In this document: piece by piece, positions 1-39,433 of the stretch
Position numbering within the stretch: position 1 is the first letter of the stretch
Layout: each line of letters opens with the position of its first letter
IMG/VR virus record: IMGVR_UViG_3300032030_000013
DNA from: a virus
Lineage: Duplodnaviria; Heunggongvirae; Uroviricota; Caudoviricetes
Strand: one strand, 5' to 3'
Length of the DNA stretch: 39,433 bases
The notes under the pieces: model-generated
The model's database searches: none
The model's input: only the letters and a program-made list of their open reading frames with translations
Told to the model about the DNA's origin: nothing
Program-made: the position numbers and the translations under genes

Positions 1-82
1 GAGATAATACCGACATCCTAAATAAATCAAATTGTTCTTGGTTATCTTCTAATAGATATACAATATTTAGTTTATCAAACAT
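1..82 (-). CDS. N-terminus of GT8-family glycosyltransferase paralog (runs off window edge)
   Basis: ATG at 82 gives MFDKLNIVYLLEDNQEQFDLFRMSVLS, which aligns with MKQFNIAYTIDDNDEQLEMLRMSIETL of 1015..1800. Confidence 0.75.
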   Translation of the reverse strand, partial: MFDKLNIVYLLEDNQEQFDLFRMSVLS

Positions 83-114
83 TCAAATTAACAATATAAT
101 TGACGATACACTTG

Positions 115-354
115 CTAAGTATGGGTTAAGATTGCTTACTGTTTAATAAATTCTAATTAAAGAAAATATCCCATGCAGACGTACCACCGTCACCTACGGT
201 ATTCCTGTACACGACCTTCGCGTGCTTAAGCCTTGGGCATCTCTGATATCGGAGTTTTATAGCCTGTACCCCAGTTTTCTCTTTCACAGTGTTCTCAAAG
301 TACTAACCGTAAAAGCCAATTTCCAGTACTTAACTTTATAAGTCTCATACTTAG
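115..354 (-). ncRNA. unknown ~240-nt structured RNA
   Basis: Closed by CTAAGTATG/CATACTTAG, GC-richer than coding DNA, no long ORF, internal hairpins (e.g. ACCGT AGGTG ACGGT). Confidence 0.45.
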
Positions 355-368
355 TAGTTTGTTTCGTG

Positions 369-442
369 TGGACCGTAAGGGACTCGAACCCTTCCTAAGA
401 GCTTGCAAAGCTCCCGTGCTAGCCAACTATCACTAACAGCCC
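369..442 (-). tRNA. tRNA-Ala(TGC)
   Basis: Cloverleaf, loop TT-TGC-AA, G3:U70. Confidence 0.95.
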
Positions 443-510
443 AAATAAGGTAGTTTTTATATCCTTAAATTAAATGGTTAGTATCTAGGGAACTACCAAA
501 CCCATTAAAC

Positions 511-647
511 AAGTTTATAAAGAACTTTCAATAAAAGTACATAGAGTAGGATTCGAACCTACGATCTTCGGTTACAACCCGACGTTTTACCACTAAACTA
601 CCCTTTCATGGCGAAAGAAGTAACTCTTATTTACACTATTAAAACTT
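511..647 (-). ncRNA. Y-RNA-like module enclosing a tRNA-like D/anticodon(TGT)/T domain via its acceptor ends
   Basis: GTGTAAATAAGAGTTACTTC pairs with ACTTTTATT; inside are GTTT-AGTGGTA-AAAC, TCGG-GTTGTAA-CCGA and GTAGG-TTCGAAT-CCTAC. Confidence 0.7.
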
Positions 648-650
648 TTG

Positions 651-733
651 AGCCGGAAGTCAGATTCGAACTGACGTGTCCTTACGGATCATGATTACAA
701 GTCAAGCGGAGTCGACCACTGTCCCATTCCGGC
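651..733 (-). tRNA. tRNA-Thr(TGT) with long variable arm
   Basis: GCCGGAA/TTCCGGC, CT-TGT-AA, extra arm TCC-GTAA-GGA. Confidence 0.85.
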
Positions 734-735
734 AA

Positions 736-831
736 ATATTTTATGTAACAGGCGAAGAAAGTTGGTTTTGGTAAAAAATGATCTTATTAAATTATTTCTT
801 GAAGTAACTCTCCTCTACAACAATAAAATAT
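736..831 (-). ncRNA. stand-alone Y-RNA-like module
   Basis: ATATTTTAT/ATAAAATAT terminal stem, GTTGTAG, GAGGAGAGT/ACTTTCTTC stem, TTACTTC. Confidence 0.75.
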
Positions 832-917
832 CAATTTTAAGATTCTATGCATATTTCCGGTTAGCTATTCCGGTCGGGTGGTCTGCCTCCACGTGATCTA
901 TTTAGAATCTTATTTAG

Positions 918-988
918 TTGCGGACGTCAGATTCGAACTGCGTCTTAAGGTTATGAGCCTTATGAGCTACCATTGCTCCACCTCCGCG
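918..988 (-). tRNA. tRNA-Met(CAT), initiator-like
   Basis: C1:A72 mismatch, CT-CAT-AA; compact T arm. Confidence 0.8.
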
Positions 989-1014
989 ATATTTATTTTA
1001 TATATTAATAATAG

Positions 1015-1800
1015 TTATTTAGCCATAATTATTTTATAAGTAGGAATAAAATTTTCTTTATTTTTACCATTACAATGAAATATTTTGATTGATTTAATTT
1101 GTCTTTCAAAAATTTCCGGATAATCTATAAATGAATGGATATTTATATTATTTTCTATTTTAATAGTACATTTATCTTTAAATTTATTAAAAAGATAATT
1201 ATATCCAGATTGATTTACAAATTTAATATCTTTTGAATTTTCTTTATAATATTTCAAAATGACATCAAATAAATTCATATCATTAAATTGTTTGGCATCA
1301 ATAAACAATATTCCAGCATTTAAATCTTTAACATTTAAATATCTTCTTTTTCTAAAATTTTCAGCAGATATAAGTTGAACAATTCTTTTATACCATTTTC
1401 TATTAAAACCGAAAAATAATTTTCCTTCTTGATATTTTAAAAATTCATCTCTAATATTAGCATTAAAAAGAATATCTGTATCTATATACCAAAAATAATC
1501 ATAAGGAATTATTTTTGTAATCCACCATCTAGCTAATGAAGGATATCTTAAATGCCCATTACAAGCATTTTTTAATTGAGGAAAATATTTATCAACTAAT
1601 GATATATCAAAATTAAAATATTCAATATTAACATCTAAATTAGATAATTTTTGTCTAATTTTATTTTCATCAACATAAAAATACATAATGAAAATATTAT
1701 CTACTTTATTAAATTTCAAAAGTGTTTCAATAGACATTCTGAGCATTTCTAATTGCTCATCATTATCATCAATAGTATAGGCAATATTAAATTGTTTCAA
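1015..1800 (-). CDS. glycosyltransferase family 8
   Basis: GT8 motifs: NIAY..DD, YIDTD (DxD), LNAGILFID, NQ..N, IFHCNG. Confidence 0.88.
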   Translation of the reverse strand: MKQFNIAYTIDDNDEQLEMLRMSIETLLKFNKVDNIFIMYFYVDENKIRQKLSNLDVNIEYFNFDISLVDKYFPQLKNACNGHLRYPSLARWWITKIIPYDYFWYIDTDILFNANIRDEFLKYQEGKLFFGFNRKWYKRIVQLISAENFRKRRYLNVKDLNAGILFIDAKQFNDMNLFDVILKYYKENSKDIKFVNQSGYNYLFNKFKDKCTIKIENNINIHSFIDYPEIFERQIKSIKIFHCNGKNKENFIPTYKIIMAK

Positions 1801-1820
1801 TTTGATTGGAAATATTTTTG

Positions 1821-1893
1821 CGGGACGTACGGGAGTTGAACCCGCTCCGTGCTGCGTGACAGGCAGACATCTTAACCGTTTGACCTACATCCC
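1821..1893 (-). tRNA. tRNA-Asp(GTC)
   Basis: Cloverleaf, CT-GTC-AC, G73. Confidence 0.92.
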
Positions 1894-1899
1894 AAATTG

Positions 1900-2040
1900 C
1901 TACCTCTGAGGGACTCGAACCCCCGACCCACGGGTTAACAGCCAAATAATGAAGTAACTCTAACCTACAACATCCAAAGGAGTAACAGCGACTAAAGTAT
2001 AAAAACATTTACGTTGCTCTACCAACTGAGCTAAGAGGTA
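1900..2040 (-). tRNA. tRNA-Asn(GTT) carrying a 68-nt Y-module insertion (1944..2011) in the anticodon stem
   Basis: Removing 1944..2011 gives a perfect ACGGG-CTGTTAA-CCCGT arm; insert contains ACTTTAG...TTAGAGTTACTTC. Confidence 0.8.
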
Positions 2041-2046
2041 GTTTTG

Positions 2047-2293
2047 TAGCGGCCATGGGAGTCGAACCCAATATTTGTGGGGTAATCTTCCCACCGTGGT
2101 TATTTCAAAAACAAGTAACTTAGTTCCTCACTTTATCCCGGGCTTGCTTGACCTTTAACCTTGTTTATTTCATGATGCTGTTAATTACTAATTTTAAGAT
2201 TGCTTACCCGTCGATAAGTAAAGCCTTAATCTAAGTCTTAACATAGCCTGCCGGCACATCAATTTAGAAATTTATCCGTTCCACTCGGACGCT
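2047..2293 (-). ncRNA. ~247-nt RNA closed by tRNA-like acceptor stem and T arm
   Basis: AGCGTCC/GGCCGCT-A (6 of 7 pairs), TGGG-TTCGACT-CCCA, large internal domain. Confidence 0.55.
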
Positions 2294-2305
2294 GAAAAGT
2301 TATTG

Positions 2306-2375
2306 TTGGAGCCAAGGATTCGAACCTTACCACGGACGCGCCATCACGTGTGCTTGCCATTTACACCAAACTCCG
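2306..2375 (-). tRNA. degenerate tRNA-Pro-like RNA
   Basis: D and T arms present; anticodon arm ACGTG-ATGG-CGCGT has a 4-nt loop. Confidence 0.5.
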
Positions 2376-2393
2376 ATTCTTGCAAGAATATTG

Positions 2394-2464
2394 CGCCTCT
2401 GGAGGGAATCGAACCCACACCTACTGATTAACAGTCAGCTGCTCGACCTTCGAGCTACAGAGGC
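2394..2464 (-). tRNA. tRNA-Asn(GTT)
   Basis: Cloverleaf, CT-GTT-AA. Confidence 0.93.
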
Positions 2465-2523
2465 ATTAAAGCAGATTTTATTATAAGCTGGTAACGTCTG
2501 CAAACCTTACTTATAACCTTTCG

Positions 2524-2600
2524 TGGGGACGACGGGGGTTGAACCCGCATGCAACCAATTACCCTTTCGACACTTTATAAGAGTGAGGGGTTACGTCCCT
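2524..2600 (-). tRNA. rewired tRNA-like RNA, anticodon TAT (Ile)
   Basis: Order: acceptor - ACCC - CACT/CTTATAA/AGTG - GGGT - AATTGG - T arm - acceptor. Confidence 0.75.
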
Positions 2601-2759
2601 AAATTATGGAGACAACCTGATAAATTCTCCATAGAATTGGTTAAGAGTCGTTCGGCTTTGGTTGATAGTCTAGTTAATTTACCGGCTTACTAATCCTCCC
2701 AATTCATTTTAACTATCATTCTACTTACGTCAGTTCGTGTCCCTATTACGGGCTCGGAG

Positions 2760-2833
<74 letters not shown>

Positions 2834-2844
2834 ATATTATTTTG

Positions 2845-2919
2845 CAGGTCCTGAAAGATTCGAACTCTCATCGTGCAGGTTTGGAGTCTGCTGTTTTGCT
2901 CTTTTTAAACTAAGGACCC
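2845..2919 (-). tRNA. tRNA-Trp(CCA)
   Basis: CT-CCA-AA, G73; D loop lacks GG. Confidence 0.88.
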
Positions 2920-3069
2920 ATATTATATTGTTATTAACAACTGTGGGTGTCCTAAATACCTGGAACCTTTGGCTACGGCCCGCATGCGGAGTCGAGTTGA
3001 CTTTTAGAACCATTGTTAATATTCAAAGTGATATTCCTACTTTATACCCACTTTCCTTTTACAATATTG

Positions 3070-3142
3070 TACGCCCACTGGGACTCGAACCCAGGACCCA
3101 CGGATTAAAAGCCCGTTGCTCTACCAACTGAGCTATGAGCGC
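3070..3142 (-). tRNA. tRNA-Lys(TTT)
   Basis: Cloverleaf, CT-TTT-AA. Confidence 0.95.
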
Positions 3143-3256
3143 AAATCTCATTTATCTATTGACTCCCATATCGGAATTTTACCGAAATGAAAACGCTGCA
3201 TCGTAAGGAGCGGGATTTTACCCCTAAGATAAACTCGATTAATTATTGTAACCTTG

Positions 3257-3337
3257 TGCCCTCTGTGGGACTCGAACCCACACCTCCGAAGAGCTAGATC
3301 CTTAGTCTAGTGCGTATACCAATTCCGCCAAAAGGGC
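3257..3337 (-). tRNA. tRNA-Leu(AAG)
   Basis: CTAGA-CTAAGGA-TCTAG, class II arm, A73. Confidence 0.92.
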
Positions 3338-3345
3338 ATATTGTG

Positions 3346-3419
3346 TACCTCCGGTGGGATTCGAACCCACGCTCCTATGCTTAAGAGGCATCAGCTTTAA
3401 CCAGCTAAGCTACAGAGGC
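3346..3419 (-). tRNA. tRNA-Lys(CTT)
   Basis: Cloverleaf, CT-CTT-AA. Confidence 0.94.
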
Positions 3420-3634
3420 ATTTAAAAGCTTCGGTTTTAACTTTGTTATCTTTTTGTATAGGATCATCAATCTATCTTTTCACCAGAGTAATTAGCTCAG
3501 GGTCCCGATTACGGACTTCTACCGTTTATCATATTCAATAACTAAGACTTGTAGATAGGCGAAGCATTTCGAACTACTTCATTGCCAACCGTAGCTATAA
3601 ATTTCTCTACAAGTTTTTGCATGGCATGCAATTG

Positions 3635-3707
3635 TGGGGCCACCCAGATTCGAACTGGGGTGACGACCTTGTAAGGGTCGCATACTCAACCACTATATGA
3701 TGTCCCC
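3635..3707 (-). tRNA. tRNA-Val(TAC)
   Basis: CGACC-CTTACAA-GGTCG. Confidence 0.93.
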
Positions 3708-3876
3708 ATTTATAATCTAATCTACACAGCTGACCCATTTCAGTAACGTCTTACATATCAGCTCCTACTGGTCACGACTGAACGTCTTCTTCTGCGAGAA
3801 GGTTTCTCACCTCCATTTTTTTGACCTGCCTCTTCCCCTTCAGAATTTTTAGATTCTGACCTCGATTAGATTATTG

Positions 3877-4064
3877 AACTCACGGGAGGATTCGAACCTC
3901 CATAATATTGTCTATAATATTTAATTTACTAAATAGCAAAAATGTTATTTTCTTAACACGTTAAACAAATTGCTAATAATTATGATTATATTTCTCTATT
4001 ATTTATATAATCATTCGCCTCTATTATAGGTTGTACTGCTGATACCATTCAGCAACCGTGAGTT
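3877..4064 (-). ncRNA. tRNA-like RNA with ~130-nt domain replacing the anticodon arm
   Basis: AACTCACG/CGTGAGTT, D arm GCTG-AATGGTAT-CAGC, T arm GGAGG-TTCGAAT-CCTCC. Confidence 0.7.
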
Positions 4065-4199
4065 AACTAATATATATTTCCTTGTTTTTTGTCCATTACG
4101 TTATACTCGGAGTAAAAAACTAAATATATAAAATTACAAAACCACTTAGAATATAACGGTATATTTGTTGCTAAGGTAATATACAAAACCTCAATTAAG

Positions 4200-4272
4200 T
4201 GCTCCCACCCGGATTCGAACCGAGACCTGACAGATTAAGAGTCTGCTACGCTACCATTAACGCCATGAGAGC
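4200..4272 (-). tRNA. tRNA-Lys(CTT)
   Basis: Cloverleaf, CT-CTT-AA. Confidence 0.94.
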
Positions 4273-4286
4273 AAACTTTCAAATTG

Positions 4287-4359
4287 TGCATCCACTGGGA
4301 TTCGAACCCAGACCTGACAGATTAAAAGTCTGCTACGCTACCATTAACGCCATGAATGC
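4287..4359 (-). tRNA. tRNA-Lys(TTT)
   Basis: Cloverleaf, CT-TTT-AA; D and anticodon arms match 4200..4272. Confidence 0.94.
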
Positions 4360-4365
4360 AATTAG

Positions 4366-4439
4366 TACCTGCACTGGGATTCGAACCCAGGACCCCGAGA
4401 TTAAAAGTCACGTACTCTAACCAACTGAGCTATACAGGC
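4366..4439 (-). tRNA. tRNA-Lys(TTT)
   Basis: Cloverleaf, CT-TTT-AA. Confidence 0.93.
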
Positions 4440-4448
4440 ATATACCTG

Positions 4449-4522
4449 TACTCCCTCTGGGACTCGAACCCAGGCCCCTCTGCTTAAAAGGCAGCAGCTC
4501 TAACCAACTGAGCTAAGAGAGC
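4449..4522 (-). tRNA. tRNA-Lys(TTT)
   Basis: Cloverleaf, CT-TTT-AA. Confidence 0.94.
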
Positions 4523-4678
4523 ATGTTTATAAATTCAAATTTTAACAATTATTTTGATTTTACGTGCATGCTTCTTATTAGTTAATTGTTAGGACTAATT
4601 GCTCTAAGGAAACATACACAACTAACGTTTTCGTTTAAGTTGTTTCATATTTCTTATAATTTATTTAGTTAATGTTTG

Positions 4679-4760
4679 TGGGGCCTGAGAGACTCGAACT
4701 CCCCGTGCGCGATGCAGCTGATTTACAGTCAGCCCCGATGCCATCTCCGGTCACGACCCC
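4679..4760 (-). tRNA. tRNA-Tyr(GTA)
   Basis: GCTGA-CTGTAAA-TCAGC, long variable arm. Confidence 0.9.
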
Positions 4761-4991
4761 AAAATGTGGAATTAAACCGGAATTCCACAACCGGCTAAAC
4801 TTATTTTTGGACCTTTCCATTGGATTAGTTTAGATTCAACCATAGATAAATCAAGAATAGATTTATCTCCCTACTATAATGGGGTAGGTAAATTCCCAAT
4901 GATTAGTTTATTCATCACGAACTAACTAATCCATATCATCTCCATTCTTCCATAAAAAATTATATAACGCTCTTCCATACGTTATACAATG

Positions 4992-5065
4992 TGGGCCAGG
5001 CAGGAATTGAACCCGCGACCTTTTGATTATGAGTCAACTGCTCTAACCATCTGAGCTACAGGCCC
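4992..5065 (-). tRNA. tRNA-Ile2/Met(CAT)
   Basis: CT-CAT-AA; GGGCC start typical of lysidine-type Ile2. Confidence 0.9.
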
Positions 5066-5070
5066 ATTAG

Positions 5071-5156
5071 TACCTGGAGCGGGACTTGAACCCGCACGCC
5101 CATTGCTGGACATCAGATTTTAAGTCTGAGGCGTCTACCAATTCCGCCATCCAGGC
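5071..5156 (-). tRNA. tRNA-Leu(TAA)
   Basis: CT-TAA-AA, class II arm. Confidence 0.95.
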
Positions 5157-5170
5157 ATCATTTATTGTAC

Positions 5171-5186
5171 CAATATGTCAAAGAAC
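5171..5186 (-). promoter_or_regulatory. boxA-like antitermination element
   Basis: GTTCTTTGACATATTG; recurs at 8145, 8898 and 17339 downstream of promoters. Confidence 0.7.
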
Positions 5187-5220
5187 GTATTGTTGTTTTA
5201 TTTATAATAATTACAAATAT

Positions 5221-5248
5221 AAAATAGTAATAAATATTATTATTTCAA
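5221..5248 (-). promoter_or_regulatory. putative promoter
   Basis: TTGAAA-N16-TATTTT. Confidence 0.65.
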
Positions 5249-5278
5249 TTATATTTATGTAAAAATTATTTCATTTTG

Positions 5279-5358
5279 TACCCCGAGTGGGATTCGAACC
5301 CACACCCAATTAAGGACGAATTTTAAGTCCGCTGCGTAGACCATTCCGCCATCGGGGC
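5279..5358 (-). tRNA. tRNA-Leu(TAA)
   Basis: CT-TAA-AA, class II arm. Confidence 0.94.
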
Positions 5359-5521
5359 ATTTAAGTTGAAATCCTCATGAGCAAGATAGTTATTAGGTAC
5401 GCAGTGTGCATCTGCGCATTGGAACATTTTCAAGTTGTTAACTAACCATCATTTTATGTGCTTTAATTAAGTTTACCAACTATCTAATTTCAACTTATAT
5501 TTTATAATTTTTTGATTTAAG

Positions 5522-5628
5522 AAGATATTTTAGTTGGATTCGAACCAACGCGAAAGGCTTGGAAGTTTCCTCATGTCTGACAAATACGTGGCCTTTGTAT
5601 TCGTATCCACTGCATCATAAAATATCTT
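5522..5628 (-). ncRNA. tRNA-like RNA with extended acceptor stem and ~30-nt anticodon loop
   Basis: AAGATATTTTA/TAAAATATCTT, AAAGGC/GCCTTT, GTTGG-TTCGAAT-CCAAC. Confidence 0.6.
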
Positions 5629-5704
5629 TGGCGGTCCCAACGGGATTCGAACCCGTACCTCCGACGTGACAGGCCGGCGATTGTAGCCATTCAACCATGA
5701 GACC
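5629..5704 (-). tRNA. tRNA-Asp(GTC), encoded CCA
   Basis: CT-GTC-AC, ends GCCA. Confidence 0.93.
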
Positions 5705-5824
5705 AGTGTCTGTTTACTTCAAAGTTACCTACCCGATATATACGTATAGTCCTAATATAAATTAGGGTGGCTAAGCCCTTCATCGGTTACCTACCTTCAG
5801 GGGTGAAACAGAAAAGACCCAATG

Positions 5825-5920
5825 TGCCAGTGGTAGGACTCGAACCTACTTACCACGAAGGCCAATACGAACTATTTGTTGACGTGGGACGGTTTTACAG
5901 ACCGCTGCCGTTACACTGGC
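5825..5920 (-). tRNA. rewired tRNA-like RNA, anticodon GTA (Tyr)
   Basis: GCCAGTG/CACTGGC-A; no D arm before GCGGT-CTGTAAA-ACCGT; GCC..TGGTAA follows the anticodon arm. Confidence 0.65.
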
Positions 5921-6122
5921 AAATTAAATGCATTTACCCACCTAGCCATCCACGATACGGTTCGTTGTGCTATCCTACGGCCTCGGTAATATGGCGAATT
6001 TGCAACTTCTCATATAACTGTACCACCATCGCTCTTCTTCACTTCTTTTCACCGTAACCCGTAGATGTAACCCTACTACTCAGAAGTCCATCGATTTGCT
6101 CCGACCTGATAAATACATTTAG

Positions 6123-6199
6123 CGGTCCCTACGGGATTCGAACCCGTCTGGTTGTACTCCGTGACAGGGAGACGTCCACCCCAAGCAGACCCAGAGACC
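6123..6199 (-). tRNA. tRNA-Asp(GTC)
   Basis: CT-GTC-AC, G73. Confidence 0.9.
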
Positions 6200-6345
6200 A
6201 ATATTCAATTTCACAGATAATTGAGAACTGTATTGGCGGTAGAGAGTTCAGCACCGGTCTGGGATTTAAATCAACCAGCCGTTTGGGATATGCTCAGGTA
6301 TCTACCTTTCCCTGACCTTGAGCTCCCAGGATTTTTACAGTCGTT

Positions 6346-6415
6346 GCTATTATCAAGGATTCGAACCTTTCCGCCGGCTGACAAGCCGGAATGCTACCGT
6401 TACACCAAATAATAA
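6346..6415 (-). tRNA. degenerate tRNA-Asp-like RNA
   Basis: CCGGC-TTGTCA-GCCGG with 6-nt loop; AT-rich acceptor; D and T arms intact. Confidence 0.5.
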
Positions 6416-6518
6416 ATGATATCTGCAACCTATCATGATTTGTTAATCCTCAACATTTACTCTACATTTCCATGTTGCAGCAGAAAGTTTTCAATGCATA
6501 TCGAATTAGCCATGTTCG

Positions 6519-6593
6519 CGGGAGCAGAGGGATTCGAACCCACAACCATTGGCTTAACAGGCCACCGCTCTAACCGTTAAAAGCTATACTCCC
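6519..6593 (-). tRNA. tRNA-Asn(GTT)
   Basis: CT-GTT-AA. Confidence 0.93.
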
Positions 6594-6801
6594 AATTATA
6601 AAAATCAATTCTACACAAGTTTCATTAGGGACACTTATTAGAAACTTCATCCTTTGACATAATCACCTCCCAAGCTTTTTGTCACAACCTTTGTTATTGT
6701 TCCATCTTACTCTCATATTGTCTTTCGACCTCTTTACAGTTATTGCAAATGTTCTGTAAAGTTTTAGGATTTCTTCAATAACCCATCCTGAAATTGATTT
6801 G

Positions 6802-6876
6802 CGGGAGCAGAGGGATTCGAACCCACAACCATCGGCTTAACAGGCCGCCGCTCTAACCGTTAAAAGCTATACTCCC
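6802..6876 (-). tRNA. tRNA-Asn(GTT)
   Basis: Near-identical to 6519..6593 with one compensatory pair change. Confidence 0.93.
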
Positions 6877-6998
6877 AAATTATATTAAGTAAGGATCAAA
6901 TTTCATTACTTATCTTCCATTGTCCGCATCGACGGAAACTACTCTTTAAGTATAGAAGTTGTTCAATAGCACTCGCCTCGACGATTTACTTAATATTG

Positions 6999-7070
6999 CG
7001 CTCCCAGAAGGATTCGAACCTACGACCAATAGATTAACAGTCTACTGCTCTACCGCTGAGCTATGAGAGC
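6999..7070 (-). tRNA. tRNA-Asn(GTT)
   Basis: CT-GTT-AA. Confidence 0.94.
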
Positions 7071-7139
7071 TGGAACCCGGAACATTATTTAACGAGATGA
7101 ACACCGGGTGGATATCTCGATAGTCATTCAACCAACTTG

Positions 7140-7213
7140 TGGAGAATGAGGGACTTGAACCCTGAACTCCTCCTTGCAAGGGAGGTGTGTTAGCCAATTA
7201 CACCACAAACCCC
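7140..7213 (-). tRNA. tRNA-Ala(TGC)
   Basis: CCTCC-CTTGCAA-GGAGG, G3:U70; acceptor partly mismatched. Confidence 0.88.
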
Positions 7214-7282
7214 GTACTCCAGTTTAGCCATTCCTTTTAAATTTTGCGAACCAAAGCAATCAAAACTGGAAAATGAAGCATG

Positions 7283-7356
7283 AGCTCCGTACCGGACTCG
7301 AACCGATAACATCCGCATTACAAGTGCGGCGCTCTACCAATTGAAGCTAACAGAGC
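7283..7356 (-). tRNA. tRNA-Thr(TGT)
   Basis: CCGCA-CTTGTAA-TGCGG. Confidence 0.94.
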
Positions 7357-7649
7357 AAATTACTTATCATCCGGATTGTTAACCAGGGTTTCTACACCAA
7401 ATGCGTTTCAAAGACGTTTAGATGGGAGCGTTCTATACATATTAAACTATAGATAAGTAAAAGTAAAGATGTAGTAGGATCACCTATTCCTACCTTCTGT
7501 CAATACTCATTCAAACTTCCGGATAAGGAAAGCAGTCATGACCGGTATTTGGCTGTATTCCTTGAACTTTTTAGTCTTGGTGAGGATGTTTATTCCATGT
7601 CCTTCAAAGTTTAGAGCAATGCGACTGTGGACATCTACATCTTTGTTTG

Positions 7650-7793
7650 AGAGTCATTAGAGAATTGAACTCTAAAGGTGAACAATTTCGTCGACAGCAC
7701 CACCTGTTTCCGAGTACTTTCGCCGGCAGACCATATTCTGTACAAACGGTTGGTAGCCTCCAGACCTCCAACTGCCGCTTATCTGTTTGACCC
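7650..7793 (-). ncRNA. ~144-nt RNA closed by tRNA-like acceptor stem and T arm
   Basis: GGGTCA/TGACTC, TAGAG-TTCAATT-CTCTA, internal multi-hairpin domain. Confidence 0.55.
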
Positions 7794-7942
7794 ATGTTAA
7801 AAATGGCTTCATTGAAAATATTATTCCGTATCGGTTAATACTTATTTCAATCTACTCCTACAGTATTTTCTCAGCCAAAATTATGAATGTTATTCCAACT
7901 TATTAAGTAGTCTTCCAACTTACATCGAAGGCATTCATATTG

Positions 7943-8014
7943 AGGTCCCAATGAGATTCGAACTCATACCACCGGATTACTAAACCGGAGTTCTACCATT
8001 ATAACTATAAGACC
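7943..8014 (-). tRNA. tRNA-Thr(AGT)
   Basis: CCGGT-TTAGTAA-TCCGG, U73. Confidence 0.85.
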
Positions 8015-8144
8015 AGATTGATAAGGAAATTCTGTTTGCATTACTACATATATTTACTGAACTATACCGTTAAGGTGCTTGGCATCTCATTGGCAGGGGT
8101 TTTTCACCACTCCTCTTCCATATCAGTTTCTATGTTTGTTGTAT

Positions 8145-8160
8145 CAATATGTCAAAGAAC
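8145..8160 (-). promoter_or_regulatory. boxA-like element
   Basis: GTTCTTTGACATATTG. Confidence 0.7.
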
Positions 8161-8201
8161 TCAAATGTAATTCGAAGTTTTTGTTTTCGTTTTACATATA
8201 T

Positions 8202-8229
8202 AATATAGAAATAAATTTCAAAATTTCAA
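8202..8229 (-). promoter_or_regulatory. putative promoter
   Basis: TTGAAA-N16-TATATT. Confidence 0.7.
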
Positions 8230-8271
8230 ATATAATTCAAAAAATTTTATTTTATTTCTAAATTATTTTTG

Positions 8272-8397
8272 TGATTATGGTTGGATTCGAACCAACGTAG
8301 CCCAGGGTAACTTACTTCCTCAGTTTAACTTTATCAAGAAACTTTCTAACGTTTTCAGCAGTGACCTGGTAGCACATCCAATCTGCTTCACATAACC
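8272..8397 (-). ncRNA. tRNA-like RNA with ~55-nt extension in the anticodon arm
   Basis: GGTTATG/CATAATC-A, CCAGG/CCTGG, GTTGG-TTCGAAT-CCAAC. Confidence 0.65.
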
Positions 8398-8412
8398 AAA
8401 AATCTATTTTTG

Positions 8413-8480
8413 TTTCTATACCCGGATTCGAACCGGAGACCTCTTGAACAAGCGCTCTTCCTTACTGAGCTATATAGAAA
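8413..8480 (-). ncRNA. tRNA-like RNA with truncated anticodon arm
   Basis: Normal acceptor, D and T arms; anticodon arm reduced to CTT-GTTC-AAG. Confidence 0.7.
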
Positions 8481-8574
8481 ATCCGCTTTCATAAAAACTA
8501 CCATACTCCATTATATACATACGGCCGATATTATATAACTTCATTACTCTCATTAATAATCCAACTTAAAAATG

Positions 8575-8645
8575 TTGGTCTACCGGGATTCGAACCCAGA
8601 ACAGAAGGACCAAAATCTTCCGTGTTACCATTACACCATAGACCA
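8575..8645 (-). tRNA. tRNA-Gln(TTG)
   Basis: U1:A72, TT-TTG-GT. Confidence 0.93.
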
Positions 8646-8897
8646 ATCTATAAAAATCCGGTACTATTCTCCTATAATGTTCATTTAAGTGTGAATCCTT
8701 GCTCTACATGTGGTGGGTCACTTTACCCTGATTTTCAAATTCCCATGGAAATTATCAATCCCTCATATATAGTACCTTTGTACTTTTACTGAATTATTGC
8801 TCCTTTTGCCTATTTAGGAGTATCGGCTGACTACGTTATAGAATTGGAATTGAACCTATTCTTCAATAATCCAGTGGATTTTATTTTCTATTGAGTT

Positions 8898-8913
8898 CAG
8901 TATTTCAAAGACC
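8898..8913 (-). promoter_or_regulatory. boxA-like element (variant)
   Basis: GGTCTTTGAAATACTG. Confidence 0.5.
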
Positions 8914-8916
8914 TAA

Positions 8917-9037
8917 ACATTTATAAATATTATTAGTATTCAAATATTAATCACATTTATTGTGATATACATTTATAAATATTATTAGTATTCAAATATT
9001 AATCACATTTATTGTGATATACATTTATAAATATTAT
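8917..9037. repeat. 52-bp tandem repeat, 2.3 copies
   Basis: ACATTTATAAATATTATTAGTATTCAAATATTAATCACATTTATTGTGATAT at 8917 and 8969, partial at 9021. Confidence 0.95.
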
Positions 9038-9060
9038 ATATTTTTAAATATTATATAAAT

Positions 9061-9088
9061 AATATAGTACTTTATTTTATAATTTTAA
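9061..9088 (-). promoter_or_regulatory. putative promoter
   Basis: TTAAAA-N16-TATATT. Confidence 0.5.
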
Positions 9089-9131
9089 ATTAATTAAGAA
9101 AATTTTTAAAAATATTATGTTTGTTTTATTT

Positions 9132-9171
9132 AAACAAATAAGTGGTTAGATTTTTGTTAATCCAACCACTT
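9132..9171 (-). terminator. intrinsic terminator (attenuator)
   Basis: AAGTGGTTGGATT-AACAAA-AATCTAACCACTT-ATTTGTTT. Confidence 0.75.
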
Positions 9172-9202
9172 GCATTTATATCATTTCTATTTTATTGTAC
9201 CC

Positions 9203-9316
9203 CTATATCTCAGAATCTCCATGCAAGTGGTCTTTACATAACGCATAATTCTTATTCCAAGTATTATTATCTAATATTTGGTCTAATATTTGTTTATATG
9301 TATTGACTTGTTGCAT
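9203..9316 (-). CDS. putative 37-aa leader peptide
   Basis: MQQVNTYKQILDQILDNNTWNKNYALCKDHLHGDSEI*; contains an 11-nt complement of the terminator 5' side. Confidence 0.55.
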   Translation of the reverse strand: MQQVNTYKQILDQILDNNTWNKNYALCKDHLHGDSEI

Positions 9317-9422
9317 TTGATATTTAATTAATTTAATTTATAATAAAAATATTCTAAGATTTTATATAAATAAATTAGATATTTTTTATAGAAAAATTCA
9401 AATAATTTATTTATTTTATATT

Positions 9423-10595
9423 TTATTTTAAGTTTTCTTCAATTTCTGAGATCATTTTCTTTACTTTCTGTACATATTCCTTAGCATCACGTATAGCTTC
9501 ATCTGATGAAGATGCATCATAATCCCAGTCTTTAAATTTTTCTTCATCCCATTCTTCTCCCTTTTCTTCAGCACGTTTCTTATAACGTTCCTTTGTACGT
9601 TCTGAATCTCTCTTATATTTCATTGCCTTATAAAATTGTTCATAAGCATAAGATACATAACGCATAAGATCATCTAAGCTAAAACGTTGATCCATGTTTT
9701 CTGGTTTAGACATTACCTTTTGGAATAAAGCAACCACTTCATCATTAGTCTTTTTGATTTCATCAAATAAAATATTTGGATCTGATTGAAGTTTCTGTGC
9801 TTTAATTTCTTTTACCATTGCACGATAACGACCTTGCTGTTGCTTAAGAAGATCACGTAAACTTCTTTCATCAAGATTAACAACTCCCTTTTGAGATTCT
9901 TCACGTTCTTTATGAAGTACATCATAGTCTTTAACCATATCTTCTTTGATTTCAAGGAAATATATGTCTAATCCTGAAACAACATCAATAGCTTCATCAA
10001 GTTTTAATGAGCGTTCTCCATACTTATATTTAGTTGCAGTCTTTTCTTGTACACCAGATTTATATCCTGTTGTTGGGAAATAATATACTCTTACGTCTCC
10101 TAAAGTTTTTACATAACCTTTTATGAAACAAACAACATCTTTAGTTCCTGGTTTACAACAAATTACATCAGCCATTATTTTCTTTTGATATACAGATCTT
10201 AATAACTTAATGAATTTCTTATCCCAATCTTCAGAATCTGCTTCAAAATATTGGAAGTCATCATCTTTAATTTCTGACCATTTTAAACCACGAATACCTG
10301 TCTTTTTATTATTTCCATATCTTGATGTTTCTGTTAATGGACCAAATATAGAAGCAAAAGATTTAGCAGTTTTTGTTGGAGAATAACCACGTCCTTCTTC
10401 TTTATAACGTTTTTCTGCTGCTTTATCATTTTCAGCATGTTTAGATTCTGCGTCTTTAATAGCTTTTGCTAAACTAGTCAATATTGATGATTGAAAACTT
10501 TCTGTTATAAGTTCATCAGCAATTAAATTAACTGTTTCTAAGAATATTGCTCTATCACAAGAATATTCTGACATATATTCACATAATTGTATCAT
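9423..10595 (-). CDS. hypothetical protein (390 aa, helical C-terminus)
   Basis: Long ORF, phage-like codon use; no motif recognised. Confidence 0.85.
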   Translation of the reverse strand: MIQLCEYMSEYSCDRAIFLETVNLIADELITESFQSSILTSLAKAIKDAESKHAENDKAAEKRYKEEGRGYSPTKTAKSFASIFGPLTETSRYGNNKKTGIRGLKWSEIKDDDFQYFEADSEDWDKKFIKLLRSVYQKKIMADVICCKPGTKDVVCFIKGYVKTLGDVRVYYFPTTGYKSGVQEKTATKYKYGERSLKLDEAIDVVSGLDIYFLEIKEDMVKDYDVLHKEREESQKGVVNLDERSLRDLLKQQQGRYRAMVKEIKAQKLQSDPNILFDEIKKTNDEVVALFQKVMSKPENMDQRFSLDDLMRYVSYAYEQFYKAMKYKRDSERTKERYKKRAEEKGEEWDEEKFKDWDYDASSSDEAIRDAKEYVQKVKKMISEIEENLK

Positions 10596-10696
10596 TTCTA
10601 AGTTTAATGTATTTATATATTAAAAATAAAAAAAGTTACATATATATTAATAAAATATATACATAACTTTATTGGGATATTTGTGTCAATTGCGAG

Positions 10697-10775
10697 TAGC
10701 CCAACTGGGATTCGAACCCAGACCCATAAGGACCGCTTTTGAGACGGCTGCGTAGACCAATTCCGCCATCGGGCC
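10697..10775 (-). tRNA. tRNA-Leu(CAA)
   Basis: CT-CAA-AA, Leu-type D loop. Confidence 0.92.
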
Positions 10776-10780
10776 AAAAT

Positions 10781-10851
10781 ATACTGAACTTAATGGAGTT
10801 GAACCATTCTGTAATTCTTTATCGCGCGCTATCACCGGATAAGTTCAGTAT
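10781..10851 (-). ncRNA. tRNA-like mini RNA (long acceptor-like stem plus T arm)
   Basis: ATACTGAACTT/AAGTTCAGTAT, AATGG-TTCAACT-CCATT. Confidence 0.55.
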
Positions 10852-10897
10852 TATATATTGATACAATTAAGAAATTTTATAAAGTTCATTAATAAAA

Positions 10898-11146
10898 TTA
10901 TGAAATTTTGTATAATTCATTATTGTCAATTGCTCGTCTTATCCATCTCATCAATATTAATGCTTTATCATAATGAGACATAAATGTAGCAGTTTCTCCA
11001 ACATCATGTTTATCTGACAAATCTATATCTAATGAATAGACAGTCCCATCTTCTACAGTTATATGATAAACTGCAATTCCACCAGATTTAACACAATCTA
11101 AAACAGCGGATCCTTTTACGATAGTTTTTAAATCATGAGTAATCAT
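10898..11146 (-). CDS. hypothetical protein (82 aa)
   Basis: Likely start MITHDLK with upstream AGAGG; the longer ORF call overlaps tRNA-Leu. Confidence 0.75.
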   Translation of the reverse strand: MITHDLKTIVKGSAVLDCVKSGGIAVYHITVEDGTVYSLDIDLSDKHDVGETATFMSHYDKALILMRWIRRAIDNNELYKIS

Positions 11147-11185
11147 AATAATACCTCTATATATTTTTCTTAAATTTGTTTGATG

Positions 11186-11265
11186 TGGGGTTAGTGGGAT
11201 TCGAACCCACACCCAATTAAGGACAGTGTCTTAGGCTGCTGCGTCGACCATTGCGCCATAACCCC
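11186..11265 (-). tRNA. tRNA-Leu(AAG)
   Basis: CT-AAG-AC, class II arm, A73. Confidence 0.88.
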
Positions 11266-11515
11266 ATTTTCTCTTTATTCTAACCTTCTGAATAAATGTA
11301 CTCGCGACATACAGATAATTCATACTTCTTGGTCTTACTTGAAATTATAAAGACGTTACCCCCCTCAGGGACATTCTTTACAATTTCTTTCAGCTTGATG
11401 ATTTCCTTTTTTCACAGGTAACGATAAATTCCTGTCATCAAGTCATTGAACAAAGAGTTAATTTGTAGTTTTATTTTAACCGGTTTAACTACATATAAAA
11501 ACGGTATCGTATTCG

Positions 11516-11589
11516 TAGGGCTGGTGAGAGTCGAACTCACGCTCCCTTGCTTGTAAGGCAAGTGCTTTAAACCACTAAGCTACAGCCCT
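11516..11589 (-). tRNA. tRNA-Val(TAC)
   Basis: CTTGC-CTTACAA-GCAAG. Confidence 0.94.
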
Positions 11590-11605
11590 ATATATTTTAA
11601 TTTTG

Positions 11606-11684
11606 TACCCCGCCTGGGACTCGAACCCAGACCCCTAAGGATAGCTTCTAAGGCTACTGACTATACCAATTCGTCTAGCAGGGT
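11606..11684 (-). tRNA. tRNA-Leu(TAG)
   Basis: GTAGC-CTTAGAA-GCTAT. Confidence 0.92.
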
Positions 11685-11708
11685 ATTATTAATATCAACA
11701 TTTATAGA

Positions 11709-11767
11709 TGGTTACGTTGGAATCGAACCAAATAGCTAGCATACATGTACCATTTACTGCGTAACCA
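11709..11767 (-). ncRNA. 59-nt tRNA-like mini RNA lacking a proper anticodon arm
   Basis: GGTTACG/CGTAACC-A, GTA-AATGG-TAC, TTGG-TTCGATT-CCAA. Confidence 0.6.
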
Positions 11768-11777
11768 ATTTAATTTG

Positions 11778-11846
11778 TCAGGGGTGATTGAGTTAAACAA
11801 CCGTCTCATAGTAAAATCCATGGCTCTATCGTTGAGCTAACCCCCG
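11778..11846 (-). tRNA. degenerate tRNA-like RNA
   Basis: TAGCTC..GAGC D arm, 6-nt anticodon loop ATTTTA, atypical T loop. Confidence 0.45.
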
Positions 11847-12082
11847 ATACACGTGGCTCTTTCGAGTTTCGTGAAAGATATGGTATCTTTCTGAGGTTCC
11901 TCGCCCTCTATAGGATGTGGTACATATCTGAAGATACAGGTACAACAACTCTAACTAACGCTTCTATAGATTCCTCAGACCACGCACTTAAGGAACAGAA
12001 CGTACGATTTCTCCTAACACCATAATATTAGGCTACTTCGATTCATAGGCCTGTGCACCAACCTATGACGGCATGCTTTAAT

Positions 12083-12403
12083 TTATAAACCCATTTGTTT
12101 TTGGTATTCTTTATCTCTTCTGTCTATTTCTGACAAAGGTGATACACCAGCATTTAATAATTCTATTTTTTCAAATCCATTTTCTTTAGTAATTAATGAA
12201 TCTTTCTCTGGTACGCATCCTTCATATCGTTCTCCGTATGATCCTGTCATTTTCTTAGTTGCAGGATCCAAATCTCCCCAATCAGCAGAATGAGTATTAC
12301 CTATAGGTTCTATAAAATATTTCTTTCCTGTGATTTTTGATTTAACAATAAAACGACCAGTCTTATCACTATCTTTCAAAAATCTATTATCATCTATTTT
12401 CAT
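12083..12403 (-). CDS. hypothetical protein (106 aa, DWGD motif)
   Basis: ORF with coding-like composition between RNA genes, same strand as the array. Confidence 0.8.
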   Translation of the reverse strand: MKIDDNRFLKDSDKTGRFIVKSKITGKKYFIEPIGNTHSADWGDLDPATKKMTGSYGERYEGCVPEKDSLITKENGFEKIELLNAGVSPLSEIDRRDKEYQKQMGL

Positions 12404-12426
12404 TTTCTCTACATATTATATATCTG

Positions 12427-12517
12427 CGGAGACGGCCGGACTCGAACCGACACACCGTTATTCACGATTACTAGTAGTTTTCAAGACTACTGCCTTACCA
12501 ATTAGGCTTACATCTCC
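12427..12517 (-). tRNA. tRNA-Ser(TGA)
   Basis: GGAG start, CT-TGA-AA, long arm, G73. Confidence 0.95.
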
Positions 12518-12665
12518 AAAATAATACCTTTACATTCCACTATCCCGTACAACTCTAATATTTTGCCTTGATGAATGATACACTAATGTATGTTGCTACA
12601 CATTGGTTGCCTACGGTAACTTCTTCTATTTATTAAGATAGATGTTTCCTTCAAGATATTCACGA

Positions 12666-12749
12666 GGTGGTATGTTGGATTCGAACCAACGTGAGCTCTC
12701 GCTACCAGGACCACAATCTGGCGTCATCGGCCACTAGACGAATACCACC
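12666..12749 (-). tRNA. tRNA-His(GTG) with long variable arm
   Basis: G-1:C73, TT-GTG-GT, extra arm AGC-GAGA-GCT. Confidence 0.88.
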
Positions 12750-12914
12750 ATATATAAAATCATCTTACACAGACTATTTCAAGTCATCCTTAACGCCATG
12801 AAACTAGAAGGTTCTATTTAAATAGAAATGGCATCCAACTGTTCTCCTCTCTGAATATCCATATTCTTTGCCATTAGAATATAGTTCTTTTCAGACCCTC
12901 AGATGATTTTATTG

Positions 12915-12989
12915 GGTATCGTGTCAGATTCGAACCGACATCTCAGTGATTCACAGTCACCGCCTTTTACCAGTTAAGTTAACGACACC
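12915..12989 (-). tRNA. tRNA-His(GTG)
   Basis: G-1:C73, CT-GTG-AA. Confidence 0.9.
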
Positions 12990-13193
12990 ATATTAAATCA
13001 GGTCAACCGCGCTCCCTGATATGTCCCGATACGTTTTTCATCATATTCAAGGCATATGACTGCACAAGCTGCGAGGGCGGGATTTCAACGTAAACCTCGG
13101 TACGGCCCTAAGCGGATTTATAAGAGGCCTCAGGGGTATCCTCTATTGGAGCAGGGCGGACATGCTGCGTACCTCACAGCTCCCTGCATATTG

Positions 13194-13265
13194 AGCAGCG
13201 TACCAGATTCGAACTGGCTCCTTAAGAATGGCGATCTCATATGCAACCATAAACACCTACACTGC
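13194..13265 (-). tRNA. tRNA-Gly(GCC)
   Basis: TC-GCC-AT (C33 instead of U33), U73. Confidence 0.85.
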
Positions 13266-13414
13266 ATTATTCGGTTTTCCTTAGATCCGAAAACTTAGTT
13301 CCGTGTCACGCCATCTGAACCCTCGCCTATGCATACTTCCTATATAATATATATTACGTAATTCAATTATATAGTCATAGGATATTTCTTTAAAGAAATA
13401 ATCAAAGAAGTTTG

Positions 13415-13545
13415 TCGCGGAGGTTGGACTCGAACCAACATAATCTTTTTCCAAATAAAAGCGTGTATACCGAAGTAACTCTAATCTACAGCATTCATAT
13501 TGAAGCAACAGCGAATAAAGTATTAAAAAATTTCACCACTCCGCG
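13415..13545 (-). tRNA. tRNA (Gln TTG or Pro TGG register) with Y-module insertion (~13472..13528) in the D loop
   Basis: CGCGGAG/CTCCGCG-A; GTGAAATT[insert ending AGAGTTACTTC]GGTATACAC. Confidence 0.75.
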
Positions 13546-13635
13546 AAATAAATAGTCTCTCCTATTAGTCACAACATTTTTTCTTAACCTTAAGTAATTA
13601 TAAATTACGCAGGAAACCTTGTTAAACCTGCCGTG

Positions 13636-13709
13636 TAGCCCCCACGGGATTCGAACCCGTTATTCCGGCTTGAGAGACCGACGACTTAAACCAATCTGTC
13701 CCGAGGGCC
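13636..13709 (-). tRNA. tRNA-Glu(CTC)
   Basis: CT-CTC-AA. Confidence 0.9.
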
Positions 13710-13721
13710 ATCAATTAAGAA

Positions 13722-13797
13722 TGGAGCATCTGATGGGAGTCGAACCCACGTCTTAGGCTTGGAAGGCGAACGTACTGAACCGTTATACGACAGATGC
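13722..13797 (-). tRNA. tRNA-Gly(TCC), encoded CCA
   Basis: CT-TCC-AA, ends TCCA. Confidence 0.92.
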
Positions 13798-13972
13798 ATT
13801 ATATAGGCACCGTATTATATCATTAATATAATTTAAATTTTAATATAAAACGGTGCCCACATTAAAGACAGTTTTTAATATTTGATGAAATTAATCATTC
13901 AAACTCCTATGAAGGATTTAACGTGGAGAACCTTGGGAGCACCCTTCGTTACCAAACTCCATTACTAATGCG

Positions 13973-14045
13973 AGCGGCTGATGGGAGTCGAACCCACGTC
14001 ACTGGCTTGGAAGGCGAGTATAATAAACCGTTATACGACAGCCGC
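13973..14045 (-). tRNA. tRNA-Gly(TCC)
   Basis: CT-TCC-AA, U73. Confidence 0.92.
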
Positions 14046-14073
14046 ATATAATATCTTTATATTAATATAAATG

Positions 14074-14149
14074 TACCGAGGGTGAGGGTCGAACTCACGT
14101 GAACCAACTAACCTTTCAACGCCTTATGAGAGCGAGGGTATACCTCGGC
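14074..14149 (-). tRNA. rewired tRNA-like RNA, anticodon CAT (Ile2-like)
   Basis: Same layout as 2524..2600: GCCGAGG-TAT-ACC-CT-CGCT/CTCATAA/GGCG-TTGAAA-GGT-TAGTTGG-T arm. Confidence 0.75.
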
Positions 14150-14150
14150 A

Positions 14151-14380
14151 TGGTCGGGAACCACTGACTTTCACAGGACCTCTACCCACCCACGGGTAGC
14201 GCAGTATGTTCGCATTTTCAAATTCAATTTCGTAAGTTAGCTATTCTTATTACTTTATCTTTCTGTCATTACTTATCATTATTATAAATATTATTGATCT
14301 CGAGAACTTTCAGTCTAATTGCGGCCTTACGCAAATATTTATAAATAATAACTTTCATACGAATCATTTTGCTAATTCCC
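14151..14380 (-). ncRNA. 230-nt tRNA-like RNA with ~165-nt D-loop insertion, ends in CCA
   Basis: GGGAAT/GTTCCC, TAGCA...TGC-G, CTACCC/GGGTAG arm, CTG-TGAAAGT-CAG T-like arm. Confidence 0.55.
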
Positions 14381-14384
14381 AAAG

Positions 14385-14458
14385 TTGGGGCACCGTGACT
14401 CGAACACGGGACTTTCAACGTATCAGATTGACACTCTAACCAACTGAGTTATGCCCCA
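14385..14458 (-). tRNA. tRNA-Ile(GAT)
   Basis: CT-GAT-AC. Confidence 0.93.
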
Positions 14459-14464
14459 ATTAAA

Positions 14465-14562
14465 AAGTAAGTAATTTTATATATTAATGCATTAAATATA
14501 TACGAAGTGTGCTACCGTTACACTAAGGAGTCGAACCTATCCTCTTCAAATATTACTTACTT
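14465..14562 (-). ncRNA. permuted tRNA-elbow mimic (T arm directly followed by D arm, no acceptor)
   Basis: AAGTAAGTAAT/ATTACTTACTT closes GAAG..AGG-TTCGACT-CCT-TA-GTGT-AACGGTA-GCAC-A-CTTC. Confidence 0.65.
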
Positions 14563-14564
14563 AG

Positions 14565-14638
14565 TTGGGCTACCGGGATTCGAACCCAGACCTTCAGCTT
14601 CAAAGGCTGACGTGCTAACCGTTACACAGCATAGCCCA
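14565..14638 (-). tRNA. tRNA-Gln(TTG)
   Basis: TCAGC-CTTTGAA-GCTGA. Confidence 0.92.
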
Positions 14639-14716
14639 ATTATAAATATAAGGCTCTTCCCGTAATGTGGGCTTGTACTTTCGGACTACCTGACACCAAT
14701 TCGTCACCTTATATTG

Positions 14717-14790
14717 TTGGGATATCCGGATTCGAACCGAAACCTGCGGAGTCAGAGTCCGCTGTACTAACCATTATACTGTATATCCCA
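14717..14790 (-). tRNA. tRNA-Gln(CTG)
   Basis: GCGGA-CTCTGAC-TCCGC. Confidence 0.92.
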
Positions 14791-14800
14791 ATTTAATTTG

Positions 14801-14873
14801 TGGGGCCACCCGGGTATGATCCGGGATCTTATCCTTATCAGGGATAAATCCTTACCAGTTAGACGACAGCCCT
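14801..14873 (-). tRNA. tRNA-Ile(GAT), atypical T loop
   Basis: TATCC-CTGATAA-GGATA; T loop ATCATAC. Confidence 0.82.
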
Positions 14874-15100
14874 AAATTTGAGGTTTATGGATAACCTCAA
14901 AAACCCGCAGCGTTTTAGTAAGCGACTTAAATAAAAGTTCTGTTCCATCTCGCCCAATGTATTAAAGCTCAAGCCTTTGGGAGTTCTTTACTTATGTACA
15001 CTCGATTATGACAACTCCGGCAAGTGATATGTGGTAAATTTCCGGATAACCCATATCTCTAATGCCAACTTTACCTATCGTCTAGGATAATGAACTTTTG

Positions 15101-15172
15101 TAGGGCCACGGAGACTCGAACTCCGATGACCAGGTTGAAAACCTGAGATCCTGACCGTTAGATGACAGCCCC
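15101..15172 (-). tRNA. tRNA-Glu(TTC)
   Basis: TT-TTC-AA. Confidence 0.92.
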
Positions 15173-15179
15173 ATATTAA

Positions 15180-15253
15180 AATTCCTGTAATAAGCGAATA
15201 AAGTATTTTTAAAGACCCATTCTTGAAGTAACTCTATTCTTCAACAAGGAATT
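15180..15253 (-). ncRNA. stand-alone Y-RNA-like module
   Basis: AATTCCT/AGGAATT, GTTGAAG, GAATAGAGT/ACTTTATTC, TTACTTC. Confidence 0.75.
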
Positions 15254-15254
15254 G

Positions 15255-15326
15255 TACTCGGTACGAGATTCGAACTCGTATGGCAAGAATGAAAATCTTG
15301 AATCCTAACCCTTAGATGAACCGAGC
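15255..15326 (-). tRNA. tRNA-Glu(TTC)
   Basis: CAAGA-TTTTCAT-TCTTG. Confidence 0.92.
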
Positions 15327-15329
15327 ATA

Positions 15330-15398
15330 AATTGATAGAATAATCGTAGAAAGTATTTAAGCATTCCTAGAAGTAACTCTCTACTACACTAATCAATT
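15330..15398 (-). ncRNA. stand-alone Y-RNA-like module
   Basis: AATTGAT/ATCAATT, GTAGAGAGT/ACTTTCTAC, TTACTTC. Confidence 0.75.
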
Positions 15399-15420
15399 AA
15401 ATTTGCCAAGATTGAGATCG

Positions 15421-15504
15421 TAGGGGCGACGCGACTCGAACGCGCATAGGCCGAAGCTTCCGCATCCCAAATGCGGGCGGGTACCAATTACCGGTTACAC
15501 CCCT
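15421..15504 (-). tRNA. tRNA-Pro(TGG) with extended variable region
   Basis: CCGCA-TTTGGGA-TGCGG, GC-TTCG-GC extra arm. Confidence 0.88.
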
Positions 15505-15570
15505 AAATATTCAAGAAACTTATTAATTTTTTCTATCATTAATAATTACTACATTCCGATTATATAATAA

Positions 15571-15599
15571 TAAATAGATATTATCATTATATTTTTCAA
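15571..15599 (-). promoter_or_regulatory. putative promoter
   Basis: TTGAAA-N17-TATTTA. Confidence 0.5.
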
Positions 15600-15964
15600 A
15601 AATAAATGTTAACTATTTCTCTTCAAGTTATTGATATTTTACGGCCGATATTCAATATCATAACATAGCTTGCATGTTTCCCATTCAGCTGTTTAAGGAG
15701 CTACCTTAAATCTCGGTGGGCAATTTCCTAACATTTATTTGTTATACGGTATTCTATCTTAAACTATCAAACCTTGCGGGCCATACTAGGTGTCTCACCA
15801 CGTATCTCCGTATATAAGATAATTGTAATCTTCTCACTTTCCTCGTCTCACTATGGGGTTCGTAGCTATCGACCACATAGGTCTTACCGAGTCCTATACC
15901 ATATTGGAGCTGGACTTGCAGCTGCTTTAACGTTTGTCCGCAGGTCTTGAAAATTACAATTAGG

Positions 15965-16044
15965 TCAGGGAGACAGGACTCGAACCTGCATAACTTAATC
16001 TCGCTTCCAAAGCGAGTCGGTCACCTATTACCGGCTACACCCTG
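15965..16044 (-). tRNA. tRNA-Pro(TGG)
   Basis: C1:G72, A73, CTCGC-TTTGGAA-GCGAG. Confidence 0.9.
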
Positions 16045-16332
16045 ATTAATATAAATCTTTCCAAATCCTCATACTTAATATTTCCTCTACATTCCGCGTA
16101 GGCGAGGTACTTCTTGGCGCCTTAAGTACAAGATAGCTCTAAGATAATGAAAACAACTATAGGACACGTGTTAAATTAAAATAATTGTTTTCAGAGCTTA
16201 CTCAACCAATGTTGAGCTTAAATAGTTTTAGACTTAGATACACGTCTGGGACTTTTACTAAATTTACTCTAAGTCTTTATAATATAAATTACAACATATT
16301 TTCCATAGCATTTTTGGCTGTAATCTATATTG

Positions 16333-16407
16333 TGGGTCCGACTTGAGTTGAACAAGTGCCTTCGGATTTTCAGTCCGACGAGCGACAACCACCTACACCA
16401 CAGACCC
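16333..16407 (-). tRNA. tRNA-Phe(GAA)
   Basis: TCGGA-CTGAAAA-TCCGA. Confidence 0.9.
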
Positions 16408-16412
16408 AAAAT

Positions 16413-16553
16413 AAAATTATCGGAACAGCTATAAAAGTATAAATAAATATCGATTCTCTTGGATTCGAACCAAGGATTCAATTCTGGAAAAATTGCATTA
16501 AAACCACTTAATTAAAAATCGTGAAGTAACTCTTATATACACCAGATAATTTT
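16413..16553 (-). ncRNA. Y-RNA-like module enclosing a complete tRNA-Gly(TCC)-like cloverleaf
   Basis: TATAAGAGT/ACTTTTATA stem; inside CGATTTT/AGAATCG, ATTA-AGTGGTTT-TAAT, CAATT-TTTCCAG-AATTG, CTTGG-TTCGAAT-CCAAG. Confidence 0.75.
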
Positions 16554-16554
16554 G

Positions 16555-16641
16555 AGGCCAGGGTGGGATTTGAACCCACGCGGGAATTTCTTCCAATAGT
16601 TTTGCAGACTACTCTCATCAACCAGACTCGGGCACCTGACC
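16555..16641 (-). tRNA. tRNA-Cys(GCA) with long variable arm
   Basis: CT-GCA-AA, U73, extra arm GGAA-GAAA-TTCC. Confidence 0.88.
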
Positions 16642-16648
16642 AAATATA

Positions 16649-16824
16649 AAATCTACAGAATTAATGAATAAAGTAATTATTAGATAAAAATTTCGTGTAT
16701 ACCAATTTCACCACCGCGGCACGATGCCATGGACGGGACTCGAACCCGTATTCCATTTACTGGAAAAATTTTGAGAAGTTATCAGCTTTCTTATGAAGTA
16801 ACTCTATCCTACACTAGTAGATTT
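16649..16824 (-). ncRNA. YrlA-like Y RNA (circularly permuted tRNA-Leu-like domain)
   Basis: Order: module 5' strand - variable arm - T arm - acceptor closed by a loop (CCATGGCA-TCG-TGCCGCGG) - D arm - module 3' strand. Confidence 0.8.
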
Positions 16825-16829
16825 GTTTG

Positions 16830-16915
16830 CGGAGAAAGTAGGTGTCGATCCCAATCCGTTTCACCGAACGAGCTGTTTTCAAGACAGTCCTGCGGGCCGC
16901 CGCAGTTCATTCTCC
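16830..16915 (-). tRNA. tRNA-Ser(TGA), 8/4 (allo/Sec-like) fold
   Basis: 8-bp acceptor, 6-bp D stem with 4-nt loop (CTGCGG-CGGC-CCGCAG), 4-bp T stem, long arm, G73. Confidence 0.8.
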
Positions 16916-17148
16916 AATTTAAATAGATATAAGAATAATTATATTGCACCCATGCCCAGTCAAGAATTGAACTATCCTAGTTGCGGTTTCGAACCACGCT
17001 TCAAATTATTAATCACACCAGTGATACAGACATATATCTATTTTAATATTCAAATATTGCAATCATTCAACATTCTGCCACCCAGGCAGTTCAAACCCAG
17101 GGAAAGATTTAAACTTCTGACTCCTTACGGATATATTTGAATATTTAG

Positions 17149-17241
17149 CGGAGGCTGAGGGACTTGAACCCCCGCGCCGATGGGTTACACCGACCTAGCA
17201 CGTTAGCAGTGTGCCCCCTTCACCAACTTGGGTAAACCTCC
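17149..17241 (-). tRNA. tRNA-Ser(GCT)
   Basis: CT-GCT-AA, long arm, G73. Confidence 0.95.
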
Positions 17242-17338
17242 GAACATCCACTCTCAAAAGTATTAGTAATCTTTAATGGAAACTGATTAGTCATTGCTTT
17301 CACAGCAACGTTTAACTTTATAAATATCTTAATTGTAC

Positions 17339-17354
17339 CAACATGTCAAAGAAC
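17339..17354 (-). promoter_or_regulatory. boxA-like element
   Basis: GTTCTTTGACATGTTG. Confidence 0.7.
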
Positions 17355-17391
17355 GTTTAACATTATTGAACTTAATCAAATTATGTTTCAG

Positions 17392-17463
17392 TAGCCCGTA
17401 GGGGAGTCGGACCCCTCTTGGCAGGTTGAAAACCTGTAGTCCTTACCGATAGACGAACGGGCC
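17392..17463 (-). tRNA. tRNA-Glu(TTC)
   Basis: TT-TTC-AA; T loop TCCGACT. Confidence 0.9.
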
Positions 17464-17508
17464 AAGTTTGTATTTTAAATAATATTAGTATTCAAATATT
17501 ATATTAAT

Positions 17509-17536
17509 AATATAGTAACTTAAAAATTAATTTCAA
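17509..17536 (-). promoter_or_regulatory. putative promoter of RNA array
   Basis: TTGAAA-N16-TATATT. Confidence 0.7.
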
Positions 17537-17589
17537 ATATTTTAAGAATTTTTTTAAGAATTTTTTAAAGAATTTTTATAACGCTTTAT

Positions 17590-17627
17590 AAAAAACAAAC
17601 AATCTCCAGAATTTTGTTTCTGGAGAT
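17590..17627 (-). terminator. intrinsic terminator (attenuator)
   Basis: ATCTCCAGAA-ACAAAA-TTCTGGAGAT-TGTTTGTTTTTT. Confidence 0.8.
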
Positions 17628-17662
17628 CTTACTTTATATTATAAGTACTGTATATTCAAAAT

Positions 17663-17767
17663 TTATATTTCAGTATAACCAGAAACTTTATTTACACCCA
17701 ATCCACAAGGTTCACCTGAAAAAGATGATCCAAAAATAAATTCAATATGTTGACTGAGTTGCATCAT
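17663..17767 (-). CDS. putative 34-aa leader peptide
   Basis: MMQLSQHIEFIFGSSFSGEPCGLGVNKVSGYTEI*; GTTTCTGG complements the terminator 5' strand. Confidence 0.55.
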   Translation of the reverse strand: MMQLSQHIEFIFGSSFSGEPCGLGVNKVSGYTEI

Positions 17768-17949
17768 AATAATTTCTGTTTACTTAATATTATTTTCTAA
17801 TGTTTTCTAAATTTAAATAATTATAATAATAAAATTGTAAAATGGTCAAAAAAATTCAATTTTTTTTCTAAATTTTTTTCTTAACCATATAATTAAGAAA
17901 TTTATTTTTATTTATATATAGAAAATACATAAAAACAATACAATAAATA

Positions 17950-20900
17950 ATGTTTAAATCTTTATTAAGAACTATTCCATCATTAAGTGGCAATTTTACA
18001 ATAGGATGTAAATTAAACGATTTCAATCAAATAACTTCTAATGAATATGAAACATATGTAAGAGAAGGATGCCTCATGCCTTTGCAAAATAGTCTTTTTA
18101 CAAAGAACATTGAATTGAACCTTGTAAAAGATCAACATGAATATGTAGTAAGAAAATTCTATAATGTATATTCTAATATGTTTTATAAAGCAAATTATTC
18201 ATACAATAAGAATAATTTCGCAGAGATAGATGAATATGAAAGTAAATCATTAAATAATGGACGTAATAAAGATTATGAATTTGGATGCAAAAGATTGTAT
18301 TATAAGCAACAAGAATATCAATTTAGTTTTTATGCTCCATTCTATATTGATGATGTTGACGATTTACCAGAATATTTTATGCTTAATATTAGATTGAACG
18401 ATAATCTTGTTAAGCATGTTAAAATATATATTGATAAAGAAAATACATCAAATTATTTAAGATCATATTTAAAGAAATATGTTAAACATATAGACAATAG
18501 AGTTATATTCTGCTTACCAGAATCTAAACAAGCTGCATATTTTGGAATTGATGTAAAGAAGGGTGGTTTAGTAAAATATGTTGATAATGTATTTGGAAAC
18601 TTATATAATAATCAGAATACTATAAATAATTTTGATTATATGATATGCAATGGTTTTGAACGAAATGGTTTAATCATGCGTCAGATCATACCTTTAAGTT
18701 TCTTAATAAATATTAATGACATATTTAATTATCATGAAAAGAAATTCTTCTCGTTTTGGAAATTAAACATAACAGGATATTATTATGATAAAGAAAATAT
18801 CCGTCAAGATTTCTATGACTTTTCAATAGACTATACAGACTTATATGAAAAGTATTTAAAATATGATGAAGAAACTGGTGAATACAAACAAGACTTCGGA
18901 TATGATTCTAATGATAATAAAATCAATATAATGAATGTTGGTTATCCATCACTTAATGAATCTAAATATGCGAAGTATAGATTTACTAATAAGATAACTC
19001 CAACATATTGTAGATTTAAGTTAGCGAATTCATCAGATGATACTCCTTATATAACTAATATGAGTTATGCATTTTCTGAATTAGAAACACCAAATAAGAA
19101 GTATGGAGAATTTCCAACAATGTTTAAAGACATATTTCCTAAAGCAGTCGTTAAGAATGAAAATATGTATCTTCCTATTGGAGAATCTAAAATAAATGAA
19201 TATGATTCAAATAAGTCTAATATTGATAAGTATGTAAAATTAATGTCAAACTTCTATTCAACATGGTATAATATATACTATGATGACAGTGATATGTTTA
19301 AAGATTCTACATTATGGTCAACCGTAGATAATGAATATTCATATTTTAGAGGAGTATTATATAAGACTTCAAAAGATATCATTGGAGAAAATATTGATAG
19401 ATTTGGTGTATTCCTTAATATCAATATGAGTTATATAGATAATGACACAGCTATTAATGATATATTAGGAGCAAAATATGTATTGACAAATGAAAAGCAA
19501 AAAAATAGTATCGTAATTGATCAATTTACTTTTGATTCTAACATATGTAAAGACATAACTTATACTTTTGATATTAATGGTGTTCTCCAGATTGATTCAG
19601 AATTATCTAAGTGGCCTCAAAGATATAGATTAGAATTTAATTATAATGGTAATACATTTTATGGTGTGAAAGATATTAATGCATATTTGCCACGTATTCA
19701 AAATGATAGTCTTTATACAAGTTTTACACCAGGAGATATTACGCATAAAGAAATATCATATAAGTCTAATTTATATAAATCTAGTTCATCATATGTATCA
19801 TATTTACTTTATAATGAAAAAATGAAAAGAGACAAATATGGTTCATATGTACTTATAAATAATTATTATAATGAAAATAAGTATTATAATCTTAAAGAAA
19901 TTAAAAGAATAATAATTAATCAAATTGGACAAAATAAGTATAATGTATTAGATCTTGAAAATGAAATTAATAAGTTTAGAATACATGGATATGAAAAGAT
20001 AGATATATATAAACCAATTAATTTATTTAACATTTATTATACGAATGATAATGTTAGACATTATAGATCAATAACAGAAACGAATGAATTCATAGCAAAT
20101 TCTTGGTATAATGATAATGCTTGGTATATTGCATCTTCATATAATAATGAAAAGATACCTTTAACTGAAATATATTCTAAGATTAAAGATAATGTTAATT
20201 ATTATGATAATTTTAGAATATATATAGAATATGACTTTATTAATGAAGCAGATCTTTTATATTTCTTAAATTCAATATTAATTAAGAAATCTGTTTGGAG
20301 AACTTCTTGGCATCCAGAATTAAAATTAGGTCAATTCGTTACAGCTGATACATTAAATGAAATATTGACTAATGCAAATAATAAGACATTAGAAAAATAT
20401 GATGATTTGAATGAAGAAGCTATTATAGAAAGATATAATACTTTCAAACATAATGCATTAAATTCTTTATATTATGATGCAATTATAAATGGCGAGGTTA
20501 CACGTTTAGATGTTTCTTTATATCATAATGAGAAAAATATTTATATGGATACTGCGCCATTATTGCCAAGTATATATGGTGATATTGAAAAATTAGATAC
20601 ATATAATTTCTGTCCTTATGAATATGAAGATGGATTACGAATGTTTAATTTCTTTGTAAAGAATAAAGTTAATGATGACCATCATGTTTATGTAGATACA
20701 TATAATTTAAATAAATACATTGAATTATATAATAAAGATAAAGAATATAAAATACCTTATTTAAGAGCTGATAAAAATGATGGATATATTAGAAAATCAT
20801 TCTTTGCACGTCTTATAGATAGAACACACATTTCAAAATATTGCGAACAATTAATAAAAGCAGAAAATGCATTTAGTGAAGATGGTATAGATACTAATAA

Positions 20901-22881
20901 TATTAATTTCAGTCTTTTAGATAATTTATATGTAAAGGAAAGAGTATGGTATATTGATAAAAATGAAAAAATAACTATTAAAGATAGATACATTCAATTA
21001 TATGAATATTTTAAAAATGTTGTTGATAATAAAACAAGAGAATTAACTTATGTTGAAAATTTATTACATATAAGGCATCATTGGGGATATGATACTGCAA
21101 ATAATTTACTTATTAATATGATAAGTAAGAAACGTAATGTAAATGATAAATTTGAAATATTCTTGGATGATGATTTTAAGATTGAACTTGATTTAGTATT
21201 CTATAAAGAATTCATACAACTTAATAATGACTTATATAATATGATGCTTAATGATGATAGATGTTATTTATACTTATATTATAGAAGTCAATATAAAGAA
21301 AATGCTGATACTTGGAAAATATACTATGAAAAAGATTTTGAAGCAGTACGTTCTGGAGAATCATTAATTCTTGGTGAAACTTATTATAAATCAAAAACTG
21401 GAAAAGATTCTATTACTGGTAAGTCAAACATATTTATTGCAAATGGTAATGAAGTTTCTGATGGTTCAAATTATTTTGTTGATACTCAAAAACCAAGAAC
21501 TACACGTATTAATGAATTAGACGATTTCTTAATGCCATTATTCAATAATGTATATATTAATGATGTTGATGTTGATGTCATATATAGTATGATTCATAAT
21601 AATAAAATCTATATAGATACATATGTAAATAATGAAAACTATTTTAAAGAAATTAATGTTGATTCATATGTATTTGAATTATCAACGCAAGAATCATTAA
21701 ATAATGCATTAATTGAACTTGGTGAAGAACCTTATGAAGAAATTAATGATTTAAACAAATTTGAAGTTATTAATAAGATTAAAGAACATGATGAATATTT
21801 TCATGAAACATATATACCTTCATTGGGATTGACATTATATAGTATATACAATATTAATCACTTATCATATAATAATTTTGAAAGTGATAAATATGAAGTA
21901 CATAAAGGTAAAGATAATATCATTAATATATTAACTGATGAAAATGGTACTAAATACGGTTTCTATTTTATAGATGTTTTATTAGATAATACTAATAATA
22001 CATTTAACATCAATAATTCATATGATGTATCTACAGCATTTAAGTATATAAATAATAAGCATATAATGACTGGTGAAAGTAATAGTTCTCCATTAAATAT
22101 TCAATCATTATATGGTTCAGATTATATTAAATCAATATTTAGAATTATTAATCCATTCTTAAAAGTTAATATATTTAAGAGCTTTGTAACAGATATTAAA
22201 AATGTTATTGTATTCCCTAATGAAATGGATATTAATATCAATTATGTTACTCGTAAGATTAATCCTGATGATGAATCTAAATATGTTATGCTTAAAAAAT
22301 CTGAAACAGATACTTTATATGAAGATATCATAAAATATACGAAAGAACGTAGAATTAAGTTATTAAGATATTTTAATTATATAACACCATTGATTCAAAA
22401 GAAAACTATTATTGAAAATGTTTGGGAAAACAAATACATATATAAAGAAAATAATACAGATACGCAAAAATATAATATTTTGTATAATACTCCAGTCAAC
22501 ATATATAAGTATAACCCATTGTATGTAGTAAATAAATATGATGATGTTATTAATAATGATACAGAACACGATTTTGTGTATCAATATGAATATAAACATT
22601 TTAATGATAATTCATTATATAATTTAGAAGAAGAGTTTATAATTTCATTAAAAGATATTATTGATTATGACCAATTAGTGAATGAATATGAAACAGAAGA
22701 AAAAGCATTATATTTATTTAAAAAATATGTAAATAGAATAACTAAAAAACAGTTAAATATTAATATTATTTTATTTTTATTTAATAAATATGTTGTTAGC
22801 TATCAATCAGATATACATAAATTGAATTCTGAAAAAACTAAAAAATTATATAAGATATCCTATAAATTCACATTAAAGTAA
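17950..22881 (+). CDS. giant hypothetical protein (1643 aa), possibly virion-associated
   Basis: Uninterrupted 4.9-kb ORF, N/Y/D-rich; function inferred only from size and composition. Confidence 0.9.
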   Translation: MFKSLLRTIPSLSGNFTIGCKLNDFNQITSNEYETYVREGCLMPLQNSLFTKNIELNLVKDQHEYVVRKFYNVYSNMFYKANYSYNKNNFAEIDEYESKSLNNGRNKDYEFGCKRLYYKQQEYQFSFYAPFYIDDVDDLPEYFMLNIRLNDNLVKHVKIYIDKENTSNYLRSYLKKYVKHIDNRVIFCLPESKQAAYFGIDVKKGGLVKYVDNVFGNLYNNQNTINNFDYMICNGFERNGLIMRQIIPLSFLININDIFNYHEKKFFSFWKLNITGYYYDKENIRQDFYDFSIDYTDLYEKYLKYDEETGEYKQDFGYDSNDNKINIMNVGYPSLNESKYAKYRFTNKITPTYCRFKLANSSDDTPYITNMSYAFSELETPNKKYGEFPTMFKDIFPKAVVKNENMYLPIGESKINEYDSNKSNIDKYVKLMSNFYSTWYNIYYDDSDMFKDSTLWSTVDNEYSYFRGVLYKTSKDIIGENIDRFGVFLNINMSYIDNDTAINDILGAKYVLTNEKQKNSIVIDQFTFDSNICKDITYTFDINGVLQIDSELSKWPQRYRLEFNYNGNTFYGVKDINAYLPRIQNDSLYTSFTPGDITHKEISYKSNLYKSSSSYVSYLLYNEKMKRDKYGSYVLINNYYNENKYYNLKEIKRIIINQIGQNKYNVLDLENEINKFRIHGYEKIDIYKPINLFNIYYTNDNVRHYRSITETNEFIANSWYNDNAWYIASSYNNEKIPLTEIYSKIKDNVNYYDNFRIYIEYDFINEADLLYFLNSILIKKSVWRTSWHPELKLGQFVTADTLNEILTNANNKTLEKYDDLNEEAIIERYNTFKHNALNSLYYDAIINGEVTRLDVSLYHNEKNIYMDTAPLLPSIYGDIEKLDTYNFCPYEYEDGLRMFNFFVKNKVNDDHHVYVDTYNLNKYIELYNKDKEYKIPYLRADKNDGYIRKSFFARLIDRTHISKYCEQLIKAENAFSEDGIDTNNINFSLLDNLYVKERVWYIDKNEKITIKDRYIQLYEYFKNVVDNKTRELTYVENLLHIRHHWGYDTANNLLINMISKKRNVNDKFEIFLDDDFKIELDLVFYKEFIQLNNDLYNMMLNDDRCYLYLYYRSQYKENADTWKIYYEKDFEAVRSGESLILGETYYKSKTGKDSITGKSNIFIANGNEVSDGSNYFVDTQKPRTTRINELDDFLMPLFNNVYINDVDVDVIYSMIHNNKIYIDTYVNNENYFKEINVDSYVFELSTQESLNNALIELGEEPYEEINDLNKFEVINKIKEHDEYFHETYIPSLGLTLYSIYNINHLSYNNFESDKYEVHKGKDNIINILTDENGTKYGFYFIDVLLDNTNNTFNINNSYDVSTAFKYINNKHIMTGESNSSPLNIQSLYGSDYIKSIFRIINPFLKVNIFKSFVTDIKNVIVFPNEMDININYVTRKINPDDESKYVMLKKSETDTLYEDIIKYTKERRIKLLRYFNYITPLIQKKTIIENVWENKYIYKENNTDTQKYNILYNTPVNIYKYNPLYVVNKYDDVINNDTEHDFVYQYEYKHFNDNSLYNLEEEFIISLKDIIDYDQLVNEYETEEKALYLFKKYVNRITKKQLNINIILFLFNKYVVSYQSDIHKLNSEKTKKLYKISYKFTLK

Positions 22882-22882
22882 A

Positions 22883-25800
22883 ATGAAAAGAAATATAAAT
22901 TTATTACAGTCAGAAACAGACTTAAGTACCGATATATTCAATAAAGCCCAAAAAGAATATATTCTTCAGGCATTAGCAAATCTAGGTCAAAGAATGGGTA
23001 TAAAAGGAGATGGACTTGCATATAGATCATTCAGTTTTTTAGATTTAATAAATAGCAGTGAAGATGAATATTCATTAAATGATTATATAGGATATATTGA
23101 TTATAAGAAAGATGAAAATGATGATCCTGTAGCAATATTTGGTCTAAATAATATAAAGACCAATACTGATAAGATTATCGATTCATTAACTACTAAATCA
23201 GTAAATAACTTATTATATTTTGATAATGAATTTAGTTTTACAATTCCTATAAGTGGAATTGAAAAATATTGTAAAGGAACAATCATATCAAATGAAAATA
23301 ATATATTGACTATAATTGCTGTAGGTAAGATTATTGGATATGATGATACTGATTTAGACAATGCAATTCTTTTATATTATAAATATGATACTTCATCAAA
23401 TAAAGTAATTTATATTGCAAAAGTTCATCATGTTTATAGTGATAATAATTCATCTTATTATATTTTACTTAGACTTTATAGGGATAAGGATGAAGACAAT
23501 AATACTTATATAAATAAGTTTAACTTGGATATTCAAATATTTAATGCAAATATTCTTGGTGATTTATATAAGAATTCATTTAGAGATTTATTTCAGTATT
23601 CAAATTATGAAAATTCTGCTGACATGGGATTTGCATTCTTACGTCCAGAATTTATTGATATTGATGTATTAGAAGGAACCACATCTTATAATCCTGATAA
23701 AACTAATAATTTTGATTCTAACTCACCAATAAGTATTATAATAAATAACATTGAAAATACAAACTATTTTAATAAATCAACATTAAAGTTAGAATATGAT
23801 TCTAATAAAAATGAATTTTTCTGTGTTTCAGAAAATTATGAAGATGTAATAAGTCTTTATAAGAATGAATATCATTTTGTTAATATTGAAGAAGAAATAT
23901 ATAACTTTAATGATGATATCAGTGAAATGTATCGTAATATGTTTGCATATTATAATGAAAAATTTTACATAGAAAATCGTGTAAGATTTTTTGAAAGAAT
24001 ATTATGTAAATTATATGAAGAATTAAATAGTGATAATTCTAACGGTAGATTATATATTCCTATTAATTATGTAATTAGTTATATCTGTAACAGTAATGAT
24101 GAATTAAACATTTATTATTCAACAGACATATATGTTTTATTAACTAACTTAGAAGAAAAGTATGACAGAGAGGCATATCTTTCTAATAATAGATATTTAA
24201 TTTATGATTATAAAGATATAGATATCTTAAAATCATATAAGTTTGAAGTAGAATATAATTATTATCTTAAAGATATTATTAATAATGTATATATTAAAGA
24301 AGTATATACAATGCCTTATATTAATGATGAGGAAAATTGGAATATAAACGGCGAAAATACTAAGATAAGAGCTGTAGGTAAAGATGCAGGTAATCCAAAT
24401 ATTGTTCTTATATATTCAAAGAATAAAAATAATGAATTAGATAGTTATTCTTTACTTAATGCAGTAAAAGATAAAAATGTTATATTAAGATCTGGTTTTG
24501 AACGTAAAAAATTCTTAGTAGACAATAAATTATTTGAACATTTAGATGATAAGAAAATATACTGTTATGCTTATGTTCCAATCATTGATAATCTTAATAG
24601 AACAGCATTAGAAAATAGTATAATTATTAATATTTGTGATTTAGAATGTTTAGATGATGAACTTTATAAGAGCTATTATATTGGTTCTAATATAATTACT
24701 TTATGGTATTATGGATATGATAAGAAACAATATCAATTCATATTAGTAAAAGAAGATGGAACTGATTATGCTTTACCATTAGGAGCAACAGTAAATATTT
24801 CAAATGCTTTATCGAATGCTAAGTATAATATGAATTCACAAGATATGATTATACTTAGAGCAAACATATCTAAATTAGCACAAGAAACATTAGGTACTGT
24901 TTCATTAAACTGGGGAATATTTAAAAATAAGTCTGCATATGAATATGCTCCTAATAAAGAAGCAGAAGATACATTTAAATATTTTAATGATTTAAATGCA
25001 GTTATTGAATATACTGATGATTTAAAGAATATTAGTGATACCGTCATTAATGAAAAGACTGAAAAGTATATTAATGATTTTTCAAATATTAAGACTACAA
25101 ATATTTTATATCCAAAATATCAAATTAATAGAATAACAAGGTCTGCTGAAACAACTCAAGTTAATGAAATACTTCAAAAAGCTTTACAAGAAAATGAAAT
25201 AATAGAAATTAATATTGATAATCATGACAATATTATTATTTCTGATGAACTTAGGGATGTTGCTGCTAATATATTAGTACCAAATGAAGAAATAAGACCT
25301 ATTGATGTAGTATATAAGACCATTAAAGATACTGAAGAAAACTATGATGAATATGTATTTAATACGAATGTTCCAACATTTGATTTTAAGGAAATATTCT
25401 TAAGAAATACAAACAATCTTAATAGATTAAACATTATATCATTAGATGCTCAAGGAAATCCATATTACGCATTCTTGGGTACTTCATATGATGACCCAAG
25501 TAAATCTACATTGCATCTTGGCACATTAGAAAAGAACATTAACTTAGGATCAAACTCACTTATAAATGAAATTGATAGAGACAATTTTATTACACATGAT
25601 AAATTATCAATAGACTTTAAAAATTTGTTTATGAATACTACTGAACAATTTGGTGGTAATCAACCTTATGTTATTGAAAAGACTATTGATGATATCAAAT
25701 ATAAGATGGGTAAAACTTGGATATTTGGAAAAAGTATTGATCCTATTATAACATATGATAAGATATCTACATTAAGTGATACTAAAAAGACAACTGCTAT

Positions 25801-26674
25801 TATAGGTGATATTAGAAATACTGATTTTAGTAATATTCCTCTTAAGATATCAAATATAGTTGCAGGTGTTAATAAACCGGTTTACGCAGTATGTTTGAAT
25901 ACAATATGTAAGAATACTTTCAATATTGACATGGATAAATATAATAAGATTAAGATCAATGTTGGACAGAATAAATTATTTGCAATCAAATATTATGGAT
26001 TATCATATAAAACACCAATGTTCTTTATGATTGTTAATGATAAGCTTACTAAAGAATTCGATAATACTGATGGCGTTATATCTTCTACAGATACTGTTGA
26101 TATGATATGTTGTACAACCGCAACAAGTGAAGATGTTTTAGATACAGATGTTTTGCAAATAATGTGTAAATTTGATAAGTATAATTATGATAATGGGGAT
26201 GATGTAGAAGTAATTTGGGATGCTCCAGAAATATATGGTGCTGTTGTTGAATCAGAAATTCCACCAGAAGAAGATCTTGGATATTATTGGTGGGTTGGTC
26301 TTACTAATCCATTAATTGATAATAGTATGATAACTGCTGCTAATGAAGAAGATCCTAATAATCCATTTATATTAGAAGAAGACGATAATGTTGGTTGGAG
26401 ATATATTGGTCAAACTATTGAAAACAGTGATCATGGATATGTTGTTTGGTGTTATAGTGGCTTTAATATACCACTTGGTATAAATAATGAAGACAAGAGA
26501 ACATATTACTTAATATTGCCATTAGGAGTTGTTTCTGTTGATATATTTGGCAGTGAACAGGTTCAAAAGATTAATCAGAATCCAATTGAAATTAGAGGTC
26601 ACTTCTATAATATATATCAATCATTAAGACCAGAACAATTGTATCAATGGAGCTTATTTTACACATTAGAATAA
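22883..26674 (+). CDS. giant hypothetical protein (1263 aa), possibly virion-associated
   Basis: 3.8-kb ORF starting 1 nt after the previous stop. Confidence 0.9.
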   Translation: MKRNINLLQSETDLSTDIFNKAQKEYILQALANLGQRMGIKGDGLAYRSFSFLDLINSSEDEYSLNDYIGYIDYKKDENDDPVAIFGLNNIKTNTDKIIDSLTTKSVNNLLYFDNEFSFTIPISGIEKYCKGTIISNENNILTIIAVGKIIGYDDTDLDNAILLYYKYDTSSNKVIYIAKVHHVYSDNNSSYYILLRLYRDKDEDNNTYINKFNLDIQIFNANILGDLYKNSFRDLFQYSNYENSADMGFAFLRPEFIDIDVLEGTTSYNPDKTNNFDSNSPISIIINNIENTNYFNKSTLKLEYDSNKNEFFCVSENYEDVISLYKNEYHFVNIEEEIYNFNDDISEMYRNMFAYYNEKFYIENRVRFFERILCKLYEELNSDNSNGRLYIPINYVISYICNSNDELNIYYSTDIYVLLTNLEEKYDREAYLSNNRYLIYDYKDIDILKSYKFEVEYNYYLKDIINNVYIKEVYTMPYINDEENWNINGENTKIRAVGKDAGNPNIVLIYSKNKNNELDSYSLLNAVKDKNVILRSGFERKKFLVDNKLFEHLDDKKIYCYAYVPIIDNLNRTALENSIIINICDLECLDDELYKSYYIGSNIITLWYYGYDKKQYQFILVKEDGTDYALPLGATVNISNALSNAKYNMNSQDMIILRANISKLAQETLGTVSLNWGIFKNKSAYEYAPNKEAEDTFKYFNDLNAVIEYTDDLKNISDTVINEKTEKYINDFSNIKTTNILYPKYQINRITRSAETTQVNEILQKALQENEIIEINIDNHDNIIISDELRDVAANILVPNEEIRPIDVVYKTIKDTEENYDEYVFNTNVPTFDFKEIFLRNTNNLNRLNIISLDAQGNPYYAFLGTSYDDPSKSTLHLGTLEKNINLGSNSLINEIDRDNFITHDKLSIDFKNLFMNTTEQFGGNQPYVIEKTIDDIKYKMGKTWIFGKSIDPIITYDKISTLSDTKKTTAIIGDIRNTDFSNIPLKISNIVAGVNKPVYAVCLNTICKNTFNIDMDKYNKIKINVGQNKLFAIKYYGLSYKTPMFFMIVNDKLTKEFDNTDGVISSTDTVDMICCTTATSEDVLDTDVLQIMCKFDKYNYDNGDDVEVIWDAPEIYGAVVESEIPPEEDLGYYWWVGLTNPLIDNSMITAANEEDPNNPFILEEDDNVGWRYIGQTIENSDHGYVVWCYSGFNIPLGINNEDKRTYYLILPLGVVSVDIFGSEQVQKINQNPIEIRGHFYNIYQSLRPEQLYQWSLFYTLE

Positions 26675-26691
26675 ATAAATTAAAATAGCTA

Positions 26692-27231
26692 ATGAATAAT
26701 ACAAAGATATTTATAGTGTCAATTGATAAAAATGTATCATTAGATATTTCAAAGAAAATCATTGAGAAAAATGATGATCTATCAATAATTCCAATATTTT
26801 CAACTGATACTACGTATAAAGATGAAATTAATGATTTTTATACATATTATTTAAATGTAAATATTGTTAATCTTTCATATAAGAATAATTCATTATTATA
26901 TGTTATTACAGATAATTATATTTCTTATGGAATTACTTTAGATGATTTTTATAATAATGATATTGCTTTTATGAATATTGAAGAATATAACAATATTTCA
27001 GACGTCATATTTGAAAAATATAATATATTGACAATATGGGTTGATTTTAAACAACATATGTTTTTAGATCATAAAATGAATATTGAATTGAAATATTTTA
27101 ATGAAAGAATAAAAAATAATGATTATATGTATTTTTTAAATGATGATACAACTATATATGACGTCATTAATAAATATATTAATGCTGAAGAAGAAGAAGA
27201 TCGTTTGAATTTATTAAAAGAAAATGTTTAA
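26692..27231 (+). CDS. hypothetical protein, possibly degenerate guanylate-kinase-like fold
   Basis: Layout resembles Gmk (..FSTD.., Y.SYGIT...) but has no intact P-loop. Confidence 0.7.
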   Translation: MNNTKIFIVSIDKNVSLDISKKIIEKNDDLSIIPIFSTDTTYKDEINDFYTYYLNVNIVNLSYKNNSLLYVITDNYISYGITLDDFYNNDIAFMNIEEYNNISDVIFEKYNILTIWVDFKQHMFLDHKMNIELKYFNERIKNNDYMYFLNDDTTIYDVINKYINAEEEEDRLNLLKENV

Positions 27232-27321
27232 CAAATTGTAAAATAAATTGAATTAAATTTTTTATATTATCTATTTTCAAATATTATAGATAGAAATATA
27301 AATATATTAGAGACGAGTTAA

Positions 27322-27900
27322 ATGAATAATGATAATATAGGAGTTAGTGGAAGGGAAATAATGCCAGAAGAATCTGACGGAATGGGAATTAAAGGTCAAT
27401 GGATTAATAAAAGAACTGGACAGACGATTAATGTTCGTAACGCAGTACAAGATGGCAATCAAATGATTATTATTTCAGATAAAGGACAAATTCCTATGGA
27501 TGTGTTTTCAAGGGATTATATTCAAGGATCTAATGAGATATATAATGAACAAGGACAGGTAATAGGACAAGAGGAATTTACAGCTCAAGAAATTAATTAT
27601 CCACAATCAGCAGAATTCAATTATCAACAATATGCTGATACACCTCCTGCGCCGCCTGCACCTCAGGAAGATCCTAATGAAAAAATAATCAAAAAGATAT
27701 TTGATAAATTATCAACATATCCTGAAGCAGTAATAGACATTAAATGGGATGATTTTCCAGAAGCTCAACTTAAAACATTAACAGATTTCTTGGATATAGA
27801 TTTAGATTCAATATCTAAATACATATTAAAGAATTATTTAAATGAAGATAAACTTGCAGAATCAATTTCTAAAATGTTAGAAGAACGATTAGGCAAATAA
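27322..27900 (+). CDS. hypothetical protein (192 aa, Pro-rich linker)
   Basis: ORF track, operon context. Confidence 0.85.
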   Translation: MNNDNIGVSGREIMPEESDGMGIKGQWINKRTGQTINVRNAVQDGNQMIIISDKGQIPMDVFSRDYIQGSNEIYNEQGQVIGQEEFTAQEINYPQSAEFNYQQYADTPPAPPAPQEDPNEKIIKKIFDKLSTYPEAVIDIKWDDFPEAQLKTLTDFLDIDLDSISKYILKNYLNEDKLAESISKMLEERLGK

Positions 27901-27930
27901 TTTATACTAAATATAACATATTGAGTAACA

Positions 27931-28179
27931 ATGGATAATCACTCTAATGAAAAGGAATTTACTGAGCAACTTTTGAATTTAACTGGTAATATTTCGAAAG
28001 CACAAGCATATATAAAAGAAAACTATCATATTGACTCTGAATATGATTCTGAAAATGATTTATTGTATATTTGGTCAAAAAATGTAAATGAAAGTTTAAA
28101 TCTTGCTGCTGCGAAAGAATATGTTACTGAAGAAATTGGAGAAGAATTTGTTAATGTAATTTATGGGATGAAACAATAA
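27931..28179 (+). CDS. hypothetical protein (82 aa, acidic)
   Basis: ORF track, operon context. Confidence 0.8.
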   Translation: MDNHSNEKEFTEQLLNLTGNISKAQAYIKENYHIDSEYDSENDLLYIWSKNVNESLNLAAAKEYVTEEIGEEFVNVIYGMKQ

Positions 28180-28272
28180 AAAGTCTTAGAATGTTCATCT
28201 AATGCGGTAAAATTTTGTTTACTATAAATTATATTACTTTATAATTACAAGGCTTAGAATGTAAAATAAAGA

Positions 28273-28306
28273 ATAGCCAGAGATGTTTTTATATATCTCT
28301 GGCTAT
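28273..28306. terminator. probable bidirectional terminator
   Basis: ATAGCCAGAGAT...ATCTCTGGCTAT between convergent gene blocks. Confidence 0.75.
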
Positions 28307-28331
28307 AAATTATTTTTTACAAATTAACAAT

Positions 28332-29390
28332 TTAAATGATATCCAAAATTCCTTTAAGTTTATTGCTTTCAGCTTGTATTTTATTTTCTGCTAATTTTGT
28401 ATCTTTAGACATTGTATAATCATGATTCTGTTCAAAGATATCTATAATGTCCTGAGGATAAGATTCTTTTTCTAATGCAACTAATTTACGATTATAATCA
28501 AAATGTTTTTCTATTTCTTCAATTGATTTATTTATATTACCTGCATATTTTTTAGAATTAATCAAATTATAGATATAATTATGTACGGCAGTTTTATTCT
28601 TATAATCTAAATTAAAATCTATTTCTTTTGGTGAAACACGATATTTTCTTGTTTTTGATTTCTTTAGAATAATTGGATAAATGTTATCACCAGCATCTCC
28701 ACGAATTATCTTATCAATAACAATATTTTTAGGATTAATTTTGTTGATTTCTTTTGATTTAGATTTTATATGTTCTAATAATTCTTCATTTATATTAAAT
28801 TCATTATTGAACAAGAAATTAAAGTCTTCTTCAGGAAAATCTTCAATATATAATCCATTATCTACATTCCACCAAGCTGTAAAGCATTTATTAGAATCTA
28901 TTTTTACTAACTGTTTTAAGTCGTTATCCTTTGTCCAAATAATACAGTTTGTGCCTTGTGAATTCAAATATGTTGACCAATGATAGCACCAGTCATCTCC
29001 TTCTACATTATTTTCTTGACACGCAGTTATACCGCATTCTTTAAGATTAGAAATAAATTCTCCATAAGACTGAAATAAAAGTTCCCAGTTAATATCGTCT
29101 GATTTAACACGATTTTCTTTATATCCTACAGGTTCACCTTCTTCTTCACATTCTCTTACTAAATAATCAGGTATTTCTACATTACTTCGCCAAGAACCAC
29201 CGTCCGCTACAAAAATTACATTATCTATATCTGGAAAATTCTTTAAAACGATGTTAATTGATTTAATCATTAAAAGTTTAAGTTCCTGGTTTAATTCATA
29301 ATCATCTGCGAATCTATTGTTCAAAACTGATAATCTACTCATTAATAGCCAGTTACCATCAACAATTAATGTTAACTTACTTTTTGGCAT
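28332..29390 (-). CDS. 5'-3' exonuclease / T4 RNase H-like flap endonuclease
   Basis: LIVDGN, FVADG..SWR, YK.NR, EGDD, T.D.DLKQL, GD.GDNI motifs. Confidence 0.92.
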   Translation of the reverse strand: MPKSKLTLIVDGNWLLMSRLSVLNNRFADDYELNQELKLLMIKSINIVLKNFPDIDNVIFVADGGSWRSNVEIPDYLVRECEEEGEPVGYKENRVKSDDINWELLFQSYGEFISNLKECGITACQENNVEGDDWCYHWSTYLNSQGTNCIIWTKDNDLKQLVKIDSNKCFTAWWNVDNGLYIEDFPEEDFNFLFNNEFNINEELLEHIKSKSKEINKINPKNIVIDKIIRGDAGDNIYPIILKKSKTRKYRVSPKEIDFNLDYKNKTAVHNYIYNLINSKKYAGNINKSIEEIEKHFDYNRKLVALEKESYPQDIIDIFEQNHDYTMSKDTKLAENKIQAESNKLKGILDII

Positions 29391-29440
29391 AATTAATTAC
29401 ATCATATATTTATATAAATATAGTACTTTGTAAAAAATTA

Positions 29441-29692
29441 TTAATTAACTTTCCATTCAATAAGATTTTCTGTAACAAACGAACGCCAGCCTTCAGAATT
29501 CAAATCATAATAACGAATATTAGAATCTATGATATCATAACCAGTTCCTTTAGGAGAATTCTCTTTTCCCATGACTTCAACATTCAATGTTCCTTTGGCT
29601 ACACGTTCGTCACCATTCTTTTTCTTATACTTAAACTCTACAACACCATTATGCAATGCTTTCTTAAAATCTTCAATATTAATATTTTCCAT
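29441..29692 (-). CDS. WYL_2 / Sm-like SH3 beta-barrel protein
   Basis: VVEFKYKKKNG.ER.AKGTL...YYDL..EGWRSF. Confidence 0.8.
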   Translation of the reverse strand: MENINIEDFKKALHNGVVEFKYKKKNGDERVAKGTLNVEVMGKENSPKGTGYDIIDSNIRYYDLNSEGWRSFVTENLIEWKVN

Positions 29693-29709
29693 ATCTTATT
29701 AAAATTTAT

Positions 29710-30084
29710 TTATTTATCTTTCTTAAATTTTTGTTTAGTAAACCATGGACCAAGTTTTGCAACCCACTTCATATATTTCATAAATGCCTCGTCATTTTCA
29801 TCAAAAATTTTAATGTAAGGATTATCAATAAAATATTTATCAATTACTTCCTGTGATTCATCAGCAGCATATGCATAAATATTTCCAACCCAAGAATGAC
29901 CAATTCCTACAGTAAGCCACTCTTTATTTAACTTTAAAGAATTTGGTTTATCATTAAAAAGAAAACGTACAGCATCATTTGTACTAAGCCATTCAATAAG
30001 ATCTGGAGTAAGTTTGATTACTGCGCTCTTTGGCATTACATAACCTTTGTGGTCAATATAACAATTGTATGGAAGCTTACTCAT
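29710..30084 (-). CDS. hypothetical protein
   Basis: ORF track, tight operon packing. Confidence 0.8.
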   Translation of the reverse strand: MSKLPYNCYIDHKGYVMPKSAVIKLTPDLIEWLSTNDAVRFLFNDKPNSLKLNKEWLTVGIGHSWVGNIYAYAADESQEVIDKYFIDNPYIKIFDENDEAFMKYMKWVAKLGPWFTKQKFKKDK

Positions 30085-30087
30085 AAA

Positions 30088-30294
30088 TTATTTAATAACT
30101 TTTTTAATACTACGTTCAGAAATATCATGATTAACATATCCTGTAGAAAGAACTTCAGCATCAAAATAATGACCATCAATTTTAAGTACTTTACATTCTT
30201 CTTGAATTGGCTCAGCCCAACCACCTTCAGTACGATAAACAGTCATTAAAATTATATCTCCAACTTTAACCGGATTTCCTTTACGATCTTTCAT
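30088..30294 (-). CDS. small hypothetical protein (D..GN.V.VGD motif)
   Basis: Motif shared with 35328..35636 and 38286..38606. Confidence 0.8.
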   Translation of the reverse strand: MKDRKGNPVKVGDIILMTVYRTEGGWAEPIQEECKVLKIDGHYFDAEVLSTGYVNHDISERSIKKVIK

Positions 30295-30344
30295 ATTTAC
30301 TATTATTAATCTTATAACTTATAAATTTTAAATATTATATAAAT

Positions 30345-30372
30345 AATATAGTATAACTTTAAAAAAATTCAA
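30345..30372 (-). promoter_or_regulatory. putative promoter
   Basis: TTGAAT-N16-TATATT. Confidence 0.7.
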
Positions 30373-30405
30373 AAAATAAAAAGGTAGATTCATATGAATC
30401 TACCT
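30372..30405 (-). terminator. intrinsic terminator
   Basis: Palindrome AGGTAGATTCATATGAATCTACCT followed by a T-tract on the minus strand. Confidence 0.75.
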
Positions 30406-30435
30406 ATAATATACTAACGTTGTTAATCTTCTAAA

Positions 30436-30621
30436 TTATTCAGCAACGATAGAATCAATTGCAACTGAATCAATAACTGCAGAATCAACTGCGAAGCTAT
30501 CAACAAGTACAGTATCTGTTGCTGTGCTATCTACTGCTGTGCTATTAGAACCACAATTACAGCTTGTGATTGACATAGTAAGCATGGTTGCAAAAATAAA
30601 TCCAAAAATAAATTTCTTCAT
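30436..30621 (-). CDS. small Bacteroidota-type lipoprotein
   Basis: MKK-hydrophobic-ITSC lipobox; repeated xDS/xDT motifs. Confidence 0.8.
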   Translation of the reverse strand: MKKFIFGFIFATMLTMSITSCNCGSNSTAVDSTATDTVLVDSFAVDSAVIDSVAIDSIVAE

Positions 30622-30729
30622 TTTACAAATTACTTTAATATATTTTACAAATGAATAGACTATACTAAGTATAGCATATTCTATAAATAATAAATATTTT
30701 TTTAATATATATAATCAAATTATTAATAA

Positions 30730-31260
30730 TTATCGTCTTCCTCCTAATCTACCGGAATGCCCATGTTGTCCATTGTTTGGTCTAACATTATTTGGTCTAT
30801 TATTAACATTAGGTCTACTATTACCATGTACATTATGATTAGGTTTATCATTAATCCTAGATCTGTTAAATGGTTTATTATATGTCCTATTATAATAACG
30901 AGGTCTTTCATATATACCATTTCTTCTTAAAAATCTATGATCATATTTATGTGGTCTAAAATATGGTCTATGATGTAATGTTCTAAATGGTTTAGTATAT
31001 GTTCTTACATACCAATAGTTATTATAATAATAAGGATAATAATATAAATCATTATAAAAATAATAAATGATTCTACCATTATAATAATATGGAGTTCCAA
31101 ATTGAACTACAACATTAAAATCAATATCTGATGAAACAATATTAACTTCATTTTCAACATATATATCATCTTGTGTTGTTACATATGAACCTGTTTCACA
31201 TGAACTTAGTGTGAGCATCATACATAAACAAATAATAAATGTTATAAAATACTTTTTCAT
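30730..31260 (-). CDS. putative lipoprotein, Tyr-rich with R/N/P-rich tail
   Basis: MKK..LSSC lipobox. Confidence 0.8.
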   Translation of the reverse strand: MKKYFITFIICLCMMLTLSSCETGSYVTTQDDIYVENEVNIVSSDIDFNVVVQFGTPYYYNGRIIYYFYNDLYYYPYYYNNYWYVRTYTKPFRTLHHRPYFRPHKYDHRFLRRNGIYERPRYYNRTYNKPFNRSRINDKPNHNVHGNSRPNVNNRPNNVRPNNGQHGHSGRLGGRR

Positions 31261-31261
31261 A

Positions 31262-31423
31262 TTAATTTAATTCCTTATTTAGCATTTCAACAATTTTATT
31301 TGCTTTCTTAATAGATTCCTTTACTAAGAATTCATCACTTGCTGATGAATTATTCTTTTCTAATGCAAGTACATATAATTGTATCGCGCATTCCTTAACT
31401 AATTTCTTATCTTCTGTAGTCAT
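31262..31423 (-). CDS. small hypothetical protein (53 aa)
   Basis: MTTEDKKLVKECAIQLY...ELN*, exactly fills the gap between neighbours. Confidence 0.7.
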   Translation of the reverse strand: MTTEDKKLVKECAIQLYVLALEKNNSSASDEFLVKESIKKANKIVEMLNKELN

Positions 31424-31425
31424 CG

Positions 31426-32010
31426 TTAATCATTTATAAATTTATAATTAGGATCAAATGGTTTCTTAGGTAATTCTTCATAATATTGATGCATCTCTCT
31501 CCATTGTTGTATTGTTTTAATTCCTTTTAAATCATGAGCTTTTAATGCATCATATTTTTCAGAATAATGATTCCACAATTTGTCCTCAGATAAAAATAAT
31601 ATTGATTTATATATATATTGATATAATTTATCATCTAAATAATCAATACAATACTTATGTAGTGTTTTTCCTGTCTTTGTATTATAAAATACATACCCAT
31701 ACCAATTAGTATCTCTTGTCACAGTAGAATAGTAAATAAACATTTTATCATACTTACCTTCATTGTATTTATTATAAGTCAAATCATAAATAATACAATT
31801 AACTCGTGCACGATTAAATTTATCTACTTCTTCAATTTGAATTCGATTATTTTTATCATTTAATGGTGTTATAATTCCAAAACAGGAAAACTTTGCATAA
31901 TCAATCATGCGTCCACCTGCAAATAAAGCATTAAGTATATATGCAGATTTTTGTTTAAAATTTTCAAAAGTACAATAGTTTATAGCCAAATCAATTTCAT
32001 AATTGTTCAT
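31426..32010 (-). CDS. hypothetical protein
   Basis: ORF track. Confidence 0.8.
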   Translation of the reverse strand: MNNYEIDLAINYCTFENFKQKSAYILNALFAGGRMIDYAKFSCFGIITPLNDKNNRIQIEEVDKFNRARVNCIIYDLTYNKYNEGKYDKMFIYYSTVTRDTNWYGYVFYNTKTGKTLHKYCIDYLDDKLYQYIYKSILFLSEDKLWNHYSEKYDALKAHDLKGIKTIQQWREMHQYYEELPKKPFDPNYKFIND

Positions 32011-32028
32011 ATATATAAATGTATATTT

Positions 32029-32604
32029 TTATTCTCTTTCATTTAAAAGACTATCTAACTTGTTAATGATCCAATCAGTATTATCCATGTTTAAATGGTT
32101 TGTTTTCATTAATTCAGATCTTACGTAATTTAATACTGTTGATTTCATTACACGTTTAGGATGCTTTTCTTTAATCTTATCATATATGTCTAATATACTA
32201 TCTTCAATAGATAACATATTGACATCCTTATTATAGTCTTCTTGATATACACTTTTATAAAGATATGCAAAATGCTGCCAAATATATTCTTTATAAAAAT
32301 CTATCTTATCTTCTGGAAAATCTTTTAATTTGATATAATCTTGTATAAGAACAGATATTTCATTGTATTGCTCTTTATTATTTTCATCATACTTAAAATA
32401 AAATAAAGCTATTTTAGAACTTGCATAATTTTCAATATTATTAATTAAATTACATATATTTAAATTAAAATGTTGAACATTAAATATTGATTCCAAAATA
32501 TTATCTTCTCCATTCCAATAAAACAACAAAGGAACACCATTTCCATTGATGTTTAATAGTTTATCTTCATTAATTATATTAATTGCTACTAAAGAATCTC
32601 TCAC
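32029..32604 (-). CDS. hypothetical protein
   Basis: ORF track (GTG start). Confidence 0.8.
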   Translation of the reverse strand: MRDSLVAINIINEDKLLNINGNGVPLLFYWNGEDNILESIFNVQHFNLNICNLINNIENYASSKIALFYFKYDENNKEQYNEISVLIQDYIKLKDFPEDKIDFYKEYIWQHFAYLYKSVYQEDYNKDVNMLSIEDSILDIYDKIKEKHPKRVMKSTVLNYVRSELMKTNHLNMDNTDWIINKLDSLLNERE

Positions 32605-32674
32605 GATATTATGTAAAATAAATTTATTTTCAAAATAGTATATATTGATAAATTAATTCTAAATATTTAATTTA

Positions 32675-33052
32675 TTATTTATCCTTTATATTTTCTTCAT
32701 AGTTTCTTTTAATATCTTCAACATTTTCTTTAAATCTATCATATATCTCAGGATATGTTGCAAATACTCTCCCAAGATATTCACACATACCATTAAATAT
32801 ATCAACTTCTAATTGTTCTTTAAGATTACCTAGACTATGATTAAATGCCTGTATAATAGATTCAATAGGATCACGTTTGCTTCCTAATGAAAACTTAATA
32901 GCATGTTTATATTGAGTATCAAATCCAAGCATTACTAAATCAATTCCATGTTCTTCAGATTCACTATATTCATCTACCCATTTATCAATAGCATCCTTAA
33001 GTGCTTTAAATCTTGGTGAATTTTTTGACGTATCTCTAATTTCCTTTTCCAT
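32675..33052 (-). CDS. hypothetical protein
   Basis: ORF track. Confidence 0.8.
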   Translation of the reverse strand: MEKEIRDTSKNSPRFKALKDAIDKWVDEYSESEEHGIDLVMLGFDTQYKHAIKFSLGSKRDPIESIIQAFNHSLGNLKEQLEVDIFNGMCEYLGRVFATYPEIYDRFKENVEDIKRNYEENIKDK

Positions 33053-33063
33053 AATATAATATA

Positions 33064-33753
33064 TTATTTATTAATTTCAAAATATAATGGATTAAACATT
33101 GTTCTATAATCTTCATTTAATATTGACACATTATATACTTTTGTATCATATAAAATTTCTTCATTATGATTTGATGTATGAAGATGACCATGTATGCAAT
33201 ATGTAGGATTATATTTCTTAATAACTTCTCGTATTACATAACTACCTAAATGCTCATTTGGTCTATTAGTTTCAAAACATTGATCACTGCATCCATAAGG
33301 AGCATCATGAGAAAGCAATATATCAATATGCCTATCTTTAAGAACAGTGTTTTTAATTATTCTTTTTTGTTCTTTTTCATCTGGCATAAATGCCCAATTA
33401 AAGAACTTATGACATAATGGTGTCCCATAAATAGTTATTCCATCAATAGTTATCCATTCATTTTCTAAATATATGATATTTGTTCCTTTTATTAACTCAC
33501 GAAATTCATTTGAGTTCTTTTCAAGATAAAAATCATGATTTCCACCTATCATAACAATATGTTTACAATTTATTTCTTTTGTCCATGGAATAAAATCTTC
33601 TTCATACCATTCTTTTGATAACTTCATACTTTTCTGAGACCATAAATCAACTGTATCTCCTGCTATAAGTAAGACATCTACATCTTTAATCTTATCAGCA
33701 AGATCATATGAATATAATATTCCGTGTAAATCAGAAATAGCACAAAATTTCAT
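33064..33753 (-). CDS. calcineurin-like metallophosphoesterase
   Basis: SDLHG, AGD, GNHD, SH, HGHLH motifs. Confidence 0.93.
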   Translation of the reverse strand: MKFCAISDLHGILYSYDLADKIKDVDVLLIAGDTVDLWSQKSMKLSKEWYEEDFIPWTKEINCKHIVMIGGNHDFYLEKNSNEFRELIKGTNIIYLENEWITIDGITIYGTPLCHKFFNWAFMPDEKEQKRIIKNTVLKDRHIDILLSHDAPYGCSDQCFETNRPNEHLGSYVIREVIKKYNPTYCIHGHLHTSNHNEEILYDTKVYNVSILNEDYRTMFNPLYFEINK

Positions 33754-33806
33754 GATATTAAATTATTAAAATTAATTTATTAAAATAGTATTAGATTTAT
33801 ATAAAT

Positions 33807-34067
33807 CTAGTCAATCCAATCATATTGTTTCAAAAACCAATTAAGCATCTTATTATGGTTATGATTCATAAATCCTGGAGATTCATATATAATATCAAAC
33901 GTATTAGTATCAAAATGATATAGTCCTGTCAATTTGCATTTATCATTAACAAATTTCTTATATGTATGTCTTTTTACAATCATACAATAAAGATCTCCGT
34001 TCTCATCATATTTCGTTGGTTGAAATATGTAGGGGCCACGTCTACAAGAATTTGTCTTACTTAACAT
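33807..34067 (-). CDS. hypothetical protein
   Basis: ORF track. Confidence 0.7.
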   Translation of the reverse strand: MLSKTNSCRRGPYIFQPTKYDENGDLYCMIVKRHTYKKFVNDKCKLTGLYHFDTNTFDIIYESPGFMNHNHNKMLNWFLKQYDWID

Positions 34068-34072
34068 ATTTA

Positions 34073-34396
34073 TTAAATGATAATTTTTTCACCTGTCTGA
34101 TATGGATTTAAACCTAAACCAATAGACCAATTCCAATCTTTATAACCTATATAGAATTCTGTATTTGTTGGTTTATAAATAACTTTCATTGCAATCTTAT
34201 TGTCTCTAAGATCTTTATTAAGTTTCTTTTCAACAATATTAAATAAATCTTCAAATAAATCTTTAACATCTTCTACATTATCTGGGGAATTCTTATGGAA
34301 TCCTTCATCCCATTCTACAATACGATGAACGACAGTAGTAGGATATCTATAAAATTCCTTAATTTCAAATTTTGAAGAATCAAATAAAATTGTCAT
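34073..34396 (-). CDS. hypothetical protein
   Basis: ORF track, tight packing. Confidence 0.78.
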   Translation of the reverse strand: MTILFDSSKFEIKEFYRYPTTVVHRIVEWDEGFHKNSPDNVEDVKDLFEDLFNIVEKKLNKDLRDNKIAMKVIYKPTNTEFYIGYKDWNWSIGLGLNPYQTGEKIII

Positions 34397-34398
34397 AA

Positions 34399-34737
34399 TT
34401 ACTTCTTTACTTTATAAATATTGTTATTATCAAATTCAATATGTTTCCATCCAATAGAATCACAGAAATAATATTTTCCGTCAACCTTTACAATATCACT
34501 GATTGACATACGATGACCACCGAAATCAACAGGATGATCCAAATTGAACTTCTTAAATAAATACTCAAGAAACATCTCAACAGTATCACTATATTCAACT
34601 TCATCAGAATAAACCTGTACATAATGCTTCAGATTAACTTCATCAATCCAACGAAGTGGAGCAAAACAATACTTACGATAGATATCTTCTGGAGTACCTC
34701 TACGAACACTGGGAATTTGATAAATTGTATATTTCAT
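34399..34737 (-). CDS. YodL-like domain protein
   Basis: IYQ...Y..VY...LE.LF.KFN..HP.DF.GH.MS.SDIV...YYFCDSIGW. Confidence 0.88.
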   Translation of the reverse strand: MKYTIYQIPSVRRGTPEDIYRKYCFAPLRWIDEVNLKHYVQVYSDEVEYSDTVEMFLEYLFKKFNLDHPVDFGGHRMSISDIVKVDGKYYFCDSIGWKHIEFDNNNIYKVKK

Positions 34738-34739
34738 AT

Positions 34740-34940
34740 TTATTTAAATTTTGGAAGTTCATTATAAATACCTTTGATCCATTCATTAATAGCATCTGCA
34801 AAATATTTATTGAATTTAGGGTGAATATAATTAATTGTATCATAATCATAATATTCTTTAGTATAACACCCGTCATTATATGATGCTAAGAAAAAATTAT
34901 CACATGTTAATATTTTCCAAATGGCCTTTAATCTTTTCAT
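34740..34940 (-). CDS. hypothetical protein
   Basis: ORF track, ATGA overlap. Confidence 0.75.
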   Translation of the reverse strand: MKRLKAIWKILTCDNFFLASYNDGCYTKEYYDYDTINYIHPKFNKYFADAINEWIKGIYNELPKFK

Positions 34941-35239
34941 AACTTAATGATTTTACCTGTAGTCCAATCTGTTTCTACTTCATTAGGAAATGCTTCAGTA
35001 TGCATTGTGCTCAAACTGAATAATGCTTTACCAACTTCAGAATGATATTTTCCGTCTTCAGAAAACCAAGGCTCATTTAATTTTACCTTAATATATCTAA
35101 AATGAAAATTACCACATGGCTCACCATTTGTTTCACGTGCATCCTTAATTTTCTGTTCAATAGCAATTCTCATGTATTTCTTTGAACTAAAAATTCCGAA
35201 TAACATTCCTGGGCCATTAATAACAATATACATAATCAA
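34937..35239 (-). CDS. hypothetical protein
   Basis: ORF track; first gene after the promoter at 35262. Confidence 0.78.
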   Translation of the reverse strand: MIMYIVINGPGMLFGIFSSKKYMRIAIEQKIKDARETNGEPCGNFHFRYIKVKLNEPWFSEDGKYHSEVGKALFSLSTMHTEAFPNEVETDWTTGKIIKL

Positions 35240-35261
35240 TAATTTTAAATTTTATATAAAT

Positions 35262-35289
35262 AATATAGACATTATATATAAAAATTCAA
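35262..35289 (-). promoter_or_regulatory. putative promoter
   Basis: TTGAAT-N16-TATATT. Confidence 0.7.
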
Positions 35290-35327
35290 ATATTATTAAA
35301 AAAATAAATAGGAATATACATATATTC

Positions 35328-35636
35328 CTATATATCAAAATATTCAGGTTTACATTTAACTATATCTGAACTATATCTCCATGCTTTTGTTGGTTTTGAT
35401 GTAAACTTTAATTTATGACATTTTTCTTGATAAAAATACTCTATATTAGAATAAAGTCTTCCGTCGTCATATTCAATTAAAACTTGACAATAACCAGAAT
35501 CACGAATATCTTTAAAATCTCTAATGATTGCTTTTCTATATGTTGTATATGTCTTAGGAACTTTAACTAAAACTTCATCACCAACTTTAATAATATTTCC
35601 TACATTATCTCTACAATCCATAATATCTAATAACAC
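35328..35636 (-). CDS. hypothetical protein (D..GN.I.VGD motif); true start probably at an internal ATG
   Basis: ORF track, shared motif. Confidence 0.75.
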   Translation of the reverse strand: MLLDIMDCRDNVGNIIKVGDEVLVKVPKTYTTYRKAIIRDFKDIRDSGYCQVLIEYDDGRLYSNIEYFYQEKCHKLKFTSKPTKAWRYSSDIVKCKPEYFDI

Positions 35637-35809
35637 ATATATATTCTTATTCCACTAATTATACAACCCATAGATGCTATTGTAGCCCAAAAACATCCAA
35701 TCCAAAATTCATTAATCATTCTTGTTCTTTTATATGATGCATATCCAGCGCATATAAAGAATATAGCAGTAAGCAAAAATATAATAAAACAAGTTATAGC
35801 AAATGTCAT
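35627..35809 (-). CDS. small two-TM membrane protein
   Basis: Two hydrophobic segments in 60 aa. Confidence 0.7.
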   Translation of the reverse strand: MTFAITCFIIFLLTAIFFICAGYASYKRTRMINEFWIGCFWATIASMGCIISGIRIYMCY

Positions 35810-35818
35810 ATTAAATTA
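35775..35818. repeat. 44-bp direct repeat, copy 1
   Basis: 43/44 identical to 37571..37614. Confidence 0.95.
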
Positions 35819-35861
35819 AAATATTTTAAATAAAAATAGTTAACAAACGTTTTAATTCAAA

Positions 35862-35888
35862 AATAGGTTGGTTAATAACCAACCTATT
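35862..35888 (-). terminator. intrinsic terminator of lipoprotein gene
   Basis: AATAGGTTGGTT-AAT-AACCAACCTATT hairpin, T-tract on minus strand. Confidence 0.8.
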
Positions 35889-35909
35889 ATTATTTATAAA
35901 GTTTAATAA

Positions 35910-37334
35910 TTAAGCATTATTCTTAACTCTAATATAGAACTTAGAACCGTCAGCAACTACAACATTACCATTCTTATTAACAATGTAAATCTTAAATGAC
36001 ATTGTCTTATTAATTGCATTAACATCATTTACTGTAACAGTAAGTTTTTCAGTAGCCTTAGTCATTTTCTTCAAACCGCTAATATTAAATTTCTTCCAAG
36101 CAGTAAGATCTGCAGCAGCAGCTTCATTATCAAAATCAATATAGAAGTAATCCATACTTGAATAATTTGCTACAGCATCATCAATACTAAGTGTTAAAGC
36201 ATATGTATTAACAATATCAATAGGATTAGCTGCAGTACCATCATGAGTAGCATCAACCAAATTAGTATTTCCCTTGTAGTACTTCAAATCAGCATATGTA
36301 AATACAGTAGCTGGAGTAAATACTGTAGATCTTGATTGTGTTATAATAAATGGAGAAAATACATAACGAGATTCGGCATAAACAGGAGCATTATTAATTG
36401 CAATAGCATACGCAATATTATTAGCACCATCCTTAACTACATTATCGAATTTAGCACCATCAATACCATTCTTTAAAGTAAAGTTAACTGTATAAAGTCC
36501 GAAATCTAAATCAGATCCACGAGTAATAACCTTATTAGACTTCTTAACAGTAACATCTACATAGTCATCAAGTGTACGACCCTTAGAATCAACTAACTTA
36601 ATATTATCTGCAGTAATTACAGCATTAGCAGGATTTACTTGTATAAGGATATCATCAGTAGAACCAATTGCAGCACCTTTCACATAAGTAACTGGACTAT
36701 CAGTAATAGAACCAAATACATAATCTGCAGGAATAGTTGTATTGTAATAAGTATAAGCAATTGTATTATATGGAGTATTTGTATCTGGTCTCAATGTAAT
36801 ATTAGTTACGCTACCCCACAATGCAGTAATTGCATTATCAAACAATTTAATTATAGCTTCATCAGATAAAACCAAAGTTTTAATATAAACAGAAAGTTCA
36901 TCAGCTGTTACATAATCAACAAGAGCATTAATATATGCTGTTGCGATCTCATCATCTGTCAAACCTAAATCATTAACAATTGAATCAATACGACCTGTCT
37001 TATTAGCAATCATTTCTTCAACTGCCTTATTAGCATTAACTCCATCAATAATTGCTTGTGCAGATGTCTTACCTACTGATGTAGCAGCTTCATTAATTGT
37101 AGTCAATTGACTTGCATTTAAATTAGCAGTTTGCATTGCTGATTCAGCAACGGTCTTAACTTCATCAAGTGCAGTTTGTAATGCGAAAGTCTTAGAAGCA
37201 TTTTCAACAGTTTCTACACGATCCTTCAAACCATTAATGTCATCATCATAATTCTTACATGATGACATACCTACTCCTATGAATGCAACAAACAATGCAA
37301 TCATAAGTGTCTTTAAAATAAATTTTCTCATCAT
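35910..37334 (-). CDS. Prevotella/Bacteroides-type surface lipoprotein (474 aa)
   Basis: Signal peptide plus SSC-KNYDDDI start, coiled coil, then beta-rich body with VNPANA and TR motifs. Confidence 0.85.
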   Translation of the reverse strand: MMRKFILKTLMIALFVAFIGVGMSSCKNYDDDINGLKDRVETVENASKTFALQTALDEVKTVAESAMQTANLNASQLTTINEAATSVGKTSAQAIIDGVNANKAVEEMIANKTGRIDSIVNDLGLTDDEIATAYINALVDYVTADELSVYIKTLVLSDEAIIKLFDNAITALWGSVTNITLRPDTNTPYNTIAYTYYNTTIPADYVFGSITDSPVTYVKGAAIGSTDDILIQVNPANAVITADNIKLVDSKGRTLDDYVDVTVKKSNKVITRGSDLDFGLYTVNFTLKNGIDGAKFDNVVKDGANNIAYAIAINNAPVYAESRYVFSPFIITQSRSTVFTPATVFTYADLKYYKGNTNLVDATHDGTAANPIDIVNTYALTLSIDDAVANYSSMDYFYIDFDNEAAAADLTAWKKFNISGLKKMTKATEKLTVTVNDVNAINKTMSFKIYIVNKNGNVVVADGSKFYIRVKNNA

Positions 37335-37420
37335 AACTCTTTAAATTTTTTAAATTATATTTTTTATTTTTAAGTTTTTGTTTGTATATATAATTTCTTA
37401 TACAAATTTAATTTGATATT

Positions 37421-37448
37421 AAAATAGATAAATATTTGTTAATTTCAA
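37421..37448 (-). promoter_or_regulatory. putative promoter of lipoprotein gene
   Basis: TTGAAA-N16-TATTTT. Confidence 0.65.
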
Positions 37449-37570
37449 TAAAAAATTAATAAAAATTTATATTAAAATTAAGAAAAACGAAAATATTTTC
37501 ATTTTTTTGGTCATTTTTTAATTTATGATAATTTTTAACCATAAAAATGCTTTATAAAATAATAGTACAT

Positions 37571-37614
37571 AAAAATATAATAAAACAAGTTATAGCAAAC
37601 GTCATATTAAATTA
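37571..37614. repeat. 44-bp direct repeat, copy 2 (truncated MTFAITCFIIFL gene start)
   Basis: 43/44 identical to 35775..35818. Confidence 0.95.
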
Positions 37615-37863
37615 TTTAATATTTTTATTAATCATTGAATTTTTTAATTCAATATAATCATCTACATGCATATAAGCACCACAGTCATAATCTTCTTCCC
37701 GAGGATCATCATCATTAATGTCATCAAAATAATAACAATCCTTTGTTGGATCAAAATCTAAACATTTAGGAAATATATTCTGACCACCATTAATACATAC
37801 CTGGCATCTTTCTAAAAGTTTCTTCGATAATTCTTCTCTTTTATATTCCATGTATTGTTTCAA
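37612..37863 (-). CDS. hypothetical Cys-containing protein
   Basis: ORF track. Confidence 0.72.
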   Translation of the reverse strand: MKQYMEYKREELSKKLLERCQVCINGGQNIFPKCLDFDPTKDCYYFDDINDDDPREEDYDCGAYMHVDDYIELKNSMINKNIK

Positions 37864-38155
37864 ATTCTTTAATTATATTTTCATTAAATTCTGTTATAAT
37901 TAAAAACTTATATTTTTTATTTTTCCAATCATTTTCAGAAACATATTGTTTTTTATGTACTAATAAATTACGAGTTTCTAATTTTAAAAAATCTAAATCT
38001 TTATTTAATGGATGTGTATACCATATTTTAATATATTCTTTCGTTAAATTTTTTACATCAATAACTTTACATCGTCTAATTTCAATATAATTATTTTTAT
38101 GATATACTAATACATATATGTAATCATTAAGTTTTATATCATTCCAAATTTTCAT
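37841..38155 (-). CDS. hypothetical protein
   Basis: ORF track. Confidence 0.75.
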   Translation of the reverse strand: MKIWNDIKLNDYIYVLVYHKNNYIEIRRCKVIDVKNLTKEYIKIWYTHPLNKDLDFLKLETRNLLVHKKQYVSENDWKNKKYKFLIITEFNENIIKEFETIHGI

Positions 38156-38286
38156 ATATTTTCACATATAACATAATTACAATATATATCTTGTTTATAT
38201 TTGCATTTATTACAAATATCTCTTTTTGCTTTATATTCACATTTATTTGGACATTTTTCTCCAAACAATACTTCCCAAACTAACAT
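38152..38286 (-). CDS. small Cys-rich protein (44 aa)
   Basis: MLVWEVLFGEKCPNKCEYKAKRDICNKCKYKQDIYCNYVICENI*, TAATG and ATGA overlaps with neighbours. Confidence 0.7.
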   Translation of the reverse strand: MLVWEVLFGEKCPNKCEYKAKRDICNKCKYKQDIYCNYVICENI

Positions 38287-38606
38287 TAACTTAATTTCAA
38301 TATATTAATATAACATTTATCACTATATTTAAATCTAGTCTTTAAAAAACCTGATTTATGATCTAATGTATGTTCATAATTATCCATTTCAAGAGTTGAA
38401 CGGTAATGACATGAACGTCCTATTATATTTATATATATTGGAATATAATCAATATTACCATTTTTAAAATACCTTGGTTCAGCAATTTCAGTTACTGTCC
38501 CTAAAACTAAATATGGGGTTTTTGAATATGTTGAATCTGAAATAACAACATTATCTCCAACATTAATTTCATTACCCATAAAATCTTTAATTATTACTTC
38601 TTCCAT
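38286..38606 (-). CDS. hypothetical protein (D..GN.I.VGD motif)
   Basis: ORF track, shared motif. Confidence 0.8.
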   Translation of the reverse strand: MEEVIIKDFMGNEINVGDNVVISDSTYSKTPYLVLGTVTEIAEPRYFKNGNIDYIPIYINIIGRSCHYRSTLEMDNYEHTLDHKSGFLKTRFKYSDKCYINILKLS

Positions 38607-38728
38607 ATTACTTTCTTATAATGTTATCAATAAACAATCCAAAAATACAACCAACTCATTATTCAAAGAAATAAATAATTTTATCAATAAACTTTTGTAT
38701 CTTGCGGGCAAACTTATAAAACCTCATA

Positions 38729-38950
38729 TTAATATTTATTCCTAAAAGAAAAACTACCAATCCATGAAACAAGAATGCAAACTCCACATGCCTGCCAGAA
38801 AGTAAGAATAGGAGCAGTAGACCAAAATAGTGGAGCAAGCCAATTCCAAAGCAGCATGAAAATCCAACCACTAAATGCACCTAAAATAACACATAGGATA
38901 AGAATAAATAGACATCCTATAACACTTGATGAAGTATCATAATAACTCAT
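38729..38950 (-). CDS. small membrane protein
   Basis: Hydrophobic, LLWNWL.P..LTFWQA.G pattern. Confidence 0.8.
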   Translation of the reverse strand: MSYYDTSSSVIGCLFILILCVILGAFSGWIFMLLWNWLAPLFWSTAPILTFWQACGVCILVSWIGSFSFRNKY

Positions 38951-38965
38951 AATTATTTTTTAAAT

Positions 38966-39412
38966 TTATTTATTAATTAATTCTTTTACTTGAAGTTCTG
39001 TATAAAGTCTCATTAATGCATCTTCATAAGATTCACTTGAATAACAACAATGATAATATCTTGCATAATTAGTAGGCTTATATCCTACACAATATTTATA
39101 TTCAGTTGAATAATTATTAAAATGAAATTCCAGATAACACCATACAGTTTTATCTTTCTTTCTATTATGTTTAAATTTTTTTCTTTTTTCAATATTAATG
39201 TCATATTTTAATTTGAAATATTCAATATAACATTCTTCTGGCTGTGAATAAGTTTTAATATTTTTCCATTTGCCAAATAATCCTTTTTTAGATTGTATCG
39301 TCCATTGATCTGTTCCACCCATATTTAAAAAAGCAAATGGTGTAAAGAACAACCAAGATGAATCAGTATACTTAACTCTATATTTCATATTACCAAATAA
39401 AAATCCCACCAT
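38966..39412 (-). CDS. hypothetical protein (start uncertain)
   Basis: ORF track; start may be the ATG at 39388. Confidence 0.72.
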   Translation of the reverse strand: MVGFLFGNMKYRVKYTDSSWLFFTPFAFLNMGGTDQWTIQSKKGLFGKWKNIKTYSQPEECYIEYFKLKYDINIEKRKKFKHNRKKDKTVWCYLEFHFNNYSTEYKYCVGYKPTNYARYYHCCYSSESYEDALMRLYTELQVKELINK

Positions 39413-39433
39413 AAATAAGCCAAGAAATAATAA

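Follow-up and report, generated by a model that had tools for sequence, protein, structure and literature searches.

Spacers of a giant-phage tRNA array probably encode some two dozen additional small RNAs

What occupies the DNA between the tRNA genes of a giant phage? The window analyzed here, a stretch of 39,433 nucleotides from a caudoviricete virus (IMG/VR record IMGVR_UViG_3300032030_000013), carries a tRNA array at 368..17463. The array comprises 55 called genes, every one on the minus strand, and additional odd tRNAs (ARAGORN, Rfam tRNA, and relaxed ARAGORN), and thus at least 55 in total. An earlier note on this DNA had described nearly every inter-tRNA spacer as a discrete RNA closed by its own terminal stem, and the array as a source of 20 or more such RNAs. 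We could confirm this observation in part, as it is real but overstated, and the interpretation as a whole is partly supported. The array probably yields some two dozen extra small RNAs, for which the earlier note suggested hypothetical roles as decoys, aptamers, or antitoxin or crRNA mimics. The spacers are indeed richer in GC (33.1%) than the four ORFs inside the array (27.0%) and the rest of the window (24.5%). Because those ORFs (104 to 390 amino acids) lie within the array, the accompanying claim that spacers lack ORFs does not fully hold.

All 13 terminal inverted repeats cited in the earlier note are in place. In minimum-energy folds of the tRNA (minus) strand, which is the strand of all units described below, each of them closes a multibranched structure. 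Stems were counted in the 42 inter-tRNA gaps of at least 60 nt, as perfect Watson-Crick helices of at least 9 bp. Such stems lay within 10 nt of both gap ends in 5 of the 42 gaps (0.04 expected), and were anchored at the 5′ end in 10 (0.62 expected) and at the 3′ end likewise in 10 (0.76 expected). The expectation was unchanged when AT-rich ends were kept and partners exchanged between gaps, and end-anchored perfect stems of this length exceeded dinucleotide shuffles or the end-swap control by about 15 to 100 times. Head-to-tail tiling by closing stems of at least 8 bp gave 28 units (3.6 ± 2.0 in shuffled sequence). Only a few local hairpins of 15 to 21 pairs occur in the array. Short inverted repeats made of AT-rich sequence are common, and both the linkers and the closing stems are rich in AT; even so, there is next to no probability that the stems are chance matches, because counts run roughly 6- to 100-fold above dinucleotide shuffles and the swapped-end control, and a similar excess of end-anchored stems recurs in six related arrays (weakest in L005). 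We regard the chance reading as already refuted.

When G-U pairs and one mismatch are permitted, 21 of the 41 ORF-free gaps contain a strongly closed unit (6.5 by chance). Thus, stem-closed units are real, although "nearly every" spacer goes too far. In other gaps we find tRNAs that were missed or are odd (Tyr, Arg, Ser, Ile-TAT, and two with inserts), protein genes, or sequence left unassigned. We counted about 25 to 30 distinct units, in agreement with the proposed library of 20 or more.

Units start 0 to 4 nt past a tRNA 3′ end and stop 2 to 8 nt short of the next tRNA, and linkers overall (unit-tRNA and unit-unit) measure 0 to 8 nt. The short linkers are 91% A/U (n = 50). Of the 55 tRNAs, 50 carry U at N(-1) and just 2 encode CCA. 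All of this is consistent with "tRNA punctuation," in which RNase Z and RNase P would excise the units. Units tile long gaps exactly, as where 17145-17045, 17043-16921, 16916-16830, and 16824-16649 follow one another with linkers of 1, 4, and 5 nt. As far as sequence can indicate, this geometry fits release by processing of flanking tRNAs. Units that adjoin directly, with no intervening tRNA, would have to be separated by some nuclease other than RNase P or RNase Z, except where the unit carries a T arm. Such abutting units occur at 3712..4130 (4130-4071, 4064-3877 with a T arm, and the cited 3874-3712; linkers of 6 and 2 nt) and at 736..912 (the cited 912-838, closed by 10 bp, and 831-736, closed by 9 bp and bearing a Y-like handle).

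The best explanation, and one that we consider rather likely, is that long transcripts carry tRNAs together with self-closed accessory RNA genes that are excised by tRNA processing. The array would form a few long minus-strand transcription units in which tRNAs and non-tRNA RNA genes stand head to tail, each a self-contained folding unit, and an extra unit of about 50 to 230 nt would join its own two ends in a closing helix of 7 to 14 bp. RNase Z, cutting right after the discriminator of a CCA-less tRNA, would generate the unit 5′ end, and RNase P, cutting at the 5′ end of the next tRNA, would leave an A/U tail of 2 to 8 nt. Exonucleases may trim this tail to the closing helix, which would then shield both ends, and the stabilized RNAs may act in trans. 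The units would be mixed accessory RNA genes and not a single family: (a) derivatives of tRNAs that retain a T arm and a stem resembling the acceptor, in some cases with inserts; (b) Y-RNA-like RNAs united by one handle helix; and (c) structured RNAs, about a dozen, that are unrelated and have no assigned role.

Punctuation by tRNAs operates in animal mitochondria, at MALAT1-mascRNA, and in engineered tRNA–guide RNA arrays. RNase P and RNase Z cuts at the flanking tRNAs reportedly set the RNA ends (Ojala et al. 1981, Wilusz et al. 2008, Xie et al. 2015). The linker geometry, U at -1, and scarce encoded CCA of the array fit this model; however, the known systems free mRNAs, rRNAs, a long non-coding RNA, or guide RNAs, whereas the array is predicted to free many small stem-closed RNAs.

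Conservation and covariation support the view that the spacers hold discrete RNA units and not filler, and several units with compensatory changes far exceed the neighboring protein in conservation. The best-supported structured RNA of the array is the cited 167-nt unit at 14933..15099, with five helices and 22 distinct homologs. Compensatory changes affect 8 of its 37 pairs, and 98.5% of cells are paired; its covariation score was reached in 0 of 500 shuffles, and its count of double-change pairs in 1 of 500. The 187-nt unit at 11271..11457 has a covarying closing helix, with compensatory changes in 3 of 9 closing pairs and in 13 of 58 pairs overall. Closing stems are further compensated in 17045-17145, 16649-16824, 7218-7270 (53 nt, 8 bp, covarying in one lineage), and 15180-15253. 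The first of these, 101 nt long with a 13-bp closing stem beginning 2 nt past tRNA-Ser(gct) (folding z -2.85), is 89 to 98% identical in 10 lineages, and its outer closing pair alternates among GC, AU, and GU. Compensatory pairs were also found in the 58-nt unit at 7882..7939 (8-bp stem, 2 nt past tRNA-Thr; three pairs in seven sequences) and in the cited 199-nt unit at 6602..6800, which is flanked by two tRNA-Asn genes (82 to 83% identity in two lineages; five pairs). The cited 143-nt unit at 15820..15962, with a 10- to 14-bp stem starting 0 nt past tRNA-Pro, is 95% identical in two lineages. It is followed by a 72-nt unit at 15743..15814 (7-bp stem; 94 to 96% in three lineages) and a 141-nt unit at 15600..15740 (12-bp stem; 89 to 96% in four). 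Between tRNA-Ile and an odd CAT-anticodon tRNA lies an element of about 232 nt (14150..14383) that is 92 to 96% identical across lineages; its 32-codon ORF is disrupted by 1-nt indels in relatives, and one hairpin covaries.

Other units stand by themselves. Among about 15 related arrays, no homolog was found for 7 of the 13 cited units, so conservation gives their function no backing. These orphans include 7465..7644 (180 nt, 10-bp stem), 7360..7460 (101 nt, 9 bp), 6882..6996 (115 nt, 11 bp, between two tRNA-Asn genes), and 5359..5500 (about 140 nt, 11 to 14 bp). The cited 197-nt unit at 5925..6121, closed by 14 pairs of which one is G-U, has partial homologs. No Rfam family matches the units, and in a phage collection that included T4, nothing matched beyond tRNAs.

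Could the closing helices work only in cis, insulating each spacer from its tRNAs or presenting the tRNA ends to processing enzymes, with the spacers degraded afterward? The terminal boundary helix is the most widely common trait of otherwise unrelated units, seven cited units are orphans, and module interiors are not unusually stable (mean folding z -0.19 versus shuffles, n = 25; array tRNAs without acceptor stems are alike, -0.24, n = 55, so that folding z does not discriminate). Yet many tRNA pairs in these arrays are only 4 to 29 nt apart and need no insulator, and a given slot is empty in some lineages. Furthermore, several interiors are 83 to 98% identical, with covarying internal helices, where the phages' 390–amino acid marker protein is only 43 to 66% identical, and insulation alone requires neither. 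We therefore think this possibility unlikely, if worth keeping in mind.

Part of the spacer space consists of unrecognized tRNAs, tRNA-derived RNAs, or Y-RNA-like RNAs and is not wholly novel. Outside the called tRNAs, we found 18 T-arm-like hairpins, so that many "spacers" evidently contain RNAs that were missed or that derive from tRNAs. One is internal to the cited 123-nt unit at 16921..17043 (11-bp closing stem), which is tRNA-derived; another lies in the 98-nt unit at 14465..14562 (11- to 13-bp stem), and a 71-nt minihelix-like unit at 10781..10851 combines a 12-bp stem with a T arm. An odd tRNA-Ser(tga)-like gene at 16829..16916, missed by default ARAGORN and recovered in relaxed mode, scores 43.8 bits as Rfam tRNA-Sec, under the gathering score of 47, and is 93 to 100% conserved. 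Two tRNAs contain inserts: a tRNA-Gly(tcc)-like gene at 5522..5628, with 25 nt in the anticodon loop and an 11-bp closing stem, and tRNA-Asn(gtt) at 1900..2041, with 68 nt bearing a Y-like handle.

These tRNA-like features raise the idea that the units are decaying tRNA duplicates, with closing stems left over or extended from acceptor stems and interiors adrift. Relaxed ARAGORN finds tRNA-like folds in several units, two units are tRNAs with inserts, and 7-bp stems anchored just upstream of tRNAs are the commonest class (29 of 42 gaps). We nonetheless judge such decay improbable. Of the 13 cited units, 12 lack a T-arm motif and return no tRNA score even with E allowed up to 10, and closing stems often span 9 to 14 bp rather than 7. 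In addition, conserved units such as 14933-15099 covary in helices unlike a cloverleaf, and pseudogenes would not keep at least 90% identity over such divergence.

Positions between given tRNAs turn over. Depending on lineage, a slot is empty (4 to 29 nt), filled by unrelated cassettes, or occupied by endonuclease ORFs. The Gln-Gln slot here holds an orphan cited unit of 71 nt (14645..14715; 9- to 10-bp stem); when lineages are compared, the contents of this slot fall into six unrelated sequence clusters, or it is empty. In the His-His slot, the cited 159-nt orphan at 12754..12912 (12-bp stem) is unrelated to a unit of about 166 nt in other lineages and has no match in IMG/VR or JGI metagenomes. 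BLAST found unit 16921-17043 in L001, L004, L005, L014, and L017 and did not find it in L007, L009, or L010, where the flanking units are 3 nt apart. Empty slots mean that the phages can do without the units, some of which might be near-neutral passengers. Related megaphages gain, lose, and exchange units as cassettes, probably aided by homing endonuclease genes located in the arrays.

Presence or absence at what appear to be the units' own boundaries, the swapping of slots, and the endonuclease genes in related arrays might also suggest inverted repeats that act on DNA, as ends of miniature transposable elements or as cassette-moving recombination sites. This is very improbable. The terminal repeats differ from unit to unit, and only the Y-like handle is repeated in the window. 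At a score of at least 22, closing-stem G-U pairs number 16 on the tRNA strand versus 5 on the opposite strand, on which the stems score worse; together with invariant G-U pairs and compensatory changes, this points to selection on RNA of the tRNA strand.

The description of the interiors as all different was mostly accurate, with one exception: an 11-nt handle, AGAGTTACTTC, occurs eight times in the array. Module-versus-module BLAST found only this Y-like handle, and no CRISPR-repeat-like repeats were detected. The handle is confined to arrays and to the tRNA strand. In the free-standing 74-nt unit at 15180..15253, a closing helix is joined to the conserved handle helix GAAUAGAGU/ACUUUAUUC, and five pairs show double changes among 13 sequences. 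The 176-nt unit at 16649..16824 (8-bp closing stem) carries the handle with a perfect T arm, a YrlA-like layout, and has six compensatory pairs in three sequences, including C-G to U-A in the closing stem. In bacterial and phage Y RNAs, the stem formed by the RNA ends bears a conserved protein-binding helix, and some are joined to a tRNA-like domain; such RNAs have been reported from over 250 species of bacteria and phages, and RNase P cuts Mycobacterium smegmatis YrlA (PMC4201824). As in Y RNAs (YrlA, RF02553; Ro60/Rsr), the handle helix recurs, eight times in the array and once with a perfect T arm. However, array units score 20 to 24 bits in Rfam against a gathering score of 69 for YrlA, the handle sequence departs from the published motif, and the likeness is limited to 8 units, with a dozen unrelated units outside it. 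No Ro60 gene lies in the 39,433-nt window; a related 376-kb megaphage genome encodes a TROVE plus vWA protein. The handle-bearing units are probably a Y-RNA-like family that partners such a phage Ro60 protein.

Theta (HDV-like) ribozymes, structured RNAs of Bacteroidota gut phages, begin no more than 1 nt away from the 3′ terminus of tRNAs that lack CCA and take part in tRNA 3′-end formation (PMC10879173). A generic nested double-pseudoknot descriptor gave no hit within 5 nt of any array tRNA 3′ end and five hits in total, near shuffle level (1 to 4), and Rfam ribozyme families had zero matches in the array. Array units pair their first with their last nucleotides, unlike the HDV topology. A helix of flanking sequence likewise joins both RNA ends in the RNase III stalks of bacterial rRNA operons. 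Typical RNase III substrates are about 20 bp, and the array closing stems, mostly 7 to 14 bp, are shorter. The closest known counterparts, besides Y RNAs, are the T4 species 1 and 2 RNAs (rnaC and rnaD), which are small, stable, encoded on the tRNA strand, and of unknown function, in a tRNA cluster that also contains the homing endonuclease gene segB (PMC2330249). We find that, downstream of tRNA-Arg in T4, rnaD begins 1 nt and rnaC 6 nt past the tRNA or RNA before it. The T4 RNAs show no similarity in sequence to array units, most of which have no T arm, and rnaD is not obviously closed end to end. The predicted rnaC fold, however, places a T arm beside a closing stem and resembles units 16921-17043, 16649-16824, and 10781-10851; T4 has two such RNAs, and the array about 25 to 30.

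We find that the ends of the spacers between tRNA genes in this array pair with each other far more often than expected by chance. The first 17.5 kb holds 53 tRNA genes by ARAGORN, or 55 with Rfam-only additions, all on the minus strand. The earlier note had named 13 spacers as stem-closed RNAs; terminal inverted repeats were present in all 13, and each is predicted to close a multibranched minimum-energy fold on the tRNA strand. Inter-tRNA gaps of at least 60 nt (n = 42) were searched for perfect Watson-Crick stems within 10 nt of the gap ends, with dinucleotide shuffles as the control. Stems of at least 9 bp anchored at both ends occurred in 5 of the 42 gaps (0.04 expected), and those anchored at the 5′ or the 3′ end in 10 gaps each (0.62 and 0.76 expected, respectively); for 3′-anchored stems of at least 7 bp the count was 29 (6.1 expected). 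Because AT-rich spacer ends could pair through composition alone, we also matched every gap's 5′ end against the 3′ end or the body of some other gap. This swapped-end control left the expectation for both-anchored stems of at least 9 bp at 0.04, ruling out such an artefact. Tiling the array with units whose closing stem has at least 8 bp and begins no more than 8 nt from a tRNA or an already accepted unit gave 28 units over 3.4 kb, compared with 3.6 ± 2.0 units in shuffles. When the search tolerated G-U pairs and a single mismatch, 27 units were found in 21 of 41 ORF-free gaps, compared with 7.2 ± 2.9 units in 6.5 gaps. Six related arrays have a similar excess of end-anchored stems, smallest in the related locus L005. 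From the gap, swapped-end and tiling tests and these six arrays, we therefore conclude that stem-closed units are real and common to the clade. The original observation is confirmed in part: it is real and significant but was overstated, as stem closure applies to roughly half of the long gaps (two-thirds when stems of 7 bp are included) rather than to nearly every spacer. The array very probably encodes some 25 to 30 discrete structured RNAs besides its tRNAs, a number that agrees with the predicted library of at least 20 distinct RNAs. The spacers are also GC-richer than the remainder, as had been noted (33.1% in non-ORF spacers versus 24.5% in the rest of the window; DNA around the array is ~24% GC).

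Long gaps divide exactly into units that lie end to end. The gap at 16642–17147, for example, consists of units 17145–17045, 17043–16921, 16916–16830 and 16824–16649, separated by linkers of 1, 4 and 5 nt, and the gaps at 15505–15962, 3708–4198 and 734–916 are built in the same way. Units start 0 to 4 nt past a tRNA 3′ end, mostly 0 to 2 nt, and end 2 to 8 nt ahead of the next tRNA. Linkers of up to 15 nt (n = 50) are composed of 45% A, 46% U, 5% C and 4% G. The base at −1 is U in 50 of the 55 tRNAs, positions −2 to −6 are ~85 to 93% A/U, and CCA is encoded in only two of the 55. In bacterial tRNA maturation, RNase Z cleaves CCA-less precursors directly after the discriminator, and RNase P prefers a short single-stranded leader with U at −1. 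The linker geometry, U(−1) and lack of encoded CCA thus fit the release of each unit by processing of its flanking tRNAs, an excision that we infer from this layout. An RNase Z cut after the preceding CCA-less tRNA would give the unit a near-flush 5′ end, and an RNase P cut at the following tRNA would leave it a short A/U 3′ tail. RNase III stalks were considered and rejected: the flanking duplex of about two turns is missing, and closing stems are mostly 7 to 14 bp.

Pfam and PHROGs searches of the ORFs within and next to the array yielded no useful anchor proteins. In the flanking DNA, matches were almost limited to a 5′-3′ exonuclease, a phosphoesterase and a holin-like protein, and those of the exonuclease were confined to huge phages, all distant. 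Two very large plus-strand ORFs that adjoin the array (1643 and 1263 aa; 17950–26674) have no Pfam or PHROG match; the 1643-aa protein returned no match as a query for related loci, and tblastn of the 1263-aa protein against a phage collection of 50,697 records returned nothing. As a marker we used a 390-aa ORF inside the array (9423–10595, minus strand), which likewise lacks a Pfam or PHROG match. Its product has 98 metagenomic homologs (93 to 34% identity), whose contigs reach 405 kb, and its relatives in IMG/VR sit on contigs of 376 and 435 kb. Judged by these contigs, the window belongs to a gut or rumen-type megaphage clade. The marker protein lies within arrays in closer relatives and among ordinary genes in distant ones (L012, L015 and L020), and homologs of the 1643-aa protein flank the array in related contigs.

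Several units are conserved among the ~15 related arrays retrieved with the marker protein, which include phages whose marker is merely 43 to 46% identical to that of the window. Identity is 89 to 98% for unit 17045–17145 (10 lineages), 92 to 96% for 14150–14383 (10 lineages; 80% in L013), 74 to 95% for 14933–15099 (11 lineages) and 77 to 96% for 15180–15253 (12 lineages). For the 167-nt unit 14933–15099, a pattern scan of JGI metagenomes enlarged the family to 22 distinct sequences. The consensus fold of this unit comprises five helices with 37 pairs in total. Compensatory double changes occur in 8 of the 37 pairs, and 98.5% of cells are paired, falling to 34 to 48% in slid-register controls. 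Among 500 column shuffles, none reached the covariation score and one reached the count of double-change pairs. Unit 11271–11457 has compensatory changes in three of its nine closing pairs and 13 of 58 pairs overall. Closing stems are also compensated in 17045–17145 (GC/AU/GU), 16649–16824 (C-G to U-A), 7218–7270 and 15180–15253. Several G-U pairs within units are invariant, and closing-stem G-U pairs number 16 on the tRNA strand versus 5 on its complement (score at least 22). This excess and the invariant pairs indicate that selection acts on RNA of the tRNA strand. The ~232-nt element at 14150–14383 (minus strand) keeps its 92 to 96% identity where the marker protein is 43 to 66% identical, and matched no Rfam family. 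We rejected a small-peptide reading of this element: in L001, L005 and L024, 1-nt indels disrupt its 32-codon ORF (14269–14367), within which a hairpin covaries. Seven of the 13 cited units had no homolog in the related arrays fetched. For one orphan, 12754–12912, a scan of IMG/VR with 16-mers gave chance matches only and a scan of JGI metagenomes with 24-mers gave nothing, an absence at the level of exact words.

Folding energies are not diagnostic here. Whole gaps have a mean folding z of −0.94 on both strands. Whole units average −1.78, because they were selected for closing stems, and their interiors −0.19 (n = 25), no more stable than the shuffled controls against which the earlier note had proposed to judge them. 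However, the 55 true tRNAs of the array behave identically, with a mean of −1.36, and −0.24 without their acceptor stems. Since tRNAs score like units, the shuffle test is uninformative about structure, and folding z-scores were dropped as a criterion.

The units do not form a single family. Their interiors had been described as all different, and an all-against-all BLAST of 32 units found nothing in common except an 11-nt handle, AGAGTTACTTC, in eight copies (16805, 16533, 15380, 15235, 13482, 1961, 811 and 627; minus strand). MITEs were rejected, as no other ends or bodies are shared among the 32 units. The handle helix, GAAUAGAGU with ACUUUAUUC, is conserved and covarying, and lies inside the stem formed by the two ends of the unit. 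Related genomes of 376 and 236 kb have four and six copies, at 327–348 kb and 64–80 kb, respectively, on the tRNA strand only; all copies of the 376-kb genome and nearly all others fall in tRNA arrays, and a reversed control pattern occurs zero and one times. The 376-kb genome also encodes a 482-aa Ro60-like protein with TROVE and vWA domains (L027:907–2355; 52.4 bits against a cut-off of 23). No TROVE protein was found in the 236-kb genome, which is 83% complete, nor was there a TROVE match among four scanned ORFs in the remainder of the window. The covarying helix in the terminal stem, the array-bound copies and the Ro60-like gene therefore suggest a subclass that resembles Y RNAs (PMC4201824), notwithstanding best scores for Rfam YrlA (RF02553) of 24.5 and 20.3 bits, far below the gathering threshold of 69.

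Other units are tRNA-like. Eighteen T-arm-like hairpins lie outside called tRNAs; one T arm is in the handle unit 16649–16824, and 10781–10851 consists of a 12-bp stem and a T arm. Relaxed ARAGORN found, all on the minus strand, the array's only candidates for tRNA-Tyr(gta) (4676–4763) and tRNA-Arg(acg) (3161–3232), a tRNA-Ser(tga)/Sec-like gene (16829–16916; tRNA-Sec, 43.8 bits), tRNA-Ile(tat) (2525–2617), tRNA-Gly(tcc) with a 25-nt insert (5524–5624) and tRNA-Asn(gtt) with a 68-nt insert that includes the Y-like handle (1899–2040). All six score at or close to tRNA level (RF00005 at 29 bits or more, or an ARAGORN cloverleaf). Two weak CAT-type matches lie at 14074–14149 and 8272–8335 (minus strand). 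Neither insert is long enough to be a group I or II intron. Because several such odd or insert-bearing tRNAs escape default settings, tRNA numbers in these phages are underestimated. By contrast with these, 12 of the 13 cited units lack any tRNA match, T-arm motif or handle, and belong to a third, unclassified group. An Rfam search, run both with gathering cut-offs and at a relaxed E of up to 10, returned only tRNAs and sub-threshold noise.

Units occupy slots whose content changes between lineages. A syntenic slot may hold a bare linker of 4 to 29 nt, one of several unrelated units, or an insert of ~1 kb that carries a homing-endonuclease-like ORF (DUF559 or GIY-YIG). The Gln(ctg)-Gln(ttg) slot holds any of six sequence clusters or is empty, the His-His slot any of four or is empty, and the Gln(ttg)-Ile slot any of four, an ORF insert or nothing. 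Endonuclease-like ORFs were found in L001 (3735–4784), L004 (2527–3213), L005 (3748–4476), L007 (5016–5726), L013 (5160–6269) and L014 (4239–5219), and none in the corresponding slots of the window. Unit 16921–17043 is absent by BLAST from L007, L009 and L010. In L007, 3 nt separate the homologs of the units on either side of it, so the gap coincides with the boundaries of the unit. Because slots can be empty, the units are dispensable for tRNA processing, and empty slots weigh against a purely insulating role.

The tRNA cluster of phage T4 is the closest precedent. There, tRNA-Arg is followed by rnaD and rnaC ("small, stable RNA; species 2/1"), the linkers being 1 and 6 nt long, and the GIY-YIG homing endonuclease gene segB lies within the cluster (PMC2330249). 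Like rnaC and rnaD, the units sit within a cluster of phage tRNA genes and on the same strand as these, with linkers of 0 to 8 nt, and endonuclease-like ORFs of related arrays fill inter-tRNA slots as segB does; however, the array here is more than 10 times larger in scale. The predicted fold of rnaC has a T arm beside the closing stem. Searches of the array by megablast and blastn against the 50,697 phage records, T4 included, matched tRNAs only, and thus showed no homology to rnaC or rnaD. Theta ribozymes occupy the same position as the units, after CCA-less phage tRNAs (PMC10879173). No nested double pseudoknot of the theta/HDV type with a catalytic C was found within 5 nt of a tRNA 3′ end, no HDV or theta family in Rfam matched at E up to 10, and an HDV-fold descriptor, generic and home-made rather than the published one, gave five matches against one to four in shuffles, which is background.

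The earlier interpretation, a library of structured RNAs freed by tRNA processing, is partly supported; the roles that it proposed for them, as decoys, aptamers or crRNA mimics, are putative. We raise as a tentative and rather doubtful possibility that such arrays are platforms of exchangeable RNA cassettes: dozens of unrelated small structured RNAs, each packaged by a closing helix, released by tRNA punctuation and traded between phages like "morons". In this reading they would act in trans, with host or phage proteins as their targets; they might, for instance, partner Ro60, or serve as decoys or aptamers that counter tRNA-targeting defences. If this were true, cassette RNAs would make up a class of accessory genes in phages that has gone largely unrecognised. 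Giant phages are noted for their many tRNAs, and the DNA between these is usually ignored. If the spacers are two dozen or more processed RNA genes, giant phages would have a large hidden noncoding repertoire; no description of structured RNAs in megaphage tRNA arrays was found in the literature searched. The T4 species 1 and 2 RNAs, a puzzle half a century old, would in that case be a small-scale example of something widespread. The units also provide candidates for new RNA families, for example the strongly covarying 14933–15099, and candidate RNA partners for phage Ro60-like proteins. The arrays may be naturally occurring equivalents of RNA arrays engineered with tRNA punctuation.

Two short minus-strand ORFs of 34 and 37 aa (17663–17767 and 9203–9316) both have EI as their last residues before the stop, and after each comes a strong hairpin that resembles a terminator (17628–17601 and 9171–9140, tRNA strand). 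One such pair precedes the array and the other lies midway through it, an arrangement that suggests two transcription units equipped with leader elements. Isoacceptor redundancy is heavy, with seven genes for Lys, five for Asn and four for Asp (3069–4522, 6346–7070 and 5629–6199). These tRNAs are targets of known anticodon nucleases, and the redundancy may be relevant to counter-defence. Three local hairpins of 15 to 21 pairs (13801–13862, 16281–16331 and 8227–8271; minus strand) are, unlike the closing stems, long enough for RNase III sites or terminators.

What the first reader, a model, noticed from the sequence alone, without database searches (positions are those of the whole stretch)
1900..2040. 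tRNA-Asn with a 68-nt 'intron' that is an inside-out Y module
Seen: deleting 1944-2011 restores a perfect tRNA-Asn(GTT). The insert lies in the 5' strand of the anticodon stem, is too short for a group I or II intron, and shows no evident bulge-helix-bulge. The gene is essentially a circular permutation of the YrlA layout at 16649-16824: same module, joined at the anticodon arm, but opened at the acceptor end. Inference: it is either an unspliced, chargeable tRNA-Y chimera, or a protein-spliced intron that would release a Y RNA. It may be an evolutionary intermediate between tRNA and YrlA, and some annotated phage tRNA 'introns' may be such handles.
Basis: partly seen in the sequence, partly recalled or inferred. 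Interest (0 to 1): 0.85.

Follow-up and report, generated by a model that had tools for sequence, protein, structure and literature searches.

The report
tRNA-Asn carrying a Ro60-type RNA handle
A gene in a large phage's tRNA cluster encodes a complete asparagine tRNA with an extra 68-base hairpin in its anticodon stem. That hairpin is a conserved "handle" found beside Ro60 ring-protein genes in many phages and bacteria, so the RNA is most likely a tRNA-shaped Ro60 partner (Y RNA), not a tRNA with an intron.

Summary
On the minus strand, 2040..1900 is a tRNA-Asn(GTT) interrupted after anticodon-stem nt 29 by 68 nt (2011..1944). Deleting them gives a perfect cloverleaf.

The insert is a hairpin-closed copy of a two-strand module, ACUUUNNN…NNNAGAGUUACUUC, present 8 times in this tRNA array. 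The module occurs in at least 119 viral contigs and at least 120 prokaryotic genome loci. It lies on the same strand as a Ro60/TROVE gene in 39 of 80 viral TROVE loci. It also lies within 8 kb of one in 40 of 120 genome loci (strand 49:1).

Ten interrupted tRNAs (Asn, Lys, Thr) pair in 310 of 310 cells, and 20 of 31 pairs show compensatory changes. These include stem pairs that bridge the insert.

Best reading (about 0.6): an unspliced, tRNA-shaped Y RNA. Junction geometry varies, there is no bulge-helix-bulge, and no splicing endonuclease was found. The same open topology sits in the Y-RNA slot beside TROVE genes. Splicing is not excluded, because relatives encode RtcB and no RNA data could be obtained. 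No TROVE gene lies in this window.

The scan has noted the same phenomenon on other DNA. I found no paper describing it.

The parts
1900..2040 (-). Whole 141-nt chimeric gene: tRNA-Asn(GTT) body plus handle arm
   Evidence: (ARAGORN -i)
2012..2040 (-). 5' tRNA part: acceptor 5' strand, U8 A9, D arm, A26, anticodon-stem nt 27-29 (ACG)
   Evidence: columns 1-31 of alignment A3
1944..2011 (-). 68-nt insert, a hairpin-closed ('inside-out') handle
1900..1943 (-). 3' tRNA part: anticodon-stem nt 30-31 (GG), loop CUGUUAA, CCCGU, variable loop, T arm, acceptor 3' strand, G73
1991..1998 (-). Handle strand 2 (ACUUUAGU), pairs with 1964..1957
   Evidence: 8-bp helix, 93% of cells paired, 3 pairs with compensatory changes
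1951..1964 (-). Handle strand 1: GUUAGAGU (stem) followed by the invariant UACUUC; contains the AGAGUUACUUC signature
   Evidence: invariant columns
1982..1990 (-). Conserved internal-loop strand CGCUGUUAC
   Evidence: same consensus (CGCUUGUUCC) follows strand 2 in TROVE-adjacent RNAs
1965..1972 (-). Conserved internal-loop strand UGUUGUAG
   Evidence: corresponds to GGUGNNGUAG in TROVE-adjacent RNAs
1973..1981 (-). Capping hairpin UCC-UUU-GGA that replaces the free 5'/3' ends of the ordinary handle
   Evidence: three pairs, all with compensatory changes (UCC/GGA, UUC/GAA, CAC/GUG, AUC/GAU)
2006..2009 (-). Inner 4-bp helix, 5' strand AAUG (pairs with CAUU at 1951..1948)
   Evidence: fold; AUUG/CAAU in G001 and L021. 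Not present in the Lys chimeras
13415..13545 (-). Second chimera of the same kind: tRNA-like body (anticodon loop AUUUGGA, UUG) with the inside-out handle in the D loop
   Evidence: found in all four relatives identified by protein homology (G004-G007), whose tRNA arrays are loci L213-L216
16649..16824 (-). Closed, circularly permuted tRNA-like RNA between handle strands 1 and 2 (YrlA-like layout)
16431..16551 (-). Handle strands flanking a whole tRNA-Gly(TCC)
531..644 (-). Handle strands flanking a whole tRNA-Thr(TGT)
755..828 (-). Free-standing handle hairpin (strand 1, loop, strand 2)
15197..15253 (-). Free-standing handle hairpin
15347..15398 (-). Free-standing handle hairpin; stem GAGAGU/ACUUUC covaries with UAGAGU/ACUUUA

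Best explanation
The gene makes a stable, unspliced 141-nt RNA. It is a complete tRNA-Asn fold with a fifth arm leaving the 5' strand of the anticodon stem between nt 29 and 30. That arm is the conserved handle of a large, apparently undescribed branch of Y RNAs. These are the small RNAs encoded beside Ro60/Rsr (TROVE) ring proteins in Bacteroidota, other bacteria and many phages. Here the handle's usual free ends are closed by a small hairpin and the tRNA's acceptor end is open. In the ordinary form, the handle holds the RNA's ends and the acceptor stem is closed. The handle would dock a Ro60 ring, either phage-encoded (as in relative G005) or the host's. The tRNA body would be the displayed 'effector' domain, a tRNA look-alike offered to tRNA-binding proteins. 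The RNA is one of eight handle-bearing RNAs in this array and is not needed for decoding, because four intact tRNA-Asn(GTT) genes lie nearby. Shown: the anatomy; conservation and covariation of both parts; the genomic link of the handle to TROVE genes. Inferred: Ro60 binding, absence of splicing, and the downstream role.
For: 1. The handle is a real structured RNA element. In 26 inside-out copies, 91.8% of cells pair against 77% in shuffles (0 of 500 shuffles reach it), and slid controls give 16-55%.
2. Ten interrupted tRNAs pair in 310 of 310 cells, and 20 of 31 pairs show compensatory changes. These include pairs 27:43 and 28:42, which bridge the insert, and the capping hairpin.
3. Link to Ro60 in viruses: 39 of 80 viral TROVE loci carry the signature on the TROVE strand, mostly 0.1-0.9 kb upstream. 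There are 64 sites on that strand against 5 on the other, and about 6 per strand are expected by chance.
4. Link to Ro60 in prokaryotes: 40 of 120 genome loci found by the motif have a TROVE homologue within 8 kb, with strand agreement 49:1.
5. In the ordinary closed form the handle holds the RNA's termini, so there it cannot be an intron. Those RNAs match Rfam YrlA through their tRNA-like core at 33-50 bits.
6. The open (interrupted-tRNA) topology also sits in the Y-RNA slot next to TROVE genes: L009 twice, L157 and L174, some with an encoded CCA.
7. The junction is not fixed. The 3' linker after UACUUC is 0-9 nt and the 5' linker 6-16 nt. The insertion site is nt 26/27, 28/29, 29/30 or the D loop.
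8. There is no bulge-helix-bulge (reading). No EndA-type endonuclease was found in five related records, while the archaeal controls matched.
9. The capping loops are stable tetraloops (GUAA, GAAA) in G001 and L021.
10. One crAss-like subgroup has a 9-nt 'anticodon' loop at the same locus, so decoding is dispensable there.
11. The window has four intact tRNA-Asn(GTT) genes.
12. Relative G005 encodes a TROVE protein.
Against: Transcription, RNA size and splicing state are therefore unknown. Ro60 binding rests on gene neighbourhood only. No TROVE gene lies in the 39-kb window. None was found in the nearest relative G007 (83% complete) or in G001, G004 and G006. In G005 the TROVE gene lies about 30 kb from the array. 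The handle lacks the GNCGAA(N)G / CGAA motif reported for known Ro60-binding Y RNAs. Removing the insert restores a flawless tRNA with canonical U33, a purine at 37 and G73. Relatives encode RtcB, the ligase of protein-dependent tRNA splicing. The structure used for the pair counts was drawn from the same sequences, and the ten tRNAs are partly paralogues.
Confidence: 0.6

Rival explanations
1. Protein-spliced intron. A nuclease (unknown, possibly recruited by the handle-binding protein) cuts at both junctions. RtcB then joins the halves, giving a working tRNA-Asn and a free or circular 68-nt mini Y RNA.
For: Exact restoration of a 5-bp anticodon stem and a canonical tRNA. The anticodon stem covaries across the insert. 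RtcB genes are present in relatives G001, G005 and G007. Archaea are known to carry protein-spliced introns at non-canonical sites, including anticodon stems and D loops (PMC4090602, listed; details from my own knowledge).
Against: No bulge-helix-bulge is present. No EndA was found in five related records. The distances from the conserved handle to both junctions vary, as does the insertion site, which is hard to reconcile with a single measuring nuclease. The same handle is a permanent part of the closed forms. The open forms occupy the Y-RNA slot beside TROVE. The phage already has dedicated genes for free handle hairpins. Phage RtcB is usually explained as repair of nuclease-cut tRNAs (PMC7824862). 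The tRNA is redundant.
Confidence: 0.15
2. The handle is real but is not a Ro60 site here. It serves another protein or a processing step of the tRNA array, for example as a nuclease or chaperone signal. The chimera would then be a processing intermediate or regulator.
For: No TROVE gene was found in the window or in four of five related records. The handle also flanks whole tRNAs (531-644, 16431-16551), like a leader-trailer processing stem. It lacks the published CGAA-type Ro60 motif.
Against: The strand-specific link to TROVE genes in two independent collections is very strong. All related records are incomplete (35-83%). The motif scan found the handle in gut and rumen Bacteroidales assemblies (Bacteroides, Prevotella, Paludibacteraceae). 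At least two such loci, a Bacteroidales MAG and a Bacteroides sp. MAG, also hold a TROVE homologue.
Confidence: 0.15
3. Unspliced and still a working tRNA: charged by AsnRS and used in translation with the extra arm in place.
For: All tRNA features are kept: U8, G18 G19, the T loop, U33, A37, G73 and the anticodon GUU.
Against: The arm leaves the stem at pairs 29:41 and 30:40, which the 30S subunit grips in the P site through 16S rRNA G1338/A1339 (my own knowledge, not tested here). Some sister chimeras have non-canonical 9-nt loops. The D-loop chimera in relative G006, at the corresponding place in the array, reads GAA instead of UUG.
Confidence: 0.05
4. Dead gene: a tRNA-Asn copy broken by insertion of a repeated element and now decaying.
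For: The tRNA is redundant, with four intact Asn genes in the array. The repeat is present 8 times.
Against: Every helix pairs perfectly, with compensatory changes, across phages whose proteins are only 32-48% identical. There are no disabling changes. The same design recurs in many lineages.
Confidence: 0.05

Closest known systems
YrlA-type bacterial and phage Y RNAs bound by Ro60/Rsr (Rfam RF02553; Chen et al. 2014, PMC4201824)
   Same: A small RNA built from a protein-binding stem plus a tRNA-like domain (T arm, D arm, acceptor). The family is encoded beside TROVE genes on the same strand. Closed-form relatives match RF02553 through the tRNA-like core (33-50 bits).
   Different: There is no hit to RF02553 in this window at E<=1, and relatives stay below the gathering score of 69. 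The handle sequence (AGAGUUACUUC / ACUYU..CGCUKGUUMC) differs from the GNCGAA(N)G motif. The body is a full tRNA with an anticodon arm. The acceptor end is open and the handle is hairpin-closed, inserted in the anticodon stem. The gene sits in a tRNA array, not beside a TROVE gene.
Thermus phage phiLo Ro60 with Yrl1/Yrl2 (PMC12135203)
   Same: A phage-encoded Ro60 with small partner RNAs encoded just upstream. It forms complexes with host PNPase, which shows that phages use this RNP.
   Different: Yrl RNAs are stem-bulge-stem RNAs with a CGAA motif. No tRNA chimera or inverted topology is described.
Archaeal non-canonical tRNA introns removed by EndA and RtcB (review PMC4090602)
   Same: A short insert inside a tRNA gene at a non-canonical site, including anticodon stems and D loops. 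Removal restores the tRNA. An RtcB-type ligase is present in relatives.
   Different: There is no bulge-helix-bulge and no EndA, in a bacterial-virus context. The insert is a conserved protein-handle module that also exists as a permanent part of other RNAs.
Circularly permuted tRNA genes of Cyanidioschyzon merolae (Soma et al. 2007; my own knowledge)
   Same: The same tRNA parts are found in permuted gene order within one genome.
   Different: Those are matured through a circular intermediate into normal tRNAs by BHB processing. Here the permutation concerns where a protein handle is attached, and nothing indicates circularisation.

Membership tests
Y RNA / YrlA (Ro60 partner RNA) | Encoded near a Ro60/TROVE gene on the same strand (criterion of Chen et al. 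2014) | tested here: inconclusive
   Met for the handle family: 39 of 80 viral TROVE loci with 64 vs 5 sites by strand, and 40 of 120 genome loci with strand 49:1. Not met for this copy: no TROVE gene in the window. Among relatives, only G005 has one.
Y RNA / YrlA (Ro60 partner RNA) | Match to the Rfam RF02553 covariance model at its gathering score (69 bits) | tested here: not met
   No RF02553 hit at 1900-2040 or 16649-16824, even at E<=1. Closed-form relatives score 32.7-50.2 bits.
Y RNA / YrlA (Ro60 partner RNA) | tRNA-like domain with T arm, D arm and acceptor stem | tested here: met
   Full cloverleaf; all helices pair in 10 of 10 homologues.
Y RNA / YrlA (Ro60 partner RNA) | [quoted passage not shown] | tested here: not met
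   The motif is defined. The insert reads ...AGAGUUACUUCAUUAUUU and has no CGAA.
Y RNA / YrlA (Ro60 partner RNA) | RNA termini lie in the protein-binding stem; acceptor-like stem closed by a loop | tested here: not met
   Here the handle is closed by UCC-UUU-GGA and the acceptor is open. The closed layout is seen at 16649-16824.
Y RNA / YrlA (Ro60 partner RNA) | Physical binding to Ro60/Rsr | not testable with these tools
   Needs EMSA, RIP or a structure. Complex prediction takes proteins only.
Protein-spliced (archaeal/eukaryal-type) tRNA intron | Bulge-helix-bulge (or relaxed hBH) motif presenting both splice sites | tested here: not met
   The 4 nt before either junction have no complement in the required place (reading). 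The folds show none. Junction linkers vary among homologues.
Protein-spliced (archaeal/eukaryal-type) tRNA intron | Splicing endonuclease (PF01974) available | tested here: not met
   0 of 5 related phage records at E<=0.1, while four archaeal controls matched. The records are fragments, and bacterial hosts are not known to have EndA (my own knowledge).
Protein-spliced (archaeal/eukaryal-type) tRNA intron | RtcB-type ligase available | tested here: met
   RtcB is present in G001, G005 and G007 at 168-183 bits. The window itself holds none among its nine largest ORFs.
Protein-spliced (archaeal/eukaryal-type) tRNA intron | Spliced product observed | not testable with these tools
Scans of metagenome contigs for the spliced and the unspliced junction both found nothing, so they say nothing.
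Self-splicing group I / II intron or small self-cleaving ribozyme | Catalytic core recognisable; adequate size | tested here: not met
   The insert is 68 nt. No intron or ribozyme family matched in 1-20000 at E<=1.
Elongator tRNA-Asn | Contiguous cloverleaf with GUU anticodon and G73 | tested here: not met
   The cloverleaf appears only after removing 68 nt. The Rfam tRNA model and default ARAGORN do not call it.

The most novel reading that the evidence does not exclude
The handle marks a new, protein-guided kind of tRNA splicing in bacterial viruses. A handle-binding protein (Ro60 or another) brings in a nuclease and RtcB, which cut out the 68-nt arm. This would yield a working tRNA-Asn and a free or circular mini Y RNA. 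One gene would then make both a tRNA and a Ro60 regulator, possibly switched by infection stage or by tRNA damage.
Probability: 0.12. Interest if true: 0.95.

Novelty: new variant of a known kind. Interest (0 to 1): 0.72.

Why it matters
Y RNAs and Ro60 are conserved from bacteria to humans, but the role of the tRNA-like part of bacterial Y RNAs is still unknown. Here the tRNA part is a full, isotype-specific tRNA, and the Ro60-type handle can be attached at four different places or left free. This natural 'domain-swap' series shows that the handle and the tRNA body are independent modules. It also gives ready-made constructs for testing what Ro60 does with tRNA shapes. Candidate roles are RNA repair with RtcB, decoys for anticodon nucleases, and tethering of PNPase. 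On the practical side, tRNA finders miss these genes or would call them intron-containing tRNAs, and Rfam's YrlA model does not reach them. A sizeable class of phage and Bacteroidota small RNAs is therefore unannotated at present.

Tried and rejected
2. Exact scans of metagenome contigs found nothing for the spliced junction or for the unspliced exon-insert junction. The control failed, so neither result counts.
3. Whole-genome search of the window's own genome is not possible, because no genome is held.
4. BLAST of the 18-kb array and of the insert against cultured and GenBank phages gave only single tRNAs or chance 23-nt matches.
5. The window ORFs gave no TROVE, RtcB, nuclease or ligase. 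This covers Pfam and PHROGs on the larger ORFs and tblastn of the G005 TROVE protein against the window. It also covers PDB, Atlas and hhalign against TROVE for the 390-aa ORF, and hhalign for the 474-aa ORF.
6. The control genomes were also silent, so this is uninformative.
7. A brute-force scan of deletion boundaries with ARAGORN gave ambiguous isotypes, because moving the boundary creates artificial loops. I replaced it with explicit reading and alignment.
8. Promoter reading of the AGAGUUACUUC motif: rejected, because it covaries with a partner strand in both orders.
9. Thermodynamic stability as evidence: rejected (z -0.25 and -0.48).
10. A search for an insert-free orthologue among the fetched loci found none.
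11. A scan for the exact WIN-type insert found only L021 and L080.

Full report
CONTEXT. The first 17.5 kb of the window hold 53 ARAGORN tRNA genes, all on the minus strand. Coding DNA of 21-27% G+C follows. No whole genome is held. The 1263-aa protein next to the array has homologues (48, 42, 41 and 32% identity) next to similar tRNA arrays in four IMG/VR records. These records are 116-236 kb long and 44-83% complete: G007, G006, G004 and G005. The window therefore comes from a large phage.

THE OBSERVATION. On the minus strand, 2040..1900 reads as a tRNA-Asn(GTT) broken after anticodon-stem nt 29 by 68 nt (2011..1944). Default ARAGORN and the Rfam tRNA model skip the gene. ARAGORN with intron search calls tRNA-Asn(gtt) with a 68-nt intron. 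With 1944-2011 removed, the cloverleaf is perfect: stem ACGGG/CCCGU, loop CUGUUAA, G73. The boundary cannot slide. The body is a distinct Asn tRNA, not a copy of the four intact Asn genes in the array (55, 50, 46 and 44 of 73 bases identical).

THE INSERT IS A REPEATED MODULE. AGAGUUACUUC occurs eight times, always on the minus strand inside the array, against 0.56 expected.
- Each copy has a partner strand ACUYUNNN that pairs with the NNNAGAGU part. The pair covaries within the window: UAGAGU/ACUUUA versus GAGAGU/ACUUUC.
- The two strands occur in both orders:
  - strand 1, loop, strand 2: free hairpins at 755-828, 15197-15253 and 15347-15398;
  - strand 1, whole tRNA, strand 2: 531-644 and 16431-16551;
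  - strand 1, circularly permuted tRNA-like body with a loop-closed acceptor, strand 2: 16649-16824;
  - inside out, strand 2, small hairpin, strand 1, within a tRNA: the Asn gene, and a second case in the D loop at 13415-13545.
- In every case the tRNA body hangs on the same end of the helix.

THE MODULE ELSEWHERE. It often lies in tRNA clusters and in all of these topologies.
- In the closed form the RNA is a complete permuted tRNA, in this order: handle strand 1, UAC, anticodon arm, variable loop, T arm, loop-closed acceptor, D arm, linker, handle strand 2. Such RNAs match Rfam YrlA only below threshold, at 43.8 and 32.7 bits against a gathering score of 69, mostly through the tRNA-like core.
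- Twenty-six distinct inside-out cores align well. The 8-bp stem plus 3-bp capping helix pairs in 91.8% of cells, against 77.2% in shuffles (0 of 500 shuffles reach it) and 16-55% when slid. Six pairs show compensatory changes.

LINK TO Ro60. Two records with the module encode TROVE (Ro60-like) proteins. In G003 two module RNAs lie directly upstream on the same strand.
- I fetched 80 viral TROVE loci using an alignment of two such proteins.
- In 39 of them, the 11-mer (up to 1 mismatch) lies on the TROVE strand. There are 64 sites there, mostly 0.1-0.9 kb upstream, against 5 on the other strand. About 6 per strand are expected from 755 kb (my arithmetic).
- The motif scan of one genome per prokaryotic species found at least 120 loci, many in Bacteroidota.
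- Forty of these hold a TROVE homologue within the 8-kb locus, with strand agreement 49:1. The RNAs there again match YrlA at 37-50 bits.
- This is the same criterion by which YrlA RNAs were defined (PMC4201824).
- The handle lacks the GNCGAA(N)G / CGAA motif of the described Y RNAs. The window's own RNAs give no YrlA hit at E<=1.
- I therefore treat the handle as the mark of an undescribed branch of Ro60-linked RNAs. Binding itself is inferred.

THIS PHAGE AND Ro60. No TROVE gene lies in the window. Relative G005 has one, about 30 kb from its array. G007, G006, G004 and G001 show none in the sequenced 44-83%. RtcB is present in G001, G005 and G007. No EndA-type splicing endonuclease was found in five records, while the archaeal controls matched. 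The motif scan also found the handle in gut and rumen Bacteroidales assemblies. At least two such loci hold a TROVE homologue, so a host-supplied Ro60 is possible.

HOMOLOGUES OF THE INTERRUPTED tRNA. I found 27 module-interrupted tRNA-like genes with intact acceptor and T arms.
- The nearest relatives are tRNA-Asn and tRNA-Lys in G001 and tRNA-Thr in L021. They carry an almost identical insert at nt 28/29-29/30.
- Lys chimeras in G006, L095, L002, L096 and L105 carry the insert at 28/29.
- L028 (Ile) and several TROVE-adjacent RNAs carry it at 26/27, with an intact anticodon arm.
- Others carry it in the D loop (Gln, Asp, Tyr, Pro, Thr).
- In an alignment of ten anticodon-stem cases, all 310 cells of 31 pairs are standard pairs, and 20 pairs show compensatory changes. 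These include all seven acceptor pairs, stem pairs 27:43 and 28:42 that bridge the insert, the pairs below it, and the three capping pairs.
- Caveats: I drew the structure from these sequences, and they are partly paralogues. The slid controls (29-46%) and the shuffles (0 of 500) are nevertheless far away.

SPLICED OR NOT. Six points argue for a permanent arm.
1. The same handle is a permanent, end-forming part of the closed RNAs.
2. Open forms occupy the Y-RNA slot beside TROVE genes: L009 twice, L157 and L174, some with an encoded CCA. In the 26/27 class their body-handle linkers resemble those of the closed form.
3. The junctions are not at a fixed distance from the conserved handle. There are 0-9 nt after UACUUC and 6-16 nt before ACUYU, and four insertion sites. 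No bulge-helix-bulge can be drawn.
4. The cap is a stable hairpin, with GUAA or GAAA loops in G001 and L021.
5. A crAss-like subgroup has a 9-nt loop in place of the anticodon loop. The D-loop chimera in relative G006, at the corresponding place in the array, reads GAA instead of UUG.
6. Four intact Asn genes make this one dispensable for decoding.

Three points keep splicing open: the flawless tRNA left after removal, the canonical anticodon loops kept in most chimeras, and RtcB in relatives.

I could obtain no RNA reads. My two junction scans of metagenome contigs were both empty and so uninformative. Decoding by the unspliced RNA seems unlikely, because the arm leaves the stem at pairs 29:41 and 30:40, which the 30S P site contacts (my own knowledge, not tested).

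TOPOLOGY CENSUS (rough, rule-based).

| Set of loci | Closed | Open |
|---|---|---|
| Viral TROVE loci | 26 | 5 |
| Viral motif loci | 37 | 58 |
| Prokaryotic motif loci | 48 | 3 |

At least one of the 'open' calls in the viral TROVE loci (L129) is an artefact of two closed-form RNAs lying in tandem. With that caveat, the open, interrupted-tRNA form looks largely like a phage speciality.

LITERATURE. Phage Ro60 and Y RNAs are known (PMC4201824; PMC12135203; PMC7824862). My full-text searches found no description of a Ro60-type handle inserted into tRNAs. One review (PMC10870794) is not held.

EARLIER NOTES OF THIS SCAN. They report the same phenomenon in other phage genomes and reach similar readings. 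I used them as leads only.

VERDICT. The feature is real and under selection. It is most likely an unspliced tRNA-shaped Y RNA (0.6). A protein-spliced intron remains possible (0.15), as does a handle serving a partner other than Ro60 (0.15).

Noticed in passing
window 2045-2392 (-): About 340 nt without a called gene lie directly upstream of the chimera. The stretch ends in a T-arm plus acceptor-like 3' end (GGGUUCGACUCCCAUGGCCGCUAC) 5 nt before the tRNA-Asn start, and holds a tRNA-like piece near 2300-2375. The same ...CCCAUGGCCGCUAC end precedes the chimeras in G001 (L217), L095 and L002. It could be a large tRNA-related or tmRNA-like RNA; there is no Rfam hit.
   Followed up: partly
window 13415-13545 (-); L213, L214, L215, L216: The D-loop chimera is found in all four protein-confirmed relatives. 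Its anticodon loop reads UUG in most and GAA in G006, and the acceptor stems differ. The shape is kept but the identity is not.
   Followed up: partly
L011, L013, L025, L032, L034, L036, L079, L098 (crAss-size, ~100-kb contigs): A group of ~100-kb phages carries the same kind of chimera with a 9-nt loop (AUGUUGAAA) where sister phages (L007, L096) have a canonical Lys loop CUUUUAA. In L090 the chimera lies about 4 kb downstream of a tmRNA gene within the same fetched 7.4-kb locus.
   Followed up: partly
window 9423-10595 (-) and 1015-1800 (-): Two ORFs (390 and 261 aa) sit inside the tRNA array on the tRNA strand. Neither matches Pfam or PHROGs, and the 390-aa one also has no PDB or Atlas match.
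   Followed up: partly
window 16830-16916 (-): A tRNA-Sec-like match lies just below the Rfam threshold (43.8 bits, gathering 47), immediately upstream of the closed YrlA-like RNA.
   Followed up: no
L218-L337 (prokaryotic genomes): The handle motif is common next to TROVE genes of Bacteroidota (Flavobacterium, Pedobacter, Sphingobacterium, Bacteroides and others). Those RNAs are missed by Rfam YrlA at its threshold, which points to an annotation gap.
   Followed up: partly
window 5825-5920, 2524-2600, 14074-14149 (-): Weak or oversized tRNA-model matches (34.9, 23.0 and 24.8 bits) suggest further unusual tRNA-like genes in the array.
   Followed up: no

Follow-up and report, generated by a model that had tools for sequence, protein, structure and literature searches.

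Paralogous leader ORFs with terminator/antiterminator switches precede two megaphage tRNA arrays and may act as attenuators sensing the tRNAs encoded downstream

The window analysed here is the whole of a 39,433-nucleotide stretch from an AT-rich megaphage (IMG/VR record IMGVR_UViG_3300032030_000013). It contains 53 tRNA genes in two arrays, A and B, each preceded by one short leader ORF, and all elements of the two leader regions lie on the minus strand. The arrays, the leaders and a hairpin within each leader are as follows.

10696..17463, minus strand: tRNA array A, 24 tRNAs (ARAGORN and Rfam), with Glu, Ser, Cys, Gly, Phe, Pro, Ile, Gln, His, Leu and Val identities (11 amino acids)
368..8645, minus strand: tRNA array B, at least 29 tRNAs, with Gln, Thr, Ala, Asn, Asp, Leu(TAA), Met/CAT, Lys, Val and Trp identities
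5825-5920: atypical Tyr-like gene in array B
17663..17767, minus strand: leader ORF A, 34 aa, TAA stop
9203..9316, minus strand: leader ORF B, 37 aa, TAG stop
17709..17731, minus strand: hairpin inside ORF A, candidate pause hairpin (RNAalifold consensus, A2 columns 37-62)
9257..9281, minus strand: hairpin inside ORF B, candidate pause hairpin (RNAalifold consensus, A3 columns 42-66)

Array B may extend further, past the start of the window, and within the window its reading of ATA and TAT depends on the CAT-anticodon tRNAs and the atypical Tyr-like gene. Both leader ORFs and their translations are as a first-pass annotation of this DNA had given them. Neither ATG is preceded by a Shine-Dalgarno sequence, which is absent also from the start of the neighbouring 1643-aa gene, and the peptides belong to no Pfam or PHROG family. 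Related leaders (10-11 distinct sequences for A and 16-18 for B) were collected from related contigs in which the adjoining 390-aa protein shows 35-95% identity; leaders are likewise missing from those relatives of the 390-aa gene that have no tRNA arrays. The leader frame was open in 10/10 distinct sequences for A and 16/16 for B, that is in all 26, over lengths of 32-40 codons, with the ATG and frame retained throughout and indels in multiples of three. The two other frames contain about 2-6 stops in the relatives (1-4 or more for A). In leader A third codon positions are the most variable, and synonymous and non-synonymous changes number 131:137; leader B has no such third-position excess and its nucleotides are highly conserved whatever the codon position. 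The peptides themselves are conserved and retain motifs from lineage to lineage. The hairpins inside the ORFs show some double changes in the RNAalifold consensus (an AU<->UA exchange in four sequences for A and a CG<->UA exchange in five for B) and do not pair with the antiterminator strand described below.

The shared M-Q start and E-I end, which had been singled out in the first-pass annotation, are attributable to common descent of the two leaders and not to independent convergence. That annotation also gave weight to a GAR-ATA-stop ending. ATA is indeed the last sense codon of both leaders in the window, but the ending is not conserved: last codons in the relatives include GTA, GGA, ATG, GTG, ATT, TTT, TGC, TGT and CAA. 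The C-terminus, and even its frame, varies between leaders while the stop stays beside the antiterminator strand, always 0-22 nt past its 5' strand, and in two of the related B leaders the stop lies directly at that strand.

Each leader is followed by an intrinsic terminator whose 5' arm can pair with a segment near the end of the ORF.

17590..17628, minus strand: terminator A, 11-bp hairpin (17628..17601) and T-rich tract
9131..9175, minus strand: terminator B, 13-bp hairpin (9171..9140) and T-rich tract
17679..17686, minus strand: antiterminator 5' strand A, GTTTCTGG, ending 13 nt before the stop
9221..9231, minus strand: antiterminator 5' strand B, ACCACTTGCAT, ending 15 nt before the stop

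The terminators, reported previously, are the top two minus-strand terminator-like sites in 18.5 kb. The stem of terminator A covaries in relatives, and that of terminator B shows covariation at five pairs. The A-rich loops contain ACAAA in the window, as had been observed, but this motif is not kept in relatives, whose loops are GCAA, AAA, GAAAA or ATAAAA. The complementarity between ORF and terminator proved exact in both cases: GTTTCTGG (17686..17679) pairs over 8 bp with CCAGAAAC (17623..17616) in the 5' arm of terminator A, and ACCACTTGCAT (9231..9221) over 11 bp with ATGCAAGTGGT (9175..9165), overlapping the 5' arm of terminator B. When the 150 nt lying upstream were dinucleotide-shuffled 5000 times, an arm-overlapping match of such length arose by chance with p=0.025 for A and p=0.0004 for B, giving a joint chance of ~1e-5. 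The antiterminator helix has 6-7 nt in common with the terminator 5' arm and becomes the minimum-free-energy fold of both leaders once the terminator 3' arm is omitted. Helix energies for antiterminator versus terminator are -8.6 vs -15.0 kcal/mol (A) and -15.1 vs -16.6 kcal/mol (B), and antiterminator A is weak in the window, with 8 bp spanning a 55-nt loop. Covariation of the antiterminator in related phages had been suggested as a check, and pairing is indeed maintained through compensatory changes. For antiterminator B 94% of cells are paired across relatives, against 25-41% in slid controls, and 6/11 pairs have changed on both sides, some of them outside the terminator stem, a result equalled in 0/500 shuffles. 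Antiterminator A is 90% paired; its core TTCYGG pairs with CCRGAA, and U-A is replaced by C-G in 4/10 relatives. No hairpin sequesters the antiterminator strand in either leader and an untranslated leader should therefore read through by default.

Promoter-like sites occur on both sides of the switch, together with a palindromic motif shared by the two arrays.

17820..17849, minus strand: candidate promoter P1 of leader A (TTGACC, 18 nt, TATAAT)
9336..9345, minus strand: conserved -10-like block TATTATAAAT, 5' of leader B
17509..17536, minus strand: second promoter-like site P2 of array A (TTGAAA, 16 nt, TATATT)
9061..9089, minus strand: second promoter-like site P2 of array B
17483..17497, minus strand: core ATTTGAATACTAATA of the shared palindromic motif, immediately 5' of the first tRNA of array A
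8931..8997, minus strand: two further copies of the motif, inside a 52-bp tandem duplication

P1 is the best sigma-70-like match (11/12) in bases 1-18500, and in relatives of leader A a -10-like TATTAT(A)AT block is conserved ~35 nt 5' of the ATG. Leader B should also be reachable by transcripts from array A and the 390-aa gene, since no strong terminator lies between. The first-pass annotation had cautioned that each operon has a candidate promoter of its own 3' of the terminator. Such promoter-like sites were found and are conserved in relatives: TTTGAA-N17-CTATATTA recurs between terminator and first tRNA in nine lineages, and L005 has the same TTTGAAA ... TACTATATT arrangement downstream of leader B. 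Because a conserved promoter-like P2 lies between terminator and array, the arrays could be transcribed without read-through, and the attenuator may then govern no more than a share of the array output. The palindromic motif occurs in the window as three exact copies, which all lie 3' of the two terminators (0/100 shuffles gave as many), and it is conserved in relatives.

The present analysis adds a further feature: the codons of each leader form a panel matched to its own array. In the window array A tRNAs can read 27/33 codons of leader A, where the background is 41% (p≈2e-6), and all 11 array A amino acids are sampled (p=0.006). For leader B 27-30/36 codons are readable by array B tRNAs, including nearly all of codons 2-26; taken over the whole ORF the excess above background is only modest (p≈0.02-0.04), since this genome commonly uses array B codons. 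A 2x2 comparison of leader against array gave a Fisher p of 1.6e-5, or 4.8e-5 under strict wobble, and each leader ranks first among 82 short ORFs for its own array. The match is concentrated in the region at least 12 nt 5' of the antiterminator strand, where own-array codons number 21/22, 21/22, 23/23, 24/25, 24/25, 25/26, 25/25, 24/25 and 23/24 in nine lineages and the mismatch is usually codon 2 alone; the leader tail matches at ~6/11 codons. No 22-codon window from real genes reached 21 matches (0/28,539), and the corresponding value for B is p=3.5e-5. Among non-synonymous variant codons in leader B, 22/23 fall inside the array B set where 12.1 would be expected (p=9e-6). Leader codons and array content also co-vary for Arg, Leu-TTA and Met. 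Arg codons occur in leader A of L032 and L019 only, and Arg tRNAs were found only in array A of L032 (the L019 locus is truncated); TTA is confined, within the sensing region, to the lineages with Leu(TAA) in array A, L031 and L037; and an internal ATG is present where array A has a CAT tRNA. The panel idea originated on this window and was then examined in relatives, a replication that is only partly independent because of shared ancestry.

These observations of anatomy, conservation, covariation and codon-to-tRNA match lead us to propose that each element is probably a ribosome-mediated transcription attenuator sensing the tRNAs encoded downstream, with the leader ORF serving as a test panel for its own array. 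The proposal retains the core of the attenuation reading in the first-pass annotation, namely an ORF with mutually exclusive antiterminator and terminator that would be opened by stalling for lack of tRNA; the ORFs open in all relatives, the covarying antiterminator and the codon match all agree with that core, while the terminal GAR-ATA-stop and the ACAAA loop fall away. Leader translation, ribosome stalling and the read-through response are predicted steps of the mechanism, read from sequence. Transcription would begin at P1, leader B being entered also by transcripts from array A. When all sampled tRNAs are available the ribosome would reach the stop, where its footprint would cover the antiterminator 5' strand, so that the terminator forms and transcription ends. 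Scarcity of any one of the sampled tRNAs would stall the ribosome within the first ~22-26 codons and leave that strand free to pair with the terminator 5' arm, allowing RNA polymerase to continue into the array. The net effect would be negative feedback on the phage tRNA supply, superimposed on P2 downstream of the terminator. Since the leaders consist almost entirely of own-array codons, the phage probably makes more tRNA only in shortage. It is rather more plausible than its negation that the virus meters its own tRNA output in this way through two paralogous 'test-strip' leaders, with about one codon per array tRNA species and any single shortage sufficient to open the array.

The same attenuator architecture could belong to a general sensor of translation capacity, in which read-through follows any slowing or absence of ribosomes (through host shut-off, ribosome-targeting stress or low initiation) and codon content is secondary. 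Default read-through of an untranslated leader, expected from the unsequestered antiterminator strand, agrees with such a sensor, but it leaves unexplained the restriction to own-array codons, the difference between the two leaders (Fisher p≈2e-5), the confinement of variant codons to the array set and the tracking of array content by leader codons, and we regard it as unlikely. A further reading, in which the involvement of the ribosome itself is dropped, is a translation-independent RNA switch where the choice is made by a protein, a tRNA (in the manner of a T-box) or a small molecule, and the frame is open by coincidence. Alternative helices are by themselves no proof of ribosome involvement, and the even conservation of leader B over the three codon positions and the conserved hairpins inside both ORFs would suit a structured RNA. 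Such a switch is nevertheless hard to reconcile with a frame that, for all the indels, is never interrupted in the 26 distinct sequences, the other two having 2-6 stops, and codon-level matching to tRNAs presupposes in-frame decoding. An Rfam search (gathering score or E≤1) returned no hit except tRNA, and thus neither a T-box nor any other family; we consider this reading very improbable.

The leaders might instead be independent small-protein genes whose terminators insulate and close the upstream unit, leaving P2 alone to drive the arrays. Conservation of P2, of the peptides and of their motifs across lineages, together with the excess of synonymous change in leader A, is what such genes would show. 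It is the helix between the ORF 3' end and the terminator 5' flank that argues against them, as it covaries at pairs which include some outside the terminator stem; leader B, moreover, lacks the third-position excess and its frequent amino-acid changes are confined to array B codons, the C-terminus and its frame vary while the stop holds its place beside the antiterminator strand, and peptides without a Pfam or PHROG family leave the codon match without a reason. Small-protein genes of this kind are therefore quite unlikely. That the complementarity reflects chance or hitch-hiking, for example as a functionless partial duplicate of the terminator 3' arm, is already disfavoured and would be most surprising: the 5' strand does resemble the terminator 3' arm, as a local duplication would give, and the match in A alone reaches only p=0.025, but the joint chance for the two leaders, the compensatory changes across lineages and the conserved position relative to the stop all speak against it.

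The purpose and expression of large phage tRNA sets are an active question, for which codon compensation, host tRNA loss and escape from tRNA-cleaving defences have been proposed. Leader-peptide control of phage tRNA genes was not found in full-text literature searches, and a term search of the Lak megaphage paper gave neither 'attenuat' nor 'leader'. If the proposed attenuation is correct, these would be, as far as the literature searches show, the first attenuator known for tRNA genes, the first leader with a multi-codon panel and the first leader-peptide attenuator in a phage. A megaphage would then monitor decoding capacity per codon class and supply tRNA on demand, which would carry the principle of classical attenuation over from amino acids to the provision of tRNA. 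The element is also a compact candidate sensor of ~180 nt whose input would be the availability of defined tRNAs, and the codon-to-array match offers a possible computational signature with which comparable controls might be sought in front of the tRNA arrays of bacteria and other viruses.

Leader-peptide attenuators are well known from the amino-acid operons trp, his, leu, thr, ilv and pheA, and also from pheST. The phage elements resemble them in having a short ORF in the 5' leader and an antiterminator that uses the 5' arm of an intrinsic terminator and, in the mechanism proposed here, in that ribosome position decides and the regulatory codons bear on the function under control. The Rfam curated leader families (Trp, His, Leu and Thr leaders and others) gave no match at gathering score or E≤1. 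Unlike the amino-acid attenuators, the regulated genes are tRNAs and not enzymes or a synthetase; there is no run of a single codon but ~15 anticodon classes (11 amino acids), mostly with 1-2 codons each; the antiterminator 5' strand is part of the ORF, close ahead of the stop codon; and no 1:2 helix sequesters it, so an untranslated leader should read through and not super-attenuate. The phage element is, in addition, viral, occurs in two copies whose panels differ, and has a second promoter 3' of it.

A T-box riboswitch binds uncharged tRNA directly, without translation. An antiterminator/terminator switch ahead of genes of the translation apparatus and, in the mechanism proposed here, sensing of tRNA status are common to both systems, whereas the phage elements have a conserved ORF and match neither the Rfam model nor the conserved sequence of the T-box. 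In antibiotic-resistance leaders of the ermC/cat type a stalled ribosome exposes an alternative structure. For the tandem attenuators of mgtCBR, translation of a short leader ORF has been proposed to set the stem-loops and hence downstream transcription (PMC3641672). The likeness to both is the proposed control of stem-loop choice by translation of a leader ORF; the difference is that their signal is a drug, one amino acid or an ion, whereas the signal proposed here is the supply of a self-encoded tRNA set. It has been proposed that phage tRNA sets stand in for host tRNAs that are lost through anticodon nucleases, retrons or PARIS (PMC10264068, PMC11555353, PMC12409363), and these proposals provide a physiological reason why tRNA shortage might arise during infection.

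Two tRNA arrays, array A and array B, are each preceded by an element consisting of a leader ORF, a terminator and an antiterminator (elements A and B). The two ORFs, two terminators and two complementary pairs lie exactly where the first-pass annotation, which had proposed twin leader-peptide attenuators, described them:

17767..17663, minus strand, ORF A, 34 aa
17686..17679 with 17623..17616, minus strand, complementary pair of antiterminator A, exact
17628..17601, minus strand, hairpin of terminator A
9316..9203, minus strand, ORF B, 37 aa
9231..9221 with 9175..9165, minus strand, complementary pair of antiterminator B, exact
9171..9140, minus strand, hairpin of terminator B

Terminators A and B are the top two minus-strand terminator-like sites in 18.5 kb. 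When the upstream 150 nt were shuffled, an equally long match overlapping the terminator arm was obtained at p=0.025 for A and p=0.0004 for B. A transcript lacking the terminator 3' arm is predicted to fold as the antiterminator in both elements; in B the predicted antiterminator and terminator are of nearly equal stability (-15.1 vs -16.6 kcal/mol), and in A the values are -8.6 vs -15.0 kcal/mol, the window's antiterminator A being weak. The candidate promoter upstream of leader A (P1) is the best consensus-like promoter site of the region, and a conserved -10-like block lies ahead of both leaders. The first reading had also placed a candidate promoter of its own downstream of each terminator, and this agrees with a conserved promoter-like site (P2; TTTGAA, 17 nt, CTATATTA) found between terminator and array at both elements and followed by a palindromic motif.

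This motif is present in one copy ahead of array A and in two copies within a 52-bp tandem duplication at 8931-9034 (minus strand); its inverted repeat (AATATT...AATATT type) is a possible operator, or it may form a hairpin at the 5' end of the P2 transcript. Downstream of terminator B, the stretch from the motif copies to the first array B tRNA contains a segment of some 260 nt (8660-8920, minus strand) that is conserved. It is also seen in two loci of related contigs (L001:12270-12500 and L005:17010-17220), and it stays almost unchanged in relatives that share only 63% identity in the flanking protein. It gave no Rfam match at E≤1 and may be a structured RNA of no known family.

All 53 tRNA genes in the first 17.5 kb of the window are minus-strand genes, and a 390-aa ORF splits them into two blocks. 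The rest of the window is protein-coding DNA of 21-27% GC almost without family matches. Its nearest relative, an IMG/VR contig, measures 435 kb, and the others, which are metagenome or viral contigs, reach about 400 kb, so the window derives from a megaphage; the names of several of the relatives' records appear to point to sheep-rumen samples. Searches of GenBank phages by DNA and by protein returned no relative. Relatives were gathered via the 390-aa protein (98 homologues, 34-93% identity), two conserved DNA words and one metagenome scan, and leaders were then collected with nhmmer profiles of leader A and leader B. This yielded 11 distinct sequences for leader A and 18 for leader B, to which a second round added none. 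The N-terminal part of the neighbouring 1643-aa protein matched no locus among viral contigs, and two loci from the 17-mer scan (L009 and L010) were discarded as chance matches in unrelated DNA.

The 390-aa protein (9423-10595, minus strand) is one of a family of about 100 proteins that lack any known domain, also found in related phage contigs without a nearby tRNA array (L025, L027, L029, L030, L035, L048 and L050); neither its gene nor the two giant neighbouring ORFs has a family in PHROGs or Pfam. In locus L001 an additional 221-aa ORF stands between this gene and leader B. Contigs that have the 390-aa gene but no array also lack the leader, so the leaders travel with the arrays and not with this gene. 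Among the tRNA matches listed for three related records (26 weaker ones not included), all lie within a single stretch of about 20 kb that holds both arrays; the two arrays therefore seem to form the main set of tRNAs, and the idea of a further array behind a leader of its own was dropped.

Covariation of the antiterminator in related phages, which had been suggested as a check, was examined and compensatory changes were found in both elements. In antiterminator B 94% of cells are paired across relatives and 6/11 pairs have changed on both sides, including the four pairs outside the terminator stem; these values were reached by 0/500 shuffles, and sliding the partner reduced pairing to 25-41%. 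For antiterminator A pairing stands at 90%, a single pair is exchanged (U-A to C-G in four sequences; 4/500 shuffles), and the helix reaches 10-12 bp in several lineages. Both terminators covary. Midway along each leader ORF RNAalifold also returned a conserved hairpin, with some double changes and no pairing with the antiterminator strand, and this may be a pause hairpin.

The ATG and frame are kept in all distinct leader sequences (32-40 codons), length differences are whole codons, and the other two frames contain 2-6 stops each. In leader A most variation is at third codon positions and synonymous changes are over-represented (synonymous:non-synonymous 131:137). In leader B the conserved codons are kept in full (all three positions), and the variable ones change their amino acid freely (81 synonymous vs 454 non-synonymous), which suggests that what selection acts on is the identity of the codon and not the sequence of the peptide. 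Towards its C-terminus the peptide is not conserved, and the last codon is highly variable. The frame across the antiterminator strand differs in three B leaders, two of which stop directly after the strand, the constant feature being a stop 0-22 nt after the antiterminator 5' strand. The GAR-ATA-stop ending and the ACAAA terminator loop, both initially taken as features of the elements, are not conserved among relatives; because the last codon, C-terminus and loop vary they are local details and not family features, and ATA before the stop was dropped as a sensor codon.

The TAG stop of leader B occurs only in the window's clade. Its read-through in the window, whose genes are consistent with table 11, would add 8 codons and end just before the antiterminator 3' strand; this was rejected as a designed feature, the extension in L001 ending earlier. 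In another related locus (L037, ~20900-21173) the last gene of array B is a TAG suppressor tRNA with anticodon CTA, so some family members probably read TAG as sense.

The leaders are matched in codon content to the arrays behind them. Array A encodes tRNAs for Glu, Ser, Cys, Gly, Phe, Pro, Ile(GAT), Gln, His, Leu(TAG, AAG, CAA) and Val, and array B for Gln, Thr, Ala, Asn, Asp, Leu(TAA), Lys, Val and Trp, together with CAT-anticodon tRNAs and a Tyr-like gene. Codons readable by its own array make up 27/33 of leader A vs 41% in the phage's genes (p=2e-6), and all 11 amino acids of array A are sampled (p=0.006). In leader B the figure is 27-30/36, including nearly all of codons 2-26, with a modest enrichment over background for the whole ORF. 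For Ile and Leu, leader A has ATT and CTC/TTG and leader B has ATA and TTA, in agreement with the anticodons of each leader's own array, and the association of leader with array is significant (Fisher p=1.6e-5; 4.8e-5 under strict wobble). Each leader ranks first for its own array among the window's 82 short ORFs.

The panel hypothesis was formed on the window, and the relatives used for replication are not fully independent. In these the sensing region, defined as codon 2 to 12 nt before the antiterminator strand, holds 21/22 to 25/25 own-array codons for A in nine lineages and 20-23 of 22-24 for B in the six lineages with complete arrays. The usual exception in A is codon 2 (ATG, AAA, AAG or ACA), which is a regular non-match in all lineages and may serve translation initiation instead. 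Among 28,539 windows of 22 codons from real genes of the phage family none reached 21 array A codons; the same test for B gave p=3.5e-5. In the leader tail, the last ~11-13 codons, only about half match. This geometry fits, because the panel boundary is where a stalled ribosome would start covering the antiterminator strand.

Leader and array also change together. Single-step non-synonymous variants of leader B fall inside the array B codon set in 22/23 cases vs 12.1 expected (p=9e-6); for leader A, scored against the window's tRNA set, 8/12 vs 6.2 expected was not significant. Arg codons in leader A are confined to L032 and L019, and Arg tRNAs in array A were found in L032 only, the L019 locus being truncated. 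TTA appears in the sensing region in L031 and L037 only, and array A of both begins with Leu(TAA). Where array A includes a CAT tRNA the leader has an internal ATG; the window and L001 lack both. Most tRNA classes are sampled by only 1-2 leader codons, and purifying selection on each of these codons would also account for the strong keeping of codon order.

The amino-acid split between the arrays is kept in all lineages, even where identity in the flanking 390-aa protein is down to about 40%, and only a few tRNAs (CAT, Leu-TAA, Arg and Ile-TAT) move between arrays. The Tyr-like gene is one of three atypical tRNA-like genes (5825-5920, 6346-6415 and 8413-8479, minus strand). One has a Tyr-type GTA anticodon arm and an irregular body (Rfam 34.9 bits; called by ARAGORN only with an 'intron'), and the other two have six-base anticodon loops. 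The relatives' Ile(TAT) and Tyr(GTA) tRNAs gave only T-arm matches when BLASTed against the window, so decoding of ATA and TAT by its array B is uncertain. ORFs inside array A of L002, L003 and L005 have precomputed Pfam matches to DUF559 (unmarked) and GIY-YIG (only faintly) and may be homing-endonuclease-like genes.

Leader-peptide attenuation as the core interpretation is thus supported and extended by the open frames, the covariation and the codon-to-tRNA match. On this sequence evidence the elements are probably, in full, ribosome-mediated attenuators that sense the supply of the tRNAs encoded downstream. Transcription would enter each leader from P1, and could also reach leader B from array A and the 390-aa gene. 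With smooth translation the ribosome at the stop would cover the antiterminator strand and the terminator would form; a stall at any panel codon would leave the strand free and transcription would run on into the array. Candidate sources of tRNA shortage are codon mismatch, host tRNA loss and tRNA-cleaving defences (PMC10264068, PMC11555353, PMC12409363). As a conserved P2 follows each terminator, array output may have a basal or separately regulated part to which the attenuator contributes a share set by demand.

The leaders are not T-boxes and matched no Rfam leader family. Full-text literature searches returned no account of phage tRNA genes being controlled in this way, and a term search of the Lak megaphage paper gave no hit for 'attenuat' or 'leader'. 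The codon-panel leader ahead of tRNA arrays is a new finding and a variant of a known attenuation mechanism. An untranslated leader would be expected to read through too, because no helix sequesters the antiterminator strand, and in this the elements would differ from trp super-attenuation. Elements A and B would work like classical leader-peptide attenuators and share with them, at the level of sequence, a short leader ORF, an intrinsic terminator, a competing antiterminator and codons matched to what is regulated. They differ in that tRNA genes would be regulated, in that sensing would be by a panel of many codon classes and not by a run of one codon, and in that they occur in a phage, duplicated with two different panels.

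What the first reader, a model, noticed from the sequence alone, without database searches (positions are those of the whole stretch)
16413..16824. Neighbouring canonical YrlA-like RNA and a Y stem caging a whole tRNA-Gly cloverleaf
Seen: 16649-16824 has T arm, loop-closed acceptor and D arm in YrlA order and even retains a class II variable arm. 16413-16553 holds a complete linear cloverleaf (anticodon TCC) whose ends continue into the Y stem, so the anticodon is exposed but the 3' end is blocked. Inference: the second RNA is either an uncharged anticodon decoy or a caged pre-tRNA released by RNase P/Z when needed.
Basis: partly seen in the sequence, partly recalled or inferred. Interest (0 to 1): 0.75.

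Follow-up and report, generated by a model that had tools for sequence, protein, structure and literature searches.

The report
Phage Y RNAs built on tRNAs
Two small RNAs inside a phage tRNA gene cluster share a conserved stem that, in related phages, sits right beside the gene for the RNA-binding ring protein Ro60; one carries a rearranged tRNA-like body and the other a complete tRNA, so they look like an undescribed branch of the Y RNAs that partner Ro60.

Summary
On the minus strand, 16649-16824 and 16413-16553 each close with the same two-helix "handle": P1, an internal loop with 5' U-R-G-U-G-W-A, a 9-bp P2, then UACUUC. RNA A carries a permuted tRNA-Leu-like module (variable arm, T arm, loop-closed acceptor, D arm). 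RNA B carries a complete linear tRNA (anticodon UCC, Rfam tRNA 52.6 bits), joined to the handle by 7-nt and 11-nt unpaired linkers.

The handle covaries strongly: 18/18 pairs, 95% paired over 112 distinct copies. A model of it hit 65 of 80 phage TROVE/Ro60 loci 141 times, always on the gene's strand and mostly within a few hundred bases. It is therefore very probably this Ro60 clade's Y RNA module.

"Canonical YrlA" is overstated. Rfam YrlA scores 17.5 bits (cut-off 69), and the GNCGAA motif is replaced.

RNA B's cloverleaf is kept by compensatory changes in diverged homologues. However, it is redundant, 29% GC, lacks the acceptor/discriminator pattern of the array's free tRNA-Gly genes, and one homologue reads UUC. 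I favour a Ro60-tethered tRNA mimic over a reserve tRNA; this cannot be settled computationally.

The scan had already noted this module on the same window. New variant of a known kind.

The parts
16649..16824 (-). RNA A: handle plus permuted tRNA-Leu-like module (YrlA-type arm order)
   Evidence: Sequence; MFE recovers P1, P2, variable arm, T arm and acceptor hairpin; covariation with 3 homologues; partial handle-model hit
16794..16824 (-). RNA A handle, 5' half: P1 5' strand 16824-16817, loop UGUA 16813-16810, P2 5' strand 16809-16801, UACUUCA 16800-16794
   Evidence: The loop word UAGUGUA is the commonest among TROVE-adjacent copies (36/112)
16649..16674 (-). RNA A handle, 3' half: P2 3' strand 16674-16666, 3' loop 16665-16659, P1 3' strand 16656-16649
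16751..16765 (-). RNA A class II variable arm (UUCCA-GUAAA-UGGAA)
   Evidence: Conservation inconclusive (helix 4, 68.8% paired on a poor alignment)
16733..16749 (-). RNA A T arm (ACGGG-UUCGAGU-CCCGU)
   Evidence: 100% paired with 2 compensatory pairs
16714..16732 (-). RNA A acceptor-like hairpin closed by a UCG loop
   Evidence: 87.5% paired with 2 compensatory pairs
16695..16711 (-). RNA A D arm (GUG-AAAUUGGUAUA-CAC), tRNA-Leu-like
   Evidence: 100% paired with 1 compensatory pair
16413..16553 (-). RNA B: handle enclosing a complete linear tRNA
   Evidence: Same sequence, apart from flanking bases, in L062 and L134; diverged in L110 and L005
16522..16553 (-). RNA B handle, 5' half: P1 16553-16545, bulge U 16544, GG 16543-16542, loop UGUA 16541-16538, P2 16537-16529, UACUUCA 16528-16522
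   Evidence: Begins directly after the 3' end of tRNA-Cys (16554)
16450..16521 (-). RNA B tRNA body, anticodon UCC: C1:G72, G2:C71, A73, no encoded CCA, 29% GC
   Evidence: ARAGORN; RF00005 52.6 bits; comparison with the free tRNA-Gly genes
16413..16449 (-). RNA B 3' trailer 16449-16439 and handle 3' half: P2 16438-16430, loop GCUGUU 16429-16424, CC 16423-16422, P1 16421-16413
   Evidence: Ends 5 nt before the 5' end of tRNA-Phe (16407)
16554..16641 (-). tRNA-Cys(GCA) separating RNA A and RNA B; its processing would define one end of each
   Evidence: The order RNA A - tRNA-sized gap (not checked) - RNA B is kept in L134

Best explanation
Both RNAs belong to a large, apparently undescribed family of Ro60-associated Y RNAs. 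The family is found in uncultivated large phages and in at least one bacterial MAG.

The constant part is a 'handle': closing helix P1, an asymmetric internal loop with 5' U-R-G-U-G-W-A, a 9-bp helix P2, then UACUUC. It most likely docks the phage (or host) Ro60/Rsr ring, as the stem of known Y RNAs does.

The variable apex is a plain loop, a permuted tRNA (RNA A) or, rarely, a whole linear tRNA (RNA B). It most likely presents a tRNA shape to a tRNA-binding partner.

In this array the RNAs fill the spacers between tRNA genes almost exactly. Their ends are therefore probably made by RNase P and 3' processing of the neighbouring tRNAs within one polycistronic transcript.

RNA B is most likely a Ro60-tethered tRNA mimic, not a decoding tRNA. 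It may be nicked by RNase P at C1, as M. smegmatis YrlA is, with the pieces held together by the 20 bp of P1 and P2.

Shown here: the structure, its covariation, and its genomic linkage to Ro60 genes. Inferred: Ro60 binding, the processing route, and the mimic role.
For: Handle structure:
- 18 short copies are 96.6% paired. P1, which played no part in selecting them, has 9/9 pairs with compensatory change; 0/500 shuffles reach the observed values.
- 112 distinct copies: 18/18 pairs with compensatory change, 95.1% paired vs 57.9% shuffled, covariation score 0.908 vs 0.21.

Link to Ro60:
- 141 model hits at E <= 0.01 in 65 of 80 phage TROVE loci, all on the gene's strand and none on the other strand. 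Most start 6-12 nt after the stop codon or lie just upstream of the start.
- The proteins are TROVE plus vWA.
- Adjacency was seen independently in G004 and in the complete genome G013, and in a Terracidiphilus MAG.
- RNA A's loop word UAGUGUA is the commonest among TROVE-adjacent copies. The exact YrlA motif GGCGAA is a rare variant within the family.
- The 435 kb contig that holds RNA B (same sequence apart from flanking bases; L134) also encodes this Ro60 (L148).

RNA level and strand: the original set has an invariant G.U pair in P2, and all copies share one orientation.

RNA B as a mimic:
- Between the diverged homologues the handle differs at a single outermost P1 base, while the tRNA and linkers differ at about 10 positions. 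Acceptor pairs 1-3 and one T-stem pair change compensatorily.
- It is redundant with two free tRNA-Gly(UCC) genes.
- It has C1:G72, G2:C71, A73 where the free genes have G1:C72, C2:G71, U73, and it is 29% GC.
- L005 reads UUC.
- A second, unrelated linear tRNA in a handle exists in L078.

Precedent: M. smegmatis YrlA is cut by RNase P, gains CCA, and both halves stay Rsr-bound (PMC4201824).
Against: - No Ro60 gene lies in this 39 kb window. None was found in G001 (83% complete) or G007 (92% complete), even with a clade-specific profile.
- No binding data exist.
- The GNCGAA motif is absent from the window copies, and Rfam YrlA scores far below threshold.
- Nothing in RNA B's sequence prevents RNase P and RNase Z from releasing a free tRNA: it has unpaired linkers, a 7-bp acceptor stem and a canonical T loop. 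Every other tRNA in the array needs the same enzymes, since only 1/53 encode CCA.
- None of the TROVE-adjacent long copies examined is a linear tRNA.
- The identity-element argument rests on textbook rules, not on a test.
Confidence: 0.65

Rival explanations
1. RNA B is a caged or ordinary pre-tRNA. RNase P and RNase Z excise a 72-nt tRNA that receives CCA, is charged and decodes GGA/GGG. The handle is only leader-trailer pairing, or is left behind as a two-strand Ro60 ligand.
For: The cloverleaf is complete and scores 52.6 bits. The acceptor stem is 7 bp with unpaired 7-nt and 11-nt linkers. The array's tRNAs almost all lack encoded CCA and so depend on the same enzymes. Compensatory changes keep the acceptor and T stems. 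The L078 example even encodes CCA.
Against: It is redundant with two free tRNA-Gly(UCC) genes. Its acceptor/discriminator pattern differs from all three free tRNA-Gly genes. It is 29% GC and the cloverleaf is not the MFE structure. The anticodon changes to UUC in L005. The handle is more conserved than the tRNA. In sister topologies the acceptor end is covalently closed, so charging cannot be the family's purpose.
Confidence: 0.2
2. The tRNA in RNA B is a decaying passenger: a tRNA gene that recombined into the apical loop of a short-form Y RNA and now has no function of its own.
For: Low GC, a drifting anticodon, atypical identity and a non-MFE cloverleaf. The short-loop form is by far the commonest (62 of 94). 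Only 256 nt around RNA B are 98% identical to L062 while the flanks are about 70%, suggesting cassette exchange.
Against: Four compensatory pairs keep the cloverleaf. U8, A14, G18G19, the T loop, U33 and A37 are all retained. A second, independent linear example exists.
Confidence: 0.1
3. The stems are processing or insulating elements of the polycistronic tRNA transcript (for example RNase III sites) and have nothing to do with Ro60.
For: They fill inter-tRNA spacers tightly. No own promoter or terminator is evident. Several element-bearing phage records lack a detectable Ro60 gene.
Against: 141/141 hits sit beside TROVE genes on the same strand. Many are in tandem after the ORF with no tRNA nearby. 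The conserved asymmetric loop and UACUUC are not explained by a plain duplex cleavage site.
Confidence: 0.04
4. A DNA-level repeat (recombination site or mobile-element end), not an RNA.
For: Many copies per array, and signs of cassette exchange.
Against: Strict strand bias; a conserved G.U pair that would be C.A on the other strand; covariation that includes G.U intermediates; tRNA-type arms in the insert.
Confidence: 0.01

Closest known systems
YrlA-type bacterial and phage Y RNAs (Rfam RF02553; Chen et al. 2014, PMC4201824; structure in bioRxiv 10.1101/312249)
   Same: A stem formed by the 5' and 3' ends with a conserved 5'-strand loop motif. Encoded beside Ro60/TROVE genes, often in tandem. 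The apex mimics tRNA with T arm, loop-closed acceptor and D arm (RNA A). Phage examples are known (mycobacteriophages, CcrColossus, Bacillus phage G, phiLo). [quoted passage not shown]
   Different: The loop motif is U-R-G-U-G-W-A, not GNCGAA(N0-1)G. The Rfam model does not detect these RNAs (17.5 bits on RNA A; nothing on the TROVE-adjacent copies). The handle has a second conserved helix plus UACUUC. Copies are scattered many times through a tRNA array. Many modules keep an anticodon hairpin, and RNA B is a complete linear tRNA, whereas YrlA lacks both an anticodon loop and a free acceptor end.
Thermus phage phiLo Yrl1/Yrl2 with phiRo60 (PMC12135203)
   Same: Phage-encoded Ro60 with Y-like RNAs encoded next to the gene. 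Binding has been shown biochemically for that system.
   Different: The phiLo RNAs were picked by the CGAA motif and are not described there as tRNA-like. No tRNA array context.
Canonical tRNA (RF00005), for the core of RNA B
   Same: Full cloverleaf, 7-bp acceptor stem, canonical T loop, G18G19, U33, 7-nt anticodon loop.
   Different: Embedded in a 20-bp handle. 29% GC. Acceptor/discriminator pattern unlike the free tRNA-Gly genes of the same array. Anticodon not conserved among homologues.
Circularly permuted tRNA genes (discussed in 10.1101/312249, citing Soma et al. 2007)
   Same: Arm order T arm - acceptor - D arm, with the acceptor end joined by a loop.
   Different: Those are precursors matured into working tRNAs by a splicing endonuclease and ligase. 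Here the joining stem is a conserved Ro60-linked module, and no such maturation pathway is indicated.

Membership tests
YrlA (Rfam RF02553 / Chen 2014) | Scores at or above the family's gathering threshold (69 bits) | tested here: not met
   17.5 bits at 16684-16772(-) with a mis-registered alignment. No hit at E <= 1 on the TROVE-adjacent copies in L121 and L137.
YrlA (Rfam RF02553 / Chen 2014) | GNCGAA(N0-1)G motif near the 5' end (proposed Rsr contact) | tested here: not met
   RNA A reads AGUGUAG and RNA B reads GGUGUAU. The family consensus is U-R-G-U-G-W-A. The exact GGCGAA occurs in 2 of 112 distinct TROVE-adjacent copies.
YrlA (Rfam RF02553 / Chen 2014) | Encoded adjacent to a Ro60/TROVE gene | tested here: inconclusive
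   Met at family level: handles lie beside TROVE in 65/80 phage loci, all on the same strand. Not met in this window: no TROVE ORF in 39 kb. A contig holding the same RNA B also encodes the Ro60.
YrlA (Rfam RF02553 / Chen 2014) | tRNA-like domain in the order T arm, loop-closed acceptor stem, D arm | tested here: met
   Met for RNA A. RNA B does not have this order; it is linear with an open acceptor stem.
YrlA (Rfam RF02553 / Chen 2014) | No anticodon loop: the Ro60-binding stem continues from the anticodon stem | tested here: inconclusive
   RNA A: an AAAAUUU/AAAUUUU pairing fits this, but it is poorly supported in homologues (53.6% paired). RNA B has an intact anticodon loop. About 9 of 12 class I relatives keep an anticodon hairpin.
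Y RNA (generic Ro60 partner) | Long stem formed by the 5' and 3' ends, containing a conserved loop or bulge | tested here: met
   P1 - internal loop - P2, with covariation at 18/18 pairs.
Y RNA (generic Ro60 partner) | Physically bound by Ro60/Rsr | not testable with these tools
   Only genomic linkage is available.
tRNA (RF00005), core of RNA B | Covariance-model score at or above 29 bits and a complete cloverleaf | tested here: met
   52.6 bits, model positions 1-71; ARAGORN tRNA-Gly(tcc).
tRNA-Gly (functional isoacceptor) | Acceptor/discriminator pattern shared by the array's free tRNA-Gly genes (G1:C72, C2:G71, U73), which textbook rules name as bacterial GlyRS determinants | tested here: not met
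   The caged copy has C1:G72, G2:C71, A73. All three free genes have G1:C72, C2:G71, U73. Actual charging is not testable here.

The most novel reading that the evidence does not exclude
The handle is a portable Ro60-docking tag that phages graft onto tRNAs in several topologies. RNA B is a working example of a whole tRNA held on a Ro60 ring, as one of two things. It could be a bait that draws host anticodon nucleases or other tRNA-targeting defences onto a Ro60-exonuclease or repair complex. Or it could be a stored tRNA that RNase P and RNase Z release only when Ro60 lets go. Either way Ro60 biology would be tied directly to the phage-host conflict over tRNAs, and the tRNA-like domain of Y RNAs would get a concrete job.
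Probability: 0.15. Interest if true: 0.85.

Novelty: new variant of a known kind. Interest (0 to 1): 0.62.

Why it matters
What the tRNA-like domain of bacterial Y RNAs does has been open since 2014. This family offers natural variation on exactly that point. One protein-linked handle carries no tRNA, a permuted tRNA with or without an anticodon hairpin, or a complete linear tRNA. It appears sometimes beside the Ro60 gene and sometimes many times within a tRNA array.

That makes the question testable. Which apical forms bind which partners? Are they cut by RNase P or RNase Z? Does Ro60 binding gate that cut?

It also shows that current models (Rfam YrlA) miss a large phage branch of Y RNAs. 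And it means that some "tRNA genes" called in phage arrays are parts of Y RNAs.

Tried and rejected
- Rfam at gathering threshold found only tRNAs. The permissive scan gave a weak, mis-registered YrlA hit.
- No cultured phage is close. A tblastn of the 1643-aa ORF found nothing, and blastn matched only single tRNAs.
- No whole genome is held for the window.
- I first treated the single motif hits as chance. Many proved real, because their contigs carry the Ro60 gene.
- My first closing-stem filter ignored the 1-nt bulge and lost true copies. It was fixed.
- The pattern for long Leu-like forms returned two chance matches, L139 and L140.
- The bacterial genome scan gave 20 hits, of which only 4 (in 3 loci) passed the model.
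- A profile HMM of the 3' half alone was too weak (13 hits), so halves were paired by complementarity instead.
- Folding energy alone does not single out either RNA.
- MAFFT mis-registers the 3' acceptor strand of L110/L005 in A3. Those pairs were therefore read by hand, not with the pair counter.
- I considered that P2 plus UA-CUUC-A is itself a remnant of a tRNA acceptor stem and D arm. One copy aligns to the tRNA model that way at 27.8 bits. I left this as an idea because it does not hold across the copies.

Full report
CONTEXT. The window holds about 17.5 kb of tightly packed tRNA genes, all on the minus strand: 53 by ARAGORN and 50 by Rfam. Phage-like ORFs follow, including a 5'-3' exonuclease domain and a metallophosphoesterase. 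No whole genome is held and no cultured phage is close. The best sigma-70-like site on the minus strand lies upstream of the whole array (17849-17820). Nothing convincing brackets the two RNAs, so they are probably parts of a polycistronic transcript.

THE OBSERVATION. Read on the minus strand, both RNAs begin and end with the same module. A closing helix P1 leads to an asymmetric internal loop whose 5' side reads UGUA. A 9-bp helix P2 (NNNNAGAGU / ACUUUNNNN) follows, then UACUUCA.

In RNA A (16649-16824) the apex contains, in order, a class II variable arm, a T arm, an acceptor-like stem closed by a UCG loop, and a tRNA-Leu-like D arm. The MFE fold recovers P1, P2, the variable arm, the T arm and the acceptor hairpin.

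In RNA B (16413-16553) the apex is a complete linear tRNA at 16450-16521 with anticodon UCC (ARAGORN; RF00005 52.6 bits). The tRNA is not continuous with the stem. Seven unpaired bases (UACUUCA) precede it and eleven follow it.

Energy z-scores are weak (-1.45 and -1.33). The AU-rich cloverleaf is 4.4 kcal/mol above the MFE. The case therefore rests on comparative evidence.

THE SHARED STEM IS REAL. AGAGTTACTTCA occurs eight times with at most one mismatch, always on the minus strand of the array. Scans of viral contigs returned many more copies.

Eighteen short-loop copies align end to end (A1). RNAalifold predicts P1 and P2, and the pair counter gives 96.6% paired with 0 of 500 shuffles as good. 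P1, which played no part in my selection filter, has compensatory change at 9 of 9 pairs.

On 112 distinct copies collected with a covariance model (R1), all 18 pairs show changes on both sides. They are 95.1% paired against 57.9% in shuffles and about 35-48% when the partner is slid. That alignment is fitted to the model, so it leans toward the structure.

An invariant G.U pair in the first set, and the strict strand bias, argue for an RNA and against a DNA repeat.

LINK TO RO60. TROVE-domain ORFs with a vWA domain occur in 4 of 14 full records that carry the element. In G004 and in G013, a complete genome with terminal repeats, a copy sits directly upstream of that ORF.

I then collected 80 phage loci encoding relatives of this protein at 37-100% identity and searched them with R1. 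There were 141 hits at E <= 0.01 in 65 loci, every one on the gene's strand. Most are in tandem, starting 6-12 nt after the stop codon or lying just upstream of the start. The opposite strand of the same DNA gave none.

A Terracidiphilus MAG has two copies about 875 nt upstream of a TROVE ORF.

The 5' loop across the TROVE-adjacent copies reads U-R-G-U-G-W-A. RNA A's UAGUGUA is the commonest word (36/112), and RNA B's UGGUGUA also occurs. The published YrlA motif GNCGAA(N0-1)G (PMC4201824) appears as GGCGAA in only 2 of 112. The handle therefore looks like a relative of the YrlA Ro60-binding motif, not the same motif.

The 435 kb contig that holds the same RNA B, and a homologue of RNA A, also encodes this Ro60. 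Against universality, G001 (83% complete) and G007 (92% complete) show no Ro60 even with a clade profile. The window itself has none.

RNA A IN DETAIL. Three homologues (L094 = L107, L017, L134) keep the T arm (100% paired, 2 compensatory pairs), the acceptor hairpin (87.5%, 2) and the D stem (100%, 1). The anticodon-like stem and variable arm are misaligned by indels and remain inconclusive.

Rfam's YrlA model gives 17.5 bits against a cut-off of 69 and aligns the acceptor and D arms out of register. It also misses the TROVE-adjacent copies. "YrlA-like in architecture" is right; "canonical" is not.

RNA B IN DETAIL. L062 and L134 carry the same RNA B sequence apart from flanking bases. L110 and L005 carry a diverged version. 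In the diverged version the handle differs at a single outermost P1 base.

Several points argue against a working tRNA-Gly:
- The array has two free tRNA-Gly(UCC) genes and one GCC gene. All have G1:C72, C2:G71 and U73, while RNA B has C1:G72, G2:C71 and A73. Reading these positions as GlyRS determinants is textbook knowledge, not tested here.
- It is 29% GC against 46-54% for the free genes.
- L005 reads UUC.

On the other side, only 1 of 53 tRNAs encodes CCA. All of them therefore depend on RNase P, an endonucleolytic 3' cut and CCA addition, and RNA B's unpaired linkers leave it open to the same enzymes.

A census of 94 distinct elements found 62 short-loop forms, at least 17 permuted forms and only two linear tRNAs. 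These are RNA B and an unrelated one in L078, which has an all-A-U acceptor stem, an encoded ACCA and a CAG anticodon in a class I body. The linear topology is thus rare but has arisen more than once.

FAMILY-WIDE THEME. The long TROVE-adjacent copies are permuted tRNA modules. In about 9 of 12 class I members, a 4-5 bp hairpin with a 7-nt anticodon-type loop follows UACUUC directly. Its closing pair covaries (A-U, C-G, U-A) and the anticodons differ. Two members pair as canonical YrlA does. Canonical YrlA has no anticodon loop and no free CCA end (10.1101/312249).

MECHANISM. Shown: the structure, the covariation, the arm order, and the genomic linkage to Ro60.

Inferred: Ro60 docks on the handle; the apex offers a tRNA shape to a partner; and the ends are made by processing of the neighbouring tRNAs. 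RNA B starts directly after tRNA-Cys (16554) and ends 5 nt before tRNA-Phe (16407). RNA A lies 5-7 nt from its neighbours.

The best precedent for RNA B is M. smegmatis YrlA. Its 7-bp acceptor stem is cut by RNase P and extended with CCA in vivo while both halves stay Rsr-bound. By analogy, RNA B may be a nicked, two-piece RNP.

I put 0.65 on the Ro60-tethered mimic reading, 0.2 on a released decoding tRNA, 0.1 on a functionless passenger, and little on processing-only or DNA-level explanations.

NOVELTY. Phage Ro60 with Y-like RNAs is known (PMC4201824, PMC12135203, PMC7824862; a candidate in PMC12282133). I found nothing in the held library on a Y RNA carrying a complete linear tRNA, nor on a handle repeated through a tRNA array. 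That library lacks most subscription journals.

Earlier notes of this scan had already described the module on this same window. One follow-up linked it to Ro60 genes, and I reached the same link independently and quantified it.

Verdict: a new variant of a known kind.

Noticed in passing
window 16830-16916 (-): A class II tRNA-like gene missed by ARAGORN. It scores 43.8 bits on Rfam tRNA-Sec (cut-off 47), with anticodon loop CUUGAAA (UGA, not the Sec UCA). It is about 77% identical to stretches of the Prevotella Lak megaphages.
   Followed up: no
L078:12644-12781 (-): A second, unrelated linear tRNA enclosed by the handle in another phage tRNA array. It has an all-A-U 7-bp acceptor stem, an encoded ACCA and a CAG anticodon in a class I body. 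ARAGORN also calls a tRNA-Pyl(cta), i.e. an amber-reading tRNA, nearby at 12819-12891.
   Followed up: partly
A5: L026, L131, L201, L210, L191, L130, L121, L218 and others: Most class I permuted modules keep an anticodon-type hairpin directly after UACUUC. The handle therefore enters near tRNA position 26 and all four arms survive, unlike canonical YrlA. Anticodons differ between copies (UGU, GAU, GUU, ACG, GUG, UGG).
   Followed up: partly
L121:3128-3238 (-) and L137:2430-2486 (-): Rfam's tRNA model gives borderline hits (27.8 and 29.5 bits). In the full-length one (L121), P2 reads as the acceptor stem and UA-CUUC-A as U8-A9, a D-stem strand and A14. This hints that the handle itself descends from a tRNA with an extended acceptor stem.
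   Followed up: partly
window 16324-16579 vs L062:11145-11400: A 256-nt block around RNA B is 98.4% identical to a 236 kb contig whose flanking DNA is only about 66-71% identical. This suggests recent exchange of the RNA B cassette between phages, or very strong constraint.
   Followed up: no
window 512-646 (-), and L087, L079, L068, L094, L105, L011, L072, L134: A further topology: D, anticodon and T arms are intact, but the acceptor end is closed by a hairpin made partly from the conserved UACUUCU. ARAGORN calls these Thr, Ser or Cys tRNAs, and the anticodon varies within each subfamily.
   Followed up: partly
L236:3689-3948 (+), Terracidiphilus sp. MAG: Two tandem handles about 875 nt upstream of a TROVE ORF on the same strand in a bacterial MAG. 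The module is therefore not confined to phages, although a prophage was not excluded.
   Followed up: partly
window 9423-10595 (-) and 1015-1800 (-): ORFs of 390 aa and 261 aa sit inside the tRNA array with no Pfam match. The 390-aa region is 74-78% identical at DNA level in L001 and L105.
   Followed up: no
window 1926-1981 and 13386-13502 (-): Two weak handle-model hits (12.2 and 22.8 bits) looked decayed to me. Earlier notes of this scan read them as 'inside-out' handles inserted into tRNAs; I did not re-test that.
   Followed up: no
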